Below are positions 1-64,000 of a DNA stretch of 64,000 nt, in pieces. The DNA is from Escherichia coli (lineage in GTDB: Bacteria > Pseudomonadota > Gammaproteobacteria > Enterobacterales > Enterobacteriaceae). How positions within the stretch are numbered: the first letter of the stretch is position 1; the number at the start of each line of letters is the position of its first letter. Below the pieces are notes generated by a model. It was not told the origin of the DNA. It saw only the letters and a program-made list of their open reading frames with translations, and made no database searches. Both the position numbers and the translations under genes were made by a program. Location: the NCBI RefSeq assembly GCF_003790525.1, contig NZ_CP033635.1; one strand, given 5' to 3'.

Positions 1-1
1 A

Positions 2-373
2 GATGCGAATGGCGGCAAGTACGAAGGCTACCGTACCCATTACAAATGGGACAACGGACTTGCTCTGCGTGACTGGCGTTATGTTGTTCGCATTGCAAAC
101 ATCGATGTCAGCAATCTTTCAGAACCTTCCTCTGCCGCAAATATTGCGAAGTTGATGGTTAAAGCACTGCATCGCATTCCAAATCGTGGCATGGGTCGCC
201 CGGTGTTCTACATGAACCGCACTGTAGGCCAGGCTCTTGATCTGCAATCTCTGGAGAAAACATCTCTGGCGATCAGCGTAAAAGAGACAGAAGGCGAGTG
301 GTGGACTTCATTCCGTGGTGTACCAATCCGTGAAACTGATGCGCTTCTGGAAACAGAAGCCCGCGTGGTGTAA
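2..373 (+). CDS. Phage head protein, C-terminal part (probably major capsid protein); 5' end is upstream of the window
   Basis: Open frame runs from window position 2 with no stop until TAA at 371-373; position directly upstream of the tail tubular genes; identity as capsid is inference from gene order. Confidence 0.45.
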   Translation, partial: DANGGKYEGYRTHYKWDNGLALRDWRYVVRIANIDVSNLSEPSSAANIAKLMVKALHRIPNRGMGRPVFYMNRTVGQALDLQSLEKTSLAISVKETEGEWWTSFRGVPIRETDALLETEARVV

Positions 374-389
374 CGCCTGTTATTAACCT

Positions 390-409
390 GTGGGTCGTAA
401 CAGACCCAC
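390..409 (+). promoter_or_regulatory. Intercistronic stem-loop GTGGGTC-N6-GACCCAC after the head gene, no U-tract
   Basis: Perfect 7-bp inverted repeat read directly; lies between stop at 373 and the RBS (GGAG 414-417) of the next gene; possible RNA processing or stability element. Confidence 0.4.
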
Positions 410-424
410 TAATGGAGAAAGAAG

Positions 425-862
425 ATGATCACCGACAAACTGTTGATGTTCTCCGAAGCTCAGGCGGTTACGAATACCGCGGCTTCTACTGACGTAATCG
501 ATCTCGGTCCAATTGACGGAAAACGTCGTGATATCGGCGTGGGTTACCCGCTTGAGTTTTGGGCGCTGGTTAACACAGCCGCCGCGGCAAGCGGTGATGC
601 AACTGTAAACATCCAGTTGCAGACGAGTGAGAATAACAGCTCATGGACCACTATTTATGATAGTGGCGCACTGGCAAAGACCGCCCTGACAGCAGGTAAA
701 CGAGTTGTTTCTGCAAAGGTGCCTGCCGGTGTTCAGCGATATCTGCGTGTTAACTACTCCGTCGCAACTGGCCCACTAACGGCTGGCGAATTCACTGCTG
801 GTATCAGTCTTGATGTTGATGCCAATACGCCGTATCCGATCCGCTCAAAAGTAACTGGTTAA
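425..862 (+). CDS. Hypothetical phage virion protein (145 aa)
   Basis: ORF with ATG preceded by GGAG 8 nt upstream; sits in the structural operon. Confidence 0.6.
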   Translation: MITDKLLMFSEAQAVTNTAASTDVIDLGPIDGKRRDIGVGYPLEFWALVNTAAAASGDATVNIQLQTSENNSSWTTIYDSGALAKTALTAGKRVVSAKVPAGVQRYLRVNYSVATGPLTAGEFTAGISLDVDANTPYPIRSKVTG

Positions 863-872
863 GGTGATATCG

Positions 873-1208
873 ATGTCAGGTGAGAAACCAAGATACCGCG
901 TTCTGCGCCTCTCTCATATCCATAACACTCTGTGGCCGGAGGGGGCAGAAATCGAATACGAAGGTGAGCCCGGTAGCGCACTGGAACCTGTTAACGATGC
1001 AGCCAGACAGGCAAAAGCAAAAATTGCAGGAAAGGTGTCAATGGCAGCAACCAGCACCAAAATCATCAACGATGTGTCAGATGATGGTGAACTGGATAAG
1101 CTCCGTGAAGAGTACGAATTGCTCTTTAACGAGAAGCCACACCATAACGCCAAAGCCGAAACGCTCCGCGAGAAGATCGCAGATAAGCGTAAAGAACTGG
1201 GCGTGTAA
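873..1208 (+). CDS. Hypothetical phage protein (111 aa from ATG 873; ORF track begins at GTG 864)
   Basis: AAGGTGA RBS at 861-867 placed 5 nt before ATG 873. Confidence 0.55.
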   Translation: MSGEKPRYRVLRLSHIHNTLWPEGAEIEYEGEPGSALEPVNDAARQAKAKIAGKVSMAATSTKIINDVSDDGELDKLREEYELLFNEKPHHNAKAETLREKIADKRKELGV

Positions 1209-1226
1209 GCCTCGCGGATCAGACAA

Positions 1227-1246
1227 GGGGCTTCGGCCCCTTTATT
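1227..1246 (+). terminator. Intrinsic terminator inside the structural operon (GGGGC-UUCG-GCCCC followed by TTTATT)
   Basis: GC stem with UUCG tetraloop and T-rich tail read directly; placed after the head-proximal genes, analogous in position to the T7 T-phi terminator (established knowledge). Confidence 0.55.
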
Positions 1247-1258
1247 GCAGGAGTGTAT

Positions 1259-1582
1259 ATGGAACTCGTAAACCTCAAAACCGGCACTGACAGCTACCAG
1301 GATGAGAGCGGAGAAACCAGAACTCGCGATGAATACCCGTGGGGGCTGTGCATCACTCTTAATAACGACACATTGAATAAGCTGAAGGCGCAACCTCAGG
1401 GCGTCGGAACAGAAGTGATGATAACTGCAAAGGCTGTTATTCGAGGCCTGTCTGCCAGAGAAACTGACGATGGTGTTAATCGCAGCGCCGATCTGCAGAT
1501 CACTGATATGGCGATCGCTCCTGTTTCCGGGGATGTAGAAAAATCAGCGGCTGAAACCCTGTACGGCAATGGGGGTGAGTAA
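1259..1582 (+). CDS. Hypothetical phage virion protein (107 aa)
   Basis: GCAGGAG RBS 5 nt before ATG 1259; stop overlaps the next start (TAATG). Confidence 0.55.
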   Translation: MELVNLKTGTDSYQDESGETRTRDEYPWGLCITLNNDTLNKLKAQPQGVGTEVMITAKAVIRGLSARETDDGVNRSADLQITDMAIAPVSGDVEKSAAETLYGNGGE

Positions 1583-2187
1583 TGGCCTCTGTAGTAGAGA
1601 TCTGCAATCGTGCGCTGTCCAATATTGGCAATAGCCGCAGCATTAACAGCCTGACGGAAGCCAGCAAGGAAGCGGGGGAATGTTCGCTGCACTTTGAGGC
1701 CTGCCGTGATGCTGTGCTTTCTGATTTTGACTGGAACTTTGCTACCAAACGCGTGGCGCTTGCAGATACGAGCAATCCACCGCCTGACTGGGAATATGCG
1801 TACCAGTACCCGTCAGATTGTCTGCGCATTACTGAAATTATGCTTCCTGGTGTACGCAATCCAACAGCAGCAATGCGCGTTCAGTACGAAGTTGGTGCAG
1901 ACACCAACGGAACAGGAAAGTTGATCTACACAGACCAGCCTCAGGCATGGCTCAAGTATGTCTCTCTCGTTACAGATGTGAACATGTTTGATGCCATTTT
2001 TATGGAGGCGTTGGCCTGGCGTCTTGCGGCAGCTATTAACATGGCGCTGACTGGGAATGCAGACCTCGGTACGTTTGCCCTCAATATGTACAATCGCGTG
2101 ATTCTTAGTGCTGGCTCGCATAGCCAGAATGAATCACAGGAACCACAGCCACCGGTTGATGAGTTTACCATTGCGAGGTTGTCCTGA
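1582..2187 (+). CDS. Tail tubular protein A-like (T7 gp11-like)
   Basis: 201 aa; size, position and N-terminal sequence pattern resemble T7 gp11 from memory; stop/start overlap with neighbours. Confidence 0.6.
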   Translation: MASVVEICNRALSNIGNSRSINSLTEASKEAGECSLHFEACRDAVLSDFDWNFATKRVALADTSNPPPDWEYAYQYPSDCLRITEIMLPGVRNPTAAMRVQYEVGADTNGTGKLIYTDQPQAWLKYVSLVTDVNMFDAIFMEALAWRLAAAINMALTGNADLGTFALNMYNRVILSAGSHSQNESQEPQPPVDEFTIARLS

Positions 2188-4658
2188 TGGCTATCAGTTG
2201 GATCCAGCCCAGCTTTGCCGGTGGTGAGATTGGACCGTCGTTGTACGGGCGTATTGACATGGCGAAGTACCAGGTAGCATTGCGCAAGTGCGATAACTTT
2301 ATCGTGCGGCAGTATGGCGGCGTTGAGAATCGACCTGGTACGCGTTTTGTCGGTGCCGCCAAATACCCAAATCGGAAATGCCGCCTGATCCCGTTCCAAT
2401 TCTCGACGGTTCAGACTTATGCTCTGGAGTTCGGACACCAGTACATGCGCGTTATCAAAGATGGTGCGTTGGTGCTGAACAGCAGCAATGTTATTTATGA
2501 AATTGCCACGCCATATACTGAAGCCGATCTGTTCCGAATTAAATTCACGCAAAGCGCCGACGTGCTTACGCTGGTTCACCCGGCATACCCGCCGAAAGAG
2601 CTGCGCCGCTATGCGCATGACAACTGGCAACTGGTTGATGTGGTAACGAAGAACGGGCCATTTGAAGATATCAATATTGATGAGTCAGTGACGGTTTATG
2701 CCAGCGCCAGCACCGGGACAATTACGTTAACGGCAAGCGCCTCTATTTTTGGCGCGGAGCAGGTAGGCAAATTGTTCTATCTGGAACAGCCTGCAGTGGA
2801 TTCTGTGCCGGTATGGGAAACCAGTAAGAGTACGTCGATTGGCGATATTCGCCGTGCAGACAGTAACTACTATCGCGCCGTTACAGCAGGCAAAACAGGC
2901 ACTTTGCGCCCTTCGCATACAGAAGGCACATCATGGGATGGCTGGGGCGGATCCGGTGATGATGATACTGGCATTGAGTGGGAGTATCTGCACAGTGGTT
3001 TTGGCATTGCCCGTATAACTGCTGTAAATGGCACTACTGCAACTGCTGAGGTGATTTCCTATATCCCTTCGCAGGTCGTTGGCGAGGATAATGCCAGCTA
3101 TAAATGGGCTAAATATGCCTGGAACAGTGTTAATGGTTATCCTGGCACTGTTGTTTATTATCAACAACGTCTTTACTTCGCCGCATCGACTGCGTTCCCT
3201 CAGACCATCTGGGCCAGCCGTACCGGGGATTATAAGGATTTTGGCAAAAGCAATCCTACGCAGGATGACGACAGAATTATCTACACCTATGCCGGGCGTC
3301 AGGTTAATGAGATCCGTCACCTGATTGATGTTGGTTCTCTGGTGGCGCTGACTTCCGGAGGTGAGTACGTCATCACCGGCGACCAGAACAAAGTGTTAAC
3401 CCCATCATCATTTGCATTCAGCTCTCAGGGATCAAATGGCTCGAGTAATGTCCCACCAATTGCCGTAGCGAATATTGCTCTGTTCGTCCAGGAGAAAGGC
3501 AGTGTTGTCCGTGATCTGGCCTACTCATTCGATGTTGACGGCTATCAGGGGAACGACCTGACCATCCTTGCCAATCATCTTTTTCAGAAGCACAGCATTG
3601 TTGACTGGTGCTTCTCGATTGTCCCTTACTCCAGCGCCTTCTGCATCCGTGATGACGGTAAATTACTGGTGATGACCTATTTGCGTGATCAACAGGTTTT
3701 TGCATGGGCACCACAGTCCAGTACCGGAAAATATGAAAGCACATGCAGTATCAGCGAAGGCAATGAAGATGCGGTGTATTTCGTCGTTAACCGAACCGTT
3801 AACGGGCAAACAGTGAGATACATCGAGAGACTGTCCAGCCGTTTATTTACCAGCGATGAAGATGCTTTCTTTGTTGATTCTGGCCTTAGCTATGATGGAA
3901 GAAATACGTCTGACAGAACGATGACCATCACTGGTGGTTCTGGTGAATGGGATTACCGCGCGGAATATACAATCAGTGTTTCTGGTGGTGCGTACTTCAC
4001 CAGTAGTGATGTCGGTGCGCAACTACAGTTCCCTTATACCGGAACTGATCCTGATACTGGCGATGAAGTGTCAAAAGAATTACGTTGCGACATTATTTCT
4101 GTAACCAGCAATACCGCTGTAGTGGTTCGTGCTAACAGGAACGTCCCGCCATCCCTCAGGAATGTGGCCACCACGAACTGGCAGATGGCGCGCCGGACAT
4201 TTGGAGGCCTGTCTCATCTTGAAGGCCAGACCGTAAACATTCTTTCTGATGCGAATGTTGAGCCACAGAAAGTTGTTTCCGGAGGTGCCGTCACACTGGA
4301 ATCACCGGGGGCTGTAGTGCACATCGGCCTGCCAATAACTGCTGAATTCGAAACACTGGATATCAACATTAACGGACAGGAAACGCTGCTGGACAAAAAA
4401 CAGGTGATCCCCTCCGTTACTCTGGTTGTGAATGCCAGCCGCGGCATCTGGGCGACTACGCCTGGCGGTAAATGGTACGAACATCCACAGCGTGAATTCG
4501 AGTTCTACGATGATCCTGTTGATGATGCTACCGGAAAAGTAGAAGTGAAACTGGACAGTAACTGGGGCAAAAACGGACGTGTAAAAATCCGTCAGCTTGA
4601 CCCGTTGCCGCTGTCTGTTCTTGCCGTTATTCCTCGCCTTACTGTTGGGGGATTCTGA
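2187..4658 (+). CDS. Tail tubular protein B-like (T7 gp12-like, nozzle)
   Basis: 823 aa directly after the gp11-like gene; N-terminal GG...RPG pattern like gp12; TGATG overlap at both ends. Confidence 0.6.
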   Translation: MAISWIQPSFAGGEIGPSLYGRIDMAKYQVALRKCDNFIVRQYGGVENRPGTRFVGAAKYPNRKCRLIPFQFSTVQTYALEFGHQYMRVIKDGALVLNSSNVIYEIATPYTEADLFRIKFTQSADVLTLVHPAYPPKELRRYAHDNWQLVDVVTKNGPFEDINIDESVTVYASASTGTITLTASASIFGAEQVGKLFYLEQPAVDSVPVWETSKSTSIGDIRRADSNYYRAVTAGKTGTLRPSHTEGTSWDGWGGSGDDDTGIEWEYLHSGFGIARITAVNGTTATAEVISYIPSQVVGEDNASYKWAKYAWNSVNGYPGTVVYYQQRLYFAASTAFPQTIWASRTGDYKDFGKSNPTQDDDRIIYTYAGRQVNEIRHLIDVGSLVALTSGGEYVITGDQNKVLTPSSFAFSSQGSNGSSNVPPIAVANIALFVQEKGSVVRDLAYSFDVDGYQGNDLTILANHLFQKHSIVDWCFSIVPYSSAFCIRDDGKLLVMTYLRDQQVFAWAPQSSTGKYESTCSISEGNEDAVYFVVNRTVNGQTVRYIERLSSRLFTSDEDAFFVDSGLSYDGRNTSDRTMTITGGSGEWDYRAEYTISVSGGAYFTSSDVGAQLQFPYTGTDPDTGDEVSKELRCDIISVTSNTAVVVRANRNVPPSLRNVATTNWQMARRTFGGLSHLEGQTVNILSDANVEPQKVVSGGAVTLESPGAVVHIGLPITAEFETLDININGQETLLDKKQVIPSVTLVVNASRGIWATTPGGKWYEHPQREFEFYDDPVDDATGKVEVKLDSNWGKNGRVKIRQLDPLPLSVLAVIPRLTVGGF

Positions 4659-5122
4659 TGATCGATGTTCGAATTATTCCCGCTACCGAAGAGCATCTTC
4701 AGATGATTTTGCCGGATGTTCGTCAGGCTGATATTGACGAACTGTATGCGGTATCGCTGATGACTACCGAAGATGCGCTGCGCGTTGGTCTGCGCACTGC
4801 GACTATGGCCTGGTCAGGGTTCGCGAACGGAGAACTGGTAACCATGTTTGGTGTATCTCCGGCGTCAATGATCGGTGGCAATGGTACACCCTGGCTGGTC
4901 GGGACCAGCCGTATTGAAAAATATCAGAAGACATTTCTGCGCCACTGCCGCCCTGTATTGCAGCAGATGCTGGCAGTTTATCCGCGCCTGGAAAACTACG
5001 TCGACGAGCGAAACTATGTTGCCAAAGCATGGCTGCACTGGCTTGGATTCAGGCTTGAAGAGGCCGCGCCTTATGGTGCTCTTGGTCTTAATTTCCACAG
5101 ATTTCACATGGAGAGAAAATAA
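4658..5122 (+). CDS. Internal virion protein (gp13-like position)
   Basis: 154 aa; gene order only. Confidence 0.45.
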   Translation: MIDVRIIPATEEHLQMILPDVRQADIDELYAVSLMTTEDALRVGLRTATMAWSGFANGELVTMFGVSPASMIGGNGTPWLVGTSRIEKYQKTFLRHCRPVLQQMLAVYPRLENYVDERNYVAKAWLHWLGFRLEEAAPYGALGLNFHRFHMERK

Positions 5123-5667
5123 TGTGCGATCCGGTTATTGCTGGTGGCGCAATGCTCGCCATGAGTGGCATTCAGGCATACACCCAGTACCAACAGGGAA
5201 AGTATGCCTCGAAGGTTGCAGAAGCGAACGCAGATATAGCCACTGCTCAGGCAAATGATGCAATAAACATAGGTAACGCTGAAGCTGAGCAACGGCGCAG
5301 AGAGACCCGACAGCGGCTTGGTACACAGGCGGCGACAATGGGGGCTACCGGCGCTGATTTATCTACAGGTAACGCGCTGGATATATTTGGCGACACTGCT
5401 CAGTTTGGCGCTCTTGATGCGCTGACGACGGTGAATAACGCGCAACGCGAGGCTTACGGTTATCAGATGCAGGCTGCTAACTATAAAGCAGAAGCCAGTT
5501 CAGCCCGTAAACAGGGGAATGTGGGAGCAGCAACAACATTGCTCACTGCGCCTCTGAAGGCATACGGTGCGTACCAGATGTTTGGTGGGACGTGGAGTCC
5601 GTTTACTCAAAGCACTCCTGCGCCAATCGGGGCAGCAGCAGGAACCAGATTACCCGGAGGATTATAA
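5122..5667 (+). CDS. Internal virion protein (gp14-like)
   Basis: 181 aa, starts MC..., Ala/Gln-rich, same size class and position as T7 gp14. Confidence 0.5.
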   Translation: MCDPVIAGGAMLAMSGIQAYTQYQQGKYASKVAEANADIATAQANDAINIGNAEAEQRRRETRQRLGTQAATMGATGADLSTGNALDIFGDTAQFGALDALTTVNNAQREAYGYQMQAANYKAEASSARKQGNVGAATTLLTAPLKAYGAYQMFGGTWSPFTQSTPAPIGAAAGTRLPGGL

Positions 5668-8180
5668 TGCCAGTCGTACCAACAGTATCCGGACGTCAGG
5701 TTGAGAGCCGTGGAGTTCAGTCAGCAGGCTTGCAGACGTTTTCTCAGCCAGGTATTGGTGATGCTTTTGTTCTGGCAGGGGAAGAGGCAATTGATGTTTT
5801 TGGGCAGGCAAAACAGCGTGCCAATATTGCCTTGGCTCAGGAGGCATCTCTTAACCTCAGTCAGATAAGCAGTGATTTGCTGAATAATCCTGAAACAGGA
5901 TTGCTTAACCTGAAAGGGAAAAATGCTATTGGAAAAGGCCATGAGTATACGCAGCAGTTTGATGCTCAGGTCGAACAATTGGCTATGTCGCTGCCGGATG
6001 AACAGGCTCGTAATGCTTTCATGCAGCAGGCGCAGCAGCAGCGCATTCAGTTCACTACGCAGGCCGGGCGGCACGAGATAGGGCAAATAAATGCCTACGA
6101 AGAAGGCCAGTTTCAGGCGACGCTGCTGAACAATGGTAAAAATGCCGCAGCATTGTATGGCGACAACGCCGCATACGTATTGGCTAATAAGCAAACTTTC
6201 CAGCAAATTGAGGATTACGGCATTGCGCATGGCTGGAGCGACGAGCAAATCCAGGCCAAGAAAATCGAGTTTAAAGAGAAGGTTGCTGATGCCGCATTGT
6301 CCCAGTGGTCGGCAAACAATGCGACCGCATTCATCCAAAGTAATGGCGAGTTAAGTGATACTGCTGCTGGAGCTCGCCGTGCTGTAGCAGATAGTGACTC
6401 TTCCGAGCGTGCCCGTGGCATACGCAACAATAACCCAGGAAATCTCGAATACAGCAAAACTAATCCGTGGGTAGGCCAGACCGGTGATGATGGTCGATTT
6501 GCTAAATTCGAAACACCTGAACACGGGATTCGTGCATTAGGGCGGAACCTGATGTCGTATCAGAGGCAGGGTATTGATACCGTCAGCGAGATAATTAATC
6601 GCTGGGCACCGCCTACTGATAAAAATGACACTATGTCGTATATCAAAGCAGTGTGCGAACAACTTGGCGTTTCTGCTGATGAGCCTCTCGATGCATCTAA
6701 TCCTGATACCCTGAAGGCGCTTTGTGCAGCCATTATCCATCATGAGAACGGTAGCCAGCCATACAGTGATCAGCAGTTAACTGCTGGTGTCAGTGCAGCA
6801 CTTGGTTTATCAACAATTCCAACCAACATCAAACGCTATACCGGTAATGCAGCATTCGATGCGGCATCTCCTGAGGCGCAGGCAAGTTTTATGCGACAGG
6901 CGGATCAACTGCGTCGGCAGCAGCAGGCTGAATATAAAACGATGATTGACAGCCAGGTTCGCGATGCGACAGCTGCGTATATGCGTGGCGTTGAATTTCC
7001 TAACCCACCTGGTGAGGCTGATTTTATTGCAGCTTATGGAGTCAGAGAAGGAAACCTGCGATATACCGAGTTCAGAAATGCGCAAATCGCCGGACAGTAT
7101 ATAGGCTCTTTCCGCAACATGCCGACAAGCAGCATTACATCATATGTTGAGCAATTACGCCCGGATACTGGTGAGACAGGGGAGGGTTATGCGGCACGAG
7201 CCGCTCTTTATGACAACGTTGTGTCGGCTGCAAGTCAGGTGATAAAGCAGCGACAGGCTGATCCTGTACAGTTCTCTCTTGCCGCCGGACAGGCAAAGCC
7301 TATCGACATGAGCAATAAGGATAACTTTGGACAGAGCGTTGCCTTGCGTGCCGCTCAGGTCAGTGACCTTGCTAAGTCATATGGCACTCCACTGACGTTC
7401 TTTTCCAAAGACGAGGCCAATCAGATCGGTGTTTTCTTTCGTGATGCGCCCGTTTCCCAACAGGCAGCATATCTCGATACCATCAGGCAGAGCACTGGTG
7501 GTGGGCAGGTGTATATGTCAGCACTACAGCAGATCAGTGCCAACGCTCCATCTGCTGCCGTTGCCGGGATACTGATGGATAAGCCAGGTGGTATTTTGGC
7601 AGAAAAAAACTGGTTTAATCCGGATGTTTCCGTGTCTCCTGAAACCGCTGCGCAGACAATTCTTGCTGGCGCGGCGGCTCGTAAAGGTACTGATGACGCG
7701 AAAGGTATTCCGATGCCTAAAGATGCTGATCTTCGCCTTGAGTTTTCTGACATGGTGAAGGATGCATTTGCTGGTGATGCTCAGGGGGCATCAATGGCAT
7801 ACGAGATCGCAAAGGACTATTACGCTGGTGTGATGGCGAAAAAAGGCGTGGTATCAGGCGAAATTGACAATGATATCTGGAAACAGGCTGTTAACGTAGC
7901 TACAGGTGGCGTGCATGACTATAACGGAATGGGGAATGTTCTTTTGCCGTGGGGAATGTCTGCAGAGCAATTCGATAAGCAGGTTAATCAGGCTTGGAAT
8001 GAACAAGTTGTTGGCACAGGGATAAAAACACCGCCTGGTCAGTATGGTTTGCAAAGTTACGGCGATAGTCAGTACCTGGTGAAACTTGGTACTGGTTATC
8101 TGCTAAAAGATGATGGTTCTCCCGTTGTTCTTGATCTGACACAGAAGCGTCAGAGATTCTCCGGAGATATTCCGAAATGA
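5667..8180 (+). CDS. Internal virion / ejection protein (gp15-like position), 837 aa
   Basis: Start moved from ORF-track 5592 to ATG 5667, which overlaps the upstream stop (TAATG) and has GGAGG 7 nt upstream; contains a conserved-looking NNPGNL...W...RWAP motif block. Confidence 0.55.
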   Translation: MPVVPTVSGRQVESRGVQSAGLQTFSQPGIGDAFVLAGEEAIDVFGQAKQRANIALAQEASLNLSQISSDLLNNPETGLLNLKGKNAIGKGHEYTQQFDAQVEQLAMSLPDEQARNAFMQQAQQQRIQFTTQAGRHEIGQINAYEEGQFQATLLNNGKNAAALYGDNAAYVLANKQTFQQIEDYGIAHGWSDEQIQAKKIEFKEKVADAALSQWSANNATAFIQSNGELSDTAAGARRAVADSDSSERARGIRNNNPGNLEYSKTNPWVGQTGDDGRFAKFETPEHGIRALGRNLMSYQRQGIDTVSEIINRWAPPTDKNDTMSYIKAVCEQLGVSADEPLDASNPDTLKALCAAIIHHENGSQPYSDQQLTAGVSAALGLSTIPTNIKRYTGNAAFDAASPEAQASFMRQADQLRRQQQAEYKTMIDSQVRDATAAYMRGVEFPNPPGEADFIAAYGVREGNLRYTEFRNAQIAGQYIGSFRNMPTSSITSYVEQLRPDTGETGEGYAARAALYDNVVSAASQVIKQRQADPVQFSLAAGQAKPIDMSNKDNFGQSVALRAAQVSDLAKSYGTPLTFFSKDEANQIGVFFRDAPVSQQAAYLDTIRQSTGGGQVYMSALQQISANAPSAAVAGILMDKPGGILAEKNWFNPDVSVSPETAAQTILAGAAARKGTDDAKGIPMPKDADLRLEFSDMVKDAFAGDAQGASMAYEIAKDYYAGVMAKKGVVSGEIDNDIWKQAVNVATGGVHDYNGMGNVLLPWGMSAEQFDKQVNQAWNEQVVGTGIKTPPGQYGLQSYGDSQYLVKLGTGYLLKDDGSPVVLDLTQKRQRFSGDIPK

Positions 8181-9979
8181 GTTACTTTGGCCTTAATCCA
8201 GTAAACCAGAATCAGCAGCTTGACGAAGCAGCATCAAATCCAGTTGGCTTTAACAGCGATGTTGGTTTTTTCGACAATGCTGTAGGAGCGGCATTGTCTG
8301 GTTTGTACTCCGGGCTGGTGGCAAAGCCTGATCAGTTGCTCTGGGCAGGGATGGATAAAATCGTATCCCCGATTGCTCAGTTTGTTAACGAAAACACCTC
8401 GCTCAATGACACTTCAGTTTCATACATTGCCGAGCAGAGAAAACTAGCAGAGCAGCAGGTTAAGCGGCTGACGCCTGATGCCGCGACAACCGGAACCGCC
8501 GGGCAGGTTCTTTATGGGTTGTTCGATATGGGCGGGCAGGCTGTTATCGGTACAACGCTCGGTGGTCCGGTCGGAGGTGCTGCGGCGGTAACTTCGCTAC
8601 AGGGTTTTTCTGAGTTTGAACGGCTGACAGCACAGGGTGTTGATTTCAGGACGGCGCAGGAAGCGGGATTAGTGCAGGGTATTACTGCTGGTGCCGGAAC
8701 ACTGATCCCTATGAGCCTCGGGTTACGTGCTGGTGGTGCGCTGGCGGAAGGTGTGGCGGCTCAGCTTGCGCGGACGGGTGAAAGTTCAGTGCGACGCGCC
8801 GCAGCAACAGCAGTACGTGCAACGCCAGATATTGCCTATGCCGCAGGTACAAATATTGCGTTCGGTATGGCACAGCGTGGGCTTACTGCAAAAACGCTTC
8901 GTGATGGTGGCTATAGCGAAATGGCTAACCAGTATGATGTGTTGGATCGACAGGCAATTGCTATTGATGCTGTTCTTGGGGTGGCGTTTGGTGGTGTCGG
9001 CAGATTTATTAACTCTCGCGGCGAGTCTACAAGCGCACCAAATTTTTCACCAGTTGATATCGATGCTGCACTGGCGGCGAATGCCGCTCATCATGCTGAA
9101 ATTGATATTGCTCCCGGTGTGCCGATCAACGTGCTTTCGCGTAATTCGCACATTCAGGCTCTGCGAAAAGCCATGTCTGATGTTAGCCAGGGGAGACCTG
9201 TAGACGTTGCCAGCATTGTTGAGTCTGCATCTTTCAGTGAAATTCCTGGGCGCAAGAGTCTGCTTTCTCAGGCAGTTAATGAGGCTCTGTCATCTGTAGA
9301 TGATGGAGTAACGGCGCGCGCTATAGAAAATCGGTTGCTTGAAGAACAGGCCGCGCAGCTTTTGCCGCGTGGCGATAGACAGGTTTACCAGTCTGAAATC
9401 GCTAATAGCCAACGAATTATTGAAAATCTCACTGAACAGCGCGCACAAATTCTTGCAGAAGAGCCAACCGGTAGCGGTAAAGCTTTGTCTCGTGCTCGAT
9501 CAGATAAACAGGCCAGACTTCGCGATATTGATCAACGAATCCGGCAGGCACAAGAACGCCTGGAGTTTTCCCGTAACGCGTTGGCTCCGCACGAGCCTGG
9601 CGGTCAGTTTTTTGAAGCTCGAGCAGAACTGGCACGACGACAGCAGGCAGAAAGTGAACTTAATGCTCAGGCTGTTTCATTCTATAAAACAGCAGAGGTC
9701 AGGACGCCAGACGAAGTAGCTCCTTTTGAGCCCGGTAAGATATTGCAACAGACAGAACAAAAAATGATGGCAGATCCGGCAGGAGATATTGATCTGCGTA
9801 TAGCTGAAGACTCGCTGCTTGAATCTCCGGACATGATAATCACCGTGCTGGATGATGATGGTAATCCACAATCGCGCAGTGCGCGTGAAGTACTGGATGA
9901 AGCGAACAGGGAAAGTGAGCAGGCAATACAGGATTCCAGCCTGTTTGATGTTGCTGTGGCGTGTTTCTTGAGAGGTTAA
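8177..9979 (+). CDS. Internal virion / ejection protein, 600 aa, Gly/Ala-rich
   Basis: ATGA overlap with upstream gene; gene order. Confidence 0.5.
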   Translation: MSYFGLNPVNQNQQLDEAASNPVGFNSDVGFFDNAVGAALSGLYSGLVAKPDQLLWAGMDKIVSPIAQFVNENTSLNDTSVSYIAEQRKLAEQQVKRLTPDAATTGTAGQVLYGLFDMGGQAVIGTTLGGPVGGAAAVTSLQGFSEFERLTAQGVDFRTAQEAGLVQGITAGAGTLIPMSLGLRAGGALAEGVAAQLARTGESSVRRAAATAVRATPDIAYAAGTNIAFGMAQRGLTAKTLRDGGYSEMANQYDVLDRQAIAIDAVLGVAFGGVGRFINSRGESTSAPNFSPVDIDAALAANAAHHAEIDIAPGVPINVLSRNSHIQALRKAMSDVSQGRPVDVASIVESASFSEIPGRKSLLSQAVNEALSSVDDGVTARAIENRLLEEQAAQLLPRGDRQVYQSEIANSQRIIENLTEQRAQILAEEPTGSGKALSRARSDKQARLRDIDQRIRQAQERLEFSRNALAPHEPGGQFFEARAELARRQQAESELNAQAVSFYKTAEVRTPDEVAPFEPGKILQQTEQKMMADPAGDIDLRIAEDSLLESPDMIITVLDDDGNPQSRSAREVLDEANRESEQAIQDSSLFDVAVACFLRG

Positions 9980-9984
9980 ATTAA

Positions 9985-12459
9985 ATGAGACAGGAATGTA
10001 TACAAGCGGTCCAGCAGGCGGCGCAGCGCACGTTAACGGCGCGAGAAATACAGAACATTGAAGACCGCATTTATCGAAATATGCGCTCCATTGCTCGTGA
10101 TGACCCGATGTCGTGGCGACAACTTTCCGAATCAGAACGGTTGTATCGTGCAGCACAATTGGCATCTGAAGAATTACAGCGAGAAGCGGCATTAAAGAAA
10201 CGTCGTGTGGCCCTCACTATAGCCGCACGTCAGAGATTGGATAAATTTATCAATAGCTATCAAGGGGCTGATGGGAAACTTGGCGCTCTTAACCGTACTA
10301 TTGCTTTTAATGCAGACGGTAAATCGAATTTCCTCTCTGTTGAATCCAGAACAAAAGCCACCCGTGATTATGCATTGAGTCAATTGCAGGAGGCATTCGA
10401 AGCAGTTGATCCTCGCTTTTTTGGTCTGTTTGAAGATGAAGCGGGCGTACGTGACCTGGTATATGAAATGCGGGGGCAAAATACTGGCAATGCTAAAGCA
10501 AGAAAAGGTGCTAAGGCGTGGAGAGAAGTTACAGAGCTGCTGCGCCGCCGGTTTAATGATGCTGGTGGGGACATTGGCTATCTCGAAAACTGGGGGATCC
10601 CTCAACATCATTCTATGGAAAAGGTTGGGGCGGTATCAAAGGATAAGTGGGTTAGCGATGTTATAGGTAAGCTGGATCGCAAATATTATACCCGAGCCGA
10701 TGGACAACTGATGAACGATGCCGAGTTGTCTGAATTTCTTGGAGAGGCTTATAACACGATCGCTACTGGTGGGCTGAATAAGCTTACTGATACCGGAATG
10801 CGAATTTCCGGCGCACGTGCTAACCGTGGTAATGCATCACGACAGATACATTTCAAAGATGCAGATTCCTATCTGCAATATCAGCAACTTTATGGCGATC
10901 GCTCTCTATGGGAAATCATGGTCGGTCACCTGGAAGGTATCAGTAAAGATATTGCGCTGGTGGAAACATATGGCCCAAACCCCGATCATGTTTTCCGCTC
11001 CCTTCTTGATCAGGTTAAGGCAGAAACGGCAACAGCTAACCCGAGTAAAACCGGTAGCGTCGAGCGTCTGGCGAACAAAACAGAGAACTTGTACAACTTT
11101 ATTTCCGGAAAAACACAGCCTGTAGCGAATCCGCACATCGCGCGATGGTCTGACAATATCCGCAACTGGCTGGTTGCCAGCAGACTCGGATCCGCGTTGC
11201 TGTCATCGTTCTCTGATCTTGGAACCATGTATCTGTCTGCGAAGGTTACCAACCTTCCAATGAACCAGTTATTTCGCAACCAGCTTGAAGCTATGGACCC
11301 AACGAACCGTACAGAACTTGCGCGGGCGCGCCGCGCTGGCCTGGCGATGGAATCTCTACTTGGCAGCGTTAACCGCTGGGCGATGGATAATATGGGGCCG
11401 TCTGTGTCTCGTTGGGCGGCAACGGCGGTAATGCGTGCCAGTGGGCTTACAGCATGGTCAGATGCGCACAAGCGCGCCTATGGCGTAACCATGATGGGAA
11501 GCCTGGGAGAAGTAGTGTCACGGACACCAGACCTTCGTAGCCTCGATGACTCTGATTTTCGTATCCTGAAAAGCAAAGGGATTACTGACACAGACTGGAG
11601 CGTATGGAAGCTGGCGCAACAGGAGGACTGGGGGAACGGTAATAATACGATGCTGACACCGGAAAGCATTATGCGTATCCCTGATTCAGCAGTTAAACAT
11701 CTTGGTGAGCCTGAACGCGTGAAATTTGAGGCAATGCGTAAACTGCTCGGTGCCGTAACTGAAGAAGTTGATATGGCTGTTATTACACCGGGCGCACGTG
11801 AACAGATGTTCGTAGGGTCTGGTCTTCAGCGTGGAACATGGAAAGGTGAATTAACGAGAAGTGTTTTCCTGTTTAAATCGTTCCCTATCTCGGTAGTTAT
11901 GCGTCACTGGCATAGAGCTATGGGGATGCCGTCTGCTGGTGGGCGTGCGGCATATATAGCAACGTTTTTAGCAAGCACAACCATGCTTGGTGCTCTTTCC
12001 ATGCAGATTACTGATCTTATTAATGGGAGAAATCCAAAAGAAATGACCGGTGACAACATGGTTAAATTCTGGATAAATGCATTTTTAAAAGGTGGTGGGG
12101 CAGGGTTGTATGGTGATTTTCTTTTCTCTGACCACACCAGGTACGGGAGCGGCGCACTAGCGTCGATGCTTGGCCCGGTAGCTGGTCTGGTTGATGACGT
12201 AGTGAAGATTGCTCAGGGCATACCGTTAAATGCTGTGGAAGGGAAGAATGAGCAGACTGGTGGTGATCTGGTTAAGCTTGGGAAAGGTTTGATGCCTGGT
12301 GCGAATCTCTGGTACTTGAAGGCGGCTCTCGATCACATGATCTTTAATCAGATGCAGGAGTATTTTTCACCAGGCTATTTGCGTAAAATGGAGCAACGTT
12401 CGAAGAAAGAGTTTAACCAGACATACTGGTGGCGACCTCAGGATGTCACTCCGCAATAA
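9985..12459 (+). CDS. Internal virion / ejection protein (gp16-like position), 824 aa
   Basis: Last large gene of the structural operon; AGAGG RBS upstream. Confidence 0.5.
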   Translation: MRQECIQAVQQAAQRTLTAREIQNIEDRIYRNMRSIARDDPMSWRQLSESERLYRAAQLASEELQREAALKKRRVALTIAARQRLDKFINSYQGADGKLGALNRTIAFNADGKSNFLSVESRTKATRDYALSQLQEAFEAVDPRFFGLFEDEAGVRDLVYEMRGQNTGNAKARKGAKAWREVTELLRRRFNDAGGDIGYLENWGIPQHHSMEKVGAVSKDKWVSDVIGKLDRKYYTRADGQLMNDAELSEFLGEAYNTIATGGLNKLTDTGMRISGARANRGNASRQIHFKDADSYLQYQQLYGDRSLWEIMVGHLEGISKDIALVETYGPNPDHVFRSLLDQVKAETATANPSKTGSVERLANKTENLYNFISGKTQPVANPHIARWSDNIRNWLVASRLGSALLSSFSDLGTMYLSAKVTNLPMNQLFRNQLEAMDPTNRTELARARRAGLAMESLLGSVNRWAMDNMGPSVSRWAATAVMRASGLTAWSDAHKRAYGVTMMGSLGEVVSRTPDLRSLDDSDFRILKSKGITDTDWSVWKLAQQEDWGNGNNTMLTPESIMRIPDSAVKHLGEPERVKFEAMRKLLGAVTEEVDMAVITPGAREQMFVGSGLQRGTWKGELTRSVFLFKSFPISVVMRHWHRAMGMPSAGGRAAYIATFLASTTMLGALSMQITDLINGRNPKEMTGDNMVKFWINAFLKGGGAGLYGDFLFSDHTRYGSGALASMLGPVAGLVDDVVKIAQGIPLNAVEGKNEQTGGDLVKLGKGLMPGANLWYLKAALDHMIFNQMQEYFSPGYLRKMEQRSKKEFNQTYWWRPQDVTPQ

Positions 12460-12468
12460 GGAACAACA

Positions 12469-12882
12469 ATGAAGGAATTATTGCTGTTATCGGTATTTTT
12501 GATATCCGCTTGCTCGACATCCTATGATGTTTATGACGGTGTTGATAAGGCATATTGCGACAAAGTTAAAATGGATTTTTCTCTTGCCAAGACGGCGAAG
12601 GATAGTTGTATTGATCACTACGTCAAGACTTATACCAAGCCAGCCTCATCGGCATCTGATATTGCTGAAGGTGCTGTGTTTGAGTGTAACAAGGTGATAT
12701 CCATCGCAGCGAGTTCTTCATACGATGCTGCTGTATGTGCAATGGCTGAAAGAAACGGCATGTCAGTGCAAAAAATTAATAGCATGATAAGCAGTAATGA
12801 CGAAGCCAAAATAAGAACTGATATCAGCTCGGTGAAAAAAGATGCCATGAACAGAGTTGTAAAATATCAGTCATCTTTATAA
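12469..12882 (+). CDS. Prophage lipoprotein (signal peptide with lipobox L-I-S-A-C), 137 aa, AT-rich gene
   Basis: N-terminus MKELLLLSVFLISAC read directly; AAGGA RBS; sits at the start of the accessory island. Confidence 0.65.
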   Translation: MKELLLLSVFLISACSTSYDVYDGVDKAYCDKVKMDFSLAKTAKDSCIDHYVKTYTKPASSASDIAEGAVFECNKVISIAASSSYDAAVCAMAERNGMSVQKINSMISSNDEAKIRTDISSVKKDAMNRVVKYQSSL

Positions 12883-12897
12883 GTCGTGACATGTCAC

Positions 12898-12922
12898 AGG
12901 CCGCTTTCGCGGCCTTGTTTTT
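12898..12922 (+). terminator. Intrinsic terminator of the structural operon / lipoprotein gene
   Basis: AGGCCGC-TTTC-GCGGCCT hairpin followed by TGTTTTT. Confidence 0.6.
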
Positions 12923-13082
12923 AACGAATGCCACCGCCACCCGGGCGGGAATCCGCAGAACGCCCACCGCAGCGGGAGCCGTCAGCAGCAGTGTCGCTGT
13001 CGTGCTGACAACGACCGGCAAAGGCCTGAGTTGAAGCTACCAGAGACAACAAAACGAACAGTGCAGCAAATGCTTTTTTCAT
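12921..13082 (-). CDS. Candidate small secreted peptide (53 aa, Sec signal MKKAFAALFVLLSLVASTQAFA, two Cys)
   Basis: Internal ATG of the 77-aa ORF; convincing signal peptide but weak RBS; possible TTGACG / TATAGA promoter just upstream. Confidence 0.3.
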   Translation of the reverse strand: MKKAFAALFVLLSLVASTQAFAGRCQHDSDTAADGSRCGGRSADSRPGGGGIR

Positions 13083-13154
13083 TGTGAAATTTCCATCTAT
13101 AAGCCACCTCAATGTGGCGTCAATGAGTGTAGCACTGACTTTTGTTTCGCCCAC

Positions 13155-13176
13155 AAAAAAGCCCGCAGCGCGGGCT
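13155..13176 (-). terminator. Intrinsic terminator of the cargo operon
   Basis: AGCCCGC-GCU-GCGGGCU hairpin followed by six U on the - strand; overlaps the stop codon at 13175. Confidence 0.6.
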
Positions 13177-13615
13177 ATTCTTCTTCATCATTAAAAAGCG
13201 GATTGTTGTTTCCATCTGATGAAAGGAAAGGTATGTGTTCTCTTGAAAATCCAACAATGACAATTTCATTATCATTTTTTGCATAATGAATGCATTCATT
13301 AGAATGCCTTCCGCCAGGGTTGAAATTTAAGTTAATGGTATAATTCTTAAATGTGTTTGGATACCATGTTGGCCCACAATGATAATGCCAATAATTCTCT
13401 TGCTCATAATTGTCTGAGCCGGGAATTTTATCATGGTTATCATCAACCCACGAGGGCTTGTTTTTTCCAACAAGCGCCCTTCCATTGGCAACATCCTCTA
13501 AAAAACTTTGTATGATTTTTATTTCATCATCAGTAAGGAAAGGTCCGTCTACAGCGAAAGGGGTGTTGCTTTCCCCATGTAGAAAACTATTAGATATTCT
13601 AATGTTAAACTTCAA
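13175..13615 (-). CDS. Hypothetical cargo protein, about 146 aa, low GC, Asn-rich, no recognised domain
   Basis: Probable TTG start at 13615 with AGGAG RBS 6 nt upstream, 20 nt after the stop of the 55-aa ORF; ORF track shows a longer frame from 13756 that overlaps the upstream gene. Confidence 0.5.
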   Translation of the reverse strand: MKFNIRISNSFLHGESNTPFAVDGPFLTDDEIKIIQSFLEDVANGRALVGKNKPSWVDDNHDKIPGSDNYEQENYWHYHCGPTWYPNTFKNYTINLNFNPGGRHSNECIHYAKNDNEIVIVGFSREHIPFLSSDGNNNPLFNDEEE

Positions 13616-13635
13616 GGAAAACTCCTGATGTGCTT

Positions 13636-13803
13636 CTATTTGGAGCGAAATGCCGCCTTGAAGTCGCTGAAAGATGTTCCTGTCTGGTAAACCATATCCT
13701 TGTCGCGCTCTTTGCTTGCGCGGCCAAGCATAACTTTTCCAATGACATCCCAGCATTGCTTGGCTTGTTCATTGTGCTGAGTACGATTTTTCAACGCTGT
13801 CAT
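13636..13803 (-). CDS. Small protein (55 aa), first gene of the cargo operon; possible regulator or antitoxin-like partner
   Basis: ATG with AGGAGG RBS 6 nt upstream, placed immediately downstream of promoter P_A; translated by hand. Confidence 0.5.
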   Translation of the reverse strand: MTALKNRTQHNEQAKQCWDVIGKVMLGRASKERDKDMVYQTGTSFSDFKAAFRSK

Positions 13804-13815
13804 ATCGCGCCTCCT

Positions 13816-13858
13816 TTACCTTTAAGGTAATAGTACGCTATTCACCCACAGTCTGCAA
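13816..13858 (-). promoter_or_regulatory. Promoter P_A (-35 TTGCAG at 13853-13858, 17-bp spacer, -10 TACTAT at 13830-13835) with operator copy A (TTACC-TTTAA-GGTAA, 13816..13830)
   Basis: Hexamers and the 15-bp palindrome read directly; the operator abuts the -10 and the RBS. Confidence 0.55.
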
Positions 13859-13867
13859 TCTGTACAG

Positions 13868-13894
13868 AATTATTTAAAGGCACATCCCTGTGCC
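13868..13894 (-). terminator. Terminator-like hairpin after the antirepressor-like gene (GGCACA-GGGA-TGTGCC then TTTAAATAATT)
   Basis: Hairpin read directly; T-rich but interrupted tail. Confidence 0.45.
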
Positions 13895-13902
13895 GCCGCC
13901 CG

Positions 13903-14589
13903 TCAGAAGAACCCAGCCTTGTCGTTGATGTACTCCGCGTGGGTCTGGATATCACGCAGGCATTTGCTCACACCAACAATGTAGCAGAACATGGTGGTCA
14001 GCTCCGCCGCCGCGCCCGATACGTCGTGCCCGTCTTCCTGTAACTGGTTCAGCAGATTCATCAGCAGTGAGTTCTCCGTCAGGCCGAGAACACCAGACGG
14101 AGAATGAATCAGGCTGCGGTAGCCGGGCTTCAGTGGGGCACTGTAGGTTTTGTTCTCTATCTTCATTGCCTGCATCACTGCTGATGCTGTGGCGTTGGCT
14201 ACCTGGTCGGCAACTATCTTTATGCGTTCTTCCTGCGGGAGCGAGTTTTTAATGTAACTTCCGGTGCGGCGGATCTGAGGAAGAACCTCACCTGTAACCC
14301 ATTTACGAAAGCGGTAGGGGATAGTGCCTGGTGTCACTGCGTCGCGGCAGCGGAGGATCAGTGTGTAGAGGCCTGACTCGTTGATAATATTGGTTTCACC
14401 TTGACGGCCTAAGTTAAATTTAGCCCTTTCATCATCATCAAGAGATTTTATTGACATAGTGGGGTTTGTCAGTTGAAGAGCTTTAATAACGTCTTTGGCA
14501 ACAAACCAAGGATTTCCATCAATAACAATGGCTCGAATGGTGGCTTCTGATTCAAAATGAAAAACAGATGGGGTTACGTTAGCAGTCAT
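13903..14589 (-). CDS. Antirepressor-like protein with N-terminal BRO-N / AntA-type domain, 228 aa
   Basis: Motifs FHFE...IR..IDG.PWFVAKDV and ESGLY.LI read in the translation (BRO-N family, from memory); start set at ATG 14589 with AAGGTGA RBS rather than ORF-track 14742, which has no RBS and a Gly/Cys-rich non-protein-like extension. Confidence 0.8.
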   Translation of the reverse strand: MTANVTPSVFHFESEATIRAIVIDGNPWFVAKDVIKALQLTNPTMSIKSLDDDERAKFNLGRQGETNIINESGLYTLILRCRDAVTPGTIPYRFRKWVTGEVLPQIRRTGSYIKNSLPQEERIKIVADQVANATASAVMQAMKIENKTYSAPLKPGYRSLIHSPSGVLGLTENSLLMNLLNQLQEDGHDVSGAAAELTTMFCYIVGVSKCLRDIQTHAEYINDKAGFF

Positions 14590-14742
14590 AGTGATCACCT
14601 TTGTAGTTAGGTTAATCACCACTACCGACGCCAATCGGTTGGTGGTGAACTGTGCAGGGTTGGCGTAACCGGCTACAAAGGACCCGGCGCACCTTTCGGT
14701 GCCCCCACACAGCCCACCATAGAATAGGTGCGCTTTACACAT

Positions 14743-14761
14743 AAAAAAACCGCTTATGCGG
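14743..14761 (-). terminator. Short intrinsic terminator or attenuator in the leader of the antirepressor-like gene (CCGC-AUAA-GCGG followed by seven U)
   Basis: Read on the - strand; stem is only 4-5 bp, so call is tentative. Confidence 0.4.
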
Positions 14762-14855
14762 CATATGTGCCTCTGTAGTAACCCGGGACGCCAATCCCGG
14801 CACTGGATTTTGCCAGTGCCCGATTACTATGGCACAAGAGGAGTGCGATGTAAAT

Positions 14856-14898
14856 TTACCGAAAAGGTAATAATAAACACTCTACTTGGTAATTGCAA
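14856..14898 (-). promoter_or_regulatory. Promoter P_B (-35 TTGCAA at 14893-14898, 17-bp spacer, -10 TATTAT at 14870-14875) with operator copy B (TTACC-GAAAA-GGTAA, 14856..14870)
   Basis: Near-consensus sigma70 hexamers with exact 17-bp spacing; palindrome overlaps the -10 and start site. Confidence 0.6.
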
Positions 14899-14901
14899 AC
14901 C

Positions 14902-15159
14902 TTATCTGGTTTGTTTTCGTAATTGTTCGGCACAATAGTCGAGATGTGTTTGCAGATCCCGCATAGACATCTGTGAGCTGGTGACGTAGTTAATCAGTGC
15001 AGTCAGTTCGGCAAGTGGGCCATCGACATTAAATCCATCCTTATCGAGATCCCGGAGTAATTTCATCAAGTGCGATCCCTCCACCAGTGACCTGACGCCT
15101 CCCGGCGTGTGAATCCTTTCGGTAAATCCGTCTTCCAGTGGATAGTGATACTGCTGCAT
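14902..15159 (-). CDS. Small protein (85 aa) paralogous to the C-terminal domain of the adjacent antirepressor-like protein; candidate SOS-controlled small antirepressor
   Basis: By-eye alignment with the last ~70 aa of the 228-aa protein shows about 40 percent identity; ATG 15159 with GGAG RBS; LexA box directly upstream. Confidence 0.6.
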   Translation of the reverse strand: MQQYHYPLEDGFTERIHTPGGVRSLVEGSHLMKLLRDLDKDGFNVDGPLAELTALINYVTSSQMSMRDLQTHLDYCAEQLRKQTR

Positions 15160-15178
15160 CTTATCTTCTCCATGCAAT

Positions 15179-15198
15179 AACTGTATATTTATACAGTA
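15179..15198. promoter_or_regulatory. LexA (SOS) box AACTGTATATTTATACAGTA
   Basis: 18 of 20 positions match the consensus TACTGTATATATATACAGTA including both CTGT and ACAG arms; located immediately upstream of the 85-aa gene. Confidence 0.65.
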
Positions 15199-15235
15199 TC
15201 AAATAATTTGTTTGCTATCCAGCACGTTTTGCAAA

Positions 15236-15250
15236 TTACCCGAAAGGTAA
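15236..15250. promoter_or_regulatory. Operator copy C (TTACC-CGAAA-GGTAA) in the divergent region between the 85-aa gene and the tailspike gene, next to a TTGCAA hexamer (15229-15234)
   Basis: Third copy of the 15-bp palindrome; promoter partner hexamers not clearly assignable. Confidence 0.45.
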
Positions 15251-15354
15251 TATCTATTCGTATTTACAGTCTTTCTATCCATATGTGGTTTTTCAGGTAA
15301 TAGAATAACCAGATATGCGGCGCAACGGGTGCTGCGACTATCTGGAGATTTAAC

Positions 15355-17544
15355 ATGACGGTCTCAACCGAAGTTGACCACAACGAATACACCGGTAACG
15401 GCGTTACGACATCATTTCCGTATACCTTCCGTATTTTCAAAAAAACCGACCTGGTTGTTCAGGTGTCTGACCTGAACGGGAACGTAACAGAATTGGTTCT
15501 GGATACCGGTTATAAGGTAACTGGAGCGGGCACTTATAGTGGCGGTGAAGTGGTTCTCCAGTCGCCGCTTGCTGCTGGCTGGCGAATTACGATAGAGCGT
15601 GTGCTTGATGTGGTGCAGGAGACTGATCTTCGCAATCAGGGAAAATTTTTCCCCGAAGTTCATGAAGATGCATTTGACTACCTGACGATGCTGATCCAGC
15701 GATGTTTTGGGTGGTTCAGACGTGCATTGATGAAACCATCTTTGCTTGCAAAATATTACGATGCAAAGCAAAACAAAATTTCTAACCTTGCAGATCCATC
15801 ATTTGAGCAGGACGCTGTAAATAATCGCTCAATGCGTAATTATGTCGATGCTGCAATCGCCGGGGTTGTTGGTGGTTTTGGTTGGTTTATACCGTCAGGA
15901 AGCGGGGCAAGACAACGAACATTTCAAAGCAAAATGAGGGATATAATTTCTCCTTGTGATTACGAAGATAATATTTTTATGATTAAGGAGTTGATATCCA
16001 AAGGCAAAAATGCCGCTGTTTTTAACTCATATTATACTTTTGTTATTACTGTTGGCGAATGGGGTGATTTCCCTACACTCAAAGATGCAATCATTGCAGC
16101 CCAGTCAATGAGACCTATGTGGGATGGTGGTAATGCTTTCTGCGAAATAAGAATTAAGACCGGGCATATTATCAACTATCAAATTGAATTCAGTTCAGGT
16201 GTTGATTTGTCTTGGATTAAAATAACATCAGAAGACTCAGTGGTTTTCTCTGACACTCGTTTGTTTACTAAAATCGTTAGAACGTATTACGAATACAAGT
16301 ATTTATTTTACATTTGCGATGCAGCAAAAAGTCCTGTATTTGCTATTCAGATCGAAGAAAATAGAGATGATAGCGATGTTTGTGCATTTATTGTAACTCA
16401 AAAAGCTGAACTTAATTTCTATCCGTATTCAGGTGCTCGAAAGTTCTACGTTGGAATTCATGGTAGTTTTGGTGCAAAAATTAGTGCATATCATACCGGA
16501 TGTGCTCCTGATGAGGAAAGTGTTGCTGCATATATGCCAGAAGGGTATTACGTATGTGATTTTTCTTATAGCAGATACTCTTCCCTGCAACTGGTAAATA
16601 ATGTCAAGGCATCAATGCCTGTAAGCAAGTTTGAACGGTGCACAGAGAGTACGGTTGCGTCAGTTAATTGTATTTATAATGTTAAAGCAGATTTTCAGGG
16701 GTCAAGTGCAAGCTATTGTTATATAGGATGGAATGTAAGAGATGGTTCAAATGTTAATATACGCGACCATAAAACTATACATTGCTCATATCGTGGATTA
16801 ACCTGCATTCATACAGCATATGTTGATGCAAGACGACATGACGTTGAAGAAAGTGATGCAGAAACAAGTGGTAAAGTCCTTGAACCAAATATTGAAAAAG
16901 GTTTTTATGGATGTGCACTTGGTGTGCGTATTGATGGTGCGGGTTGCGTTGATGTTGCTGGTAATGATATGCGCAATTGTGGAACAGCCGTTAATGCAGA
17001 CACTGGTGCTGTTATTTCAGGAAAGGCTGTAGATATCTCAGGGGCTGAGCTGGGATTTGATTGCCATGCAGGAGCATCTGTTAATTTTCCAAGGCTATGG
17101 GGTACAGATATAAAAAAATTAATGCACCTCCAAGATGGTGTAAGGTTTAACTCTAATATTTGTCATGTATTTGGTGCAAATCCCACAAAAGATATTAGAT
17201 GGATTGATGTAGAGAGATCTGAAGCTTCTTTTATGAATGCAACGCTGGATGCAGATTCAGGATTTATTGCCGACTGTGGTAGTAGGATAACCATTGAAGG
17301 AAGTAAAGTTAAAAACCAAACAATAAGAAGTTTTTTTGGATCATATGTGGCTATAAATAATACTGTTGCTGACAGAACTTATTCAGATATAGCCGATGTT
17401 CCGCAGTTGACTATTAGTGGAGGATCTTTTATTTCTGCTACAGGATATTCTAATTCTGACTCCAGCCCTCTGAGGTTGAGCACAACACGAAATACACTTG
17501 GCGTTGGAGGAGCCATATTTTCAACCAATGGGGAAGTTTCATGA
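15355..17544 (+). CDS. Tailspike / tail fiber protein, 729 aa: conserved N-terminal virion-attachment domain plus divergent C-terminal receptor-binding part
   Basis: N-terminus carries the YTGNGVTT.F.Y.F pattern typical of podovirus tail fiber or tailspike adapters (from memory); C-terminal two thirds are AT-rich and Cys-rich; GGAG RBS 7 nt upstream. Confidence 0.7.
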   Translation: MTVSTEVDHNEYTGNGVTTSFPYTFRIFKKTDLVVQVSDLNGNVTELVLDTGYKVTGAGTYSGGEVVLQSPLAAGWRITIERVLDVVQETDLRNQGKFFPEVHEDAFDYLTMLIQRCFGWFRRALMKPSLLAKYYDAKQNKISNLADPSFEQDAVNNRSMRNYVDAAIAGVVGGFGWFIPSGSGARQRTFQSKMRDIISPCDYEDNIFMIKELISKGKNAAVFNSYYTFVITVGEWGDFPTLKDAIIAAQSMRPMWDGGNAFCEIRIKTGHIINYQIEFSSGVDLSWIKITSEDSVVFSDTRLFTKIVRTYYEYKYLFYICDAAKSPVFAIQIEENRDDSDVCAFIVTQKAELNFYPYSGARKFYVGIHGSFGAKISAYHTGCAPDEESVAAYMPEGYYVCDFSYSRYSSLQLVNNVKASMPVSKFERCTESTVASVNCIYNVKADFQGSSASYCYIGWNVRDGSNVNIRDHKTIHCSYRGLTCIHTAYVDARRHDVEESDAETSGKVLEPNIEKGFYGCALGVRIDGAGCVDVAGNDMRNCGTAVNADTGAVISGKAVDISGAELGFDCHAGASVNFPRLWGTDIKKLMHLQDGVRFNSNICHVFGANPTKDIRWIDVERSEASFMNATLDADSGFIADCGSRITIEGSKVKNQTIRSFFGSYVAINNTVADRTYSDIADVPQLTISGGSFISATGYSNSDSSPLRLSTTRNTLGVGGAIFSTNGEVS

Positions 17545-17837
17545 TTAAGAGCATTGATGTCACTCCATTTCTTCACTCGCTTTGCGCTTTTGCGGCTCAG
17601 GTACTGGTTGGTATTTTTACCGGAAACTGGGCTTACGGTGCGATAGCCGGTTGTACGTTCTTCATTGCGCGTGAACACACCCAGGCAGAATATCGCTGGA
17701 TAGAAAAGTTTGGGAAAGGGAAACGTATCAACATGCCGTGGTGGGGAGGTTTTGATCCACGCGTGTGGGATGTGGGAAGTCTGTTGGATTTTGCTGTTCC
17801 TGTTGTTTTTTGTTTTTGTGTTTATTTCTCTATTTGA
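17541..17837 (+). CDS. Small membrane protein (98 aa, two hydrophobic helices)
   Basis: ATGA overlap with the tailspike stop; hydrophobic stretches in translation. Confidence 0.5.
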   Translation: MIKSIDVTPFLHSLCAFAAQVLVGIFTGNWAYGAIAGCTFFIAREHTQAEYRWIEKFGKGKRINMPWWGGFDPRVWDVGSLLDFAVPVVFCFCVYFSI

Positions 17838-18039
17838 CTGCTACCGCGCCATTAAATGGTGCGGTATTCAACCTGCTCTTCACTGTTTGTTTCTTCAGAG
17901 TCATGTAAAAGGTGAGCTTTATTCTCGGCATGAAAAACAGGGAATTGACGATGTTAAAGTAACAAAAAACCATAAATGGTTTATTATGCGTAATGCTTTA
18001 CTGTTCAGGAGGTTGTTATGCATATAAACGGTGGAAAAC

Positions 18040-18444
18040 ATGTCAGCTCAACTAACCAGTGAAACTTTAAATCAGTGGCTTAGCATGAGTTCTCTGGCGG
18101 CGGTGATAGCAGGAGTTCCTCCTGAGGTTGCTTTGGGTGCTTTGGCTGGAGCGGTAATTTTTGTTACCTCTGCAGTAGAGTACCCCATCCGTCGCCGGGT
18201 GCTCCTGTCGATGCTCAGCTTTCTTTGCGGCCTTCTCTTTTACAAACCAGCAGCATCAATTCTTATCGGCATAGCCAGCCTGATCCCTACCATCACGCAG
18301 GACTCTTTTGAAAAAGGGATTGTTTTCTCTGCAGGCGCATTCGTGTCAGCAATTGTCGCTGTGCGTATTGGTATATGGCTCTATCACCGTTCCGATAATC
18401 CACGCGAGTTAATTCCGGGGAGAAAAGACGATGGTAACGCATGA
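18040..18444 (+). CDS. Membrane protein, holin or antiholin candidate (in-frame alternative start GTG 18031)
   Basis: Several predicted transmembrane stretches; two in-frame starts three codons apart (GTG-GAA-AAC-ATG). Confidence 0.45.
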   Translation: MSAQLTSETLNQWLSMSSLAAVIAGVPPEVALGALAGAVIFVTSAVEYPIRRRVLLSMLSFLCGLLFYKPAASILIGIASLIPTITQDSFEKGIVFSAGAFVSAIVAVRIGIWLYHRSDNPRELIPGRKDDGNA

Positions 18445-18739
18445 GTTTTTTTTGCTTATCACCAATGCAGTTATTTGCACTGGCATAGCAATTCGCGTTG
18501 TCACATTCCGGCGTAACGGCTCTCAACACCGAAGGTGGGGAGGATGGCTTGCTTATTTCCTGATTGTTGCTGCGGCCAGTATTCCTGTTCGTGTCGCCTA
18601 TGCAATCTGGTTACGTACGCCAATGGCTGTGGATTTATCTGAGGTCATTATCAACGCTGTCATGCTAGCTGCGGTTATTAAAACGCGCGGTAACGTCGTT
18701 CAAATTTTCAAAGTATCGAGGTCTAAACATGGAGATTAA
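18431..18739 (+). CDS. Holin candidate (102 aa, 2-3 transmembrane helices) immediately upstream of the endolysin
   Basis: Position and hydrophobicity pattern; overlaps neighbours at both ends. Confidence 0.5.
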
Positions 18740-19358
18740 ACAATTCCAGCGAGCTGCTGGTATCAGCGAGGCACTGGCCGCACGCTGGTTCTCGCATATA
18801 ACTTCTGCGATGAAAGAGTTTGGTATCAGCAAACCAGAAGATCAGGCTATGTTTATTGCTCAGGTCGGGCATGAGTCTGGAGGCTTCACCCGGTTGCAGG
18901 AGAATTTCAACTACAGCGTCAGCGGACTGGCTAACTTTGTTCGGGCTGGGCGTCTCACTCAGGGACAGGCCAACGCATTGGGGCGACGTGCAGGCGAACC
19001 ACCATTGCCACTTGAGCGCCAGAGAGCGATTGCCAATCTGGTGTACAGCAAACGCATGGGGAACAATGCCCCTGGTGATGGCTGGAACTACCGTGGGCGC
19101 GGGCTTATCCAGGTTACCGGTTTGAATAACTATCGTGACTGTGGAAACGGTCTTAAGGTTGACCTGCTGGAGAGTCCTGAACTGCTGGCGCAGGACGAAT
19201 ACGCGGCTCGTAGCGCGGCGTGGTTCTTTGCCAGCAAAGGATGCATGAAGTATACCGGCGATATTGCACGTGTAACTCTGATTATCAATGGTGGCCGGAA
19301 CGGCATCGACGACCGGCGCGCGCGATACATCAATGCCAGTAAGGTGCTGGCGGTATGA
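18729..19358 (+). CDS. Endolysin, glycoside hydrolase family 19 (chitinase-like) type
   Basis: Motifs [18 protein letters not shown] and NYRD read in the translation, recalled as GH19-type phage lysozyme signatures; position between holin and Rz. Confidence 0.8.
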
Positions 19359-19837
19359 TCTGGGCATTCGTAAAAGCATACTGGAAACAGTTGGTTATCA
19401 TGGCGATGCTTGCTGTTCTGGTCATATCAGGAGTTGTAGCCTGGAATGCACACGGTAGTCGTCAGTACGACGCCGGGTATGCGCAGGCGGAAGAAGACCG
19501 CAAAGACGAAGAAGACAAAGTTCGTCAGTACTACGAACAGGAGAAAGTGACCAATGAACGTGAAGCGCAGCAAAGAATCGACCAGGCGCGCAATGATGCT
19601 CTTGATGCTGCCGCTCGCGCTGGCAGGTTGCAGCAACAACTCTTTGCCATCCGTGAGCAGCTCAGGCAGTATAACGCCATTGTCGGCGCTGGGACGTCAG
19701 CCGCAGACACCGGAGTTTTGCTTGCCGACGTGCTCAGCAAATCTCTCGAGAGAAACAGACAACTGGCAGAGTATGCTGACCGGGCAGCCGAAGCCGGAAG
19801 AGTCTGCGAAAAACAGTACGACACCCTGACCAGATAG
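19355..19837 (+). CDS. Rz-like i-spanin (N-terminal transmembrane helix, coiled-coil periplasmic domain)
   Basis: ATGA overlap with endolysin stop; typical Rz architecture. Confidence 0.7.
19554..19829 (+). CDS. Rz1-like o-spanin lipoprotein, fully embedded in the Rz gene in the +1 frame
   Basis: Signal peptide ending in lipobox LAGC, Pro-rich mature part, embedded arrangement as in lambda Rz/Rz1 (established knowledge). Confidence 0.65.
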   Translation: MNVKRSKESTRRAMMLLMLPLALAGCSNNSLPSVSSSGSITPLSALGRQPQTPEFCLPTCSANLSRETDNWQSMLTGQPKPEESAKNSTTP

Positions 19838-19992
19838 CATGGTATTTTTCATGGCACTGATTTCCGGTGACGGTATATAAAACGGTACGGGAAAAGTTGA
19901 GCTTTGGAAAAATGTTATCACTCAATTGGTTATGGTGTCCGTGAATAATTGAGTGGGAATGATTTTGATCCCTGCACTATGAATGAACAAAA

Positions 19993-20018
19993 CCCTCTGT
20001 TACTACAGAGGGTTTTTT
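19993..20018. terminator. Bidirectional intrinsic terminator (CCCTCTGT-TACT-ACAGAGGG flanked by A-run and T-run) at the prophage / yfgI junction
   Basis: Perfect 8-bp stem with six T after it on + and four on -. Confidence 0.6.
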
Positions 20019-20056
20019 ATACTCACGAATCATAGGCTTGAAGTTACTGACATCGC

Positions 20057-20596
20057 TTAGTTAAACCAGCTGTCCGATTTGTTCTCTTCTGCTTTGCCCA
20101 CGCTTTTCATCAGATCGCGACCGCCTTCAGTCATATTTCTGTTTGCGTCAGCTTCAGATTGCACCACATCGGTTTGCGCAGCTTTGTGCTTCAGTTCCTG
20201 ATCGATAAATTCGTTTTCTCGCTTAACGCGGGCTTCTTCTTTCGCCAGCGCCAGTTTTTGTTTCTGAATCTCTAAGCTGCGTAGCTCATCTTCATAACTT
20301 TGATCGCGTTTTTTGTCCGCAGTGGCTTCGGCGTCCAGTTTATCCTGACGAGCTTTCTTATTCGCTGCTGCCGTTGCCGCTCTTTTATTAGCCGCGGCCT
20401 GGGCGTTTGCGCGACGTTGCTTCTCTTGCTGGATTTCCCTGTTGCGCTCCGCGACCCATTCGTCATGCTGCCTTTGCTCTTCATTTTTACCTTGCTGTTC
20501 CGCTTCTGCGACAGCAGAGAGTTGATCCTGCAATGATGAGGCGATAGCCGGATAGCTTAAGGAGGCTAAGATGGCGCAAAGAAAAACTTTCTTCAT
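20057..20596 (-). CDS. yfgI: YfgI, periplasmic protein (179 aa)
   Basis: Signal peptide plus Lys/Glu/Ala-rich repeats; matches recalled K-12 protein and gene order. Confidence 0.85.
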   Translation of the reverse strand: MKKVFLCAILASLSYPAIASSLQDQLSAVAEAEQQGKNEEQRQHDEWVAERNREIQQEKQRRANAQAAANKRAATAAANKKARQDKLDAEATADKKRDQSYEDELRSLEIQKQKLALAKEEARVKRENEFIDQELKHKAAQTDVVQSEADANRNMTEGGRDLMKSVGKAEENKSDSWFN

Positions 20597-20611
20597 GACT
20601 CCTCCTGATTA

Positions 20612-21130
20612 TTAGCTCTTTTCAGGACATTTGGTATTTGGCTGAATACGCGTTTCGTTATACGTCGTGGTAATAACAACGGCTAAACCTGTCGTAAACT
20701 GGCACTCTTTACCCACCTGGGTGGAGGTATACACTTTGGTGCCTTCCTTATACGTTAGAGAAACACCTTCCACTAAGGTTTTATCATTCACCATAGAACC
20801 CGCTGCCGCGCCAACAGCTCCGCCGCCAACTGCACCTGCCGTCGTTCCGGAATTGCTGCCAGACCCCACGTTGTGGCCGATTACACCGCCAGCGACTGCA
20901 CCAATAAGTGCGCCGAAGGCTTGTGCGTTTCGTTTATTTTGGGAGTTGTCTACGGCAACTTTTGCGGGAAGAATGGAAATAATATTAACGGTTTTAGTTT
21001 CTTGTTTGGTATTCAGTTGATCGGTTTGATAAACATCGGCGGCATGATCATCAGCATTTGACTGGCATCCTGCCAGAGTGAATGACGCTAACATTGCCAC
21101 AGGCAGAAGACATTTTTTAAATTTCATCAC
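20612..21130 (-). CDS. yfgH: YfgH, glycine-zipper outer-membrane lipoprotein (172 aa)
   Basis: Lipobox LAGC and Gly-rich zipper in translation; K-12 gene order. Confidence 0.85.
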   Translation of the reverse strand: MMKFKKCLLPVAMLASFTLAGCQSNADDHAADVYQTDQLNTKQETKTVNIISILPAKVAVDNSQNKRNAQAFGALIGAVAGGVIGHNVGSGSNSGTTAGAVGGGAVGAAAGSMVNDKTLVEGVSLTYKEGTKVYTSTQVGKECQFTTGLAVVITTTYNETRIQPNTKCPEKS

Positions 21131-21440
21131 TATTCCTTGTTATACACATTACGAAAAATAAGACATTTAAGATCATCAAAAGAGGAAAGTAAATGTATTG
21201 CGTATAAAGGAATAGATTAAATTTATTAAAATTCATGTGGGAAATAATTTATAAAAATACATCATTAAAATATATGTATTAATTTTATATTTATTTCGCA
21301 GCCAAACAGGATAAACATCAGTCAGGACAAAGACGTAAAATTTAAGATGAAAGAATATCTGCCGCTTTGATAATCCCAAAGAGCAAAAGCATCCGACAGC
21401 GAGGTGCCGTTATGTTCTGTGAAAGTGGAGAAGGTAACCG

Positions 21441-21632
21441 CTAACGTTGTACCGGTGATTCGACGGAGAGTGTGGATTGCTGAGCTTCTTTTTTGCTCTG
21501 ATGGTGCTGCCATGCACCGACGGACGAGTAGATAAAACGGCCAAAGAAGAAGATAAAGCTGATGAGCAGTACGATACGGGTCATGCGACTGTTAAATCGG
21601 TGTCGTTTTCGCATACTGGTTGCCTGACTCAC
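21441..21632 (-). CDS. yfgG: YfgG, small membrane protein (63 aa)
   Basis: Size and position between yfgH and pdeF as in K-12. Confidence 0.7.
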   Translation of the reverse strand: MSQATSMRKRHRFNSRMTRIVLLISFIFFFGRFIYSSVGAWQHHQSKKEAQQSTLSVESPVQR

Positions 21633-21983
21633 AAAAGGTTCCTTGAAGTATGTCCCACGCTGTGGACAGTACTTACATTAAGGCACAACAGGACAAAATG
21701 GTCAATTCTTCGTTATGTAAAAAAGCGTCAGTGGATACATATTTTAATGTTATGGAAGTTAATTTAATTATTTACAATGATGATGTAATAATGATGAATT
21801 AACATGATAAACGTAATAATTCATTAATCAGGGTTATTTTGTTTGATATATATCAATTGGAACTTTCATATGACACTTAGAATCAATGCTCTCTATAGTG
21901 ATGAATAATCATCATTCGAAGTCAGGTGGGATGCCTGTCTGAATACACCTCCTTCAGGATGTGGGGGATTCTGCTGAGCATCT

Positions 21984-24227
21984 ATGAAACTGAATGCAAC
22001 TTATATAAAAATACGTGATAAATGGTGGGGGCTTCCGCTGTTCCTGCCTTCTTTAATCTTGCCCATTTTCGCCCACATTAATACTTTCGCGCATATTTCT
22101 TCCGGTGAGGTTTTTCTCTTTTATCTGCCTCTGGCTCTGATGATCAGCATGATGATGTTTTTCAGCTGGGCGGCATTGCCAGGGATCGCCTTAGGGATTT
22201 TTGTCCGCAAATATGCAGAGCTGGGTTTTTACGAAACGCTCTCATTAACGGCTAATTTTATTATCATTATCATTCTCTGTTGGGGCGGTTACAGGGTCTT
22301 TACTCCCCGGCGTAACAACGTTTCACATGGTGATACCCGTTTAATTTCCCAGCGTATATTCTGGCAGATTGTGTTTCCTGCAACGCTGTTTCTGATACTT
22401 TTCCAGTTTGCTGCGTTTGTAGGATTACTGGCGAGCAGAGAAAATCTGGTCGGCGTCATGCCTTTTAACCTCGGGACCTTAATCAATTATCAGGCCTTAC
22501 TGGTGGGCAATCTGATTGGTGTCCCGCTGTGCTACTTCATCATTCGTGTAGTGCGAAATCCGTTTTATTTACGCAGTTATTATTCGCAATTAAAACAGCA
22601 GGTTGATGTCAAAGTCACCAAAAAAGAGTTCGCACTCTGGCTACTGGCATTAGGTGCTTTACTGCTGCTGTTATGCATGCCGTTAAATGAAAAAAGCACA
22701 ATTTTTAGCACCAACTATACCTTGTCATTATTGCTGCCCCTGATGATGTGGGGAGCGATGCGCTATGGTTATAAGCTGATTTCGCTGCTCTGGGCGGTCG
22801 TGTTGATGATCAGCATCCACAGCTATCAAAATTACATTCCCATTTATCCTGGCTATACCACGCAACTGACCATAACCTCCTCCAGTTATCTGGTATTCTC
22901 TTTTATTGTCAATTATATGGCTGTACTGGCAACCCGTCAGCGAGCGGTAGTCAGACGCATTCAGCGGCTTGCGTATGTGGACCCGGTGGTTCATCTGCCA
23001 AATGTTCGCGCCCTGAATCGCGCGTTGCGTGATGCCCCCTGGTCTGCGCTTTGTTATTTACGCATCCCTGGCATGGAAATGCTGGTTAAGAACTATGGCA
23101 TCATGCTACGGATTCAATACAAGCAAAAACTTTCTCACTGGCTGTCACCCTTGCTGGAACCGGGTGAAGATGTTTATCAGCTTTCGGGTAACGATCTCGC
23201 GCTGCGACTGAATACAGAATCGCACCAGGAGCGCATTACCGAACTGGATAGCCATCTCAAGCAATTTCGTTTCTTTTGGGATGGAATGCCGATGCAACCG
23301 CAGATTGGCGTCAGTTACTGCTATGTGCGCTCGCCAGTGAATCATATCTACCTGCTGCTGGGAGAGCTAAATACGGTCGCCGAGCTTTCCATCGTGACCA
23401 ACGCCCCGGAAAATATGCAGCGTCGCGGGGCAATGTATTTGCAACGCGAATTGAAAGATAAAGTCGCGATGATGAATCGGCTACAGCAGGCGCTGGAACA
23501 CAACCATTTTTTCCTGATGGCCCAGCCGATTACCGGTATGCGTGGTGATGTCTACCATGAAATTCTTCTGCGCATGAAAGGTGAGAATGATGAACTGATC
23601 AGCCCCGACAGCTTCTTGCCGGTCGCGCACGAATTTGGTTTATCGTCGAGTATCGACATGTGGGTCATTGAGCATACGCTGCAATTTATGGCTGAAAACA
23701 GAGCGAAGATGCCCGCTCACCGTTTTGCGATTAATCTGTCGCCAACCTCGGTATGTCAGGCGCGTTTTCCCGTTGAAGTCAGTCAGCTGCTGGCTAAATA
23801 TCAAATTGAAGCGTGGCAACTTATTTTTGAAGTCACCGAAAGTAATGCTCTGACCAATGTTAAGCAGGCGCAAATCACCTTGCAGCATCTTCAGGAATTA
23901 GGCTGCCAGATTGCGATTGATGATTTCGGCACCGGCTATGCCAGCTATGCGCGGCTTAAAAATGTGAATGCCGATTTGCTTAAAATTGACGGCAGTTTTA
24001 TCCGCAATATTGTGTCAAATAGTCTGGATTATCAGATAGTGGCGTCGATTTGCCACCTGGCGCGAATGAAGAAAATGCGGGTAGTGGCAGAGTACGTTGA
24101 AAACGAAGAGATCCGCGAGGCGGTGTTCTCTTTGGGGATCGATTATATGCAGGGTTATCTTATTGGTAAGCCGCAACCGTTAATTGATACGCTGAATGAA
24201 ATCGAACCCATTCGCGAAAGTGCCTGA
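21984..24227 (+). CDS. pdeF: Cyclic-di-GMP phosphodiesterase PdeF (YfgF), membrane MASE1 domain plus GGDEF-like and EAL domains
   Basis: 747 aa with N-terminal multi-helix membrane region and C-terminal EAL-type motifs; K-12 order after ppx. Confidence 0.9.
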   Translation: MKLNATYIKIRDKWWGLPLFLPSLILPIFAHINTFAHISSGEVFLFYLPLALMISMMMFFSWAALPGIALGIFVRKYAELGFYETLSLTANFIIIIILCWGGYRVFTPRRNNVSHGDTRLISQRIFWQIVFPATLFLILFQFAAFVGLLASRENLVGVMPFNLGTLINYQALLVGNLIGVPLCYFIIRVVRNPFYLRSYYSQLKQQVDVKVTKKEFALWLLALGALLLLLCMPLNEKSTIFSTNYTLSLLLPLMMWGAMRYGYKLISLLWAVVLMISIHSYQNYIPIYPGYTTQLTITSSSYLVFSFIVNYMAVLATRQRAVVRRIQRLAYVDPVVHLPNVRALNRALRDAPWSALCYLRIPGMEMLVKNYGIMLRIQYKQKLSHWLSPLLEPGEDVYQLSGNDLALRLNTESHQERITELDSHLKQFRFFWDGMPMQPQIGVSYCYVRSPVNHIYLLLGELNTVAELSIVTNAPENMQRRGAMYLQRELKDKVAMMNRLQQALEHNHFFLMAQPITGMRGDVYHEILLRMKGENDELISPDSFLPVAHEFGLSSSIDMWVIEHTLQFMAENRAKMPAHRFAINLSPTSVCQARFPVEVSQLLAKYQIEAWQLIFEVTESNALTNVKQAQITLQHLQELGCQIAIDDFGTGYASYARLKNVNADLLKIDGSFIRNIVSNSLDYQIVASICHLARMKKMRVVAEYVENEEIREAVFSLGIDYMQGYLIGKPQPLIDTLNEIEPIRESA

Positions 24228-24232
24228 ATAAT

Positions 24233-24259
24233 GCGGGCCGACATTTCTCGTCGGCCCGC
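24233..24259. terminator. Convergent-gene hairpin GCGGGCCGAC-N7-GTCGGCCCGC between pdeF and ppx (no clear U-tract)
   Basis: Perfect 10-bp inverted repeat read directly. Confidence 0.45.
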
Positions 24260-24265
24260 AAAGCA

Positions 24266-27878
<3,613 letters not shown>

Positions 27879-28049
27879 TACCACTTTTACTCCGTTTTAT
27901 TCACGGGACACTGCCTGGATATTATGGCGAGCAATATTGGCAGATGTCCAACTATGCCAGAAAAGGGGGAAAAAAACTGCTGGAGCTTGCGATTTACAGG
28001 TGAATTGAAAAACGCCAGCGGCAGAGCTGGCGCTTTAACTACGGGGGCA

Positions 28050-28687
28050 TTACTCGTCGGCAGCGTAGCCCTGCGGCGGCAGACGTTGACCATCCAGCCA
28101 CGCGGCGTTTTCGTGCATTTTCAGACGACCATCGGCAAACCAGCTAATCACCAGTGGATAAATAGCGTGTTCCTGGGTTTGCACGCGGGCGGTGATGTCA
28201 TCTTCCGTATCACCAGCAAATACCGGGACTTTCGCCTGTAAAATAACCGGGCCACCGTCCAGTTCATCGGTGACGAAATGCACCGATGTACCGTGCTCCT
28301 CATCGCCATTTTCCAGCGCCTGACGATGGGTGTGTAATCCGGGATATTTCGGCAGCAGAGAAGGGTGAATGTTCAGCAAACGCCCGGCATAATGGGAGAC
28401 AAACGCCGGGCTGAGAATGCGCATAAAACCAGCCAGCACGACCACATCGGGTGCGTACATGTCGATTTCATGAATCAACTCCCGGTCATAGGCTTCACGA
28501 CTGTCAAACGCGCTGGTGATGAGCGTATGTGTTGCAATACCCGCCTGGCGGGCGCGTTCAAGGCCGAACGCGTCGGCCTTATTGCTGAAAACTGCCCGTA
28601 CGGTGCCTTTAATTTTGTTGGTTTTGCAGGCGTCAATAATTGCCTGCAAATTACTTCCGTTGCCGGAAATAAGCACCACAATATTCA

Positions 28688-28688
<1 letters not shown>
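28050..28688 (-). CDS. purN: Phosphoribosylglycinamide formyltransferase
   Basis: 212 aa, MNIVVLISGNGSNLQ N-terminus. Confidence 0.95.
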
Positions 28689-29743
<1,055 letters not shown>

Positions 29744-30049
29744 TTACTTGCGGTAGAAAAATAAAATTCGGCGCAATTCTAACAGGGAAAGCAAACGTTT
29801 GCGAGACTGCTTTACACAACCTTTTTGTACGTCTTTTCCCCAGGCGCGCGGCAAAAGAATACTTGTACCAGGGTAAAGGTTAGTTTTCGGATGGAATAAT
29901 CTTCTTCCATAACCATTTGAATATAAAATAACTTTATCTCAAACCGTTATCATTTTGACTAAAGTCAACGAAAATAATATTGCCGCCTTGAAGAAAGGAG
30001 GTATAATCCGTCGATTTTTTTTGTGGCTGCCCCTCAAAGGAGAAAGAGT

Positions 30050-30676
30050 ATGAAGATCGTGGAAGTCAAACACCCACTCGTCAAACACAAGCTGGGACTG
30101 ATGCGTGAGCAAGATATCAGCACCAAGCGCTTTCGCGAACTCGCTTCCGAAGTGGGTAGCCTGCTGACTTACGAAGCGACCGCCGACCTCGAAACGGAAA
30201 AAGTCACTATCGAAGGCTGGAACGGCCCGGTAGAAATCGACCAGATCAAAGGTAAGAAAATTACCGTTGTGCCAATTCTGCGTGCCGGTCTGGGGATGAT
30301 GGACGGTGTGCTGGAAAACGTTCCGAGCGCGCGCATCAGCGTCGTCGGTATGTACCGTAATGAAGAAACGCTGGAGCCGGTACCGTACTTCCAGAAACTG
30401 GTTTCTAACATCGATGAGCGTATGGCGCTGATCGTTGACCCAATGCTGGCAACCGGTGGTTCCGTTATCGCGACCATCGACCTGCTGAAAAAAGCGGGCT
30501 GCAGCAGCATCAAAGTTCTGGTGCTGGTAGCTGCGCCAGAAGGTATCGCTGCGCTGGAAAAAGCGCACCCGGACGTCGAACTGTATACTGCATCGATTGA
30601 CCAGGGACTGAACGAGCACGGATACATTATTCCGGGCCTCGGCGATGCCGGTGACAAAATCTTTGGTACGAAATAA
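30050..30676 (+). CDS. upp: Uracil phosphoribosyltransferase
   Basis: 208 aa from [18 protein letters not shown]-track N-terminal extension trimmed. Confidence 0.95.
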
Positions 30677-30693
30677 AGAATAAAAATAATTAA

Positions 30694-30721
30694 AGCCGAC
30701 TTTAAGAGTCGGCTTTTTTTT
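30694..30721 (+). terminator. Intrinsic terminator / attenuator between upp and uraA
   Basis: AGCCGAC-N7-GTCGGCT hairpin followed by eight T. Confidence 0.6.
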
Positions 30722-30761
30722 GAGTAAAGCGCCTATAACACATAATACAGAGGATAATACT

Positions 30762-32051
30762 ATGACGCGCCGTGCTATCGGGGTGAGTGAAAGACCGCCA
30801 CTTTTACAGACAATCCCGCTTAGTTTGCAACATTTGTTCGCCATGTTTGGTGCAACCGTCCTGGTGCCCGTCTTATTTCATATTAACCCGGCGACTGTAC
30901 TGTTATTTAACGGTATAGGAACGCTGCTGTATCTCTTCATCTGTAAAGGGAAAATCCCGGCTTATCTTGGTTCCAGCTTTGCCTTTATTTCACCGGTATT
31001 GTTACTGTTGCCGTTAGGGTATGAAGTCGCGCTGGGCGGCTTTATTATGTGCGGCGTGCTGTTCTGCCTGGTTTCTTTTATCGTGAAGAAAGCGGGGACC
31101 GGCTGGCTGGACGTGCTGTTTCCACCTGCGGCAATGGGCGCAATCGTTGCCGTCATCGGTCTGGAGTTGGCGGGCGTAGCTGCCGGTATGGCAGGTTTAC
31201 TCCCGGCTGAAGGGCAAACGCCAGACTCCAAAACCATCATCATCTCCATTACCACCCTGGCGGTCACGGTTTTAGGTTCCGTGCTGTTTCGTGGTTTCCT
31301 GGCAATTATCCCGATTTTAATTGGCGTGCTGGTGGGCTACGCGCTCTCTTTCGCAATGGGAATTGTCGATACCACGCCGATTATTAATGCTCACTGGTTT
31401 GCGCTGCCAACCCTCTATACGCCGCGCTTCGAGTGGTTTGCCATTCTGACTATTCTACCAGCGGCGTTAGTGGTTATTGCCGAACACGTAGGGCACCTGG
31501 TGGTAACGGCTAATATCGTCAAAAAAGATCTGCTGCGCGATCCAGGTCTGCACCGTTCGATGTTTGCTAACGGCTTGTCGACCGTGATCTCCGGCTTCTT
31601 TGGCTCCACGCCAAACACCACTTACGGAGAAAACATTGGCGTGATGGCGATCACCCGTGTTTACAGTACCTGGGTTATCGGCGGTGCGGCGATTTTCGCT
31701 ATCCTGCTTTCCTGCGTCGGTAAACTGGCTGCTGCTATCCAGATGATTCCATTGCCGGTGATGGGCGGCGTTTCGCTGCTGCTTTACGGTGTCATCGGTG
31801 CTTCCGGTATTCGTGTGTTGATCGAATCGAAAGTGGATTACAACAAAGCACAGAACCTGATCCTGACTTCCGTTATTTTGATCATCGGCGTCAGTGGCGC
31901 GAAGGTAAACATTGGCGCGGCGGAGCTGAAAGGTATGGCGCTGGCGACCATCGTCGGTATCGGCTTAAGTTTGATCTTCAAACTGATTAGTATGCTGCGC
32001 CCTGAAGAAGTGGTGCTGGACGCAGAAGACGCGGATATAACAGACAAATAA
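30762..32051 (+). CDS. uraA: Uracil permease
   Basis: 429 aa from [10 protein letters not shown]; polytopic membrane protein. Confidence 0.95.
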
Positions 32052-32145
32052 TGTACCGACCGGGCAGTGTTGCTGCCCGGTTCAAACATCATGGGATTCT
32101 GTGGTAAACTTCTCGCGATTTTGTGAAATCCTGGTTGAGGTATCT

Positions 32146-32847
32146 CTGAACACACCGGCACAGCTCTCTTTGCCACTTTATCTTCCTGACGACGAAACCT
32201 TTGCAAGTTTCTGGCCGGGGGATAACTCCTCTTTACTGGCCGCGCTGCAAAACGTGCTGCGTCAGGAACATAGCGGTTACATCTATCTCTGGGCACGCGA
32301 AGGCGCGGGGCGCAGCCATCTGCTGCACGCGGCTTGCGCGGAATTGTCACAGCGTGGCGATGCGGTGGGTTATGTCCCGCTGGATAAACGCACCTGGTTT
32401 GTTCCGGAAGTGCTCGACGGTATGGAGCATTTGTCGCTGGTCTGTATCGACAACATTGAGTGTATTGCAGGCGATGAGTTGTGGGAGATGGCGATTTTCG
32501 ATCTCTACAATCGAATTCTGGAATCGGGTAAAACACGGTTGTTGATCACCGGCGATCGTCCACCGCGGCAGTTGAATCTGGGATTACCGGATCTCGCGTC
32601 GCGTCTCGACTGGGGGCAGATCTACAAATTGCAGCCACTTTCTGATGAAGATAAGTTGCAGGCGCTACAGTTACGCGCTCGTTTGCGTGGTTTTGAACTG
32701 CCGGAAGATGTGGGGCGTTTCTTGCTGAAGCGGCTCGACAGAGAAATGCGCACGTTATTTATGACGCTGGATCAGTTGGATCGTGCGTCGATTACCGCGC
32801 AACGTAAGCTGACCATTCCGTTTGTGAAAGAAATTCTGAAGTTGTAG
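32146..32847 (+). CDS. hda: DnaA regulatory inactivator Hda (non-AUG start; ORF-track frame begins at GTG 32101)
   Basis: Established knowledge places the Hda start at an in-frame CTG giving 233 aa; CTG present at 32146. Confidence 0.8.
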
Positions 32848-32883
32848 ACAAGACGTTTATTGTCGGAAATGCACCCATAGTAT

Positions 32884-32926
32884 TCGTCGGCCGGATAAGA
32901 CGCGGCAAGCGTCGCATCCGGCAATG
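32884..32926. repeat. REP (repetitive extragenic palindromic) element
   Basis: GCCGGATAAG...GCATCCGGC-type palindromic unit in the hda / yfgD intergenic region. Confidence 0.6.
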
Positions 32927-32952
32927 TGCTTCAACTAGCGATGGAGCACTTC

Positions 32953-33312
32953 TTAACCCACGATTTCCAGTACCTGCTCCGGTGGACGACCAATCCGCGC
33001 TTTGCCATTCGCGACCACAATCGGGCGCTCCATTAGCTTTGGATTATCCACCATTGCCTGAATCAGCGCCCCTTCGCTAAGCGAACTGTCAGCCAGGTTC
33101 AGTTCTTTATAAAGATCCTCTTTCTGGCGCATCAATTCACGAGCGCTATTCATTCCCAGCATTTTCAGCAAATCACGCAGCGTTGCCGCATCGGCGGGTG
33201 TCTGAAGGTAGAGCACCACTTCTGGCTCCACGCCGTTTTCTTTCAGCAGGTTCAGCGTTTCCCGGCTCTTTGAACAGCGTGGGTTATGGTAGATTTTTAC
33301 CTGTTTGGTCAT
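32953..33312 (-). CDS. yfgD: ArsC-family protein YfgD (119 aa)
   Basis: Size and position as in K-12; N-terminal ...YHNPRCSKSR motif. Confidence 0.85.
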   Translation of the reverse strand: MTKQVKIYHNPRCSKSRETLNLLKENGVEPEVVLYLQTPADAATLRDLLKMLGMNSARELMRQKEDLYKELNLADSSLSEGALIQAMVDNPKLMERPIVVANGKARIGRPPEQVLEIVG

Positions 33313-33332
33313 TGTTCTTCCTTTAATGCGAA

Positions 33333-34796
33333 TTACATCTTGGTATAAGGCTTAAAGCGTTCCTGCAGCTGGCGCAACTGGTCGATGCGCGCATCGTAAC
33401 GCGCTTGTTGCAGGCTGCCTAATTTCACCTGCGAACTGGCGCTACTCAACAAGGAAATGGCCTGATCGAGTCGCCCGGCGAGCGCATAACCTTCTGCTCG
33501 CGCAGCCAGTTCCTGATCGCGGTTATTTAGCGCGGCTTCCGCCTGTGCCAGTAAATCCCAGCCGTTGCTGTCATCTTTATTATTAAAAGTGTAGCGATTC
33601 AGAATATTGGCCGCTTCTTGTGGTTGACCGCCTTGCAGATAAGCGTTCGCCAGGTTGAGCTGCAACACCGGATTGGTGCGCAAATCACGGGCATTTTTCA
33701 GGCGATTGATTGCCTCATTGGCTTTGTTTTGCCCAAGATCGATATCGGTAGCCAGATCGAGATACCATGCGTTACCAGGTTCTGCCGCCAGTAACGGTTG
33801 CAGCGTTTTACGCGCCTCATCGTATTTATTGGCTTCCATCGCCTGTAGAGCACGACCATATTGCGCCGCTCGTTGCTGACGAACGTTTCCTTTCGCCCAT
33901 TCATCCAGCAAATCACTGGTGAGCTGGTTACGTCCGGAATTATACATCCCCAGTGTGCGCACTTTTGCCAGATAGAAATCTTCTGACGATTGCACCACCA
34001 TCGGGCGCATCTGATTGGCACGGTTACGGGCATCAGCCAGACGGCTTTCCGGTAGTGGGTGAGTGAGCAGAATTTCTGGTGGGCGCGAGGAGTAACGCGC
34101 CTGATCGAGTAATTTTTCGAGGAAGGTCGGCATCGCCTGCGGATCGAATCCCGAGCGTTGCAGCACCTGAATACCAATGCGGTCCGCTTCCTGTTCATTT
34201 TGCTGGGTGAAACTGATCATCCCCTGGCGCGTTCCCGCCAGTGTACCGGTCAGCGCCGCCATCCCCGCCTGCGGACTGGCCATCGCCAGTAAAATAGAAC
34301 CTAACGCGCCGACCCAGGTCAGCGGCGCGCTGCGCTGCTGATCTTCCATCGCTCGCGCCAGGTGACGTTGGGTGACGTGGGAGATTTCGTGCGCCATAAC
34401 TGAAGCCAGTTGACTTTCGTTATCGGAATAACGGAACAGGGCAGAGTGCAGCACCACGTTGCCGCCAAAGAAAGCAAAGGCGTTAATTTCGTCGTTGTTG
34501 ATCAGAAAGAAATGAAACGGTGTCTTAACCGAATTGGCATGCGAAACCAGACGCATCCCCAGCGAATTAATATATTGCGTTAACAGCGGGTCATTAATTA
34601 ACGGCGCGCTGCCGCGTAGCTGGCGGACATAATAGTCGCCCATCTGCATTTCCTGGCCAATGGAAAGCGTGCTTCCTGCGGAGGTTCCCATATCCGGCAA
34701 GGTGTCTGCGCTGTCGGCAAACGCCGGGGCTACCTGACCAATGGTCATAGCAGCAATGAGGGTTGCAACCAGGTTTTTTTTCAACTGCCTGAACAT
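33333..34796 (-). CDS. bepA: Periplasmic beta-barrel assembly-enhancing protease BepA (M48 peptidase with TPR domain)
   Basis: 487 aa with HEISH zinc motif and signal peptide. Confidence 0.9.
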
Positions 34797-35008
34797 AACC
34801 TCTATCCTGTATTTCTGAAGATAGTCATTTGACCGATACTGTGAAATATCGTTCCCACCGCGCCGCCTTTGAGTGTAACGGCGAAGATTAGCCCACTCAA
34901 ATGACTTTTCAGTTTCCTGAATCCGTCATAAAAAGCGAAGTCTTTTTTGTGACATTTCGATACAATTGCGGATCGCAATCCCGCTCTTGAGGTTCAGGGA
35001 AGGTCTTT

Positions 35009-36070
35009 ATGCTCGAAATGTTGATGCAATGGTATCGCCGCCGTTTTAGCGACCCGGAAGCGATTGCCTTGCTGGTTATTTTAGTTGCCGGATTTGGCAT
35101 TATCTTTTTCTTTAGTGGCCTGCTTGCTCCGTTGCTGGTGGCTATTGTGCTGGCCTATTTGCTGGAATGGCCAACCGTGCGCCTGCAATCTATTGGCTGC
35201 TCCCGCCGCTGGGCGACGTCGATTGTATTGGTGGTTTTCGTCGGTATATTGCTACTGATGGCGTTCGTGGTGCTGCCTATCGCCTGGCAACAGGGCATCT
35301 ACTTAATCCGCGATATGCCGGGGATGCTCAATAAGCTTTCTGACTTTGCCGCCACGTTGCCGCGCCGCTATCCGGCGTTAATGGACGCGGGCATTATTGA
35401 TGCAATGGCCGAAAATATGCGCAGTCGGATGCTGACCATGGGCGATTCGGTGGTGAAAATTTCCCTCGCCTCGCTGGTCGGTTTGCTGACCATAGCCGTC
35501 TATCTGGTGCTGGTGCCATTGATGGTCTTCTTCCTGCTGAAAGACAAAGAGCAGATGCTGAACGCCGTTCGTCGGGTGCTGCCGCGTAACCGTGGGCTGG
35601 CAGGACAGGTGTGGAAGGAGATGAATCAACAAATCACCAACTATATCCGCGGCAAAGTGCTGGAGATGATCGTGGTGGGGATCGCCACCTGGCTGGGGTT
35701 CTTACTCTTCGGGCTGAACTATTCGCTGCTGCTGGCGGTGCTGGTCGGCTTCTCGGTACTTATTCCGTACATTGGTGCATTTGTGGTGACCATTCCGGTG
35801 GTTGGCGTGGCGCTATTCCAGTTTGGTGCTGGCACGGAATTCTGGAGCTGCTTCGCGGTGTATCTGATTATTCAGGCGCTGGACGGCAACCTGTTAGTAC
35901 CTGTGTTGTTCTCCGAAGCGGTTAACCTGCATCCGCTGGTCATTATTTTATCAGTAGTGATCTTCGGTGGTTTGTGGGGATTCTGGGGCGTATTCTTCGC
36001 CATTCCATTGGCGACGCTGATCAAAGCCGTGATTCACGCCTGGCCCGATGGGCAAATCGCGCAAGAATAA
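35009..36070 (+). CDS. perM: Predicted permease PerM (AI-2E transporter family)
   Basis: 353 aa polytopic membrane protein, K-12 order. Confidence 0.9.
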   Translation: MLEMLMQWYRRRFSDPEAIALLVILVAGFGIIFFFSGLLAPLLVAIVLAYLLEWPTVRLQSIGCSRRWATSIVLVVFVGILLLMAFVVLPIAWQQGIYLIRDMPGMLNKLSDFAATLPRRYPALMDAGIIDAMAENMRSRMLTMGDSVVKISLASLVGLLTIAVYLVLVPLMVFFLLKDKEQMLNAVRRVLPRNRGLAGQVWKEMNQQITNYIRGKVLEMIVVGIATWLGFLLFGLNYSLLLAVLVGFSVLIPYIGAFVVTIPVVGVALFQFGAGTEFWSCFAVYLIIQALDGNLLVPVLFSEAVNLHPLVIILSVVIFGGLWGFWGVFFAIPLATLIKAVIHAWPDGQIAQE

Positions 36071-36074
36071 TCTT

Positions 36075-36109
36075 CAGCCCGACGAACTGTTTCGCCGGGC
36101 TGATTTTTA
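36075..36109 (+). terminator. Intrinsic terminator after perM
   Basis: Long imperfect hairpin (CAGCCCGACGAA...TTCGCCGGGCTG) followed by ATTTTTA. Confidence 0.55.
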
Positions 36110-36955
36110 GGGTTCCTGACGTAAATAAATAGCCCGATAACAAATACTCACCAGCACTGCACCGCCGATAATATTACCCAGCATCACCGGGAGCAGATTG
36201 GCGGTAATAAAATGGCTGACCGTCAGTGCCGGAAAATGGTCTGCGCTACTGTGCGCCAGTTGCCAGAAGGAGGTAGGGGCGAAATGGCGAATGGCAATGG
36301 CGAACGGAATCACAAACAAATTGGCGATACAGTGCTCAAAACCACTGGCGACAAACAGGGTGATGGGCAAAATCATGGCGACGATTTTGTCGCATAACGA
36401 ACGTCCGCAATAACTCATCCACAGCGCCAGGCAAACCATCACATTGCACATAATGCCGAGGCTGACTGATTCAGTAAATGTATGATGCATTTTGCCCTCG
36501 GCGCAGTGTAAAACCGCGACTCCCCACATCGCGTTTTCACTCATCACCAGCCCGGAAAACCAAATTAACAAACTGAAACAGGCAATACCTGCCAGATTAC
36601 CGCAGGCCACCAGAAGTGCATTAATCAGCCATGTTCGCCAGCTAATAACGCCCCGACTTTTTGCCATCACCGTCATTACCGACGAGGTGAACAGGCTGGT
36701 GCCGCAAACCGCCAGCAAAATAAAGCCGAGCGTAAAGCAAAGGCCTCCCACCAGATGGGTTAATGCCTGTGAAGACGGGGCATCGGCGATAACGGTAAGG
36801 TAAAAAGTAAATCCGATCGCCATAAACACGCCTGCGGACATCGCCATTAAAAAGACCGACACTTTGCTGCGGGCAATTTTATGGGCGGCAATCCGTTCAG
36901 CGATTGCCGCTTTTCTGGCGCTCAACTGCAAGTCGAAAGAGAGTTTGTTTCTCAT
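36107..36955 (-). CDS. focB: Formate channel FocB
   Basis: 282 aa FNT-family membrane protein downstream of hyfR. Confidence 0.9.
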   Translation of the reverse strand: MRNKLSFDLQLSARKAAIAERIAAHKIARSKVSVFLMAMSAGVFMAIGFTFYLTVIADAPSSQALTHLVGGLCFTLGFILLAVCGTSLFTSSVMTVMAKSRGVISWRTWLINALLVACGNLAGIACFSLLIWFSGLVMSENAMWGVAVLHCAEGKMHHTFTESVSLGIMCNVMVCLALWMSYCGRSLCDKIVAMILPITLFVASGFEHCIANLFVIPFAIAIRHFAPTSFWQLAHSSADHFPALTVSHFITANLLPVMLGNIIGGAVLVSICYRAIYLRQEP

Positions 36956-36976
36956 GAATACTCCTGCAAAAGCAGA

Positions 36977-38989
36977 TTACAACACCTCGCGAACCGAGAT
37001 CCCCAGACGCTGCATTCGTGACAGCAGCGTGGTGCGCTTCATCCCTAATCGTGTCGCCGCGCCACGGGGCCCGGCAACAATGCCATTGGTTTCTCGCAAT
37101 ACCTGAACAATGCGCTGACGTTCTTCTTCGTCATTCTCTGGCGTCGTCGGGTGCAGCAACTGCGCCATTGAACTGCGAAGCGCTGAATCTTCATTTAGCG
37201 TCGGCAGTAAACGGCTTTGTCGGACATTAAGATGTAAATTCAGACTGTTACCGCGAGTCAGTAGTACCGCTCGCTCAATCACGTTTTCCAGCTCGCGCAC
37301 GTTGCCCGGCCAGTCCCACGACATCAACTGGCGTAGCGCCTCGGTCGGGATGGCGTCAATTGCGCGATTCATATGGCGCGCCATTTTTTGCGTGAAATGC
37401 TTTGCTAAAAGAGGGATATCTTCCGGACGGTCGCGCAGTGGCGGCAGTTCCAGTGGGAAGACATTCAGGCGATAAAAGAGATCGCTGCGAAACTGGCGAT
37501 CTTCAACCATTTGCCACAAATCACGGTTGGTGGCGGCAATGACTCTGACATTTACCGGGATCGTTCTACTCCCGCCGAGACGCTCAATCTCCCGTTCCTG
37601 CAATACGCGCAGCAGTTTAGGCTGAAGTTCTAACGGCAGATCGCCAATTTCATCGAGAAACAACGTGCCGCCATCGGCAATTTCAAAACGACCACGATGG
37701 GTATTAATCGCACCAGTAAATGCCCCTTTGTCATGACCGAATAACTCACTTTCCAGAAGACTGGCGGGGATGGCAGCGCAGTTGATTTTGACCAGTGGCT
37801 TGTCGCGTCGTGGGCTAAGTTGATGGATCGCTCTGGCGATCACCTCTTTGCCGGTTCCGGTTTCACCACAAATCAACACCGTACTGTCGCTCTTCGCCAC
37901 AATATCTACCTGCTGGAGCAGGTCTTCCATTGCCTGGCTTTGATAGATAATGTCACCGACGCCCAGATTCGAAAGGAGCTGCTCGCTAAGCTGGTGGTTT
38001 TCTTGCTGCAAGCTTTCCTGCAAATCGGTCATGCTGCGCCAGGCATCGGCATTGCCAACGGCAATAGCGATGCGATCGGCAATATGTTGTAGTAGCTGGC
38101 AGTTTTCCTCACTAAAGAGAGTGGAAGAGGTATGCGCCAGCAACAATGCACCCGGTGTATGGTTGCCAAAGGTGAGCGGTATAAGGAGCGCAGATTCGCA
38201 GCCGTTAGATGCAAGTAAGTGTAATAACGGGTCGCGTTGCCAGAGAAACAGATCGTCTGCACGGTGCGTCAAGGTCGGTTGTCGGGTTTGTAGCGTTTGT
38301 GTCAGCAATACACTGTCGCCAGCCATATTGCGTGGCAGACACGCACAATGTGAGGCAGAAAGATCGCTGCACCACAGGCTGAACTTCTCGTTCTTTCGAT
38401 GATCGCCCAGTACCATACTGACTGAAGCCAGACCGAAAAAATGATGGATCTCACGAGCGACGTCAGCGATCAGATTGTCGAGATCAAGATGTGACAACAC
38501 TGCATTAGTGATATCCACCAGTACCCGATGATGATCGCGATCTTTCTCCAGCAAACGCAGCGCCACCTGCTGTTCTTCATCATTGAGCCATGATTGCAGA
38601 ACCGGAGTGATTATGTGTGCCAGCCAGTTAAACAGTGTGCAATCCTGGGGAGTAAAACGACTGCCGTGGGTGCGAATAAAGCGTAGCTCCGCCATTCCAC
38701 TACTGCCGAGAAGGACGGCGTGGCGCGAATAATCGACCATCTCACCCTGATACTTTGTTGTTGCCGTCACATCGCTGCCATCATCATGGTAGCGGTAATA
38801 GAAGTTGCTTTTGAGAACATGCAGTTCAATAAGTTGTACCGGGCTGAACGGCGGCGGCAGCGGGATGAAGGCGCGTAATAAAGACGCCTTGCCGTGTTTC
38901 TGCGCTAACCGCTCCGCGAGCATTCCGTTTACCGCTTCAATTGTTATTCCTTGCGGCGGGGCAAACATCGCCTCGTCTGACATAGCCAT
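36977..38989 (-). CDS. hyfR: Sigma54-dependent transcriptional activator HyfR
   Basis: GAF-like N-terminus, AAA+ sigma54-interaction motifs ([14 protein letters not shown]), C-terminal HTH. Confidence 0.9.
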
Positions 38990-39018
38990 CAACAGTCCTT
39001 ATTAATGAGAAATCCTTC

Positions 39019-39432
39019 TCACGCAATTTTTCTGGCCATCAGATAGATGGCCGGTTCCTGCACAATTTCATCCAACAGATGAATGAATTGAATGCTACGC
39101 GCCTGCCACGCCGACGTCGCGTCATCTGCCAGTGGCGCGAATGCCCGGGTCAACAGGGCGGTGTGGCTGGCGTCAATAACAATCTCACCAAAAGTCATCA
39201 CCCCCAGCATCTTACGTCGGGCTTGCTCCTCTTCGACCAGTGCAAGCCAATCTTCGTATTCCGTCAGTGGGCAGCGGAAGGCGACATTCAGACAATCAAT
39301 CACGCCAACGTGATGGCCGATAGCTAGCGAGTAATACATTACCTGAGAGCTGTGTTCCGGCATCTCGTCGCTACTGGCGACAAACTTTTTTCGCAGCGTC
39401 CAGAAAACAATTTCCCCGCACTCTTCAGTCAT
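39019..39432 (-). CDS. hyfJ: Hydrogenase-4 component J
   Basis: 137 aa from [14 protein letters not shown]-track extension trimmed. Confidence 0.85.
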
Positions 39433-40183
39433 GTAACCCCCGGAGTACGCGAAAGAGTTGCTGAACGATACTATTGAGACGTGGATCGTCGGCATCGCGC
39501 AACCAGGTGTTAACCCGATTTCCTGTAGGATCGTCGCTTAAATGGCGCAGGAGTCGATCGCAAATTTCTCGCCCTTGACGATAGCCCGCCAGCCGCCTCG
39601 CTTCTCGCTCAATGGCGATACGCTGTGATGGCGGGATCTGCGGCCACAGCGGTTGCATGGTCACCCCGGTGGGATCGCGATAATCCACCGCGTGAATCTT
39701 CTGTTGCAGCAAACCGAGCGCCACGGCGAAACCGTGAATGGTGGCGGCCGGTGTTGGCGGGCAGCCGGGGATCCAAACATCAATGGGGACAATGGTGTCG
39801 CTGCCGCCCCAGACGCTGTAAAGATCGTGGAAAATACCGCCGCCGACACCGCACGCGCCGTAGGAAACACAAATTTTATGATCGGGGGCAGACTCATATG
39901 CCCGAAGTGCAGGCATACGCATCGCACGGGTGACTGCGCCAGTAAATAACAAAATATCGGCGTGACGCGGTGATGAAACAACCTTAATGCCAAAACGTTC
40001 TGCGTCGAATACGGGTGTGATGGCGGCAAAAATTTCGATTTCGCAGGCGTTACAGCCGCCGCAATCGACGCGATAAACGTAAGCCGAGCGACGGATATCC
40101 TGTAGCAAATGCTGCTTCATCTTTTGCGTTTGCTCGTCCAGCGTAATGGGCTGGCTGACATGTTGCGTAAGCACTGGACTCAT
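39425..40183 (-). CDS. hyfI: Hydrogenase-4 small subunit-like component I
   Basis: 252 aa, NuoB-like Cys motifs. Confidence 0.9.
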
Positions 40184-40725
40184 AGCTGCTCCTTAGCCAC
40201 CAGCGGTTCATTTGTGTCGTCGTTGATCAGCGTCGCGCGTTGTTTGCATTCCGGGCAGACGCTCGCTTGCGCCCGTAACATTTCGCGGTTTTGTGGTGCA
40301 TTTTGTTGCTGTGCCAACAGTTCTGCAGCCAGTGCGACGGTTTTTTGCGGGGCAAACGGGCGTTCGCAACGGCTGCAACGTTGTAGATGGAACGTCGCGC
40401 GGGTATAGAGATCGGCTTTATTGGTGACGGTCAGTTCAAAGTTATTGGTAAGCTGAATGGCTCTGGTCGGGCACACTTCTTCACAACGTCCGCAGTAAAT
40501 ACAACGCCCCAGATAGAGCTGCCAGGTGCGCGTATTTTGCTGGTCGTCGGTCTGGATAGTCAGCGCATTTGCCGGACAAGCACAGGCGCAGGCACCGCAG
40601 GCAATACATTGGCTGGGCATCAGGTCCGGTTTCCCGCGAAAGCCTGGGCTGACCTCCAGTGGCGCGAAGGGATACTTCACCGTCGCGGTTCCGGCGCGCA
40701 TAATAGTTTTCAGTAACTTCAGCAT
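40180..40725 (-). CDS. hyfH: Hydrogenase-4 ferredoxin-type component H
   Basis: 181 aa with two 4Fe-4S Cys clusters. Confidence 0.9.
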
Positions 40726-40734
40726 TTTCTGTCC

Positions 40735-42450
40735 TTACTTCAGCGGCGAACGGTTACGATCAATGCCGTAGCGTTCGATCTCTTTATACGGCACGGTTTT
40801 TGACTGGCGCTTGCGCACATCAACCAGCGTCACACGGTCGGTACAGGAGTAACAGGGATCAAGGCTACCGATAATCAGCGGTGCGTCAGAAACGGTATTG
40901 CCGCGCAGCATGTAACGCAGCACTGGCCAGTTGGCGTAGGTGGCGGCACGACAGCGCCAGCGGAACAATTTTTGGTTATCACCGAGCATGCTCCAGTGCA
41001 CGTCTTCACCGCGTGGCGCTTCAACAAAGCCCAGCGCGAATGCGTGAGGTTTATAGCTAAAGCCTTCGGTCAGCAGTGGGGTATCCGGCATGTTGTCGAG
41101 GGCAAATTCCAGCATTGCCAGCGAATCAAACGTCTCTTTGACACGGACCATCACGCGGGAGAAGACATCGCCGCCGGTAAAGGTAAACAGCGTTTTGGGA
41201 ATATTACCGTAGTCGGCGTAGGGGTGATCAAAGCGCAAATCACGGGCAAAACCACTGCCGCGGATCAGCGGCCCGACAGGGCTATAATCACGGGCGATTT
41301 GTCGGTCGAGAATGCCAATGCCCTGAGTGCGTTGTTCCATATTCGGCGTGGCAAGCAGCATCTCTACCAGCTCCGACACGTCGGCGCGCATCTCGCGCAC
41401 CAGTTTCAGCGTTTGCAGACGTTGCTCTTTGAGAATATCGCGGCGAACACCACCAATCAGATTCAGACCGTAGGTTTTACGCGACCCGGTCAGCAATTCC
41501 GCCATCGTCATCGACTTTTCCCGCACGCGGAAAAATTGCATAAAGCCGGTATCAAAACCAACAAAATGGCAGGAGAGGCCAAGGTTGAGCAAATGACTAT
41601 GCAGCCGTTCGACTTCCAGCAGAATCGAGCGAATAGTATGCGCTCGTTGCGGCACCTCAATCCCCAGTGCATTTTCAACCGAGTTGGTATAGGCCACACT
41701 GTGGGCAAAACCGCAAATCCCACACACGCGGTCGGATAAGAAGGTCACTTCGTTGTAGCCCATCCGCGTTTCTGCCAGTTTCTCCATGCCGCGATGGACA
41801 TAAAACAGGCGGTAATCAGCATCGACAATTTGCTCGCCATCCACAAACAAGCGGAAGTGACCTGGTTCATCGGAGGTGATATGCAGCGGGCCGACAGGGA
41901 TCACCCGCGCATCGCTGTTGCCCTCGTTGATAAACGGATACGTTTCGGTATCAGTCGTCGGTTCTGGGCGCAGTCGATAATCCATCGCGTCTTTGCGCAG
42001 CGGATGCATATCTTCCGGCCAGTCATCGGGCAACACCAGCCGACGCTGATCCGGCAGGCCAACCGGAATCAGCCCGTACATATCGCGAATTTCTCGCTCG
42101 CCCCAGACCGCGGCAGGGACGCGCGGTGTGACTGACGGAAACTCCCGACTGTCGGCATCGACCAGTGCCTTCACCACGATCCAGCATTTTTCGGCCCCTT
42201 CCATAGAAAGGGCATAATAAACCGCGTAATGACCGTTAAGTGTCCGCTCGTCGTTGCCAAACAGGACTGGAAGCCAGCCATCATGTTGATAATAAAGATA
42301 ATGCACAACGTCAGGCAGCAGATTGATTTTCACCGTAATGGTGACCTGTTCAGGCGTTTGTCGCTCTTCATCCAGCACCGCGCCGGGGAACTGCGTTTTC
42401 AGGGCGGCGAGAATCGCTTCGCCACGATTTGACGATGAATTAACGTTCAC
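40735..42450 (-). CDS. hyfG: Hydrogenase-4 large subunit component G (start uncertain; GTG at 42450 chosen)
   Basis: NiFe large-subunit-like; ORF-track start 42495 would overlap hyfF by 56 nt. Confidence 0.85.
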
Positions 42451-44020
42451 TGTGTTTCTCCGAAACAGATGCGGTGCCTGAAGGCAAAAAATCATGCCAG
42501 GTGCTACGTTGTGCAGGCAGGTCGTGCGTCCCTGAGAGGACTATAGTGGAAGCGCCCGCCAGGATCCTGATGACAGGTTGTGGAATATGCGTTCCCATCG
42601 CCAGCATCATGACCAGCAGAATCACCATTGGCGAGGTGGTCAACCAGCCAAGTTCACCCCGGTTAACGGCCTGCGGCGGTTTCGCCATTAACACCCGCGC
42701 AGCCATCCGTACCAGGCCCGCCAGCACCAGCGTTAACAGCAATAACAGCAGGACGATAAGCAGCAGATGATTACGCGCCAGCCCTGCGGTAACGGTCATA
42801 AATTCGCTAAGAAAAATGTTGAAGGGCGGCATCCCGGCCAGCGCCAGCGCACCGCCGCCAAACAGCACGGCGGTAAATGGCATGATTTTGAGCATTCCGC
42901 AGACGACGTTGAGATCGCGCGTGCCGTACTTGAGCAGTACATTGCCGGAACCGCAGAACAGCAGCGTTTTTGCCAGACTGTGGTTTAAGGTGTGCAGCAG
43001 CGCGGCAAAAATTCCCAGCGGCCCGCCAATGCCTAACGCCACCGCGACCAGTCCCATGTTCTCCACGCTGGAGTACGCCAGCAGACGCTTAATGTCCCGC
43101 TGTACCAGAATGAAAAATGCCGCCACGGCAACCGACAACATGCCGAAGATGAGCAACAACCGGTTGGGGAAATCGCTGCCGATGGCCTGGCAAATAATGA
43201 TGTAATAGCGAATCAGCACCAACAGCGCGCAGTTCAGCAATACGGCGGAGAGCAGGGCGCTGACCGGACTCGGCGCTTCACTGTGAGCATCTGGCAGCCA
43301 GGCGTGCATGGGGAATAGCCCGGTTTTAGTGCCAAAGCCAATTAGCACAAACACAAAGGCCAACAGCATTAATGTTGGGTCAAGCAAGGACGATTGCTTA
43401 AGAACCTCGCTCCAGAATATCGCCATTTCTGCCTGCGGCATAACGCTGGCGGCGTTGGCGTATACCAGCACGGTACCGAACAGACCAAAAGCGACACCAA
43501 CAGTACAAATAATGATGTACTTCCATGCAGCTTCCAGCGATGAACGCTGACCGTAAATGCCTACCAGAAACGCCGAGCTTAAGGTGGTGGCTTCGATCGC
43601 CGCCCACATCACAATCAGGTTATTGCTGGTAACAACCAGCAGCATGGTGAACAAAAACAGATGGAAGAAACCGTAGTAATCGCACAGCGTAACGGGTGAA
43701 AGCTCGCCGTGCTCCACTTCATGACGCATGTAGCCAATCGAGTAAACACCGGTGAGAAAGCCAATCACACCAAGAATGGCGAGGAACAAACCGCCCAGAC
43801 CATCAATATGAAGCCACAGTCCCGCAGCGAATATTTCTCCCGCATCAGCGGCTGTTTGGACCACCCAGAGTGCCAGAATCAGCAGCAGTGTGATCCCTAA
43901 GCTATGTAATACTGTCACCGCGCGAGTCGGAGAGTGCCCCCGTTTCCGGCAGGCAAAACAGAGCAGCGAAAAAAGCAGCGGCGTGAGCAGGAGTAAAGCG
44001 AACATCACAGAATAACTCAT
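42440..44020 (-). CDS. hyfF: Hydrogenase-4 membrane component F (NuoL/M/N-like antiporter subunit)
   Basis: 526 aa polytopic membrane protein. Confidence 0.9.
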
Positions 44021-44024
44021 CTCA

Positions 44025-44675
44025 TTATCCCTTCAGCGCGGTCAAGTTGTTCACGTTCAGCGTGCCGTGGGTACGCCATATTTTTCTTGCCAGTAACACC
44101 ATCACAATGACGGCGAAGATGGCGTCGGTAGCGATACCAATTTCCACCAGTTCCGGTGCACGCCAGGCAAGAAGCGCCAGCACCAGATGGGAGCCGTTTT
44201 CCATCAGGCAGTAACCAAAAATTTGCCGCAGGATATTGCGCTGGCTGACAATGCACAGCAGGCCAAGCAGAAAATGACCTAACGCCACCGCCAGCGCCGG
44301 TTTCAGCCCGGTAGCCATCGGTAGCTTCACGGGCTGAACGACAAATGCGCAAAGCAGGACAATTAACGCCGCGAGCAGTGTCATCATTGCCGGACCGAAT
44401 AACGCTTTTTCCGGGAGGTTCTGGGGAATATTTCGTGCAGCGTAAGTCATGATTAACGGTACCAGCAGCACTTTGGTGATAAAGGCGCTGGCGGACCAGA
44501 TCAGCAGTTGCTCTGCGGCGAACAGGCACGAGAGAGTGGCGAAAATAGACACCAGCACCAGCGACTGGCAGGCGTAAAATCCGCATGACAGGCGATAGCT
44601 TTTGACACTAATCACAAACAGCGATGTCAGCATCATCAGTCCCGCCAGATTATTTACGATCATAGAACCGGTCAT
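44025..44675 (-). CDS. hyfE: Hydrogenase-4 membrane component E
   Basis: 216 aa membrane protein. Confidence 0.9.
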
Positions 44676-44686
44676 TCATCATCTCC

Positions 44687-46126
44687 TTACTGCAACCAGG
44701 TCGCGGCGATTACGCTGGAAATCAGCGACATCACAATCAGTACAATCAACACCAGGCGCATTGATCCTGGCAGCGGTGCGGCATCGGCGACGGCCTCGCT
44801 CGGTTTGCCAGGCACGACGCGACCAAACCAGCGAATAAACCAGGCGAAACTGGCGACCGATTCAATCATCAGCAGAATCATGGCGGGCAGCAGGATCCAG
44901 TACTCCACTGACAACGAAAAACCGGCAGCAAACAGCGGGAATTTACTGAAGAAGCCGTTGAACGGCGGTACGCCAGTAATCGCCAGCGCGGCTACGCAGA
45001 AACCCACGCCTGGCAACGGCAGGGTGTGCAATACGCCACGCAGACGCGGCAACAAGCGCGTGCCGCAGCTGTAACTCAGCGCACCTGCTACAAGGAAAAA
45101 CAGGCTTTTAGCGAACGCGTGGTTGACGATGTAGGCGATGCTGCCCTCCAGCGACAGCCGCGAGCCGAAGATGGAGAGCGACAAGCCGAAAAACATCCAG
45201 CCAAGTTGAGTGATGGTCGACCAGGCCAGCAACCGCTTCATATCCTGCTGTGGCAAATACATCAGGAAGCCGTAAAGAATGGTGACCAGTGCCATAACCA
45301 TGCCAACGCCGCCAATCACATGCGGGATATTGCCGCCGTCGATAATGGCACGGGCAAAAATGTAAACGCCCACTTTCACCATCGATGCGGCGTGGAGATA
45401 GGCGCTGATCGGTGTTGGCGCTTCCATTGCATCCGGTAGCCACGCTTGCATCGGTAGCTGGGCCGATTTCCCCCACGCGGCAAACAGAATGCCGCCATAA
45501 ACCAGATAACGTGCGTCGCCGTGTAACTCGCTCATCGCGCTAAGCGCAAACGTTCCGGTCTGCAAAAACAGCGTGGCGGCGGCAAGATACAACCCCAGCG
45601 AACCGATATGAGTGATAAGTAACGCTTTTAGTGCTGAACGCTGCGCTTTATCGCTCTGGTAATAACTGATCAACGCCCAGGAGCAGCCGCCCGTAATTTC
45701 AAAAAACAACAACTGACCGAGCAGCGTTGAGGAGAGTACCAGTCCCGCCATCGCGCCGATAAACACCAGCAAAAATGCGTAATAACGATTCGTGCCGTTA
45801 TGCGGGTGTTCGCGATTTTTATCCGTCAGATAACCCGTGGAGTAGATCGTGACCAGCAAACCGAGGAACACCACCACAAACAGAATCAGCGTACTCACGC
45901 GATCAATGACCAGGCCAAACAACGCCACATCCCCCACGTTGACCAACGTCAACGTGACGGCAACTTTATCGGCCTGATAAAACGCGGAGATCAGCGACAA
46001 CATGCACAGCGTGGTCAGCGCGGCGAACAAAATCCCCCATTCGGCGGCCCGACGTTGTGGCGAAAACGAAACGACCAGTGCGCCGATAAAAGGCAGCAAT
46101 AACGTCGTCAGAGCAAGATTTTCCAT
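44687..46126 (-). CDS. hyfD: Hydrogenase-4 membrane component D
   Basis: 479 aa antiporter-like subunit. Confidence 0.9.
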   Translation of the reverse strand: MENLALTTLLLPFIGALVVSFSPQRRAAEWGILFAALTTLCMLSLISAFYQADKVAVTLTLVNVGDVALFGLVIDRVSTLILFVVVFLGLLVTIYSTGYLTDKNREHPHNGTNRYYAFLLVFIGAMAGLVLSSTLLGQLLFFEITGGCSWALISYYQSDKAQRSALKALLITHIGSLGLYLAAATLFLQTGTFALSAMSELHGDARYLVYGGILFAAWGKSAQLPMQAWLPDAMEAPTPISAYLHAASMVKVGVYIFARAIIDGGNIPHVIGGVGMVMALVTILYGFLMYLPQQDMKRLLAWSTITQLGWMFFGLSLSIFGSRLSLEGSIAYIVNHAFAKSLFFLVAGALSYSCGTRLLPRLRGVLHTLPLPGVGFCVAALAITGVPPFNGFFSKFPLFAAGFSLSVEYWILLPAMILLMIESVASFAWFIRWFGRVVPGKPSEAVADAAPLPGSMRLVLIVLIVMSLISSVIAATWLQ

Positions 46127-46142
46127 ATTCCGTCAGTGCTCC

Positions 46143-47090
46143 TTACAGACCGGTTAACCAGAAGACCCAGGCAAGCGCAGCAAGGCTGAAGCCAAGCCAG
46201 GTCACATGGTGAATGAGTAAAAAACGCCCGCGTGCCAGCGTGTTTTCTGCGATAGAGGCCAGAACAAAAATCAGCAAAACCTTGAGCAGCGTAACGACAA
46301 GTGAAGTCAGCAGGCAGGTGAGAGAAAGCTCTTGCGCGCGCCCAAAGGGCAGAAACAGGGCCACAAACAGTGATGCCATCACGACCTGTTTCAGCCCCAG
46401 CCCCAACTTCGCCAGCGCCAGCCCGGCACCGGAATATTCGGTCAGCGGGCCTTCCTGTAATTCCTGTTCTGCTTCAGCAACATCAAAGGGAATTTTTCCC
46501 ATCTCAATGAAGCAGGCAAAACCACAGGCCAGTAACGCCAGTACGGTGGTTAGCGGCGAGTTCCAGCCCGTCGCCAGCGTCTTGCTGATCATCTCGATAT
46601 GCGTGGAATCCGCTATCAGCGCCAATACCAGCAGTGAGAGAATGAGCATGGGTTCGACCAGAATGCCGAGCGTTAACTCGCGACTGGCACCGATTCCCGC
46701 AAAGGGGCTTCCGGTATCCAGCCCGGAAAGAGCAAAGAAAAAACGAAATAGGGCAAGAAGATAGATAAGGGTGATCAGATCGCCGCCGCCCGCAAAAGGG
46801 GAAACAGTAATAAATAGTGGTAGGGCCATCGCCAGCACCAGCATGCTGCTGATTAATACCCACGGCATCAGGCGGAACATCAGACCTGAAGATGTCGGCG
46901 CAACTTCCTGGCGTTTAAACAGTTTGTGGATATCGCGATAATCCTGCCAGATCCCCGGTCCGCGACGGGAGTGCATACGCGCGCGTATCTGCCGGGAAAT
47001 CCCCGTAAAAAGCGGGGTTAGCGCCAGCAGAATCACGGCCTGTGCTAACGCAAAAATGATCAGATATCCGTCGCAAAGAGTTTGTCTCAT
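46143..47090 (-). CDS. hyfC: Hydrogenase-4 membrane component C (NuoH-like)
   Basis: 315 aa from MRQTLCDGYL. Confidence 0.9.
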   Translation of the reverse strand: MRQTLCDGYLIIFALAQAVILLALTPLFTGISRQIRARMHSRRGPGIWQDYRDIHKLFKRQEVAPTSSGLMFRLMPWVLISSMLVLAMALPLFITVSPFAGGGDLITLIYLLALFRFFFALSGLDTGSPFAGIGASRELTLGILVEPMLILSLLVLALIADSTHIEMISKTLATGWNSPLTTVLALLACGFACFIEMGKIPFDVAEAEQELQEGPLTEYSGAGLALAKLGLGLKQVVMASLFVALFLPFGRAQELSLTCLLTSLVVTLLKVLLIFVLASIAENTLARGRFLLIHHVTWLGFSLAALAWVFWLTGL

Positions 47091-47100
47091 GGTGATTTCC

Positions 47101-49119
47101 TTAGACGGCAATAGCGATTAGCAGCACAACCAGTGCGGCGACCACATACAGGCAATAGAGACGAAAGTCGCCGCTTTGCAGATGCTGTATTTCTTTGGCC
47201 AGCCGTTGGGTGGCGCTCACGATGGGGCGGATCACCCGCTCATCCCAGAAGGGTTCTGTGCTCTGAGCCCTGGCGGTGACGTGCGCAAGACCTTTGTTCA
47301 GCCTCAGCGTAGGGTCGAGCTGTTGTCGTAGACGAAATAGCGCACAAAAGACCACACGCAGCGGCTGCATCACGCCATTGCCTGACGGGGCCATCGCATT
47401 ATCCCAGCCGTAGCCGCATGCCCAGGCATCTCCTGTGCGACGAAACGCTGCGCGGCGCGAACGACACCACAGCCAGTAAAGGCCAGGCAGCAAAGGCATC
47501 GCCAGTAGTAACAGCAACAGTAATGAGGGAGTGACCCGTGTATGAAACGTGCCGGGTACAAGTGCTATTCCGCTGGCGACAGTGACGGGAGGGGTATTGG
47601 TAAACGCATGGGCAATGTGCATTATCTTCGGTGCCAGCCAACTGGCACTAAGCGCAATGAATACGCAGAGTGCCGCGAGCAGTAGCATGGCGACGATCAT
47701 CGTATTTGGCACGTCCTGTGCCTCTTCAGCGTGTGTACTGCGCGGCGCACCACAGAAAGTAATGCCGTACATTTTGACGAAGCACATTACTGCCAGCCCA
47801 CCAGTGACTGCCAGCATCACCATAGCAATAGGACCCGCAAGTTGTAGCGCTACGGCTTCCACACGACTTAGTGAGAACAGCGACTGCCAGGTGTACCATT
47901 CGCTGATAAAACCATTCAGCGGAGGAATGGCTGATATCGCGAGGCAACCAATCAGGCATGCTGCGGCTGTCCACGGCATCCGTTTTGCCAGTGCCCCCAT
48001 TTTTTCCATGTCGTGGGTATGCAAACGCGAAATAATCGCACCCGCGCCGAGAAATAGCAGCCCTTTGAACAGCGCATGGTTGAGCAGATGAAACAGTGCG
48101 CCGAGCAGTCCAACCATGGTGAGCAGCGGGTCGTGCAGTGACAGACCGACCATGGACACACCGACCGCCAGCAAAATAATGCCGACGTTTTCGACGGTAC
48201 TCCAGGCCAGCAGCCGTTTGATATCCTGTTCCGCCAGCGCATACAGCACGCCCAGGAGCGCGGAGATTGCGCCGATCGCCATCACCAGAATGCCCCACCA
48301 CAGCGGCAAACCCGTTTGCGCCAGCAGATCCATCGCCACTTTCAGGATGCCGAAAATACCGATTTTGACCATTACGCCAGACATCAACGCCGAAGCGTGC
48401 GATGGTGCGGCAGGGTGAGCGCGCGGCAACCAGCTGTGCAACGGCATCATCCCGGCTTTCGCGCCAAAACCGAAGAAGGCCAGCAGGAACACCGCCGACG
48501 CCAGCCCCGGAGAAAGTGAAAGCGTGCGGAAACTGGCAAAATCGAGGCTGCCGCTTTCGCGCCCCATCAGCAAGAAGGCGATCATAATCAGCACCGATCC
48601 GGCGTGGGCGATAAAAACGTAGAGCATGCCAGCGTTGATTGACGTTTTATCCTGCCTGGCAATGACCAGAAACCAGGAAGACAGCGACATCATTTCAAAC
48701 AGCACGATGAACCAAAAAGCGTTATCCATCACCAGCAGGGCAACCATCGAGGCGATGAAAAGATTCATAAAGAAGCCCATCGCCGCCGCGCCTTTGCCCT
48801 CGTATTCGCGCATATAAGTCAATGAATAGAGCGAACAAACCACCACCAGCAAGGAGATAACCAGCACCATAAATGCCGAGAGGCTATCCATTCGCAGGGT
48901 TAAATCGGCAAAGTCAAAAGGCGTGGCAAAACGGGCGACTAAAGTTACGCCTGCATGTAATTGCGTAATTCCGCTGATGATGCCAATCACGCCGCCCACC
49001 AGCGATGTGATGCCGGAAAGCTTAATAGCCAGTCTGTCCAGACCGAGTAAAAACAGCGAAGCCAGACTGGCAAACAGATAGAGGATCAGCGACCAGGTTA
49101 ATAATTGCAGGGCATCCAT
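47101..49119 (-). CDS. hyfB: Hydrogenase-4 membrane component B
   Basis: 672 aa antiporter-like subunit. Confidence 0.9.
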   Translation of the reverse strand: MDALQLLTWSLILYLFASLASLFLLGLDRLAIKLSGITSLVGGVIGIISGITQLHAGVTLVARFATPFDFADLTLRMDSLSAFMVLVISLLVVVCSLYSLTYMREYEGKGAAAMGFFMNLFIASMVALLVMDNAFWFIVLFEMMSLSSWFLVIARQDKTSINAGMLYVFIAHAGSVLIMIAFLLMGRESGSLDFASFRTLSLSPGLASAVFLLAFFGFGAKAGMMPLHSWLPRAHPAAPSHASALMSGVMVKIGIFGILKVAMDLLAQTGLPLWWGILVMAIGAISALLGVLYALAEQDIKRLLAWSTVENVGIILLAVGVSMVGLSLHDPLLTMVGLLGALFHLLNHALFKGLLFLGAGAIISRLHTHDMEKMGALAKRMPWTAAACLIGCLAISAIPPLNGFISEWYTWQSLFSLSRVEAVALQLAGPIAMVMLAVTGGLAVMCFVKMYGITFCGAPRSTHAEEAQDVPNTMIVAMLLLAALCVFIALSASWLAPKIMHIAHAFTNTPPVTVASGIALVPGTFHTRVTPSLLLLLLLAMPLLPGLYWLWCRSRRAAFRRTGDAWACGYGWDNAMAPSGNGVMQPLRVVFCALFRLRQQLDPTLRLNKGLAHVTARAQSTEPFWDERVIRPIVSATQRLAKEIQHLQSGDFRLYCLYVVAALVVLLIAIAV

Positions 49120-49736
49120 TAGCGTTGCTCCTGAGTGAGGGAAAGGGGATCCTCCCCGCCATTGGCAAACCAGCTTGCGGCAAGGCGCTGTTTTTCTTTC
49201 ATCTGACGTTGCAGTCTATCGTCGGTGATCAGCCGTAACGCCTGATTCGGACAAGCGCGAACGCAGGCCGGACCTTCTGGCAAGAAATCACACAGGTCGC
49301 ATTTCACCGCGACGGTCTGGACACCCGGTTCCCAGCGCAGCAAAGCATGTTGGGTCGACACGTTTTCTTCGCCGTCTTTGAGTGAGCCCTCAGCCTGAAA
49401 AACATATTGCGCAGGGGCATTCACCGGACGGCTTCCTGAAGCGCTGATTGCGCCAAATGGGCAGACCACGGCGCAAAGCTTGCAACCAATACAAAGGCTT
49501 TCGTTGAGTTGGATCGCATCATCCCTCTGGGAGATGGCATTGACCGGGCAGACCTGCAGGCAAGGGGCTTCCTCACAGTGATGACACACGACAGGGGCAG
49601 TGAGTGTTGACGTCTTCGCCAGGGCCAGGCGCGGGTGTTGCTGTAAACCTTGCGTTTTATGCACGTCCGAACAGGCAGCGAGACAGGTATTACATCCTGT
49701 ACACCACAGTGGTTCGGCCACCACAAAGCGGTTCAT
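49119..49736 (-). CDS. hyfA: Hydrogenase-4 ferredoxin component A
   Basis: 205 aa from MNRFVVAEPLWCTGC, multiple 4Fe-4S motifs. Confidence 0.9.
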   Translation of the reverse strand: MNRFVVAEPLWCTGCNTCLAACSDVHKTQGLQQHPRLALAKTSTLTAPVVCHHCEEAPCLQVCPVNAISQRDDAIQLNESLCIGCKLCAVVCPFGAISASGSRPVNAPAQYVFQAEGSLKDGEENVSTQHALLRWEPGVQTVAVKCDLCDFLPEGPACVRACPNQALRLITDDRLQRQMKEKQRLAASWFANGGEDPLSLTQEQR

Positions 49737-49777
49737 GTCGGCTCCTTGAAAATGATATGAAACATTGCATTTCATAT

Positions 49778-49793
49778 TGCATAAAGAATGCCA
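49778..49793 (-). promoter_or_regulatory. Sigma54-type promoter (-24 TGGCAT, -12 TGCA) upstream of hyfA
   Basis: TGGCAT-N5-aTGCA read on the - strand with GG and GC in the canonical 12-nt register; hyf is known to be sigma54- and HyfR-dependent. Confidence 0.5.
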
Positions 49794-49988
49794 GTCTGAT
49801 TAATTTAATATATTCAATAAGTTATGAATTAACTGTATTCTGAACGGTACAAAAATGATGGTCATTAACGTTCAGCAATAAATGGATTCGACACCCGTGT
49901 CGCAGGGGAAAGCGAGAATGTGATCTTGATCACGAGAAGTGAGGTGTGCTGGCCGCAAGCACAGCCAGCACGGAATGGAGCAAAGTAA

Positions 49989-50459
49989 TCAGGCGTGTTC
50001 TTTCAGCCAGTTCAGCACAACGTCGTGGTGATTGCTGGTTTTGAAATCGTCAAAGACATGTTCGATTTTGCCATCAGCGTCAATCAGGAAGCTGATGCGA
50101 TGAATACCATCGTAGGTTTTGCCCATGAAGGACTTTTCACCCCAGACGCCGAATTGTTCGCACACCTGGTGGTCCTCATCAGACAGGAGCGTAAAGTTAA
50201 GCAGCTCTTTTTCCGCAAAACGGGAGAGTTTTTCGGGTTTATCGGTGCTGATACCCAGCACATCGACGCCCGCTTTTTTCAACTCATCCATGTTATCGCG
50301 TAAGCCGCAGGCCTGTACGGTACAGCCGGGGGTCATGGCTTTCGGGTAGAAATAAACCAGAACACGCTGTCCCTGGAAGTCGGTCAAATTAACTTGTTCT
50401 CCGTCTTGATCCGGCAAGCTAAATTTCGGTGCGATATCACCGGCTTTCAGTGGATTCAT
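49989..50459 (-). CDS. bcp: Thiol peroxidase (bacterioferritin comigratory protein)
   Basis: 156 aa peroxiredoxin with TPGCT motif. Confidence 0.95.
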   Translation of the reverse strand: MNPLKAGDIAPKFSLPDQDGEQVNLTDFQGQRVLVYFYPKAMTPGCTVQACGLRDNMDELKKAGVDVLGISTDKPEKLSRFAEKELLNFTLLSDEDHQVCEQFGVWGEKSFMGKTYDGIHRISFLIDADGKIEHVFDDFKTSNHHDVVLNWLKEHA

Positions 50460-51031
50460 TACTTAACTCCATCCTGTTCATCATGTTGGGAATAATTGAC
50501 GACGTTAATACTGCCTTGTGCATTGAGTTCTGTACATAGGGCTTTGAACGCTTGCTCAATATTTGCTGCGTCCGCAGATGCGGGGCTGTGGGCAGTTATC
50601 TGAATATGCAACTGCGCAGCCCGTTCATTTTCAGCAGGTTGCGTGCGCGACACCAGCTCCGCAATGTTCATATGATGCGCGTCGAAAAGTGCTGTGAAGC
50701 GTTCAATTAAATGCGGGGAGTCTGCCACATCGACCTGAACCCAGACAGATGCTGGCATTGGCGGACGCGGACGCGCCGTCGTGCGCTTCATCACGATTAA
50801 AAGATCCAGTTCGGCACCTTTCAACGGTAACGTTGATTCAATCAGAGTAATGGCATTCCATGAACCGGAAAGCAGCATGATAAACGTGAACTCTTCTCCC
50901 AGCATCGCCAGGCGACTGTCTTCAATATTACAGCCGCAACTACTGACATGACGGGTGATGGTGTTCACTATTCCAGGGCGATCGGCACCCAACGCAGTGA
51001 TCACCAGATAATGTTGCGATGACAGTGTCAA
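50459..51031 (-). CDS. gcvR: Glycine cleavage system transcriptional repressor (TTG start)
   Basis: 190 aa from (M)TLSSQHYLVITALGADRPGIV; TTG at 51031. Confidence 0.85.
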   Translation of the reverse strand: MTLSSQHYLVITALGADRPGIVNTITRHVSSCGCNIEDSRLAMLGEEFTFIMLLSGSWNAITLIESTLPLKGAELDLLIVMKRTTARPRPPMPASVWVQVDVADSPHLIERFTALFDAHHMNIAELVSRTQPAENERAAQLHIQITAHSPASADAANIEQAFKALCTELNAQGSINVVNYSQHDEQDGVK

Positions 51032-51176
51032 ACTGGTTATTCCTTCAAGGGGTGAGTTGTTCTTAAGGAAAGCATAAAAAAAACATGCATACAACAATCA
51101 GAACGGTTCTGTCTGCTTGCTTTTAATGCCATACCAAACGTACCATTGAGACACTTGTTTGCACAGAGGATGGCCC

Positions 51177-52055
51177 ATGTTCACGGGAAGTATTGTCGCG
51201 ATTGTTACTCCGATGGATGAAAAAGGTAATGTCTGTCGGGCTAGCTTGAAAAAACTGATTGATTATCATGTCGCCAGCGGTACTTCGGCGATCGTTTCTG
51301 TTGGCACCACTGGCGAGTCCGCTACCTTAAATCATGACGAACATGCTGATGTGGTGATGATGACGCTGGAGCTGGCTGACGGGCGCATTCCGGTGATTGC
51401 CGGGACCGGTGCTAACGCTACTGCGGAAGCCATTAGCCTGACGCAGCGCTTCAATGACAGCGGTATCGTCGGCTGCCTGACGGTAACCCCTTACTACAAT
51501 CGTCCGTCGCAAGAAGGTTTGTATCAGCATTTCAAAGCCATCGCTGAACATACTGACCTGCCGCAAATTCTGTATAATGTGCCGTCCCGTACTGGCTGCG
51601 ATCTGCTCCCGGAAACGGTGGGCCGTCTGGCGAAAGTAAAAAATATTATCGGAATCAAAGAGGCAACAGGGAACTTAACGCGTGTAAACCAGATCAAAGA
51701 GCTGGTTTCAGATGATTTTGTTCTGCTGAGCGGCGATGATGCGAGCGCGCTGGACTTCATGCAATTAGGCGGTCATGGGGTTATTTCCGTTACGGCTAAC
51801 GTCGCAGCGCGTGATATGGCCCAGATGTGCAAACTGGCAGCAGAAGGGCATTTTGCCGAGGCACGCGTTATTAATCAGCGTCTGATGCCATTACACAACA
51901 AACTATTTGTCGAACCCAATCCAATCCCTGTGAAATGGGCATGTAAGGAACTGGGTCTTGTGGCGACCGATACGCTGCGCCTGCCAATGACACCTATCAC
52001 CGACAGTGGTCGTGAGACGGTCAGAGCGGCGCTTAAGCATGCCGGTTTGCTGTAA
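51177..52055 (+). CDS. dapA: 4-hydroxy-tetrahydrodipicolinate synthase
   Basis: 292 aa from [15 protein letters not shown]. Confidence 0.95.
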
Positions 52056-52071
52056 AGTTTAGGGAGATTTG

Positions 52072-53106
52072 ATGGCTTACTCTGTTCAAAAGTCGCGCCT
52101 GGCAAAGGTTGCGGGTGTTTCGCTTGTTTTATTACTCGCTGCCTGTAGTTCTGACTCACGCTATAAGCGTCAGGTCAGTGGTGATGAAGCCTACCTGGAA
52201 GCGGCACCGCTTGCGGAGCTTCATGCCCCGGCTGGAATGATTTTGCCGGTGACCTCCGGTGATTATGCAATCCCGGTGACCAACGGTAGTGGTGCTGTCG
52301 GTAAGGCGCTGGACATTCGTCCACCAGCCCAGCCGCTGGCACTGGTTTCTGGCGCGCGTACCCAGTTCACGGGCGATACCGCTTCATTGCTGGTGGAAAA
52401 TGGTCGTGGCAATACTCTGTGGCCGCAGGTGGTTAGCGTGCTGCAGGCGAAAAACTACACCATCACCCAACGTGATGATGCTGGTCAGACACTGACCACC
52501 GATTGGGTACAATGGAACCGTCTGGACGAAGACGAGCAGTATCGTGGTCGTTATCAAATCTCTGTTAAGCCGCAGGGTTATCAGCAGGCGGTTACGGTTA
52601 AACTGCTGAACCTGGAACAGGCGGGCAAACCGGTTGCAGACGCGGCTTCCATGCAGCGTTACAGCACGGAGATGATGAACGTTATTTCCGCCGGTCTGGA
52701 TAAATCTGCCACTGACGCCGCGAACGCTGCGCAAAATCGTGCCTCCACCACTATGGACGTACAAAGTGCAGCTGATGACACCGGTTTACCGATGCTGGTC
52801 GTACGCGGGCCGTTCAATGTGGTTTGGCAACGTCTGCCAGCGGCGCTGGAAAAAGTGGGCATGAAAGTGACCGACAGCACCCGTTCGCAGGGTAACATGG
52901 CCGTAACTTACAAGCCGCTGTCTGACAGCGACTGGCAGGAACTGGGCGCGAGCGATCCAGGCCTGGCATCCGGTGACTATAAACTGCAGGTTGGCGATTT
53001 AGATAACCGCAGCAGCCTACAGTTCATCGATCCGAAAGGTCATACTCTGACTCAGAGTCAGAATGACGCGCTGGTAGCTGTCTTCCAGGCTGCGTTTAGC
53101 AAGTAA
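52072..53106 (+). CDS. bamC: Outer membrane protein assembly factor BamC (lipoprotein)
   Basis: 344 aa, lipobox LAAC. Confidence 0.95.
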
Positions 53107-53210
53107 AAATACAGGGCTGGAGTCATCCGGCCCTTTTTTCTGATATGATACGCAAACGTGTGCGTCGGCAGAAAAACGCGATTTTAGCGGTAATTCGCAC
53201 GAAATTTGTT

Positions 53211-53255
<45 letters not shown>

Positions 53256-53318
53256 ACATCTGGCACACCAGACAGCAATAGATTTTAAAACGTTAATTCA
53301 CACCCAGGAGTGATAAAG

Positions 53319-54032
53319 ATGCAAAAGCAAGCTGAGTTGTATCGTGGTAAAGCGAAAACCGTATACAGCACGGAAAACCCGGACCTGTTGGTGCTCGAAT
53401 TCCGCAATGATACGTCAGCAGGGGATGGCGCGCGCATTGAGCAGTTTGATCGCAAAGGTATGGTGAACAACAAGTTCAACTACTTCATTATGAGCAAACT
53501 GGCTGAAGCGGGTATCCCGACTCAAATGGAGCGTCTGCTCTCCGATACCGAATGTCTGGTGAAAAAGCTGGATATGGTGCCGGTTGAGTGTGTCGTGCGT
53601 AACCGTGCTGCTGGCTCTCTGGTGAAACGTCTTGGAATCGAAGAAGGTATTGAGCTGAACCCGCCACTGTTCGATCTGTTCCTGAAAAACGACGCCATGC
53701 ACGATCCGATGGTCAACGAATCTTACTGCGAAACCTTTGGCTGGGTGAGCAAAGAGAACCTGGCGCGTATGAAAGAGCTGACCTACAAAGCGAACGACGT
53801 GCTGAAAAAACTGTTCGATGATGCTGGTCTCATTCTGGTCGACTTCAAGCTGGAGTTTGGTCTGTACAAAGGCGAAGTGGTTCTGGGCGATGAGTTCTCC
53901 CCGGACGGCAGCCGCCTGTGGGACAAAGAAACGCTGGAGAAAATGGACAAAGACCGTTTCCGCCAGAGCCTCGGTGGCCTGATCGAAGCCTATGAAGCCG
54001 TTGCCCGCCGCCTGGGTGTACAGCTGGACTGA
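53319..54032 (+). CDS. purC: SAICAR synthetase
   Basis: 237 aa from [16 protein letters not shown]. Confidence 0.95.
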
Positions 54033-54199
54033 TTTTTCTATTCATCATCTTGCCGTGCTGCTGGCACGGCAAGACAACCGCTCTCATAAGATGTGCATTG
54101 AACGCTCATTCCTCCGCCATTTCATCCCGCTTTCCTGTGGTAATCTTCCTCTGAACCACCTACGATCATTTCTATAATGAATATATTGTTGAGGTATCT

Positions 54200-55063
54200 A
54201 TGCGTTGGCAAGGGCGACGTGAAAGTGACAATGTTGAAGACAGGCGCAATAGCTCCGGCGGTCCGTCAATGGGCGGTCCCGGTTTTCGCCTGCCAAGCGG
54301 TAAAGGCGGGCTGATTTTACTGATAGTCGTGCTGGTTGCAGGCTACTATGGCGTTGATTTAACCGGGTTGATGACCGGACAGCCGGTTTCCCAACAGCAA
54401 TCAACGCGGTCAATTAGCCCTAATGAAGACGAAGCCGCAAAATTCACCTCGGTGATTCTGGCAACCACGGAAGACACCTGGGGACAGCAATTCGAGAAGA
54501 TGGGTAAAACCTATCAGCAACCGAAGCTGGTCATGTACCGTGGAATGACGCGTACCGGCTGCGGGGCGGGACAGTCCATAATGGGGCCATTCTATTGCCC
54601 GGCGGATGGCACAGTTTATATCGATCTCTCCTTCTATGATGACATGAAAGACAAACTTGGCGCGGATGGCGATTTTGCCCAGGGGTACGTTATCGCTCAT
54701 GAAGTCGGTCATCATGTGCAGAAACTGCTAGGCATCGAGCCGAAAGTTCGTCAACTGCAACAAAACGCGACGCAGGCGGAAGTAAACCGCTTATCTGTGC
54801 GTATGGAACTCCAGGCCGACTGTTTTGCCGGTGTCTGGGGGCATAGTATGCAGCAGCAAGGTGTTCTGGAAACCGGCGATCTGGAAGAGGCGCTGAACGC
54901 GGCGCAGGCCATCGGCGATGACCGTTTACAACAGCAAAGTCAGGGGCGAGTAGTACCAGACAGTTTCACTCATGGCACTTCTCAGCAACGCTACAGCTGG
55001 TTTAAACGTGGTTTCGACAGCGGCGATCCGGCACAATGCAATACTTTTGGTAAAAGCATTTAA
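54200..55063 (+). CDS. ypfJ: Putative zinc metallopeptidase YpfJ
   Basis: 287 aa with HEVGHH motif and N-terminal membrane anchor. Confidence 0.9.
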
Positions 55064-55077
55064 CTTCCGGGGCAGGG

Positions 55078-57093
55078 ATGGCTGAACTGACTGCGCTTCA
55101 CACATTAACAGCGCAAATGAAACGTGAAGGGATCCGCCGCTTGCTGGTGTTGAGCGGGGAAGAGGGTTGGTGTTTTGATCATGCGCTTAAGTTGCGTGAT
55201 GCCTTACCTGGCGACTGGCTGTGGATTTCGCCGCAGCCAGATGCTGAAAACCACTGTTCTCCCTCGGCACTACAAACTTTACTTGGGCGCGAGTTCCGGC
55301 ATGCGGTATTCGACGCCCGCCACGGCTTTGATGCCGCTGCCTTTGCGGCACTTAGCGGAACGTTGAAAGCGGGAAGCTGGCTAGTGTTGTTACTCCCTGT
55401 ATGGGATGAGTGGGAAAACCAACCTGATGCCGACTCGCTGCGCTGGAGTGATTGCCCTGACCCTATTGCGACGCCGCATTTTGTCCAGCATTTCAAACGC
55501 GTACTTACGGCGAATAACGACGCTATCCTCTGGCGGCAAAACCAGCCGTTCTCGTTGGCGCATTTTACTCCCCGTACTGACTGGCACCCCGCGACCGGCG
55601 CACCACAGCCAGAACAACAGCAACTCTTACAGCAGCTACTGACCATGCCATTGGGCGTGGCGGTGGTAACGGCTGCGCGTGGGCGCGGTAAATCGGCGCT
55701 GGCAGGGCAACTCATTTCTCGTATTGCGGGTAGTGCGATTGTCACCGCGCCCGCAAAAGCGGCAACGTATGTACTGGCACAATTTGCGGGCGAGAAGTTT
55801 CGCTTTATTGCACCGGATGCCTTGTTAGCCAGCGATGAGCAAGCCGACTGGCTGGTGGTCGATGAAGCCGCAGCCATACCTGCGCCGTTGTTGCATCAAC
55901 TGGTATCGCGTTTTCCTCGAACGTTGTTAACCACTACGGTGCAGGGCTACGAAGGCACCGGACGTGGTTTTTTGCTGAAATTTTGCGCTCGCTTTCCGCA
56001 TTTACACCGTTTTGAACTGCAACAACCGATCCGCTGGGCGCAGGGATGCCCGCTGGAGAAAATGGTCAGCGAGGCACTGGTGTTTGACGATGAAAACTTC
56101 ACTCACGAACCACAAGGTGACATCGTCATTTCTGCTTTTGAACAGACGTTATGGCGAAGCGAACCAGAAACGCCGTTAAAGGTATATCAGCTATTGTCTG
56201 GCGCGCACTACCGGACCTCGCCGCTGGATTTACGCCGGATGATGGATGCACCAGGGCAACATTTTTTACAGGCGGCTGGCGAAAACGAGATTGCCGGAGC
56301 GCTGTGGCTGGTGGATGAGGGGGGATTATCTCAACAACTCAGTCAGGCGGTATGGGCAGGTTTTCGTCGCCCTCGGGGTAATCTGGTGGCCCAGTCGCTG
56401 GCGGCGCACGGCAGCAATCCACTGGCAGCGACATTGCGTGGACGGCGGGTAAGCCGGATAGCAGTTCATCCGGCGCGTCAGCGGGAAGGCACAGGGCGGC
56501 AACTTATTGCTGGTGCTTTGCAATATACGCATGACCTCGACTATCTTTCGGTGAGTTTTGGTTACACCGGGGAGTTATGGCGTTTCTGGCAACGCTGCGG
56601 TTTTGTGCTGGTGCGAATGGGTAATCATCGTGAAGCCAGCAGCGGTTGCTATACGGCGATGGCACTGTTACCGATGAGTGATGCGGGTAAACAGCTGGCT
56701 GAACGTGAGCATTACCGTTTACGTCGCGATGCGCAAGCTCTCGCGCAGTGGAATGGCGAAATGCTTCCCGTTGATCCACTAAACGATGCCGTCCTTTCTG
56801 ACGACGACTGGCTTGAACTGGCCGGTTTTGCTTTCGCTCATCGTCCGCTATTAACGTCGTTAGGTTGCTTAATGCGTCTGTTACAAACCAGCGAAATGGC
56901 ATTACCGGCGCTGCGTGGGCGTTTACAGAAAAACGCCAGTGACGCGCAGTTATGTACCACACTTAAACTTTCAGGCCGTAAGCTGTTACTGGTCCGTCAG
57001 CGGGAAGAGGCCGCGCAGGCGCTATACGCACTTGATGATGTTCGCACTGAGCGTTTGCGCGATCGCATAACGCAATGGCAATTTTTTCACTGA
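55078..57093 (+). CDS. tmcA: tRNA(Met) cytidine acetyltransferase
   Basis: 671 aa, helicase-like Walker A (ARGRGKS) plus GNAT-like C-terminal part. Confidence 0.9.
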   Translation: MAELTALHTLTAQMKREGIRRLLVLSGEEGWCFDHALKLRDALPGDWLWISPQPDAENHCSPSALQTLLGREFRHAVFDARHGFDAAAFAALSGTLKAGSWLVLLLPVWDEWENQPDADSLRWSDCPDPIATPHFVQHFKRVLTANNDAILWRQNQPFSLAHFTPRTDWHPATGAPQPEQQQLLQQLLTMPLGVAVVTAARGRGKSALAGQLISRIAGSAIVTAPAKAATYVLAQFAGEKFRFIAPDALLASDEQADWLVVDEAAAIPAPLLHQLVSRFPRTLLTTTVQGYEGTGRGFLLKFCARFPHLHRFELQQPIRWAQGCPLEKMVSEALVFDDENFTHEPQGDIVISAFEQTLWRSEPETPLKVYQLLSGAHYRTSPLDLRRMMDAPGQHFLQAAGENEIAGALWLVDEGGLSQQLSQAVWAGFRRPRGNLVAQSLAAHGSNPLAATLRGRRVSRIAVHPARQREGTGRQLIAGALQYTHDLDYLSVSFGYTGELWRFWQRCGFVLVRMGNHREASSGCYTAMALLPMSDAGKQLAEREHYRLRRDAQALAQWNGEMLPVDPLNDAVLSDDDWLELAGFAFAHRPLLTSLGCLMRLLQTSEMALPALRGRLQKNASDAQLCTTLKLSGRKLLLVRQREEAAQALYALDDVRTERLRDRITQWQFFH

Positions 57094-57166
57094 CTCCTTC
57101 AATTTTCTCCCATGGTCATTGTGAGTCAGCGGCGTAAAATTAATGACATCAGTTAAGGAGTTCGCC

Positions 57167-57865
57167 ATGAAACATGACCATTTTGTTGTTCAAAGCCCGG
57201 ATAAACCTGCGCAACAATTGTTACTGCTTTTCCACGGTGTCGGGGATAACCCGGTGGCAATGGGGGAAATAGGCAGCTGGTTTGCGCCGCTATTTCCTGA
57301 TGCGCTGGTGGTGAGTGTCGGAGGCGCGGAGCCGAGCGGTAATCCGGCGGGGCGTCAGTGGTTTTCGGTGCAGGGTATTACGGAAGATAATCGCCAGGCG
57401 CGTGTGGATGCCATCATGCCGACGTTTATTGAAACGGTGCGCTACTGGCAGAAACAGAGCGGAGTAGGGGCTAACGCCACGGCGCTAATCGGTTTCTCTC
57501 AAGGCGCGATTATGGCGCTGGAGAGCATTAAAGCCGAACCGGGCCTTGCCTCACGCGTCATTGCCTTTAACGGACGGTATGCGAGCCTGCCGGAAACTGC
57601 GTCTACAGCCACGACAATTCACCTGATTCATGGCGGTGAAGATCCGGTTATCGATCTGGCGCATGCGGTTGCGGCGCAGGAAGCGTTAATCAGTGCCGGT
57701 GGTGACGTGACGCTGGATATCGTGGAGGATTTAGGCCATGCGATCGACAATCGCAGTATGCAATTTGCTCTGGATCACTTGCGTTATACCATTCCGAAAC
57801 ATTATTTCGACGAAGCGCTAAGCGGCGGTAAGCCTGGCGATGATGATGTGATTGAAATGATGTAA
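57167..57865 (+). CDS. ypfH: Esterase YpfH
   Basis: 232 aa from MKHDHFVVQSPDKPAQQ. Confidence 0.9.
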   Translation: MKHDHFVVQSPDKPAQQLLLLFHGVGDNPVAMGEIGSWFAPLFPDALVVSVGGAEPSGNPAGRQWFSVQGITEDNRQARVDAIMPTFIETVRYWQKQSGVGANATALIGFSQGAIMALESIKAEPGLASRVIAFNGRYASLPETASTATTIHLIHGGEDPVIDLAHAVAAQEALISAGGDVTLDIVEDLGHAIDNRSMQFALDHLRYTIPKHYFDEALSGGKPGDDDVIEMM

Positions 57866-57870
57866 TAATA

Positions 57871-57940
57871 GCCGGGTAGGTCTGATAAGACTGTATCAGG
57901 CATCATGGCCGGATGCGGCGTTAACGCCTTATCCGGCCAC
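57871..57940. repeat. REP element cluster
   Basis: GGCCGGATGCGGCGTTAACGCCTTATCCGGCC-type palindromes between ypfH and ypfN. Confidence 0.6.
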
Positions 57941-57945
57941 TTAGC

Positions 57946-58146
57946 TTACTTCTTCGGTTGATCCTTTTTCGGCCAGTCGTCGTCATCGTCCCACTTATCG
58001 TTGAAATCACGATGCGGGGGAAGCTCCGGCTTGTTGGCGAGAAATTTCTTATGGTCGACGCGCTTGAGATCTTTAATCACGTTCAGCAGGACGCCTACCA
58101 AAAAGACAATCACCAGAATCCACCAATATTTAGCCAGCCAGTCCAT
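57946..58146 (-). CDS. ypfN: Small inner-membrane protein YpfN (66 aa)
   Basis: [22 protein letters not shown]-terminus; ORF-track extension trimmed. Confidence 0.85.
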
Positions 58147-58173
58147 GCTTATTTCCTCTTGCGGAACCACTCA

Positions 58174-59301
58174 TCACGCGACGAGCTGTTCCATGATACG
58201 TTGATACATACGGGCAAGTAGCTGCAGGTCGGCAGCGTTCACACATTCATTAATTTTATGAATAGTGGCATTGACCGGCCCGAGTTCCACCACCTGCGCC
58301 CCCATGCGGGCAATAAAGCGCCCGTCGGACGTTCCGCCTGTGGTCAGTAGCTGCGGTTTAATTTCATTATAGTGCTCAACCGCGTTAACGACCGCATCCA
58401 CCAGTTTACCGCGTGCGGTCAAAAATGGCTGCCCGGAAAGCCACCAATCCACCGTATAGCGCAGTTGATGTTTTTCAAGCAGGGCAAGTACCTGCGCTTT
58501 GATCATCTCATCCGTCAGTTCGGTGCTGAAGCGGAAGTTAAACTGCACAAACAGTTCACCCGGAATAACGTTGTTACTGCCCGTTCCCGCCTGAATATTG
58601 GCAATCTGCATACTGGTCGCCGGGAAAAATTCATTGCCCTGATCCCACTCAATAGCCACTAATTCATTAAGGAAAGGTGCTGCGCGATGTACCGGATTGT
58701 CAGCCAGATGCGGGTAGGCAACATGCCCCTGAACGCCATGAATGGTAAGGTTGCAGGTTAATGATCCGCGACGACCATTTTTCACCACATCACCTACCAC
58801 TTCGATACTCGACGGTTCGCCGACCAGGCAGTAATCGAGACGCTCATTACGTGCCATTAACGCCTCGACGACTTTTACCGTACCGTTGTGGGCACTGGCT
58901 TCTTCATCAGAGGTGATCAGAAATGCCAGTCGCCCCGTATGGTTGGGATGTTGTGCGACAAAACGTTCTGCCGCTACCACCATCGCCGCCAGCGAGCCTT
59001 TCATATCTGCCGCACCGCGCCCGAATAACATGCCGTCACGAATGGTGGGTTCAAACGGCGGATTGATCCAACGGTCGGCGTCGCCAGGCGGCACCACGTC
59101 GGTATGCCCGGCAAAGGCTAACGTTTCACCTTGCCCACGCCATGCCCAAAAATTCTGCGTATCGGCAAAGTCCATGCGTTCAACGGTAAAACCGATCGCC
59201 TGCAAACGTTCAATCAACAAAGCCTGGCATCCTGCGTCATCAGGACTCAGGGAAGGGCGGCGAATAAGCTGTTGTGTCAGCTCAATAACCGGGCACGACA
59301 T
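58174..59301 (-). CDS. dapE: Succinyl-diaminopimelate desuccinylase
   Basis: 375 aa M20 peptidase-family protein. Confidence 0.95.
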
Positions 59302-59304
59302 AGA

Positions 59305-59679
<375 letters not shown>

Positions 59680-60041
59680 TTATGAGAATAAATACTCATT
59701 TAAGGGTGAAAACATTTTGCCTGCAAATGATCATCAGGAAATATAACATTATCGAAGTATTCAAATTAACAACTATTAAATAACATTAAACATTTTTAAC
59801 GTAAACATTAAGAATATTCATCTTGTTATCTGTCTGTATTTTAACCAGAATTAAATCAGTATTAGATGCCGTATGAATATCTCGAAATGTTGCTGTGTAT
59901 CACATACAAATTATCACCGCAGGACCATAGTATTTACATAAGGTTTGTCCCCCGGAGGTAGTCATCGCAGCAATCGAGTAAATTAGCTTCACCACGGTAT
60001 ATTGTTTCCGTAGAATACCCATAATTATAAGAGAGGTTGTT

Positions 60042-60101
60042 ATGATTGAACGTGAACTGGGGAACTGGAAAGACTTTATCGAAGTTATGCTTCGTAAGTA
60101 A
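60042..60101 (+). CDS. ypfM: Small protein YpfM (19 aa, MIERELGNWKDFIEVMLRK)
   Basis: Not in the ORF track because of length; ATG with GAGAGG RBS 6 nt upstream; matches recalled K-12 small protein. Confidence 0.7.
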   Translation: MIERELGNWKDFIEVMLRK

Positions 60102-60161
60102 TTCCTGAGACAAAGTACAAACAGCAAGAACCCGCTGAGCAGGTTCTTAATCGGAAAGTTG

Positions 60162-60194
60162 AAAAAGGCGACACATTAGCATGTCGCCTTTTTT
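60162..60194. terminator. Bidirectional intrinsic terminator between ypfM and acrD
   Basis: GGCGACA-N8-TGTCGCC hairpin flanked by A-run and T-run. Confidence 0.6.
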
Positions 60195-60199
60195 ATTGC

Positions 60200-63100
60200 T
60201 TATTCCGGGCGCGGCTTCAGCGGGAAGCGGCGGCGCACCAGCACAAAGAACAGCGGCACGAAGTAAATAGCCAGAATAGTGGCCGAAATCATCCCGCCCA
60301 TTACGCCAGTACCCACCGCATGCTGACCACCGGAACCGGCACCCGTGCTGGTTGCCATTGGCAATACGCCGAAGATAAATGCCAGCGAAGTCATCAGAAT
60401 CGGGCGTAAACGCTGACGGCAGGCGTGGAGCGTCGCTTCAAACAGGTCGTGGCCTTTTTGGTTCATCTCGTTAGCAAACTCGACGATCAGGATGGCATTT
60501 TTCGCCGATAAACCAATGACCGTTAACAGGCCCACCTGGAAGTAAACGTCGTTTTCCAGCCCGCGCATCCAGGTTGCCAGCAGCGCGCCGATAACCCCCA
60601 GCGGCACGACCAGCATTACCGAGAACGGCACCGACCAGCTTTCATACAACGCCGCAAGACACAGGAATACCACCAGCAAGGAAATGGCGTACAGCGCCGG
60701 AGCCTGCGCGCCGGAAAGCCGCTCCTGATACGACATCGCCGTCCACTCCAGACCAAAGCCGTTTGGCAACTGCTTCACTAACGATTCCATAATATCCATC
60801 GCCGTACCGGTACTGACCCCCGGTGCGGCTTCCCCTACAATCTCTACCGCAGAATAACCGTTATAGCGTTCCAGACGCGGCGAGCCTGTCTCCCAGCGTG
60901 AGGTCGCGAAAGCAGAGAAGGGCACCATGCCGCCATCTTTATTTCGGACATACCAGAGATTGATGTCATCTGGCAGCATGCGATACGGCGCAGCTGCCTG
61001 CACATAGACTTTCTTCACGCGACCGCGATCCATAAAGTCATTCACATAGCTCGAACCCCAGGCGGTTTGCAGTGTGTCGTTAATATCGTCGATAGCAACG
61101 CCCAGCGCCTGAGCTTTACGCTGGTCGATATCAATCTGCAACTGCGGACTGTCGTCGAGGCCGTTATGGCGCACACGGGTTAGCTCCGGGTTTTCCGCCG
61201 CCAGCGCCAGCAACTGGTTACGTGCTGCCATCAGCGCATCGTGACCCGCTCCAGCGTGGTCCTGCAACTCCATATCAAAACCCGCAGAACTACCAAGACC
61301 GCTAATTGCTGGCGGGCTGCTGGCGATAACGCGAGCTTCTTTAATCTTGTTAAACGCCTTCGTTGCACGCTCGATAATGGCAAACGAGGTGCCGGTCTTA
61401 CTGTCGCGTTCGCTCCAGTCTTTCAGGCGGATAAACATTCTCGCCACGTTTTGCCCGTTACCCCCAGGGCCAGAACCAACAGTGGCAAACACCGACATGA
61501 TGTTGTCTTTTTCATGGGTGAAGTAGTATTTCTCGATTTGCTCAACGACTTTCAGGGTCTGTTGTTGGGTTGAACCGCTGGGCAACTGTACCGAGGTAGT
61601 AAACATGCCACGGTCTTCCAGTGGCAAGAACGACGTCGGCAAACGCAGGAACAGGAACACCATGCCGCCAAGCAGCAGGACATAAATCACAATCCAGCGC
61701 AGGCTACGGTGGAGAATTTTCGCCACCCCTTTTTCGTAGCGTTCGGCGTTGCGGTTAAACATCTGGTTAAACCAGGCAAAAAAGCCTTTTTGCCCGTGAT
61801 GCTCACCTTTTTTCAGTGGCTTAAGTAGCGTGGCACACAGAGCCGGAGTGAGGATCATCGCTACCAGTACTGACAGCACCATCGCTGCAACAATGGTAAT
61901 AGAGAACTGGCGATAGATGGCACCGGTGGTGCCGCCGAAGAAGGCCATTGGTACAAATACCGCCGAAAGCACCATCGCAATCCCGACCAGTGCCCCCTGG
62001 ATCTGCCCCATCGATTTACGTGTGGCTTCGCGAGGAGTGAGTCCTTCCTCACTCATAATACGTTCGACGTTTTCCACCACCACGATGGCGTCATCCACCA
62101 GCAGACCGATCGCCAGCACCATCGCGAACATGGTTAAGGTGTTGACGCTGTAACCGAAGGCATAAAGTACGGAGAAGGTTCCCATCAACACCACCGGCAC
62201 GGCGATAGTGGGTATCAGCGTGGCGCGGAAGTTTTGCAGGAACAGATACATAACGAGGAAAACCAGAGCGATAGCTTCCAGCAGCGTTTTCACCACGTCT
62301 TCAATGGAGGCTTTAACAAACGAGGTGGTTTCATACGCCACCTTGTATTCCAGTCCGTGCGGGAAATACTGCGCCAGCTCGTCGAGACGATTGAGCACCA
62401 GCTCCGCTGTCGCCATTTCGTTCGCGCCGGAGGCCAGTTTTACCCCCAGCCCGGAGGCTGGCATACCATTGAAGCGGCTAAGATAATCGTATTTTTCCGC
62501 CCCCATTTCGATGGTGGCGACATCGCCCAGCCTTACCTCTGAGCCGTCCTGATTCACCCGCAAGGTGATATCGCGGAACTGTTCTGGTGTTTGTAGCAGT
62601 GACTGGGCGTTAATGGTGGCGTTGAGCGCCTGCTTATCGACGGAAGGCGTACCACCAAGTTGCCCAACCGCAATCTGCGCGTTCTGTGACTCAATGGCAT
62701 CAGTGACATCTTTAGCCGTCATCTGGAAACTGTTGAGTTTCGCCGGGTCCAGCCAGATACGCATGGAATATTGCGAACCATAGGCATCGATATCCCCGAC
62801 GCCATTCACGCGGCTTAACGGATCCTGAATATTACTGGCAACGTAATCGGCAATATCCTGTTTATCCATCGAACCATCGGTAGAGACGAAGGCAATGGTC
62901 AGAATATTGGTATCGCCGGTTTTACGCACCGTCACGCCCTGATTTTGCACCGCCTGCGGTAACTTTCGCATGGCTGATTGCAGCTGGTTTTGTACTTGCT
63001 GCACGGCTTCGTCCGGATCGGTGCCTGCTTTAAAACTTAAAGTGACAGATGCCTGGCCGGTGCCACTGCTCTGAGACGACATATACATGAGATTATCGAG

Positions 63101-63313
63101 GCCGGTCATATTTTGCTCGATAACCTGGGTCACGGTGTTTTCCAGCGTCTGGGCCGATGCGCCGGGATAGTTAGCGGTCACTCGCACATTCGGTGGCGCG
63201 AGATCGGGGTATTGTTCAACGGGCAATGAAAAAATCGCCAGGGTACCTGTCAGACACAACAGGATTGCCAGCACCCAGGCAAAAATGGGGCGATCAATAA
63301 AGAAATTCGCCAT
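60200..63313 (-). CDS. acrD: RND aminoglycoside / multidrug efflux pump AcrD
   Basis: 1037 aa RND transporter, [19 protein letters not shown]-terminus. Confidence 0.95.
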
Positions 63314-63476
63314 TAAAAGAGGACCTCGTGTTTCTGCGTATCGTTGTAGGCTTGACTTGCTTCACTGTAGCGGCAAGGTACGAGCCAATCGTGGAGAAAA
63401 AAAGGAGTTAATGTAAATTATCATGCCCTTTTATACTGAACCTTAAGTGCCACTATTCTTTGGTCAATAAGAGGCA

Positions 63477-64000
63477 TTACATCAGCTGACTTTCCTCACC
63501 CTCCGCAGAGCGAAAGCTAATACTCACTAACGTGCCGCCGCCGGAAGGTTGCGAAAAAGTCAGCGTCCCACCCAATCTTTCCGCGCGTTCGCGCATGATA
63601 TTCAGACCATAATGGCCTTCGGGTTCTTTCGGTTCACCGATGCCAATCCCGTTGTCGCGAATATAGACTGTGTGATTGCCATCCGGCGCGGTGACGCAGC
63701 TAACGGCGATTTCGCTGGCGTTGGCGTGCTTCATCGCATTCAGCACCGCTTCGCGAATAATTTGCAACAAATGCACCTGCATTTGCGCATCCAGCGCCAG
63801 GGTTGGCAGACGGCAGTCGAGGGTCAGTTTGGCGCTGGTTTGATTTTGTAACGTATCCAGCATTTCCCTCAACGCGGAGGGGAGATCCGCCTGCTGCAGC
63901 GTCAGGCGGAAAGTAGTTAACAGCTCGCGTAACTGCCGATAAGCATCATTCAACGCCTGGGAAAAATCGGCCATGATACTTTGTGCGGTGGCATTATCTT
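63477..64000 (-). CDS. narQ: Nitrate/nitrite sensor histidine kinase NarQ, C-terminal part (5' end beyond window)
   Basis: HATPase_c-like motifs (RDNGIGIG, GHYGL..MRERA); frame continues past the window end. Confidence 0.85.
   Translation of the reverse strand, partial: DNATAQSIMADFSQALNDAYRQLRELLTTFRLTLQQADLPSALREMLDTLQNQTSAKLTLDCRLPTLALDAQMQVHLLQIIREAVLNAMKHANASEIAVSCVTAPDGNHTVYIRDNGIGIGEPKEPEGHYGLNIMRERAERLGGTLTFSQPSGGGTLVSISFRSAEGEESQLM

Follow-up and report, generated by a model that had tools for sequence, protein, structure and literature searches.

Positions 1-19964 of the window (the whole 64,000-nucleotide stretch of Escherichia coli DNA analyzed here) very probably represent the right half, with the late genes, of a temperate podovirus of the phiV10/epsilon15 type, genus Uetakevirus, integrated in the chromosome. 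The window opens within the major capsid gene and so covers roughly half of the prophage, and integrase, repressor, attL and replication genes were therefore deduced from relatives: a P4-type tyrosine integrase and a CI-type repressor are found in MS 198-1 and phiV10, and both map left of the window.

HEMP4, the best megablast match, covered 97% of the window part of the element at 97.2% identity; coverage and identity were 87% and 96.7% for phiv142-3, 80% and 96.0% for phiV10 and 74% and 80.6% for Tyrion. The ICTV genus criterion applied for Uetakevirus, approximately 70% nucleotide identity over the genome, was scored on the in-window half, which at this level falls within the genus. The collinear virion module of Uetakevirus is complete (capsid, cement, staple, adaptor, nozzle and five internal proteins), in conserved order and at 96.5 to 100% amino acid identity to phiV10 gp10-gp20; for eleven structural proteins the identity to phiV10 was 96.5 to 99.5%. 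At least 80% of the element was found in 140 of 5,426 complete E. coli genomes, while an identical element was absent from the genome and phage collections, the best match being 97 to 98%. The element is of an already known type. The mosaic temperate podovirus of a preliminary description stands as a temperate podovirus but not as an unusual new mosaic, since we are dealing with a standard member of the phiV10/epsilon15 group.

Gene order, lysis cassette, attP core and integration at the guaA 3' end are common to the element and the Uetakevirus phages phiV10, HEMP4, phiv142-3 and vB_EcoP_ZX5. phiV10 also carries the IsrK-C4-ant module, but it has the O-acetyltransferase gene oac, missing here, and a different tailspike receptor-binding domain, that of the element being of the HEMP4 type. 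The accessory cassette at 12469-13892 is extra with respect to phiV10, and the Ant C terminus and the C4 'a' specificity (CUACAAAGG in the element, CUAAAAGG in phiV10) differ. Salmonella phage epsilon15 shares the genus, the virion gene numbering (gp7-gp17), the attP core and the lysis genes; its DNA identity to the element, however, is only about 76 to 82%, it has no ant, C4 or IsrK, and its O-antigen conversion genes are not found in the window element.

Attachment site and integration

The junction with the chromosome contains the following features.

19948-19964, + strand: attR core ATTGAGTGGGAATGATT (15 nt from the end of guaA, stop codon included, followed by TT)
19965-20596, unstranded: host flank, 100% identical to the SMS-3-5 / KFu014 backbone
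about 19990-20019, strand not given: native guaA terminator hairpin, from the sequence
20057-20596, - strand: yfgI, from the sequence, in the host flank

The 17-bp core occurs once in the window, at the phage/host breakpoint, and once each in phiV10 and epsilon15, within attP (positions 26720 and 26732); it is also present at attL of MS 198-1 and in the empty attB of SMS-3-5, at the end of guaA. It is the published attP/attB of phiV10, epsilon15 and ZX5, which integrate at the guaA 3' end (PMC9782041). Comparison of the junction with unoccupied chromosomes, as the preliminary description had proposed for K-12, placed the start of homology exactly at 19948, on the attR core. In SMS-3-5 and KFu014, attB is unoccupied and the backbone matches window positions 19948-64000 at 100% identity, which suggests that the prophage was acquired recently. 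The exact core, the flank match to these empty-site strains and the gene order guaA-int-...-Rz-yfgI in MS 198-1 support the temperate prophage at the guaA-yfgI junction that had been postulated, and guaA indeed adjoins yfgI in K-12-type genomes. To say that the element is inserted where K-12 has guaA is nevertheless misleading: because the core duplicates the last 15 nt of the gene, guaA is not displaced; it remains intact beyond the window, on the side of attL.

Integration would have proceeded by recombination of attP with the 17-bp attB at the guaA 3' end, catalyzed by the P4-type tyrosine integrase encoded outside the window. The core would restore the final five codons of guaA together with its stop codon, leaving an intact guaA at attL, some 20 kb to the left; the window itself contains attR, followed by yfgI.

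Two other origins of the junction were considered. The only observation in favor of a lytic-phage contaminant or an assembly chimera joined to chromosomal DNA is the abrupt change in content at 19948. Such an artifact, named beforehand as the finding that would overturn the prophage, is extremely unlikely, as the breakpoint coincides exactly with the published core, the Rz-attR-yfgI junction is common to 362 complete genomes, and attL as well as attR can be seen in relatives. Inactive prophages are frequent in gut bacteria, and the element could be a defective or truncated remnant, only a late half or a decayed element at guaA and hence non-inducible; the left half lies outside the view given by the window, and some relatives carry early-region pseudogenes (ead/Ea22 of MS 198-1 and others). 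All genes of the visible half are, however, full length and collinear with those of the infectious phages HEMP4 and phiV10, the capsid C terminus is identical to that of phiV10, attR is intact, and the empty sites in strains of identical backbone point to a recent arrival. We therefore regard a remnant as unlikely and retain the integrated Uetakevirus prophage.

Virion module and its relation to T7

The virion genes all lie on the same strand.

2-373, + strand: major capsid protein, C-terminal 123 codons, cut by the window start (translation identical to the phiV10 major capsid protein C terminus; within the MS 198-1 gene product annotated as major capsid protein)
425-862, + strand: Bbp16-family capsid cement protein, 145 aa (97.9% identity to phiV10p11; PGAP 'Bbp16 family capsid cement protein')
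873-1208, + strand: small virion-module protein, epsilon15 gp9-like, 111 aa (99% identity to phiV10p12; phrog_590)
1259-1582, + strand: capsid staple protein, epsilon15 gp10-like (98% identity to phiV10p13; PGAP 'capsid staple protein')
1582-2187, + strand: tail adaptor, T7 gp11 fold, 201 aa (AF2 and Foldseek; 99.5% identity to phiV10p14)
2187-4658, + strand: tail nozzle, gp12-like, 823 aa (PDB matches; 99.4% identity to phiV10p15)
4658-5122, + strand: internal virion protein, epsilon15 gp13-like, 154 aa (phrog_308 'internal virion protein'; 98% identity to phiV10p16)
5122-5667, + strand: core protein, T7 gp14 family, 181 aa (Pfam PF24072; PGAP 'virion core protein, T7 gp14 family')
5667-8180, + strand: large internal/ejection protein, 837 aa, lysozyme-like domain at aa 249-382 (PDB matches)
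8177-9979, + strand: internal virion protein, epsilon15 gp16-like, 600 aa (97.8% identity to phiV10p19; phrog_1145)
9985-12459, + strand: internal virion/structural protein, epsilon15 gp17-like, 824 aa (96.5% identity to phiV10p20; phrog_684 'virion structural protein')

Stop and start codons overlap as TAATG or TGATG at 1582, 2187, 4658, 5122 and 5667 and as ATGA at 8177-8180, as had been noted before. The gp11-like and gp12-like genes and the T7 order of the preliminary description were likewise recovered, but the internal-protein ORFs, spanning 4658-12459, number five and not four.

The T7 likeness of this module is real but remote. An AF2 model of the adaptor (pLDDT 84) matched the Carin-1 connector (E = 1e-16) and, over its full length, T7 gp11 (7box_M, E = 3e-6, TM 0.57-0.59) in Foldseek searches. 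The adaptor gene lies directly 5' of the nozzle gene, whose product matched the Carin-1 'Tail Nozzle' (8ck1_A, E = 1e-217) and LME-1 orf18 (E = 7e-16); its assignment to the gp12 type is based on homology to these solved nozzles, direct BLASTP against T7 gp12 being negative. The 5122-5667 product aligned with Pfam PF24072 T7_gp14 (E = 1.2e-6, model positions 1-172 of 187), providing a gp14-family core protein. The 5667-8180 product matched PDB 9vvp_L (Gp29 N terminus, E = 6e-38) and endolysin 7q47 (E = 3e-17), and the record of epsilon15 gp15 notes a lytic transglycosylase by HHpred. In the search for T7 gp15/gp16 homologues, the 8177-9979 and 9985-12459 products gave no Pfam or PDB match and the 5667-8180 product matched via its lysozyme-like domain only.

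The order adaptor, nozzle, small internal protein, gp14-family protein and large ejection proteins is the same as in T7. The element differs from T7 in several respects: three large proteins (837, 600 and 824 aa) occupy the place of gp15 and gp16, the first of them, not the last, bears the muralytic domain, and capsid cement and staple genes lie between the capsid and adaptor genes; furthermore, the element is temperate and without a phage RNA polymerase. Among solved structures, those of Cobetia marina phage Carin-1 (PDB 8ck1) and Legionella phage LME-1 (9efk) come closest for the adaptor, the nozzle and the tailspike anchor; these phages have different hosts, and the adaptor identity is only 32% and 18%, respectively. 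Membership in the Autographiviridae was rejected, as the element is integrated and the complete genomes of its close relatives phiV10 and epsilon15 encode integrase and repressor and no RNA polymerase.

The parallel in gene order with the T7 adaptor, nozzle and gp13/14/15/16-like genes, together with the fold and Pfam ties to gp11 and gp14, could be read as the mark of a novel chimera: a virion module of the T7 family (Autographiviridae) recently combined with a lambdoid backbone for regulation and lysis. Pairwise similarity of T7 gp11, gp12 and gp14 to window proteins was, however, undetectable by BLASTP or hhalign, and fold-level identity amounted to 12-13%. The module recurs at 96-99% identity in phiV10 and is also conserved in epsilon15, both described in 2007-2009, the same architecture exists in Carin-1, LME-1, SU10, KHP30 and crAss001, phiV10 does not encode a phage RNA polymerase, and the epsilon15 RefSeq note already cites T7 tail tubular protein A. 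This evidence refutes a recent joining, which we consider highly improbable; the resemblance to T7 is therefore ancient and already on record. The virion genes of the Uetakevirus element follow an order that is widespread and was described first for T7, namely adaptor - nozzle - internal core. The internal core ('ejectosome') proteins are packaged inside the head and, by analogy with homologues, would form a bridge across the periplasm once ejected; one of them carries a cell-wall-cutting domain.

Tailspike, lysis and accessory genes

The genes downstream of the virion module, except for the antirepressor locus, are as follows.

12469-12882, + strand: accessory lipoprotein, 137 aa, lipobox LISAC (ORF translation; phrog_8691; no phiV10 match)
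12898-12915, + strand: late-operon terminator (terminator scan, downstream of the lipoprotein gene)
12921-13082, - strand: 53-aa signal-peptide moron protein (phrog_14503 'membrane associated protein'; 53-aa CDS in MS 198-1)
13175-13615, - strand: 146-aa accessory protein, RelE/ParE-superfamily toxin fold
13636-13803, - strand: 55-aa ORF (phrog_8607; directly 5' of the toxin-fold gene)
15355-17544, + strand: tailspike, 729 aa, conserved Uetakevirus anchor (aa 1 to about 200) and swapped receptor-binding domain
17541-17837, + strand: 98-aa hydrophobic protein (phrog_1443; no phiV10 match)
18040-18444 and 18431-18739, + strand: two holin-type membrane proteins (phrog_198 and phrog_217 'holin'; 94% and 81% identity to phiV10p27 and p28)
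18729-19358, + strand: GH19 endolysin, 209 aa (PDB 4ok7 SPN1S endolysin, E = 1.7e-116; GH19 chitinases)
19355-19837, + strand: Rz i-spanin (phrog_312 'Rz-like spanin'; 89% identity to phiV10p30)
19554-19829, + strand: Rz1 o-spanin, embedded in Rz, lipobox LALAGC (phrog_11621 'Rz-like spanin'; 94.5% identity to phiV10p30a)

Over its N-terminal 166 aa the tailspike shares 67% identity with that of phiV10; the remainder is without match. The receptor-binding domain shows 99.8% identity to HEMP4 and 91% to JEP4/HZ41/92CQ, and the GC content of the gene is 0.38. A modular tailspike of this kind sets host specificity. On the maps, the position of the 98-aa hydrophobic protein corresponds to oac in phiV10 and to the O-antigen conversion genes in epsilon15.

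A complete holin - endolysin - spanin cassette was found, with PHROG assignments for two holins, the endolysin and two spanins and with the lipobox of Rz1, in line with the GH19 / Rz-Rz1 cassette reported initially. Lysis relies on the two holin-type proteins, the GH19 endolysin and the Rz/Rz1 spanin.

The RelE-type toxin-fold protein, unannotated in every library searched, lies 3' of ant. The 55-aa ORF weakly resembles (E = 0.007) an ORF that precedes a Klebsiella homologue and is a possible partner or antitoxin of the toxin-fold protein.

Antirepressor locus

The antirepressor circuit of the preliminary description was identified as a BRO-N ant gene preceded by small RNA elements on the same strand. 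This operon is situated between the internal core genes and the tailspike gene and runs opposite to both.

13903-14589, - strand: BRO-N domain antirepressor Ant, 228 aa (phrog_130/245 'anti-repressor Ant'; 76% identity to phiV10p23 over the first 174 aa)
14598-14636, - strand: C4 target sites (exact complementarity search; coordinated changes in four loci)
14606-14598, - strand: a2 (CUACAAAGG), C4 target site overlapping the ant Shine-Dalgarno sequence AAGGUGA (14601-14595)
14634-14628, - strand: b2 (UUGGCGU), C4 target site
14638-14724, - strand: C4 antisense RNA (Rfam RF01695, 79.5 bits, gathering 45)
14666-14660, - strand: C4 loop b' ACGCCAA
14681-14673, - strand: C4 loop a' CCUUUGUAG
14743-14832, - strand: IsrK sRNA / c4-a1b1 element with its own terminator (Rfam RF01394, 74.7 bits, gathering 50)
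within 14743-14832, - strand: a1 site (CUACAGAGG)
14794-14788, - strand: b1 (UUGGCGU), within the IsrK/c4-a1b1 element
14899-14870 and 14854-14826, - strand: promoter-like sites (promoter scan)
14902-15159, - strand: epsilon15 gp19-like protein, 85 aa, stand-alone paralogue of the Ant C-terminal domain (99% identity to phiV10p24)

phrog_450 matched both the 14902-15159 product and Ant aa 196-277. The overlapping family RF03163 (c4-a1b1) scored 44.1 bits at the IsrK element, just below its gathering value of 46.7. The C4 RNA ends 48 nt 5' of the ant ATG; its 9-nt loop is perfectly complementary to the Shine-Dalgarno region of ant (a'/a2), and 7 nt of C4 loop complement both b1 and b2. Co-variation of the a'/a1/a2 and of the b'/b1/b2 sites was seen among the window, phiV10, MS 198-1 and MS20659 through a coordinated indel and substitutions.

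By comparison with homologues, we infer that the antirepressor is controlled by an IsrK and C4 antisense module of the P1-immI / Gifsy-1 type. The immI locus of P1/P7 (c4 - icd - ant) and the isrK - orf45 (STnc1160) - anrP locus of Salmonella Gifsy-1 (PMC4825925) both place the antirepressor on one transcript with an a1b1/IsrK element and a C4-type RNA, with antisense loops complementary to upstream and downstream sites, as in the window. In contrast to both, the a2 target directly overlaps the ant Shine-Dalgarno sequence, and a separate icd-like gene as in P1 immI is not evident; phiV10 has a short uORF that terminates within C4, and its counterpart in the window is fused in frame to ant.

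A single transcript would carry ant together with the C4 antisense RNA and IsrK, the latter providing b1/a1 as decoy sites. Pairing of the C4 loop would involve b2 and also a2, the site that covers the ant ribosome-binding site. Specificity variants of such loci resemble P1/P7 heteroimmunity, and C4 pairing may block Ant synthesis in the lysogen and set an extra immunity specificity.

Layout and integration site of the prophage

In the ORF listing, and by composition, plus-strand genes were tightly packed between window positions 1 and 12882. The ORF listing placed a minus-strand block at 12921-15177 and plus-strand genes again at 15355-19837, with ordinary chromosomal genes from 20057 onward. 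The window start cuts the major capsid gene, whose translated fragment contained no frameshift; int, the repressor and attL lie outside the window. A megablast search of window 1-19964 against phage records gave HEMP4 as closest match (97% coverage, 97.2% identity), followed by phiv142-3 (87% at 96.7%) and phiV10 (80% at 96.0%), with Enterobacter phage Tyrion among the more distant matches. All phage matches ended at 19964. At least 80% of the segment was present in 140 of 5,426 complete E. coli genomes, and the identical prophage was found in no complete genome of this collection, the best reaching 97.8%. In the phiV10 record, Rfam detected a tRNA on the minus strand (L003 2856-2929, 73.3 bits) where RefSeq lists only the hypothetical CDS PhiV10p04; in the guaA-integrated relative MS 198-1 the prophage annotation includes this tRNA-Arg, at a position outside the window.

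Genomes free of the phage matched the window only from 19948 rightward, and there guaA adjoins yfgI. A three-way comparison of the window, the empty site of strain SMS-3-5 and the attL of MS 198-1 identified the 17-bp core that all three share, ATTGAGTGGGAATGATT, located in the window at 19948-19964. To its left the window carries phage sequence, whereas SMS-3-5 carries guaA coding sequence; on its right side they do not differ. phiV10 and epsilon15 each contain a single copy of the 17-mer, placed between Rz and int (at 26720 and 26732, respectively), the attP assignment in epsilon15 being based on PMC9782041 and on a search for the core sequence. Since the core consists of the final 15 nt of guaA, TGA included, plus TT, guaA is regenerated at attL. 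The order in MS 198-1 is xseA, guaB, guaA, int, early genes, late genes, Rz, an IS200C copy and yfgI, and the 601-bp Rz-attR-yfgI junction is common to 362 of the 5,426 complete genomes. The IS200C copy, which carries an STnc490 RNA, lies between attR and yfgI (L001 34865-35456 in MS 198-1); none is present in the window. At the attL of MS 198-1 (L002 9975-10015), the phage arm beside the core has a terminator hairpin with the stem CCCTCTG...CAGAGGG, the same stem as in the native guaA terminator, which remains at attR (window 19990-20019), so that the guaBA transcript would still be terminated just past guaA in the lysogen. Farther into the host sequence, pdeF is intact in the window (21984-24227) and a pseudogene in the guaA-integrated relative MS20659.

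What the preliminary description had observed is confirmed, and the attR core and the empty-site comparison support its interpretation of a temperate podovirus integrated at the guaA-yfgI junction. The host backbone (19948-64000) was 100% identical over 44 kb to SMS-3-5, KFu014, SBF22 and others in which the guaA attB is empty. Because such backbones have unoccupied sites, the phage was probably acquired recently and by a clean integration, and an assembly artefact is disfavoured. Integration targeted to a tRNA was likewise rejected: the window contains no tRNA and the target is the 3' end of guaA. The element is not a new mosaic. It is a standard Uetakevirus prophage integrated at the canonical guaA position, a well-described type of temperate phage at a known attachment site.

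Virion, tailspike and lysis genes

The window proteins were 96.5-100% identical to phiV10 gp10-gp20 and in identical order. The overlapping stop and start codons noted earlier were found as TAATG or TGATG at 1582, 2187, 4658, 5122 and 5667 and as ATGA at 8177. The internal-protein genes number five and not the four first proposed. BLASTP and hhalign detected no similarity to T7 gp11, gp12 and gp14 for the adaptor profile, for the nozzle or for the gp14-like protein, Pfam returned nothing for the adaptor, the nozzle and the 837-aa protein, and in NCBIfam none of 20 proteins scored above cut-off. A PDB sequence search was empty for the genes at 5122-5667 and 9985-12459 and insignificant for that at 4658-5122.

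In a fold search, the AF2 model of the 201-aa adaptor (pLDDT 84) matched over its full length the Carin-1 connector (E=1e-16), the LME-1 adaptor and T7 gp11 (7box_M, E=3e-6, TM about 0.58). For the 823-aa protein, homology was found to the Carin-1 and LME-1 nozzles, both of solved structure, and the 181-aa protein matches Pfam T7_gp14. The adaptor fold, the nozzle homology and the T7_gp14 match do link the module to T7. The lysozyme-like domain, which T7 carries in gp16, resides here in the first large internal protein. phiV10 and epsilon15 encode both integrase and repressor, but no phage RNA polymerase. The element has the T7 tail and ejectosome plan but stands outside the T7 family. For the gp11-like and gp12-like genes, the T7-type tail plan was upheld by fold and nozzle homology; this plan is an ancient, documented feature and not a sign of a new mosaic. 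The gp11 entry of the epsilon15 RefSeq record already refers to T7 tail tubular protein A, the gp14-family protein is already so named by PGAP, and in the fold search T7-like tail architecture was common to many podoviruses. MS20659 (L005 4156-10867) has two large internal proteins, not three (915 aa, and a 1129-aa 'DUF919' protein), which suggests that ejectosome genes are exchanged as modules within the phage group; its tailspike is an endosialidase.

The tailspike (15355-17544, 729 aa) shares no more than its first ~200 residues with phiV10 and Carin-1, and Pfam gave nothing significant for this protein. Its receptor-binding part, with a GC content of 0.38, is nearly that of HEMP4 (99.8% identity) and is also shared, at 91%, with the unrelated phages JEP4, HZ41 and 92CQ, a pattern typical of module exchange (PMC10408124). 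Neither the oac gene of phiV10 nor the O-antigen conversion genes of epsilon15 are present in the window, their position being filled by a 98-aa membrane protein. The host-range determinant is a HEMP4-type receptor-binding domain, unaccompanied by an O-antigen-modifying gene. The lysis cassette described at first reading was recovered with its GH19 endolysin (4ok7, E=2e-116) and its Rz with embedded Rz1; it also contains two holin-type proteins.

The antirepressor locus and the adjoining cassette

The minus-strand block contains an antirepressor gene and two RNAs directly upstream of it on the same strand (Rfam, window 14598-14832), followed downstream of ant by two small ORFs.

Features of the antirepressor locus and cassette
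13175-13615, downstream of ant: 146-aa protein with a RelE/ParE-superfamily fold
13636-13803, downstream of ant: 55-aa ORF
13903-14589, minus strand: Ant homologue, BRO-N protein
14638-14724, minus strand: C4 antisense RNA (Rfam 79.5 bits, gathering 45)
14743-14819, minus strand: IsrK (Rfam 74.7 bits, gathering 50), overlapping the c4-a1b1 motif

In 5' to 3' order along the minus strand, the locus consists of promoter-like sites, IsrK and its terminator, C4, the target sites b2 (UUGGCGU) and a2 (CUACAAAGG) and the ant ATG at 14589, a2 overlapping the Shine-Dalgarno sequence AAGGUGA of ant. The second hairpin loop of C4 holds CCUUUGUAG, a perfect 9-nt complement of a2, and the single-stranded ACGCCAA after this loop complements both b2 and the IsrK site b1. 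The sites were aligned in four prophages (window, phiV10, MS 198-1 and MS20659). The window differs from the other three by one inserted nucleotide in each of a', a1 and a2, which read CCUUUGUAG, CUACAGAGG and CUACAAAGG as against CCUUUUAG, CUAAAAGG and CUAAAAGG. For b', b1 and b2, GUGCAAA goes with UUUGCAC in MS 198-1 and MS20659, and CGCCAA with UUGGCG in the window and phiV10. Both a and b sites thus co-vary in triplicate, with three specificity combinations among four prophages. At the sequence level, a functional antisense switch whose specificities can be exchanged would be expected to look like this, as in the classic description of P1/P7 c4. By analogy, in the lysogen C4 would cover the ribosome-binding site of ant, and the IsrK decoy sites would be able to lift this block. 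The same architecture is found in the isrK-orf45(STnc1160)-anrP locus of Gifsy-1, which has been dissected experimentally (PMC4825925). The module is absent from epsilon15 and present in phiV10, where the RNAs are unannotated in the RefSeq record.

Two further ORFs were observed at this locus. In phiV10 and MS 198-1 a uORF of 24 codons begins immediately behind the IsrK terminator and ends with a TAG in the C4 a' loop. The insertion that alters a' in the window removes this TAG, and the uORF (14589-14742, minus strand) is consequently in frame with ant, giving a putative 279-aa ORF for which no Shine-Dalgarno sequence is visible; the translated orf45 of Gifsy-1 offers a comparison. Just upstream of the IsrK promoter (14902-15159, minus strand), a conserved, epsilon15 gp19-like protein of 85 aa represents the Ant C-terminal domain in stand-alone form; the two sequences are visibly alignable and both match phrog_450.

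The interval from the late terminator to ant is occupied by a cassette absent from phiV10, encoding a lipoprotein, a 53-aa secreted protein, the 55-aa ORF and the 146-aa protein. The 137-aa lipoprotein (lipobox LISAC) takes the place of the 46-aa phiV10p21 (window 12469-13082), with the 53-aa signal-peptide protein (phrog_14503) on the opposite strand; both are candidates for morons acting at the surface or in exclusion. Among the accessory ORFs, PADLOC recognised no known defence system. The 146-aa protein, modelled with a pLDDT of 91.7, has the invariant motifs GKNKPSW and YWHYHCG; searches of Pfam, NCBIfam, PADLOC and the annotated PHROGs gave no match. Lambdoid prophages of Klebsiella carry homologues in their nin regions, each preceded by a small ORF of weak similarity. 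It is reasonable to regard the 146-aa protein as a putative toxin-antitoxin-like moron. That the 55-aa and 146-aa products form an undescribed phage toxin-antitoxin or abortive-infection family is rather unlikely; such a cassette would be co-transcribed with the antirepressor gene and therefore gated by the C4 RNA switch.

As a discovery the prophage carries little weight, being one further copy of a phage type that a few percent of complete E. coli genomes carry. Its value lies in annotation, with the prophage boundary set at 19964 and guaA shown to be undisrupted. The toxin-fold gene offers a minor starting point for studies of phage defence and counter-defence, and the co-varying C4/IsrK sites are an example of phages diversifying a second, RNA-based immunity specificity.

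What the first reader, a model, noticed from the sequence alone, without database searches (positions are those of the whole stretch)
390..409. Perfect stem-loop without U-tract directly after the head gene
Seen: GTGGGTC-GTAACA-GACCCAC between the head-gene stop and the next RBS. Inference: RNase III-type processing site or mRNA stabiliser that raises head protein mRNA relative to downstream genes, as in T7-like late operons.
Basis: partly seen in the sequence, partly recalled or inferred. Interest (0 to 1): 0.3.

Follow-up and report, generated by a model that had tools for sequence, protein, structure and literature searches.

The report
Conserved mRNA hairpin after phage capsid gene
A small RNA hairpin just after the major capsid gene of an epsilon15/phiV10-type E. 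coli prophage is real and kept by compensatory mutations in related phages, but it is an ordinary kind of mRNA structure, most likely a barrier to mRNA decay and neither a terminator nor an RNase III site.

Summary
GTGGGTC-GTAACA-GACCCAC lies at 390-409, 16 nt after the capsid-gene stop (371-373) and 4 nt before the GGAG of the next gene (ATG 425). No U-tract follows.

A perfect 7-bp hairpin is not unusual in 64 kb (about 43 found, about 23 expected). Comparison makes it real. The window starts inside a phiV10/epsilon15-like prophage. Among 86 related loci, 23 of 24 distinct versions of this gap carry a hairpin at the same place. Their stems differ (GTGGGCC, ATGGGCC, AGCGGCCCG, AGCGGGGC and others). 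They contain 15 G·U pairs that work only on the sense strand. The tail never has more than 2 U in 8.

A second hairpin in the same operon (1225-1242) always keeps a U-rich tail. BPP-1-like phages often carry an equivalent U-less hairpin; epsilon15 has none.

The element is therefore a selected, sequence-independent hairpin in the late mRNA. RNase III is unlikely, because 7 bp is well below the roughly 11-22 bp that enzyme needs. Efficient intrinsic termination is unlikely without a U-tract.

My best guess (about 0.45) is a barrier to 3'-to-5' exonucleases that protects the capsid part of the late mRNA. A role in translating the downstream cement-protein gene is the main rival. The function is inferred, not shown. 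Interest is low to moderate.

The parts
2..373 (+). 3' part of the major capsid protein gene (last 123 codons; stop TAA 371-373)
   Evidence: 98-99% identical to phiV10 gene PhiV10p10, 'major head protein'; matches PHROG 212, major head protein
374..389 (+). 16-nt unpaired, A/U-rich spacer (CGCCUGUUAUUAACCU) between the stop codon and the hairpin
   Evidence: The spacer is 14-17 nt in all 23 hairpin-bearing variants of the clade
390..409 (+). H1, the finding: 7-bp stem with 6-nt loop, GUGGGUC-GUAACA-GACCCAC, no U-tract
   Evidence: pairing probability about 1.0. Present at the same position in 23 of 24 distinct variants with different stems and compensatory changes. CM alignment: 86% of cells paired, 4 of 7 pairs changed on both sides, 0 of 500 shuffles as good
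410..424 (+). Linker UAAU, Shine-Dalgarno GGAG (414-417) and spacer up to the ATG
   Evidence: The stem-to-GGAG distance is 4 nt in 20 of 23 variants (range 2-5)
425..862 (+). Gene for a homologue of the Bbp16 / epsilon15 gp8 capsid cement protein (145 aa)
   Evidence: phmmer against PDB: 3j4u_H BPP-1 cementing protein, E = 1.5e-25; 8cjz_B capsid decoration protein, E = 1.6e-22. phiV10p11 carries the annotation 'similar to Bbp16'
414..454 (+). Predicted local structure that sequesters the Shine-Dalgarno sequence: GGAGAA 414-419 pairs with UUCUCC 449-454 and encloses a small inner hairpin
   Evidence: The SD bases are about 95% paired in the predicted ensemble. Codons 1-11 of the gene show almost no synonymous variation (0.02 against 0.29 elsewhere; Mann-Whitney p = 2e-4). 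No covariation is available, because the sequence is invariant
1225..1249 (+). H2: AAGGGGC-UUCG-GCCCCUU followed by UAUUGCA. A terminator-like hairpin with a U-rich tail, lying between the gp9-like and gp10-like genes
   Evidence: The T-rich tail is kept in 29 of 29 distinct variants. The equivalent site in epsilon15 is annotated as a rho-independent terminator

Best explanation
H1 is a hairpin that forms in the sense-strand late mRNA of an epsilon15/phiV10-like prophage. It occupies one of only two non-coding gaps in more than 12 kb of tightly packed late genes. Selection acts on its stability and position, not on its sequence. It most likely works as a physical barrier to the host 3'-to-5' exonucleases (PNPase, RNase II). 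When the long polycistronic late transcript is cut or ends somewhere downstream, exonucleolytic trimming stops at H1. The upstream portal-protease-capsid segment then outlives the rest. Because it has no U-tract, RNA polymerase passes it and the downstream genes are still transcribed. Shown here: the structure, its conservation and covariation, its strand, and the conserved absence of a U-tract. Inferred: the decay-barrier function.
For: (1) The hairpin is real and selected. Of 24 distinct gap sequences from 86 loci, 23 have a contiguous hairpin of -11.7 to -18.6 kcal/mol (z = -2.4 to -5.7 against shuffles), 14-17 nt after the stop. At least nine different stems are seen. Intermediate states occur in near-identical backgrounds: U-G in L035 and C-A in L017. 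Covariation counts exceed all 500 shuffles. (2) The structure belongs to sense-strand RNA. Fifteen G·U or U·G pairs occur in 10 of the 23 hairpins; each would be an A·C mismatch on the other strand. Only one C·A mismatch is seen. (3) It is independent of sequence. Loops include GNRA tetraloops (GUAA, GGAA, GAAA, GUGA), NUAACN hexaloops and others. Outside the clade, 23 of 55 junctions carry unrelated GC-rich hairpins. This fits a generic stability element, not a specific binding site. (4) The lack of a U-tract is itself conserved. No more than 2 T occur in the 8-nt tail in all 23 variants, and only 1 of 23 hairpins outside the clade has a U-tail. H2, in the same operon and the same phages, always keeps a T-rich tail. 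(5) The gaps appear to exist for the hairpins. Junctions without a hairpin have a median gap of 24 nt and those with one 57 nt. H1 and H2 occupy the only gaps longer than 15 nt in window 1-12459. (6) There is a precedent in the same host. In E. coli, stable stem-loops not followed by U-rich sequence define steady-state mRNA 3' ends and protect them from PNPase and RNase II (PMC6061677).
Against: No transcript-end, half-life or coverage data exist for this phage group, so the function is inferred. The next gene encodes a cement-protein homologue that BPP-1 probably needs in capsid-like amounts (seven chains in the 3j4u entry). Favouring capsid mRNA over it is therefore not obviously useful. The gp10-like decoration gene lies beyond both hairpins. 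Within the clade the hairpin keeps a near-constant 4-nt distance to the Shine-Dalgarno sequence, which could point to a translational role instead. Epsilon15 and many relatives do without the hairpin. A 7-bp stem of -13.6 kcal/mol is at the weak end for an exonuclease block (from memory of in vitro studies; not checked here).
Confidence: 0.45

Rival explanations
1. H1 is a translation-level element for the downstream cement-protein gene. Sitting 4 nt upstream of the Shine-Dalgarno sequence, it would shape the initiation region. It could block ribosomes that have just finished the heavily translated capsid gene from scanning into the next start, which would uncouple the two genes. It could bring an upstream standby segment close to the Shine-Dalgarno sequence. 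Or it could become a protective 5' hairpin for the downstream mRNA after an RNase E cut in the A/U-rich spacer.
For: The stem-to-GGAG distance is 4 nt in 20 of 23 clade variants even though stem length varies from 6 to 12 bp. The whole initiation region looks constrained: the SD is predicted to be about 95% paired with codons 9-10, and codons 1-11 show almost no synonymous change. Relatives without the hairpin place the SD directly after the stop, in gaps of 3-30 nt, as if the hairpin replaced tight coupling.
Against: Outside the clade the hairpin-to-SD distance varies from about 3 to 18 nt, and in the BPP-1 group the hairpin lies only about 5 nt after the stop. SD adjacency is therefore not a general property. 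Deleting or disrupting H1 in silico hardly changes predicted SD or AUG accessibility (0.03-0.05 against 0.03-0.19). The constant spacing inside the clade may simply reflect the conserved flanking sequence.
Confidence: 0.25
2. H1 is a weak or conditional transcription attenuator: a hairpin-dependent pause or low-efficiency intrinsic terminator that lowers transcription of everything downstream of the capsid gene.
For: It is a GC-rich stem-loop with terminator-like energy, placed directly after the most abundant virion gene, as T-phi is in T7. The first four bases after the stem are always A/U-rich (UAAU, AAAU, GAAU). Dar and Sorek note that U-poor stem-loops may be inefficient intrinsic terminators.
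Against: There is no U-tract in any of the 23 clade variants and in only 1 of 23 hairpins outside the clade. The same phages maintain a canonical U-rich tail at H2, so a U-tract would be expected at H1 if termination were selected. The terminator scan does not call H1. All essential tail and lysis genes lie downstream.
Confidence: 0.15
3. H1 is a specific protein-binding operator, for example a site for autoregulation by the capsid or cement protein or another phage RNA-binding protein, like the translational operators of RNA phages or T4.
For: It is a hairpin next to a ribosome-binding site. An NUAACN loop recurs in many clade variants, and the identical GUAACA loop is seen in three loci of the BPP-1 clade whose stems differ.
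Against: Loop sequences are not conserved overall. They include GNRA variants, AAUGAC, AUG, CGCGU and AUACC within the clade, and UUCG, UACG, GCGA and others outside it. Stems change freely, and there is no conserved bulge or unpaired base.
Confidence: 0.05
4. H1 is an RNase III processing site.
For: It is a perfect double-stranded stem in an intercistronic position, and T7-type phages do use RNase III sites between genes.
Against: The helix is 7 bp (at most 12 bp with G·U pairs in one relative). RNase III substrates typically span two turns, about 22 bp, and 11 bp between cleavage site and loop is the minimum reactive length. Folding in wider context adds no coaxial extension in the centroid structure. 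T7 has no RNase III site directly after gene 10.
Confidence: 0.03
5. H1 is a chance palindrome or a DNA-level element, such as a protein-binding inverted repeat, with no RNA function.
For: Perfect 7-bp hairpins are common in the window. Another one at 343-360 lies inside the capsid coding sequence and is not conserved.
Against: Hairpins occur at the same position in 23 of 24 variants with different stems. G·U pairs are tolerated only in the sense-strand orientation (15 against 1). Half-site sequences are not conserved, unlike a protein-binding DNA palindrome.
Confidence: 0.02

Closest known systems
U-less protective stem-loops at steady-state mRNA 3' ends in E. coli (Dar & Sorek 2018, PMC6061677), and, from my own knowledge, classical intercistronic stabilisers such as the REP hairpins between malE and malF or the puf operon hairpins
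   Same: All are stable GC-rich stem-loops with terminator-like energy that are not followed by U-rich sequence and lie just after a coding region. H1 sits in the same host, and its sequence is free to vary so long as the stem is kept.
   Different: Those elements were defined by mapped 3' ends and dependence on exonucleases, and nothing of that kind is available here. H1 is internal to an operon and lies 4 nt from the next SD. It is shorter and weaker than REP elements, and it is not a repeated element: the covariance model found no other copy in the window.
Terminator T-phi immediately after gene 10 (major capsid) of phage T7, and terminators downstream of the capsid gene in other T7/phiKMV-like phages (PMC5592923, PMC3765740)
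   Same: The position and presumed logic match: a hairpin directly after the most highly expressed virion gene, with the downstream genes expressed by read-through.
   Different: T-phi is a true terminator with a U-run and acts on the phage RNA polymerase. H1 has no U-tract, and this phage group is unrelated to T7 (genus Uetakevirus). I assume from general knowledge that these phages use the host polymerase.
Rho-independent terminator annotated between gp9 and gp10 of epsilon15; the equivalent here is H2 at window 1225-1249
   Same: It belongs to the same operon and phage family, is a GC-rich hairpin in an intercistronic gap of about 50 nt directly upstream of an SD, and is conserved in all relatives.
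   Different: H2 has a UUCG loop, upstream A residues and a conserved U-rich tail. H1 never has the tail. Epsilon15 itself has H2 but no H1, with only 12 nt between gp7 and gp8.
E. coli RNase III processing sites such as T7 R1.1
   Same: Both are intercistronic double-stranded RNA in a phage polycistronic transcript.
   Different: Helix length is 7 bp against about 22 bp (minimum 11 bp from cleavage site to loop). H1 has no internal loop, and no proximal or distal box architecture could be placed on it.

Membership tests
Intrinsic (Rho-independent) terminator | GC-rich stem-loop of terminator-like stability | tested here: met
   7 bp, 5 G-C, -13.6 kcal/mol; relatives -11.7 to -18.6 kcal/mol
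Intrinsic (Rho-independent) terminator | U-rich tract of 7-8 nt immediately after the stem | tested here: not met
   The tail is UAAUGGAG, with 2 U in 8. No variant among the 23 exceeds 2. The terminator scan does not call it. H2 in the same operon does meet this feature
Intrinsic (Rho-independent) terminator | Releases RNA polymerase at the site | not testable with these tools
   Needs in vitro transcription or Term-seq
E. coli RNase III substrate | Helix of about two turns (about 22 bp), with at least 11 bp between cleavage site and loop | tested here: not met
   7 contiguous bp, with no coaxial extension in the centroid folds of 81 nt and 201 nt. The requirement is taken from PMC1540722 and PMC6212723
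E. coli RNase III substrate | rnc-dependent cleavage in vivo | not testable with these tools
   No end-mapping data
U-less protective 3' stem-loop / intercistronic mRNA stabiliser | Stable stem-loop, energetically like a terminator hairpin, not followed by U-rich sequence, downstream of a coding region | tested here: met
U-less protective 3' stem-loop / intercistronic mRNA stabiliser | Structure, rather than sequence, is under selection on the transcribed strand | tested here: met
   Compensatory changes and sense-strand-only G·U pairs
U-less protective 3' stem-loop / intercistronic mRNA stabiliser | Steady-state 3' ends map immediately downstream of the stem and depend on PNPase or RNase II; the upstream segment has a longer half-life | not testable with these tools
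   No transcriptome or 3'-end data for phiV10-like prophages were found (literature searches)
Sequence-specific protein-binding RNA operator (MS2 or T4 type) | Conserved loop or bulge nucleotides across relatives | tested here: not met
   Loops vary: GUAACA, UUAACC, GNRA tetraloops, AAUGAC, AUG, CGCGU, AUACC
Any curated Rfam family | Match to a covariance model | tested here: not met
   No match at E <= 5 in window 1-2500 on either strand

The most novel reading that the evidence does not exclude
H1, together with the invariant structure that sequesters the Shine-Dalgarno sequence at 414-454, forms a dedicated device that sets the capsid-to-cement-protein ratio. H1 could be recognised by a late phage protein through its recurrent UAAC-type loop. 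Or it could fold out of the way so that ribosomes finishing the capsid gene are handed across a 51-nt gap to the masked start of the cement gene. In either case the hairpin would act on translation rather than on mRNA decay.
Probability: 0.07. Interest if true: 0.55.

Novelty: new member of a known kind. Interest (0 to 1): 0.3.

Why it matters
If the decay-barrier reading is right, phiV10/epsilon15- and BPP-1-like phages tune the amounts of head proteins through segmental mRNA stability. They would use a U-less hairpin after the capsid gene and a true terminator two genes later. This adds a clean example, supported by covariation, of the U-less protective stem-loops known from E. coli chromosomal genes. 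It also gives annotators a positional marker for this phage family. Practically, the element is a compact natural part that could stabilise an upstream cistron without stopping transcription. It does not change any general view of phage gene regulation.

Tried and rejected
- **Rfam.** A scan of window 1-2500 at a permissive threshold found nothing.
- **Consensus scans.** The promoter and terminator scans call neither H1 nor a nearby promoter.
- **Covariance-model alignment.** The alignment from model R1 kept the sequence register for the Klebsiella-type group, which is off by one. The formal pair counts (86% paired) therefore understate the conservation, and RNAalifold recovered only 4 pairs for the same reason. 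I used a per-sequence hairpin census with shuffles instead.
- **Read-through or reinitiation.** In the window, TAA 371, TAA 398, TAA 410 and ATG 425 share one frame. I rejected a frame-based mechanism because gap lengths in relatives are 51, 52, 53 and 55 nt.
- **DNA palindrome.** Rejected on G·U strand asymmetry and non-conserved half-sites.
- **Insulator of SD accessibility.** In silico deletion or disruption of H1 barely changes predicted SD or AUG pairing.
- **Hairpin at 343-360.** This hairpin inside the capsid coding sequence is broken in phage Tyrion, so I treat it as coincidence.
- **Literature.** Searches for transcript maps or terminators of phiV10, epsilon15 or BPP-1 late operons found nothing usable.
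- **Repeat family.** No other copy of H1 exists in the window.

Full report
**What the window is**

The first roughly 20 kb of the window are 96-99% identical to Escherichia phage phiV10, phiv142-3, TL-2011b and other members of the genus Uetakevirus (epsilon15-like temperate podophages). The window opens inside the major capsid gene. Its last 123 codons end at TAA 371-373. The next gene (425-862) encodes a 145-aa homologue of the BPP-1 cement protein Bbp16 (PDB 3j4u_H, E = 1.5e-25) and of a capsid decoration protein (8cjz_B). A gp9-like gene (873-1208), a gp10-like gene (1259-1582) and the tail genes follow.

**The observation**

GTGGGTC-GTAACA-GACCCAC is at 390-409 exactly as reported.
- It lies 16 nt after the stop and 4 nt before GGAG (414-417); the ATG is at 425.
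- The centroid fold of the region contains only this hairpin (-13.6 kcal/mol). Its pairs have probability 0.99-1.0 in contexts of 100, 200 and 360 nt.
- The eight bases after the stem (UAAUGGAG) contain two U, and the terminator scan does not call it.
- A perfect 7-bp hairpin is not special in itself. The window holds about 43 distinct ones, against about 23 in shuffles.
- Within its own 51-nt gap, however, only 1 of 300 dinucleotide shuffles reaches the same energy.

**Comparative evidence within the clade**

I collected the capsid-to-cement junction from GenBank relatives and from 80 IMG/VR loci whose capsid proteins are 85-100% identical. The 86 junctions collapse to 24 distinct sequences.
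- Twenty-three carry a contiguous hairpin at the same place, 14-17 nt after the stop. Energies run from -11.7 to -18.6 kcal/mol, and z-scores from -2.4 to -5.7 against shuffles.
- The stems differ: GTGGGTC, GTGGGCC, ATGGGCC, AGCGGCCCG, AGCGGGGC, AGCTGCCTG, GGCGGGC, GGCGGGCTG and TGATGGGCTGCG, each with its complement.
- Single-step intermediates exist in near-identical phiV10 backgrounds: U-G in L035, and a C-A mismatch in L017, the one exception.
- A covariance-model alignment gives 86% of cells paired, 4 of 7 pairs with changes on both sides, and no shuffle out of 500 as good. This is an underestimate, because one subgroup is aligned one column out of register.
- Fifteen G·U or U·G pairs occur in 10 of the 23 hairpins. 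They would be A·C mismatches on the other strand, so the structure belongs to the sense-strand RNA and not to DNA or an antisense transcript.
- Loops are not conserved: NUAACN hexaloops, four different GNRA tetraloops, and others. Selection is therefore on a stable stem at this position and not on a sequence.

**The missing U-tract is itself conserved**

- No clade variant has more than 2 T in the eight bases after the stem.
- A second hairpin, H2 (1225-1242, AAGGGGC-UUCG-GCCCCUU followed by UAUUG), lies between the gp9-like and gp10-like genes. It keeps a T-rich tail in all 29 distinct variants.
- The equivalent of H2 in epsilon15 is annotated as a rho-independent terminator.
- These phages therefore maintain a canonical terminator two genes downstream but never give H1 a U-tract.
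- H1 and H2 occupy the only gaps longer than 15 nt in more than 12 kb of otherwise abutting late genes (upstream genes).

**The wider family**

Using BPP-1 Bbp17 as the lead query, I examined 55 further distinct junctions.
- Twenty-three have a strong GC-rich hairpin (median gap 57 nt). Thirty-two have none (median gap 24 nt).
- BPP-1 has GGGGGCGG-GCGA-CCGCCCCC with no U-tract. Epsilon15 has a 12-nt gap and no hairpin.
- Only 1 of the 23 hairpins has a U-rich tail.
- In this wider set the hairpin lies 3-22 nt after the stop and about 3-18 nt before the Shine-Dalgarno sequence. The shared property is simply a stable U-less hairpin in the gap after the capsid gene.

**What it is not**

- *RNase III site.* These substrates typically span two helical turns (about 22 bp), and 11 bp between cleavage site and loop is the shortest reactive helix (PMC1540722; PMC6212723). 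H1 has 7 bp and no coaxial extension.
- *Efficient intrinsic terminator.* This needs the U-tract that H1 lacks.
- *Known RNA family.* Rfam gives no match.
- *Repeat.* There is no other copy in the window.
- *T7 parallel.* The analogy is positional only. T7 has the T-phi terminator, not an RNase III site, right after gene 10 (PMC5592923).

**Most likely mechanism (inferred)**

In E. coli, stable stem-loops without U-rich tails define steady-state mRNA 3' ends and protect them from PNPase and RNase II (PMC6061677). H1 has exactly those properties. I therefore favour a decay barrier, at about 0.45. RNA polymerase reads through. After downstream cleavage or termination (for example at H2), exonucleases trim back to H1, and the capsid-containing upstream segment persists.

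Several points count against this reading.
- There are no transcript data.
- The next gene encodes a cement-protein homologue probably needed in capsid-like amounts.
- The gp10-like gene lies beyond both hairpins.
- The 4-nt spacing to the SD is strikingly constant within the clade.

**Main rival: a translational role (about 0.25)**

The start region of the cement gene looks constrained.
- GGAGAA 414-419 is predicted to pair with UUCUCC 449-454, and the SD is about 95% paired.
- Codons 1-11 show almost no synonymous variation (0.02 against 0.29; p = 2e-4).
- However, removing H1 in silico does not change SD accessibility, and the SD distance is not conserved outside the clade.

The remaining alternatives are a weak attenuator (0.15), a protein operator (0.05), RNase III (0.03), and chance or a DNA-level element (0.02).

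**Verdict**

This is a new, unannotated member of a well-known kind of element, of low to moderate interest.

Noticed in passing
window 1225-1249: A second intercistronic hairpin, H2 (AAGGGGC-TTCG-GCCCCTT followed by TATTGCA), lies between the gp9-like and gp10-like genes. It is conserved with a T-rich tail in 29 of 29 distinct relatives and corresponds to the rho-independent terminator annotated in epsilon15. A canonical terminator in the middle of the late operon, upstream of the decoration and tail genes, implies leaky termination or antitermination.
   Followed up: partly
window 414-457: The Shine-Dalgarno sequence GGAGAA (414-419) of the cement-protein gene is predicted to pair with UUCUCC (449-454) in codons 9-10. 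The first 11 codons show almost no synonymous variation across 61 distinct relatives (0.02 against 0.29 elsewhere; p = 2e-4). This suggests a conserved structured translation-initiation region.
   Followed up: partly
L002 (phage EC.W1-9) 2208-2265, and 10 other IMG/VR loci: Eleven phiV10-like loci lack the gp10-like capsid decoration gene altogether. In them H2 is followed directly by the gp11-like tail gene (ATGGCCTCTGTAGTAGAG...). These phages may rely on the Bbp16-like cement protein alone.
   Followed up: no
window 343-360: A perfect hairpin, GCTTCTG-GAAA-CAGAAGC, lies inside the last codons of the capsid gene (LLETEA). A synonymous change in phage Tyrion breaks it, so it is probably a by-product of the codons.
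   Followed up: yes
window 19964-20016: Similarity to the phiV10-type phages ends near 19964. Just outside lies a 12-bp hairpin, AAAACCCTCTGT-TACT-ACAGAGGGTTTT (19989-20016), with A- and T-tracts on either side, which looks like a bidirectional terminator. No tRNA gene is found anywhere in the window.
   Followed up: no
L090, L091, L093 (BPP-1-like IMG/VR contigs), gap after the capsid gene: Their hairpins have quite different stems (GGGGGCGG/CCGCCCCC) but the same GTAACA loop as the window. TAAC- or TAAT-containing loops recur in several other relatives. This could be shared ancestry of the loop or an unexplained preference.
   Followed up: no
whole window: Perfect hairpins with stems of at least 7 bp are about twice as frequent as in shuffled sequence (56 including nested ones, about 43 distinct, against 23.4 +/- 5.5). 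Several are strong terminator-like ones in the chromosomal part, for example at 24232-24260, 30692-30716, 36885-36910 and 60162-60193.
   Followed up: no

What the first reader, a model, noticed from the sequence alone, without database searches (positions are those of the whole stretch)
1227..1246. Internal intrinsic terminator with UUCG tetraloop inside the structural operon
Seen: GGGGC-UUCG-GCCCC followed by UUUAUU, after the first three head-proximal genes and before the tail tubular genes. Inference: partial termination setting head versus tail protein stoichiometry.
Basis: partly seen in the sequence, partly recalled or inferred. Interest (0 to 1): 0.35.

Follow-up and report, generated by a model that had tools for sequence, protein, structure and literature searches.

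The report
Leaky terminator after prophage capsid genes
This is a real, strongly conserved RNA hairpin that looks like a weak transcription terminator sitting right after the capsid-shell genes of a phiV10/epsilon15-type prophage; the same element is already annotated as a terminator in phage epsilon15, so it is an ordinary, known kind of feature.

Summary
It lies on the coding strand in a 50-nt gap of the late operon of a phiV10-like (Uetakevirus) prophage. The 20-nt element is 18-20/20 identical in most enterobacterial relatives whose flanking genes are only 58-83% identical. More distant relatives keep a hairpin plus T-rich tail with changed sequence: an A-U to G-C swap, a GAAA loop, a 6-bp stem in epsilon15, and a similar hairpin in BPP-1. 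The epsilon15 GenBank record already annotates the orthologous hairpin as a rho-independent terminator.

Across 79 species-level relatives, 70 carry a terminator-like hairpin just after the capsid and cement genes. The best reading is a weak, leaky intrinsic terminator that favours capsid-shell mRNA over downstream genes, like T7 T-phi.

The next gene is the capsid staple protein gp10, not a tail tubular gene, which complicates a simple head-versus-tail stoichiometry story. Termination itself is untested. Known kind, low interest.

The parts
1..373 (+). 3' end of the major capsid protein gene (epsilon15 gp7 / phiV10 p10 homologue)
   Evidence: 98% DNA identity to phiV10. Annotated as major head protein or major capsid protein in phiV10 and in E. 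coli genomes.
390..409 (+). First intercistronic hairpin, GTGGGTC-GTAACA-GACCCAC, with no U-tract. Probably an mRNA-stability or processing hairpin after the capsid gene.
   Evidence: -13.6 kcal/mol, z = -3.36. Compensatory changes in relatives, and different GC-rich hairpins at the same place in BPP-1 and BcepC6B. Absent in the epsilon15 clade.
425..862 (+). Bbp16-family capsid cement protein gene
   Evidence: Pfam PF21190, E 4.7e-47. PGAP name 'Bbp16 family capsid cement protein'.
873..1208 (+). Small gene of unknown function (epsilon15 gp9 / phiV10 p12 homologue). Last gene before the hairpin.
   Evidence: phrog_590, unknown function. Annotation.
1225..1242 (+). Terminator hairpin. Core is GGGGC(1227-1231)-UUCG-GCCCC(1236-1240), extendable by two A-U pairs.
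   Evidence: Stem invariant in 80 close relatives, with changes confined to the loop and the 5' spacer. Structure kept with changed sequence in distant relatives.
1241..1246 (+). Interrupted U-tract, UUUAUU. Its first two U can pair with the A residues 5' of the stem.
   Evidence: A T-rich tail is kept after the hairpin in all clades (TTTCTT, GCTTTTCT, TTTACTCT, CTTTTTCTT).
1249..1253 (+). Shine-Dalgarno AGGAG of the gp10-like gene, 5 nt before its ATG at 1259
   Evidence: GCAGGAG is conserved in the phiV10-like relatives; the epsilon15 clade and Rahnella keep only GGAG.
1259..1582 (+). gp10-like capsid staple (decoration) protein gene. First gene downstream of the hairpin.
   Evidence: Pfam PF21628 Gp10-like, E 1.1e-51. 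43% identical to epsilon15 gp10. PGAP name 'capsid staple protein'.
1582..2187 (+). gp11-like tail protein (the epsilon15 record notes an HHpred match to T7 tail tubular protein A). Its start overlaps the gp10 stop (TAATG).
   Evidence: phrog_394 tail protein, E 3.9e-86. epsilon15 record note 'HHpred 3j4b_A Tail tubular protein A'.
2187..4658 (+). gp12-like large tail protein gene. Must be transcribed through the hairpin.
   Evidence: phrog_376 tail protein. No promoter-like site between 661 and 5094 on the + strand.
12898..12915 (+). Stronger terminator at the end of the structural operon (AGGCCGC-TTTC-GCGGCCT then TGTTTTT), for comparison
   Evidence: -14.3 kcal/mol, z = -4.2. phiV10 annotates a terminator at the corresponding place.

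Best explanation
The element is a conserved, weak intrinsic (Rho-independent) terminator inside the late operon of a phiV10/epsilon15-type prophage. It sits directly after the capsid-shell gene block: major capsid protein, Bbp16-type cement protein and a small gp9-like protein.

Proposed mechanism. When host RNA polymerase transcribes 1227-1246, the nascent RNA folds into a C(UUCG)G-capped GC hairpin followed by UUUAUU. A fraction of polymerases release the transcript around 1246-1249. The remaining polymerases read through into the gp10 staple gene, the gp11/gp12 tail genes and the other structural genes up to about 12.9 kb. The terminated transcripts end in a stable hairpin, which should also protect capsid-shell mRNA from 3' exonucleases. 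The net effect would be more shell mRNA than downstream mRNA.

Shown here: the hairpin, its position, its conservation, and the recurrence of such a hairpin at this place in distant relatives.

Inferred: that termination occurs, that it is partial, and that it tunes expression.
For: - Exact hairpin plus T-rich tail on the coding strand, in a 50-nt intergenic gap.
- Local fold of -12.7 kcal/mol, z = -2.97.
- The orthologous hairpin between genes 9 and 10 of epsilon15 is annotated 'rho-independent terminator' in AY150271.2 and NC_004775.2.
- The 20-nt element is 18-20/20 identical in eight enterobacterial relatives whose flanking genes are 58-83% identical in DNA. Rahnella scores 15/20 and epsilon15 14/20.
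- In 80 close relatives the stem never varies, while the 5' spacer and the loop do.
- Structure is kept with sequence change. Superficieibacter has an A-U to G-C swap. Rahnella has a GAAA loop. epsilon15 has GGGGCC-AUUC-GGCCCC followed by GCUUUU.
- BPP-1 has CGGGGGC-UUCGU-GCCCCCG followed by CUUUUUCUU, directly before its gp11-like tail gene bbp14.
- Of 79 species-level loci, 34 have a terminator-like hairpin within 160 nt upstream of the gp11-like gene, against 2.4% of control windows. Another 36 have one 221-654 nt upstream, in the checked cases with one small gene between.
- In all four distant loci checked (L103, L104, L110, L148), the genes before the hairpin are a GP7-type capsid gene and a Bbp16-type cement gene, in L103 followed by a further 76-aa ORF.
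- The T-rich tail is kept at this hairpin but is absent from the other conserved hairpin at 390-409.
- Downstream genes are essential and have no promoter-like site of their own.
- Leaky internal terminators that balance expression have been measured in other phages and are attributed to T7 (PMC9163698).
Against: - No transcript data of any kind were available.
- The signal is weak by standard criteria. The stem is only 5 GC pairs (7 with A-U). The U-tract is interrupted. The recalled d'Aubenton-Carafa-type score is +7.4 with the 5-bp stem but -18.5 if the two A-U pairs are counted into the stem.
- The generic scan did not call it.
- Hairpins of this type are not rare by chance in 64 kb.
- The gene right after it encodes the capsid staple protein, which binds as dimers at the capsid two-fold positions. 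From memory it is present in numbers similar to the major capsid protein. An efficient terminator here would starve the capsid of it.
- In phiV10-like phages the late region starts with a promoter-like site followed about 25 nt later by a good terminator. This hints that late transcription might be antiterminated and would ignore this hairpin.
Confidence: 0.6

Rival explanations
1. It is mainly an mRNA-stability or processing hairpin. It would block 3'-to-5' exonucleases after endonucleolytic cleavage, or shield the 5' end of the downstream message, and so set segmental mRNA half-lives with little or no real termination.
For: - Very stable C(UUCG)G tetraloop hairpin.
- The same operon has a second conserved, covarying hairpin after the capsid gene (390-409) that has no U-tract and can hardly be a terminator. 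This shows that stability-type hairpins are used here.
- The U-tract is weak and interrupted.
Against: - A T-rich tail directly after the stem is retained in every clade even where the stem sequence is different. A pure exonuclease barrier does not need this, and the 390-409 hairpin lacks it.
- The epsilon15, BPP-1 and Melainabacteria versions look like canonical strong terminators.
Confidence: 0.2
2. It is a true terminator only for unmodified polymerase. During lytic growth the late transcription complex would be antiterminated and read through. The hairpin would then mainly insulate downstream genes from stray transcription in the lysogen.
For: - In phiV10 and TL-2011b the late region begins with a promoter-like site (GTGACA-N18-CATGAT) followed about 25 nt later by the terminator GCCGCC-AACTAT-GGCGGC-TTTATTTTG, just before the small terminase gene. 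This layout resembles lambda PR'-tR'.
- The gene just upstream encodes a small Cys-rich 'transcriptional regulator' (phrog_536).
Against: - No Q-, N- or other antiterminator family was detected in the phiV10 early-right genes.
- In phage ZF40 a homologue of the small regulator coexists with a separate Q-like protein, so it is not obviously the antiterminator.
- The structure model of the regulator was too poor to use (pLDDT 63).
- The promoter-like match is at chance level.
- All of this lies outside the window.
Confidence: 0.12
3. The hairpin is part of a larger fold that sequesters the Shine-Dalgarno sequence of gp10 (GCCUC at 1209-1213 pairing with GGAG at 1250-1253). It would control gp10 translation rather than transcription.
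For: The minimum-energy fold of 1205-1262 pairs CUC/C with GGAG around the hairpin. GCCTC after the stop codon is conserved in the phiV10-like clade.
Against: - Only 3-4 pairs are involved.
- The 58-nt fold is no more stable than shuffles (z = -0.37).
- The outer pairing is not kept in epsilon15, Rahnella, BPP-1 or the distant relatives.
- There is no covariation.
Confidence: 0.04
4. It is a chance GC-rich inverted repeat, or a DNA-level recombination scar from the relocation of gp10, with no function.
For: - Such hairpins occur by chance at about 0.6 per 64 kb.
- The gp10-like gene sits elsewhere (after the portal gene) in BPP-1, BcepC6B and others, so a rearrangement did happen next to the hairpin.
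Against: - The element is far better conserved than the flanking coding DNA.
- There are compensatory changes, and loop-only changes.
- The same kind of hairpin is present at the same place in relatives that have no gp10 gene there.
Confidence: 0.03

Closest known systems
The annotated rho-independent terminator between genes 9 and 10 of Salmonella phage epsilon15 (AY150271.2 / NC_004775.2, stem_loop 7664..7686 on +, 7647..7681 on -)
   Same: Same genus (Uetakevirus). Same position between the gp9-like and gp10 genes. Related core: GGGGCC-AUUC-GGCCCC versus GGGGC-UUCG-GCCCC. T-rich tail, followed by the gp10 ribosome-binding site.
   Different: - The epsilon15 version has a 6-bp GC stem extended by AAAAGC/GCUUUU (-18.8 versus about -12 kcal/mol).
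- It has an uninterrupted U4 run and is annotated as bidirectional.
- The version in this window is shorter and weaker, and is not annotated in any of the phiV10-type phage or E. coli records inspected.
T7 T-phi, the leaky late terminator after capsid gene 10 and before tail tubular genes 11 and 12 (own knowledge; T7's use of inefficient terminators is cited in PMC9163698)
   Same: An internal terminator placed after the capsid gene, upstream of a gene whose epsilon15 homologue is noted as an HHpred match to T7 tail tubular protein A. Read-through is needed for tail genes. The presumed effect is an excess of capsid mRNA.
   Different: - T-phi acts on T7 RNA polymerase; here the host polymerase must be the target.
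- There is no sequence relationship.
- A capsid staple gene lies between this terminator and the tubular gene.
- Termination is measured for T7 and not for this element.
Canonical E. coli intrinsic terminators (GC-rich hairpin plus U-tract)
   Same: GC stem, stable tetraloop (UUCG here, GAAA in the Rahnella relative), T-rich tail, location after a stop codon on the coding strand.
   Different: The stem is at the short end of the range and the U-tract is interrupted by A after three U. The score is borderline and the generic scan misses it.
Intercistronic mRNA-stabilising hairpins in polycistronic operons, for example REP hairpins in malE-malF and the puf operon hairpins (own knowledge)
   Same: A stable hairpin between cistrons that can make the upstream segment more abundant than the downstream one.
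   Different: Those elements lack a U-tract and do not terminate. This one keeps a T-rich tail across clades. The neighbouring hairpin at 390-409 fits this class better.

Membership tests
Intrinsic (Rho-independent) terminator | GC-rich stem-loop (about 5-14 bp stem, 3-8 nt loop) in the nascent RNA | tested here: met
   Five G-C pairs plus two A-U pairs and a UUCG loop. -9.6 to -12.7 kcal/mol, z = -2.97.
Intrinsic (Rho-independent) terminator | U-rich tract of about 7-9 nt immediately 3' of the stem | tested here: inconclusive
   UUUAUUGC has 5 U in 8 and the run is interrupted after three. If the A-U pairs form, only UAUUGC remains. The score is +7.4 or -18.5 depending on where the stem is taken to end. 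Not listed by the generic scan but listed by my own scans.
Intrinsic (Rho-independent) terminator | Lies on the transcribed strand, downstream of a stop codon, outside coding sequence | tested here: met
   It lies 19 nt after the gp9-like stop (1208) and 13 nt before the gp10 ATG (1259), on the strand of all late genes.
Intrinsic (Rho-independent) terminator | Hairpin plus U-tail maintained by selection in orthologous positions | tested here: met
   18-20/20 identity against 58-83% in the flanking genes in eight relatives. Compensatory and loop-only changes. Different hairpins with T tails at the same place in BPP-1 and in 70 of 79 distant loci.
Intrinsic (Rho-independent) terminator | Factor-independent release of RNA with 3' ends in the U-tract | not testable with these tools
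   No transcript or in vitro data were found (literature searches found none for this phage group).
Orthologue of the epsilon15 gene 9/10 terminator | Same flanking genes (gp9-like upstream, gp10 staple gene downstream) and an alignable hairpin core | tested here: met
   Gene order and homology. Intergenic alignment with 14/20 core matches and a shared GGGGC...GCCCC.
T7 T-phi-type terminator (class I signal for phage RNA polymerase) | Recognised by a phage-encoded single-subunit RNA polymerase | tested here: not met
   No RNA polymerase gene is annotated in phiV10. The resemblance is in position and logic only, so this is 'works like', not membership.
Antitermination-controlled late operon (lambda Q type) | A recognisable Q-like antiterminator, plus a late promoter followed closely by a terminator | tested here: inconclusive
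   A promoter-like site plus terminator is present before the small terminase gene in relatives. No Q-family protein was detected, and the model of the candidate regulator is unusable.

The most novel reading that the evidence does not exclude
The hairpin may be the local copy of an ancient, conserved 'end of capsid-shell block' attenuator. It would be shared by the whole epsilon15/BPP-1 supergroup of short-tailed phages, from Enterobacteriaceae and Bordetella to Rhodospirillales, Bacillota and Melainabacteria prophages. Its position after the capsid and Bbp16-cement genes is fixed, while the gene that follows it varies: gp10 staple, an internal virion protein, or the gp11-like tail gene. In Uetakevirus the staple gene would have been captured downstream of the attenuator, so its dosage would have to be set at translation rather than transcription.
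Probability: 0.4. Interest if true: 0.4.

Novelty: new member of a known kind. Interest (0 to 1): 0.22.

Why it matters
On its own it matters little. It is one more leaky intrinsic terminator in a phage late operon, and its orthologue is already annotated in epsilon15.

It is useful in three practical ways:
- It corrects annotation. About 515 of 5,426 complete E. coli genomes carry this region, and none of the phiV10-type phage or E. coli records I inspected marks the feature.
- It gives engineers of phiV10 reporter phages a natural boundary between high- and lower-expression segments.
- Its near-universal presence after the capsid and cement genes in very distant relatives makes it a convenient natural series of terminators of graded strength, for testing how phages balance shell against other virion proteins.

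Tried and rejected
- **IMG/VR scan for relatives.** It returned only 99-100% identical loci. These were useful for within-clade variation but not for covariation, so the genome-contig scan was used instead.
- **Column-wise covariation counting.** It was not used because MAFFT puts the epsilon15 clade one column out of register. Each hairpin was folded on its own instead.
- **gp10 as a paralogue of the post-portal gene gp5.** Rejected: BLASTP E = 5.8.
- **Shine-Dalgarno sequestration by a larger fold.** Not supported: z = -0.37 and not conserved.
- **Rfam.** No family at the hairpin.
- **Is the small Cys-rich regulator p55 an antiterminator?** No Pfam hit and no solved relative. The AlphaFold model had pLDDT 63 and pTM 0.33, so no fold search was run. 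Homologue contexts were ambiguous.
- **Direct repeats GGTAMCTATTACCAC upstream of the small terminase gene as a recurring late-promoter motif.** No convincing further copy: one 2-mismatch match inside the phiV10 tailspike gene, the rest 3-mismatch matches at or near chance level.
- **The epsilon15 genome paper (Kropinski 2007, PMC2698709).** It could not be read, so the basis of its terminator annotation is known only from the GenBank feature.
- **Literature searches for transcript data on this phage group.** None found.
- **The d-score formula** was recalled from memory and applied with modern energy parameters. It is only a rough guide.

Full report
**What is there**

The loop is closed by a C-G pair, which makes it a classic C(UUCG)G tetraloop. 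Two A-T pairs outside the GC stem can lengthen it to 7 bp (1225-1242).

The 5-bp hairpin folds at -9.6 kcal/mol. In a 28-nt context the fold is -12.7 kcal/mol, with z = -2.97 and 2 of 200 shuffles as good. A wider 58-nt context is unremarkable, z = -0.37. The 14-mer is unique in the window.

Taken alone, the hairpin is not beyond chance. All-GC 5-bp hairpins followed by TTT occur twice in the window, against 0.64 +/- 0.82 in dinucleotide shuffles. The generic terminator scan did not list this one. The case for a real feature therefore rests on position and conservation.

**Where it is**

The left 20 kb of the window is a prophage 98% identical to Escherichia phage phiV10, genus Uetakevirus, whose type phage is Salmonella phage epsilon15. 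All late genes are on the + strand:
- The major capsid gene ends at 373.
- A Bbp16-family capsid cement gene is at 425-862 (Pfam PF21190, E 5e-47).
- A small unknown gene, gp9-like, is at 873-1208.
- The hairpin follows.
- An epsilon15 gp10-like gene is at 1259-1582 (Pfam PF21628, E 1e-51). PGAP names it 'capsid staple protein'.
- A gp11-like tail gene is at 1582-2187. The epsilon15 record notes an HHpred match of its gp11 to T7 tail tubular protein A.
- A gp12-like tail gene is at 2187-4658, and further virion genes run to about 12.9 kb.

Gene junctions in this operon overlap or are shorter than 11 nt, with two exceptions: 374-424 and 1209-1258. Both gaps hold a stable hairpin.

The next gene encodes a head protein.

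**Already annotated in the type phage**

The epsilon15 GenBank and RefSeq records carry stem_loop features labelled 'rho-independent terminator; transcriptional termination' between genes 9 and 10, on both strands. That sequence is AAAAGC-C-GGGGCC-AUUC-GGCCCC-GCUUUU. It is the positional orthologue of the hairpin in this window. None of the phiV10-type phage records or the E. coli chromosome record that I inspected marks it.

**Conservation**

In 80 near-identical IMG/VR relatives the stem never changes. The 5' spacer varies at several positions, and two loop variants occur: TTCA and TTAG.

In eight phage and prophage relatives from Enterobacter, Salmonella, Klebsiella, Erwinia, Pseudocitrobacter, Pseudescherichia and Superficieibacter, the flanking gp9 and gp10 genes are only 58-83% identical in DNA. 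The 20-nt element is nevertheless 18-20/20 identical.

Where it does change, the structure is kept:
- Superficieibacter converts the basal A-U pair to G-C.
- Erwinia adds a G-U pair.
- Rahnella replaces UUCG with GAAA, another stable tetraloop.
- The epsilon15 clade has a 6-bp stem.

A T-rich tail follows in every case.

**Deep conservation of the position**

Bordetella phage BPP-1 has CGGGGGC-UUCGU-GCCCCCG-CUUUUUCUU between bbp15 and bbp14, its gp11-like tail gene.

I scanned one genome per species with the gp11-like protein, which gave 79 usable loci.
- Thirty-four have a terminator-like hairpin within 160 nt upstream of the gp11-like gene, against 2.4% of control windows from the same loci.
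- Thirty-six more have one 221-654 nt upstream. In the Uetakevirus-like loci the gene in between is gp10-like. In the one Melainabacteria locus I checked (L148) it is an internal virion protein.

In all four distant loci checked (L103, L104, L110, L148), the genes before the hairpin are a GP7-type capsid gene and a Bbp16-type cement gene. L103 has a further 76-aa ORF after these.

The fixed point is therefore 'end of the capsid-shell block'. What follows varies.

The gp10-like gene itself sits after the portal gene in BPP-1, BcepC6B and several uncultured phages. It is not a paralogue of Uetakevirus gp5. It was evidently relocated in Uetakevirus to a spot downstream of a terminator that already existed.

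**How it most likely works**

The best-supported reading is a weak intrinsic terminator for host RNA polymerase. No promoter-like site lies between it and the essential tail genes, so termination must be incomplete. Terminated transcripts would end in a very stable hairpin, which should prolong the life of capsid and cement mRNA. The outcome would be more shell-protein mRNA than downstream mRNA.

This is the logic of T7 T-phi, which lies after capsid gene 10 and before tubular genes 11 and 12 (own knowledge). Leaky internal terminators that balance expression have been measured in other phages. In Pseudomonas phage LUZ7 more than 60% of termination sites had under 50% efficiency, and the same paper cites T7 for this strategy (PMC9163698).

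**Weaknesses of this reading**

- The stem is short and the U-tract interrupted. A recalled d'Aubenton-Carafa-type score is +7.4 or -18.5 depending on where the stem is taken to end.
- No transcript data exist for this phage group.
- The staple protein gp10 is encoded downstream of the hairpin. It binds as dimers at the capsid two-fold positions (PMC7602432; PMC12391199). From memory it is present in numbers close to those of the capsid protein. So this is not a clean head/tail divider, and gp10 dosage must rely on read-through plus its strong AGGAG ribosome-binding site (1249-1253).

**Rivals**

1. A pure mRNA-stability hairpin. In favour: the neighbouring hairpin at 390-409 covaries, has no U-tract and fits this class. 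Against: the T-rich tail is conserved at 1241-1246 and in all distant versions.
2. A terminator overridden by antitermination during lytic growth. In phiV10 and TL-2011b the late region opens with a promoter-like site followed about 25 nt later by a good terminator, just after a small Cys-rich regulator gene. However, no Q-like family was found, a homologue coexists with a separate Q-like protein in ZF40, and the structure model was unusable.
3. Sequestration of the gp10 ribosome-binding site. Not supported.
4. Chance, or a recombination scar. Contradicted by the conservation data.

**Verdict**

The stated gene context is wrong in one important respect, and the stoichiometry function is untested.

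The element is an unannotated orthologue of a terminator already annotated in epsilon15, and it belongs to a textbook class. The one mildly new point is how widely the 'terminator after capsid plus cement genes' layout is conserved across very distant hosts. Interest is low.

Noticed in passing
window 390-409 (+): A second conserved hairpin, GTGGGTC-GTAACA-GACCCAC, lies directly after the major capsid gene and has no U-tract. It shows compensatory changes in relatives (ATGGGCC...GGCCCAT; Klebsiella AGCGGCCCG...CGGGCTGCT). BPP-1 and BcepC6B have other GC-rich hairpins at the same place. The epsilon15 clade lacks it. It is probably an mRNA-stability or processing element.
   Followed up: partly
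window 14638-14832 (- strand): Rfam matches above gathering score to C4 antisense RNA (RF01695, 79.5 bits) and isrK (RF01394, 74.7 bits), plus the a1/b1 target motif. They lie next to a Bro-N antirepressor-type gene (13903-14742, - strand). This is a P1/P7-style antisense immunity module inside the prophage.
   Followed up: no
L178 601-716 (TL-2011b) and L001 1-111 (phiV10); outside the window: The late region of phiV10-like phages opens with a promoter-like site GTGACA-N18-CATGAT. About 25 nt later comes the terminator GCCGCC-AACTAT-GGCGGC-TTTATTTTG, then two direct repeats GGTA(C/A)CTATTACCAC just before the small terminase ATG. The phiV10 record starts the terminase CDS upstream of this terminator, which looks like a mis-called start. 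The layout resembles lambda PR'-tR'.
   Followed up: partly
window 1259-1582, compared with L007, L008 and L010-L012: The gp10-like staple gene lies after the portal gene in BPP-1 (bbp20), BcepC6B (gp06), Limnohabitans phage DC33 and two uncultured phages. In Uetakevirus it lies after the gp9-like gene and the terminator, so the gene has moved. This prophage also encodes both a Bbp16-type cement protein and a gp10-type staple protein. That raises the question of which of them decorates the capsid.
   Followed up: partly
L105-L172 (genome-contig loci): Dozens of Gastranaerophilales/Melainabacteria, Rhodospirillales and Bacillota genomes carry prophage-like loci with an epsilon15-type module: a GP7 capsid gene, a Bbp16 cement gene, a terminator, and a gp11-like tail gene. 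Their hairpins covary clearly, for example GATATCCGGC...GCCGGATATC versus CTGAAATCCGAG...CTCGGATTTCAG.
   Followed up: partly
window 12898-12915 (+) and 13160-13176 (both strands): A strong terminator closes the structural operon. About 250 nt further on there is a hairpin that is a good terminator on the - strand (score +24) and a poor one on the + strand. It closes the convergent antirepressor region.
   Followed up: no
window 12469-12882 (+): The last ORF of the structural operon is 137 aa here. phiV10 has a 46-aa membrane protein (p21) at the corresponding place. There is no Pfam hit, so this may be a variable cargo slot at the operon end.
   Followed up: no
window about 19840-24230: The last prophage gene (an Rz-like spanin, by correspondence with phiV10) ends near 19837. 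What follows looks like host DNA: DUF5384 and glycine-zipper lipoprotein-like genes on the - strand, then a MASE1-EAL protein (21984-24227). No tRNA gene is present in the window, so the attachment site is not a tRNA within this stretch.
   Followed up: no

What the first reader, a model, noticed from the sequence alone, without database searches (positions are those of the whole stretch)
12469..15354. Candidate undescribed regulatory/cargo module between ejection-protein genes and tailspike
Seen: an AT-rich island interrupts the + strand virion operon and holds a lipoprotein gene, a small secreted peptide, a two-gene cargo operon (55 aa + 146 aa), a BRO-N antirepressor-like gene, and an 85-aa paralogue of its C-terminal domain. 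The three - strand units each carry the 15-bp palindrome TTACC-N5-GGTAA, and the 85-aa gene sits behind a near-consensus LexA box. Established knowledge: phage P22 places its immI region (mnt, arc, ant, plus sieA) at the equivalent position between gene 16 and the tailspike, and small LexA-controlled antirepressors are known from Gifsy and 186-type phages. Inference: this is an SOS-responsive antirepression circuit wired by a common operator to an unknown cargo operon, a combination I do not recognise as described.
Basis: partly seen in the sequence, partly recalled or inferred. Interest (0 to 1): 0.8.

Follow-up and report, generated by a model that had tools for sequence, protein, structure and literature searches.

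The report
Phage antirepressor island with cargo genes

Summary
All six ORFs, three exact TTACC-N5-GGTAA palindromes and a 15/16 LexA box lie where stated.

- The 85-aa gene is the Ant antirepressor of Salmonella phage SPC32H, about 87% identical to PDB 5D50 chain E. It sits at the same genome position behind the same LexA box.
- The BRO-N gene is a fusion of BRO-N to that same Ant domain. Its 270-nt leader encodes an IsrK-like sRNA and a C4 antisense RNA, both above the Rfam gathering scores. The C4 loops pair with the BRO-N ribosome-binding site, and this pairing co-varies in four specificity types. This is the P1/P7 immI and Gifsy-1 IsrK logic.
- The "common operator" is not specific to the island. 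It is the commonest palindrome in three related phage genomes, including three copies between the repressor and cro-like genes. It is most likely the Rep operator.
- The 55+146-aa operon is a strictly conserved gene pair (82 of 82 loci). The 146-aa protein has a RelE/ParE-like fold and no family annotation, so it is a candidate toxin–antitoxin-like cassette. Its charge pattern is atypical. It occupies a swap slot that holds a YafO-family pair or a DUF4760 gene in relatives.

Overall this is a new member of known kinds, and only the cargo is open.

The parts
12469..12882 (+). 137-aa putative lipoprotein gene, 9 nt after the 824-aa virion-protein gene. Function unknown (phrog_8691).
   Evidence: ORF and PGAP call. 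PHROG hit. No Pfam family at E<=0.001. Relatives carry a different gene at this position.
12898..12915 (+). Intrinsic-terminator-like hairpin that would end the + strand virion/lipoprotein transcript.
12921..13082 (-). 53-aa signal-peptide protein gene (phrog_14503, 'membrane associated protein', moron category). It has its own promoter-like TTGACG-16-TATAGA (13123-13096) and no palindrome.
   Evidence: Promoter read by eye.
13160..13176 (.). Bidirectional terminator-like hairpin that would end the cargo operon.
   Evidence: found on both strands.
13175..13615 (-). 146-aa cargo protein with a RelE/ParE-superfamily-like fold. H77, H79 and H127 are invariant. The protein is acidic. It is a candidate toxin-like component.
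13636..13803 (-). 55-aa basic partner protein (phrog_8607). Its C-terminal motif is conserved in the gene immediately upstream of every homologue of the 146-aa gene that was examined.
   Evidence: 82 of 82 loci have an upstream gene, with a gap of -17 to +21 nt. Alignment, R28 invariant. The Klebsiella 121-aa version hits phrog_8607 at E 1.7e-5. pLDDT is 82-95 when modelled fused to the 146-aa protein.
13816..13858 (-). Cargo promoter TTGCAG-17-TACTAT (13858-13830) with operator 1, TTACCTTTAAGGTAA (13816-13830). The operator starts at the last base of the -10 hexamer and runs into the Shine-Dalgarno sequence.
   Evidence: The promoter side is conserved in TL-2011b, and the cassette side differs from the palindrome onwards.
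13903..14589 (-). 228-aa BRO-N::Ant fusion. BRO-N covers residues 18-104 and an SPC32H-Ant-like domain covers residues 147-224.
   Evidence: Match to 5D50_E at E 1.1e-13. PHROG antirepressor families.
14598..14634 (-). C4 targets in the BRO-N mRNA. b2 is UUGGCGU (14634-14628). a2 is CUACAAAGG (14606-14598), ends 8 nt before the AUG and overlaps the Shine-Dalgarno sequence.
   Evidence: Complementarity and co-variation in four specificity types.
14638..14724 (-). C4 antisense RNA (Rfam RF01695). Its a' sequence CCUUUGUAG lies in a loop, and its b' sequence ACGCCAA lies in a single-stranded stretch.
   Evidence: 79.5 bits against a gathering score of 45. Conserved in four related loci.
14743..14832 (-). 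IsrK-like sRNA and a1b1 decoy region (RF01394 at 14743-14819, RF03163 at 14780-14832). It carries b1 and a1 and ends at an intrinsic terminator (14762-14749).
   Evidence: 74.7 bits against a gathering score of 50, and 44.1 bits against 46.7. Terminator. b1 and a1 are complementary to C4.
14856..14898 (-). Promoter TTGCAA-17-TATTAT (14898-14870) with operator 2, TTACCGAAAAGGTAA (14856-14870). Geometry matches the cargo promoter.
14902..15159 (-). ant: an 85-aa antirepressor, orthologue of SPC32H Ant, epsilon15 gp19 and phiV10 p24.
   Evidence: 5D50_E at E 1.4e-46. 86.7% identical to the annotated ant of SPC32H.
15181..15196 (.). LexA box CTGTATATTTATACAG, overlapping a TATAAA -10-like hexamer on the - strand.
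   Evidence: Conserved in SPC32H, phiV10 and a Pectobacterium prophage.
15236..15250 (.). Operator 3, TTACCCGAAAGGTAA, about 55 bp upstream of the LexA box in the ant-tailspike divergent region.
   Evidence: Conserved at the same place in SPC32H and, with 1 mismatch, in phiV10.

Best explanation
The island is the antirepression (immI-equivalent) region of an epsilon15/phiV10-like (Uetakevirus) prophage. Moron cassettes have been added to it. Five steps follow, and each is marked as shown or inferred.

1. **ant (85 aa).** This is the SPC32H-type antirepressor. In the lysogen, LexA sits on its SOS box. DNA damage removes LexA, Ant is made, and Ant binds the prophage repressor Rep and breaks up its DNA-binding tetramer. 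Homology and the box are shown here. The mechanism is taken from work on SPC32H.

2. **TTACC-N5-GGTAA.** This is the phage-wide operator, most likely of Rep. In the island it overlaps the start sites of the cargo promoter and the isrK-c4-bro promoter, and it lies upstream of the ant promoter. These units would therefore be shut in the lysogen and open once Rep is inactivated, or before Rep has accumulated after infection. Positions are shown. Binding is inferred.

3. **BRO-N::Ant fusion.** This second antirepressor carries the same Rep-binding-type domain and has an extra RNA lock. Its leader produces a short terminated IsrK-like RNA carrying b1 and a1. Read-through produces the C4 RNA. The a' and b' sequences of C4 pair with b2 and a2 on the mRNA, and a2 covers the Shine-Dalgarno sequence, so translation is blocked. 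Surplus IsrK-like RNA can titrate C4. Pairing and co-variation are shown. Regulation is inferred by analogy with P1/P7 c4 and Gifsy-1 IsrK. The net effect would be a feed-forward that reinforces induction, plus C4-type-specific immunity during infection.

4. **55+146-aa operon.** This is an exchangeable two-gene cassette. It encodes a RelE/ParE-fold protein and an obligatory small partner. It is most likely a toxin-antitoxin-like or abortive-infection-like module, and its expression is tied to the state of Rep. Fold and gene pairing are shown. Function is inferred and uncertain.

5. **Lipoprotein and secreted peptide.** These are independent morons of unknown function.
For: **Phage identity and layout**
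- establish the phage type and the island layout.

**Ant and Rep**
- Ant matches 5D50_E at E 1.4e-46.
- Rep of the closest complete genome matches 5D50_A at E 3.5e-42.
- SPC32H annotates ant at the same position.
- The LexA box and operator 3 are conserved in SPC32H and phiV10.
- A secondary source (PMC9638917) describes a Rep tetramer on palindromic sites that is broken up by an Ant tetramer.

**Operator**
- There are 8 exact copies in the rest of the WWCOL-236 prophage. These include the rep/cro intergenic region and a PL-like promoter.
- SPC32H and Klebsiella phage BUCT711 have the same layout.
- It is the commonest 5-Nx-5 palindrome in all three genomes, with 9-10 copies against 3 or fewer for any unrelated palindrome.

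**RNA layer**
- Rfam scores are 79.5 bits for C4 and 74.7 bits for isrK.
- Both are conserved upstream of BRO-N genes in phiV10, TL-2011b, phiv142-3 and a Pectobacterium prophage.
- a'/a2/a1 and b'/b2/b1 are complementary and co-vary in four types, and a2 ends 8 nt before the AUG.
- An intrinsic terminator follows the IsrK-like part.

**Cargo**
- Searches support the fold and the gene pairing.
- The slot holds a YafO-family pair or a DUF4760 gene in relatives.
Against: - The window does not contain the immunity region. Rep and its operators were read from the closest complete genome (island 100% identical, tailspike different) and from SPC32H and BUCT711.
- Rep binding to this palindrome was not seen in any paper I could open. 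The two SPC32H papers are not held in the library.
- All the Uetakeviruses sampled share the same palindrome, so no heteroimmune co-variation test was possible.
- Operator 3 lies near -60 of the likely ant promoter. That is too far to block RNA polymerase by itself.
- For the cargo, Foldseek against the PDB is not significant (best E 0.16).
- There is no sequence link to YafO (hhalign probability 0.25%).
- The charge pattern is the reverse of canonical RelE-type pairs, with pI 4.9 for the 146-aa protein and 9.8 for the partner.
- The partner has no recognisable DNA-binding domain.
Confidence: 0.75

Rival explanations
1. The island is a self-contained, undescribed circuit. An island-specific operator, bound by an island-encoded regulator in the manner of Mnt/Arc, couples an SOS-responsive antirepressor to the cargo operon.
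For: Within the 64-kb window the exact palindrome occurs only in the island. The position matches that of P22 immI (established knowledge).
Against: - The same palindrome occurs 8-10 times elsewhere in this and related phage genomes, including three sites between rep and the cro-like gene.
- No island ORF hits a ribbon-helix-helix or helix-turn-helix family.
- The 55-aa protein travels with the 146-aa gene into contexts that lack the palindrome.
- The Ant/LexA part is already characterised in SPC32H.
Confidence: 0.04
2. The palindrome is bound mainly by another phage protein rather than by Rep. Candidates are the Cro-like protein or a late or early activator. Alternatively both Rep and Cro use it, as at lambda operators. 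The island units would then follow lytic-cycle timing and would not simply be repressed in lysogeny.
For: - The tripartite arrangement in the rep/cro region is what a shared Rep/Cro operator looks like.
- Sites also lie ahead of the terminase, portal and integrase genes.
Against: - The sites overlap the -10/+1 or -35 of sigma-70-like promoters. That is repressor geometry.
- Rep of SPC32H is reported to bind palindromic sites as a tetramer.
- The presumed recognition helix region, NLVNRW, is conserved between the two Reps.
Confidence: 0.15
3. The 55+146-aa pair is not a toxin-antitoxin module with the 146-aa protein as toxin.
- It could be a lytic-cycle effector, such as a host-takeover or anti-defence nuclease, with a chaperone or inhibitor.
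- The polarity could be reversed, with the small basic protein as the active partner and the acidic RelE-fold protein as its neutraliser.
- It could be a structural mimic without nuclease activity.
For: - The large protein is acidic and the partner basic. This is the reverse of RelE, YafQ and HigB pairs.
- Foldseek is not significant.
- A promoter carrying an operator predicts expression when Rep is absent, not in the lysogen.
- Distant partners are 99-211 aa long. The longer ones carry a hydrophobic N-terminus and hit no Pfam family.
Against: - Three histidines are invariant, and N52, K53, Y78 and Y111 are nearly invariant.
- The tight two-gene arrangement holds in 82 of 82 loci.
- The same slot holds an annotated YafO-family toxin pair in TL-2011b.
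Confidence: 0.4

Closest known systems
Rep/Ant antirepression switch of Salmonella phage SPC32H (Kim & Ryu 2013, J Virol; Kim et al. 2016, PNAS; PDB 5D50, 5D4Z)
   Same: - Ant is 86.7% identical and has the same length.
- ant lies in the same place and orientation, between the 824-aa virion-protein gene and the tailspike.
- The LexA box is the same, and the same palindrome lies upstream.
- A homologous Rep is present in the closest complete prophage.
   Different: The SPC32H island holds only ant and a 46-aa membrane protein. Here the island also carries a BRO-N::Ant paralogue with an RNA leader, a two-gene cargo, a secreted peptide and a lipoprotein.
immI of phages P1/P7 (c4 antisense RNA - icd - ant, with the C1-controlled promoter P51a)
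   Same: - A C4-family RNA lies in the leader of an antirepressor operon.
- Two recognition sequences (a', b') pair with one target set upstream and one downstream.
- The downstream target covers a ribosome-binding site.
- Specificity types co-vary, as they do between P1 and P7.
- A repressor operator sits at the promoter. P1 facts are from established knowledge.
   Different: - There is no icd-like ORF. a2 covers the Shine-Dalgarno sequence of the antirepressor gene itself.
- The antirepressor is a BRO-N::SPC32H-Ant fusion, not P1 Ant1/2.
- A terminated IsrK-like RNA precedes C4.
isrK-orf45-anrP locus of Gifsy-1 (Hershko-Shalev et al. 2016, PMC4825925)
   Same: - There is an IsrK-family sRNA with an intrinsic terminator.
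- Read-through gives a transcript carrying a stable downstream RNA (STnc1160 there, C4 here) and an antirepressor gene.
- The short RNA shares complementarity with the downstream RNA.
   Different: - In Gifsy-1, translation enters through orf45 and is coupled to anrP. Here no conserved upstream ORF is evident. A 1-nt indel in relatives falls inside the only candidate, a 32-aa ORF.
- The promoter here carries the Uetakevirus operator.
APSE phages of Hamiltonella (c4 + isrK next to a BRO-N gene; bioRxiv 10.1101/2020.03.17.996009)
   Same: c4 and isrK lie next to a BRO-N gene, with a'/b' matching the non-coding region upstream of that gene.
   Different: The phage group is different. No SPC32H-type Ant domain or LexA-controlled paralogue is reported there.
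immI of phage P22 (mnt, arc, ant, sar, sieA)
   Same: It occupies the same position, between an ejection/virion protein gene and the tailspike, and it encodes an antirepressor (established knowledge).
   Different: - The window has no Arc/Mnt-type repressor and no sar RNA.
- The relative TL-2011b does carry an arc-like gene, ant and sar beside this island.
RelE/ParE-superfamily type II toxin-antitoxin systems (RelBE, DinJ-YafQ, YefM-YoeB, HigBA; YafNO)
   Same: - The small upstream gene and the larger downstream gene are tightly linked.
- The cassette has its own promoter and terminator.
- The slot is shared with a YafO-family pair.
   Different: - There is no sequence-family membership.
- The protein is about 60 residues larger than the canonical toxins.
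- The putative toxin is acidic and its partner basic.
- The partner lacks a known DNA-binding domain.
- The promoter carries the phage's operator rather than an evident autoregulatory site.

Membership tests
SPC32H-type Rep/Ant antirepression | Small (~86 aa) Ant homologous to PDB 5D50 chain E | tested here: met
   E 1.4e-46 over residues 2-84. 86.7% identity to the annotated ant of SPC32H.
SPC32H-type Rep/Ant antirepression | SOS (LexA) box in the ant promoter | tested here: met
   CTGTATATTTATACAG at 15181-15196. Aligned with the box of SPC32H and phiV10. LexA binding itself was not tested.
SPC32H-type Rep/Ant antirepression | Cognate Rep homologous to 5D50 chain A in the same prophage | tested here: inconclusive
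   Met in WWCOL-236, whose island is 100% identical (E 3.5e-42). The window itself does not reach the immunity region.
SPC32H-type Rep/Ant antirepression | Ant binds Rep and breaks up the Rep tetramer | not testable with these tools
   Known for SPC32H only (secondary description).
P1/P7 immI (c4 RNA system) | C4-family RNA in the leader of the antirepressor operon | tested here: met
   RF01695 at 79.5 bits, gathering score 45. Conserved in four related loci.
P1/P7 immI (c4 RNA system) | a'/b' complementary to an upstream (a1, b1) and a downstream (a2, b2) target pair, with co-variation between specificity types | tested here: met
   7-9-nt perfect complements in all five loci. Four specificity types co-vary. 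In the window a1 pairs through one G-U.
P1/P7 immI (c4 RNA system) | The downstream target covers the ribosome-binding site of icd, to which ant expression is coupled | tested here: not met
   a2 ends 8 nt before the AUG of the BRO-N::Ant gene itself. There is no conserved icd-like ORF.
P1/P7 immI (c4 RNA system) | C4 RNA is released from the leader by processing (RNase P) | not testable with these tools
   The RNA ends in CACCACCA, as do family members.
IsrK locus (Gifsy-1) | IsrK-family sRNA ending at an intrinsic terminator, followed by an antirepressor gene | tested here: met
   RF01394 at 74.7 bits, gathering score 50. Terminator at 14762-14749. BRO-N::Ant lies downstream.
IsrK locus (Gifsy-1) | Upstream ORF (orf45) whose translation is coupled to the antirepressor | tested here: not met
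   The only candidate is a 32-aa ORF (14710-14612). A 1-nt indel in phiV10 and TL-2011b breaks its frame.
P22 immI | Arc/Mnt ribbon-helix-helix repressors and sar antisense RNA | tested here: not met
   No such protein family hit. No sar hit in the window at E<=1.
Type II TA, RelE/ParE superfamily | Toxin with a RelE/ParE fold | tested here: inconclusive
Type II TA, RelE/ParE superfamily | Tightly linked two-gene operon with a conserved partner | tested here: met
   82 of 82 loci, gap -17 to +21 nt, shared C-terminal motif.
Type II TA, RelE/ParE superfamily | Membership of a curated toxin or antitoxin sequence family | tested here: not met
   No Pfam, NCBIfam or PADLOC hit for either protein, nor for 41 family members.
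Type II TA, RelE/ParE superfamily | Basic RNA/ribosome-binding toxin and acidic antitoxin with a DNA-binding domain | tested here: not met
   pI 4.9 for the 146-aa protein and 9.8 for the 55-aa protein. The family medians are 5.1 and 8.9. No DNA-binding domain was found.
Type II TA, RelE/ParE superfamily | Toxicity that the partner neutralises | not testable with these tools
   Only indirect evidence. The partner segment reaches pLDDT 82-95 in a linker-fused AF2 model. No coordinates or PAE were available.
YafO toxin family (PF13957) | Match to the YafO profile, or to the YafO-family cassette of TL-2011b | tested here: not met
   No Pfam or NCBIfam hit. hhalign probability 0.25%, E 0.24.

The most novel reading that the evidence does not exclude
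The 55+146-aa pair founds an unannotated family of RelE-fold two-component modules. It has 122 representative clusters in gamma-proteobacterial prophages, inoviruses and Mu-like phages. In Uetakeviruses its expression is wired to the prophage repressor through a Rep operator. It would then act as a 'repressor-guard': a toxin-like or abortive-infection module that fires when Rep is inactivated by induction or by an incoming phage's antirepressor. The operator would also serve as the recombination joint for swapping such cassettes.
Probability: 0.15. Interest if true: 0.6.

Novelty: new member of a known kind. Interest (0 to 1): 0.35.

Why it matters
**For annotation**
- The genes labelled "hypothetical protein" behind the LexA box in hundreds of E. 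coli prophages are SPC32H-type ant genes.
- The 270-nt "non-coding gap" before the BRO-N gene is an IsrK/C4 RNA switch.

**For biology**
- This prophage carries two antirepressors with the same Rep-binding-type domain. One is unlocked by LexA cleavage and the other by an RNA switch. This gives a testable design for how induction is made irreversible, and for how related prophages cross-talk.

**For discovery**
- The only truly open item is the 55+146-aa pair. It is a widespread, strictly paired family with a toxin-like fold and no annotation. It would be cheap to test for toxicity and for phage defence.

Tried and rejected
- **YafO relationship of the 146-aa protein.** The pattern WHYH / IHY / H resembles YafO motifs by eye. 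Pfam, NCBIfam and hhalign give nothing, so this was rejected as a membership claim.
- **Defence-system libraries.** PADLOC gave no hit for any of the six proteins.
- **Profile of 41 family members against PDB sequences.** Only chance hits appeared.
- **Weak Trp-leader hit.** The Rfam 'Trp_leader' match at 13153-13259 scores 21.5 bits against a gathering score of 41 (E 0.47) and was dismissed as chance.
- **55-aa protein as an Arc-like operator-binding protein.** This was rejected. It hits no ribbon-helix-helix family, its predicted secondary structure is helix-strand-helix, and it co-occurs with the 146-aa gene where the palindrome is absent.
- **Co-variation test of operator against Rep specificity.** All the Uetakeviruses sampled (E. 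coli, Salmonella, Klebsiella, Pectobacterium) use the same palindrome, so the test has no power.
- **Reading the two SPC32H papers and the epsilon15 genome paper.** They are not held in the library. LexA control of ant and the Rep/Ant mechanism therefore rest on my own knowledge, the PDB and GenBank names, and a secondary description.
- **Interface analysis of the fused 55+146 model.** Coordinates and PAE are not exposed, so only pLDDT could be used.
- **Other SOS boxes in the prophage.** There is only one loose CTGT-N8-ACAG match, and it has a GC-containing spacer.

Full report
**1.

NCBI's pipeline calls the same six in E. coli WWCOL-236, whose sequence is 100% identical to window 12400-15400.

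The 228-aa protein has a Pfam Bro-N domain at residues 18-104, E 1.3e-19. Its residues 147-224 align with the 85-aa protein at 41% identity, E 2e-16.

TTACC-N5-GGTAA occurs exactly three times, at 13816, 14856 and 15236, and nowhere else in the window. At up to one mismatch there are 7 matches against 1.18 expected, and no shuffle out of 100 reaches 7. CTGTATATTTATACAG at 15181-15196 is a 15/16 match to the LexA consensus.

"AT-rich island" is only half true. GC alternates between 37-42% and 49-55%.

**2. What phage this is.**

The region belongs to an epsilon15/phiV10-like podophage of the genus Uetakevirus. The window begins inside the virion-gene module. In WWCOL-236 the immunity and replication genes lie beyond the window's left end. 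The absence of the palindrome from the rest of the window therefore says nothing about whether it is specific to the island.

The island is variable.
- SPC32H has only a 46-aa membrane protein gene and ant between its 824-aa virion-protein gene and its tailspike.
- phiV10 adds a BRO-N gene.
- TL-2011b, phiv142-3 and the window add further cassettes.

**3. The LexA-box gene is a known antirepressor.**

The 85-aa protein matches the "Anti-repressor protein" chain of PDB 5D50 at E 1.4e-46. It is 86.7% identical to the gene annotated ant in SPC32H. The helix-turn-helix protein of the WWCOL-236 prophage matches the "Repressor" chain of the same entry at E 3.5e-42.

The region upstream of ant aligns with that of SPC32H and phiV10, including the LexA box and the palindrome about 55 bp further upstream.

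A secondary source describes the mechanism. Rep binds palindromic DNA as a tetramer, and a tetramer of Ant binds two Rep dimers and breaks the tetramer (PMC9638917). That ant is repressed by LexA in SPC32H comes from my own knowledge of Kim & Ryu 2013. That paper's title is cited, but the paper is not held in the library.

No other convincing SOS box exists in the prophage.

**4.

Between operator 2 and the BRO-N start codon, Rfam finds three matches on the minus strand.

| Family | Window coordinates | Bits | Gathering score |
|---|---|---|---|
| isrK (RF01394) | 14743-14819 | 74.7 | 50 |
| C4 antisense RNA (RF01695) | 14638-14724 | 79.5 | 45 |
| c4-a1b1 (RF03163) | 14780-14832 | 44.1 | 46.7 |

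An intrinsic terminator follows the IsrK-like part. Both RNAs recur upstream of the BRO-N gene in phiV10, TL-2011b, phiv142-3 and a Pectobacterium prophage.

The pairing is as follows.
- The C4 loop sequence CCUUUGUAG (a') is perfectly complementary to CUACAAAGG (a2). a2 ends 8 nt before the BRO-N AUG and so covers the Shine-Dalgarno sequence.
- ACGCCAA (b') is complementary to UUGGCGU (b2), 38 nt upstream of the AUG.
- Both also pair with b1 and a1 inside the IsrK-like RNA.

Across the five loci there are four specificity types, and a', a1 and a2 change together, as do b', b1 and b2. Examples for b' are ACGCCAA, AGACCAA and GUCUCAA, with targets UUGGCGU, UUGGUCU and UUGAGAC. This co-variation is strong evidence that the pairing is under selection.

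The logic is that of c4 in P1/P7 immI (established knowledge; also summarised). It also matches the IsrK locus of Gifsy-1, where short IsrK activates translation of the downstream antirepressor AnrP and a stable RNA, STnc1160, lies in between.

c4 and isrK beside a BRO-N gene, with a'/b' matching its upstream region, have already been noted in APSE phages.

There are two differences here.
- No icd- or orf45-like ORF is present. The only candidate, 32 codons long, is broken by a 1-nt indel in close relatives.
- The antirepressor is a BRO-N fusion to the SPC32H-type Ant domain.

**5. The palindrome is a genus-wide operator.**

In the rest of the WWCOL-236 prophage the motif occurs eight more times exactly, and several more times with 1-2 mismatches. 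There are 36 matches at up to 2 mismatches against 8.6 expected. The sites are:
- three between rep and the divergent cro-like gene;
- two at a PL-like promoter just downstream of rep;
- sites ahead of the DUF1064, portal-operon, terminase and integrase genes.

SPC32H and Klebsiella phage BUCT711 have the same map, including a site upstream of ant. A de novo count of all perfect 5-Nx-5 palindromes ranks TTACC-N5-GGTAA first in all three genomes, with 9-10 copies against 3 or fewer for any unrelated palindrome.

In the island, operators 1 and 2 begin at the last base of good -10 hexamers. The promoters are TTGCAG-17-TACTAT and TTGCAA-17-TATTAT. The PL-like promoter has the same geometry.

I infer that these sites are operators of Rep, possibly shared with the Cro-like protein. 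Binding was not tested, and I could not read the primary papers.

**6. The cargo operon.**

The 146-aa protein has no Pfam, NCBIfam or PADLOC match. It belongs to a family with 34 clusters by word search and 122 representatives by profile search. None of 41 members hits Pfam.

H77, H79 and H127 are invariant. N52, K53, Y78 and Y111 are nearly so.

In 82 of 82 loci the gene is preceded, within -17 to +21 nt, by a gene whose last 40 or so residues share a motif. The loci include E. coli, Pectobacterium, Klebsiella lambdoid prophages, a Vibrio inovirus and Pasteurellaceae phages. The partner is 50-69 aa long in some and 99-211 aa long in others.

When the two window proteins are modelled as one chain joined by a 30-residue linker on a paired alignment, the partner segment reaches pLDDT 82-95 while the linker stays near 40. 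That is suggestive of a complex, but no interface could be inspected.

The operon has its own promoter, operator and terminator.

In relatives the same slot holds other genes.
- TL-2011b holds a 59+181-aa pair annotated as a YafO-family toxin.
- Ecol_AZ146 holds a DUF4760 gene.
- In TL-2011b the sequence diverges from the window exactly at the palindrome.

Three points argue against a canonical toxin-antitoxin reading.
- There is no profile similarity to YafO.
- The charges are reversed. The family median pI is 5.1 for the large protein and 8.9 for the partner.
- The partner has no DNA-binding domain.

**7. Most likely mechanism.**

Shown here: homologies, positions, RNA complementarity and co-variation, and gene pairing.

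Inferred:
- In the lysogen Rep occupies the palindromes and LexA occupies the ant box.
- Any leak from the isrK promoter mostly ends at the terminator, and C4 blocks the BRO-N::Ant ribosome-binding site.
- DNA damage removes LexA. Ant then inactivates Rep, which opens PR, PL, the cargo promoter and the isrK promoter.
- A surge of IsrK-like RNA, carrying b1 and a1, titrates C4. The second antirepressor is then translated and keeps Rep off after LexA recovers.
- During infection the C4 lock keeps this antirepressor from blocking the establishment of lysogeny, and it gives type-specific immunity.
- The cargo is expressed whenever Rep is absent. I favour a toxin-antitoxin-like or abortive-infection-like role with about 45% confidence. 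The alternatives are listed among the rival explanations.

**8. Comparison and verdict.**

- The LexA/Ant part is a member of the SPC32H system. All sequence-level features are met.
- The RNA part works like P1/P7 immI and the Gifsy-1 IsrK locus, but it fails the icd/orf45 feature. It is therefore a relative of those loci and not a copy.
- It is not a P22-type immI, because it has no Arc, Mnt or sar.
- The cargo is at best a divergent relative of the RelE/ParE superfamily.

What remains open is the function of the cargo pair and of the two small envelope proteins, and the role of operator 3, which lies about -60 from the ant promoter.

Interest is 0.35. The verdict is a new member of known kinds.

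**9. Caveats.**

- The immunity region was read from proxies: WWCOL-236, SPC32H and BUCT711. The window's own prophage has a different tailspike from WWCOL-236 and is a mosaic.
- All regulatory statements are sequence-based.

Noticed in passing
L002 (phage TL-2011b) 281-1465, with sar at 452-519: Next to the same island TL-2011b carries a P22-type arc-like repressor gene and ant, with a sar antisense RNA hit (RF00262, 44.8 bits against a gathering score of 43). One phage therefore has three differently controlled antirepressor modules.
   Followed up: partly
window 13816-13830; L002 2554-2568; L092 979-1518: The slot between the secreted-peptide gene and the BRO-N gene is a cassette swap site. 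It holds the 55+146 pair, a YafO-family pair or a DUF4760 gene. In TL-2011b, similarity to the window breaks exactly at the palindrome, which could therefore act as the recombination joint.
   Followed up: partly
L009 3391-3405; also L052 and L054 at 1843-1857: In Klebsiella lambdoid prophages (nin region) the cassette is preceded by an exact copy of the palindrome (TTACCATTAAGGTAA in L009 and L054, TTACCTTTAAGGTAA in L052), 330-339 nt upstream, ahead of an extra 95-aa gene. The motif is absent from every other non-Uetakevirus context of the cassette.
   Followed up: partly
window 13175-13803: The charge pattern is the reverse of canonical RelE-type pairs. The large RelE-fold protein has pI 4.9 and the partner pI 9.8. 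The YafO-family cassette of TL-2011b shows the same inversion (5.8 and 10.0).
   Followed up: yes
window 15285-15305: A conserved half-site ATTACC-N2-AAAAACC (minus strand) abuts a TAGAAT hexamer on the + strand, about 50 nt before the tailspike start. It is invariant in E. coli, Salmonella and Pectobacterium relatives. It may be part of a tailspike promoter, or a second contact for a Rep tetramer bound at operator 3.
   Followed up: no
window 15355-17544: The island is 100% identical to WWCOL-236 but the tailspike differs. The window has a 729-aa ORF, and WWCOL-236 has a 671-aa GH28-related protein. The best matches for 15400-19900 are in other strains at 99.3% identity. This indicates a recombination junction at or after the conserved tailspike N-terminus.
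   Followed up: partly
window 14612-14710 (-): A 32-aa ORF starting with GTG lies inside the C4 RNA region, where Gifsy-1 has orf45. A 1-nt indel in phiV10 and TL-2011b falls within it, so it is probably not coding.
   Followed up: partly
window 13096-13123 (-): The 53-aa secreted-peptide gene has its own promoter-like TTGACG-16-TATAGA, read by eye, with no palindrome. It is likely to be expressed in the lysogen, as a classic moron would be.
   Followed up: no
L074 1125-1682; L055 1915-2496; L012 3426-3932: Partners of distant 146-aa homologues are 160-211 aa long (phrog_18778). They have a hydrophobic N-terminal stretch and hit no Pfam family. Only their last 40 or so residues resemble the 55-aa protein.
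   Followed up: partly
L007 2588-2664 and 2888-3736: In the WWCOL-236 prophage a tRNA-Arg gene and a 282-aa moron gene sit between the terminase and portal genes. Copies of the same palindrome lie 5 nt before the moron start and upstream of the portal operon.
   Followed up: no
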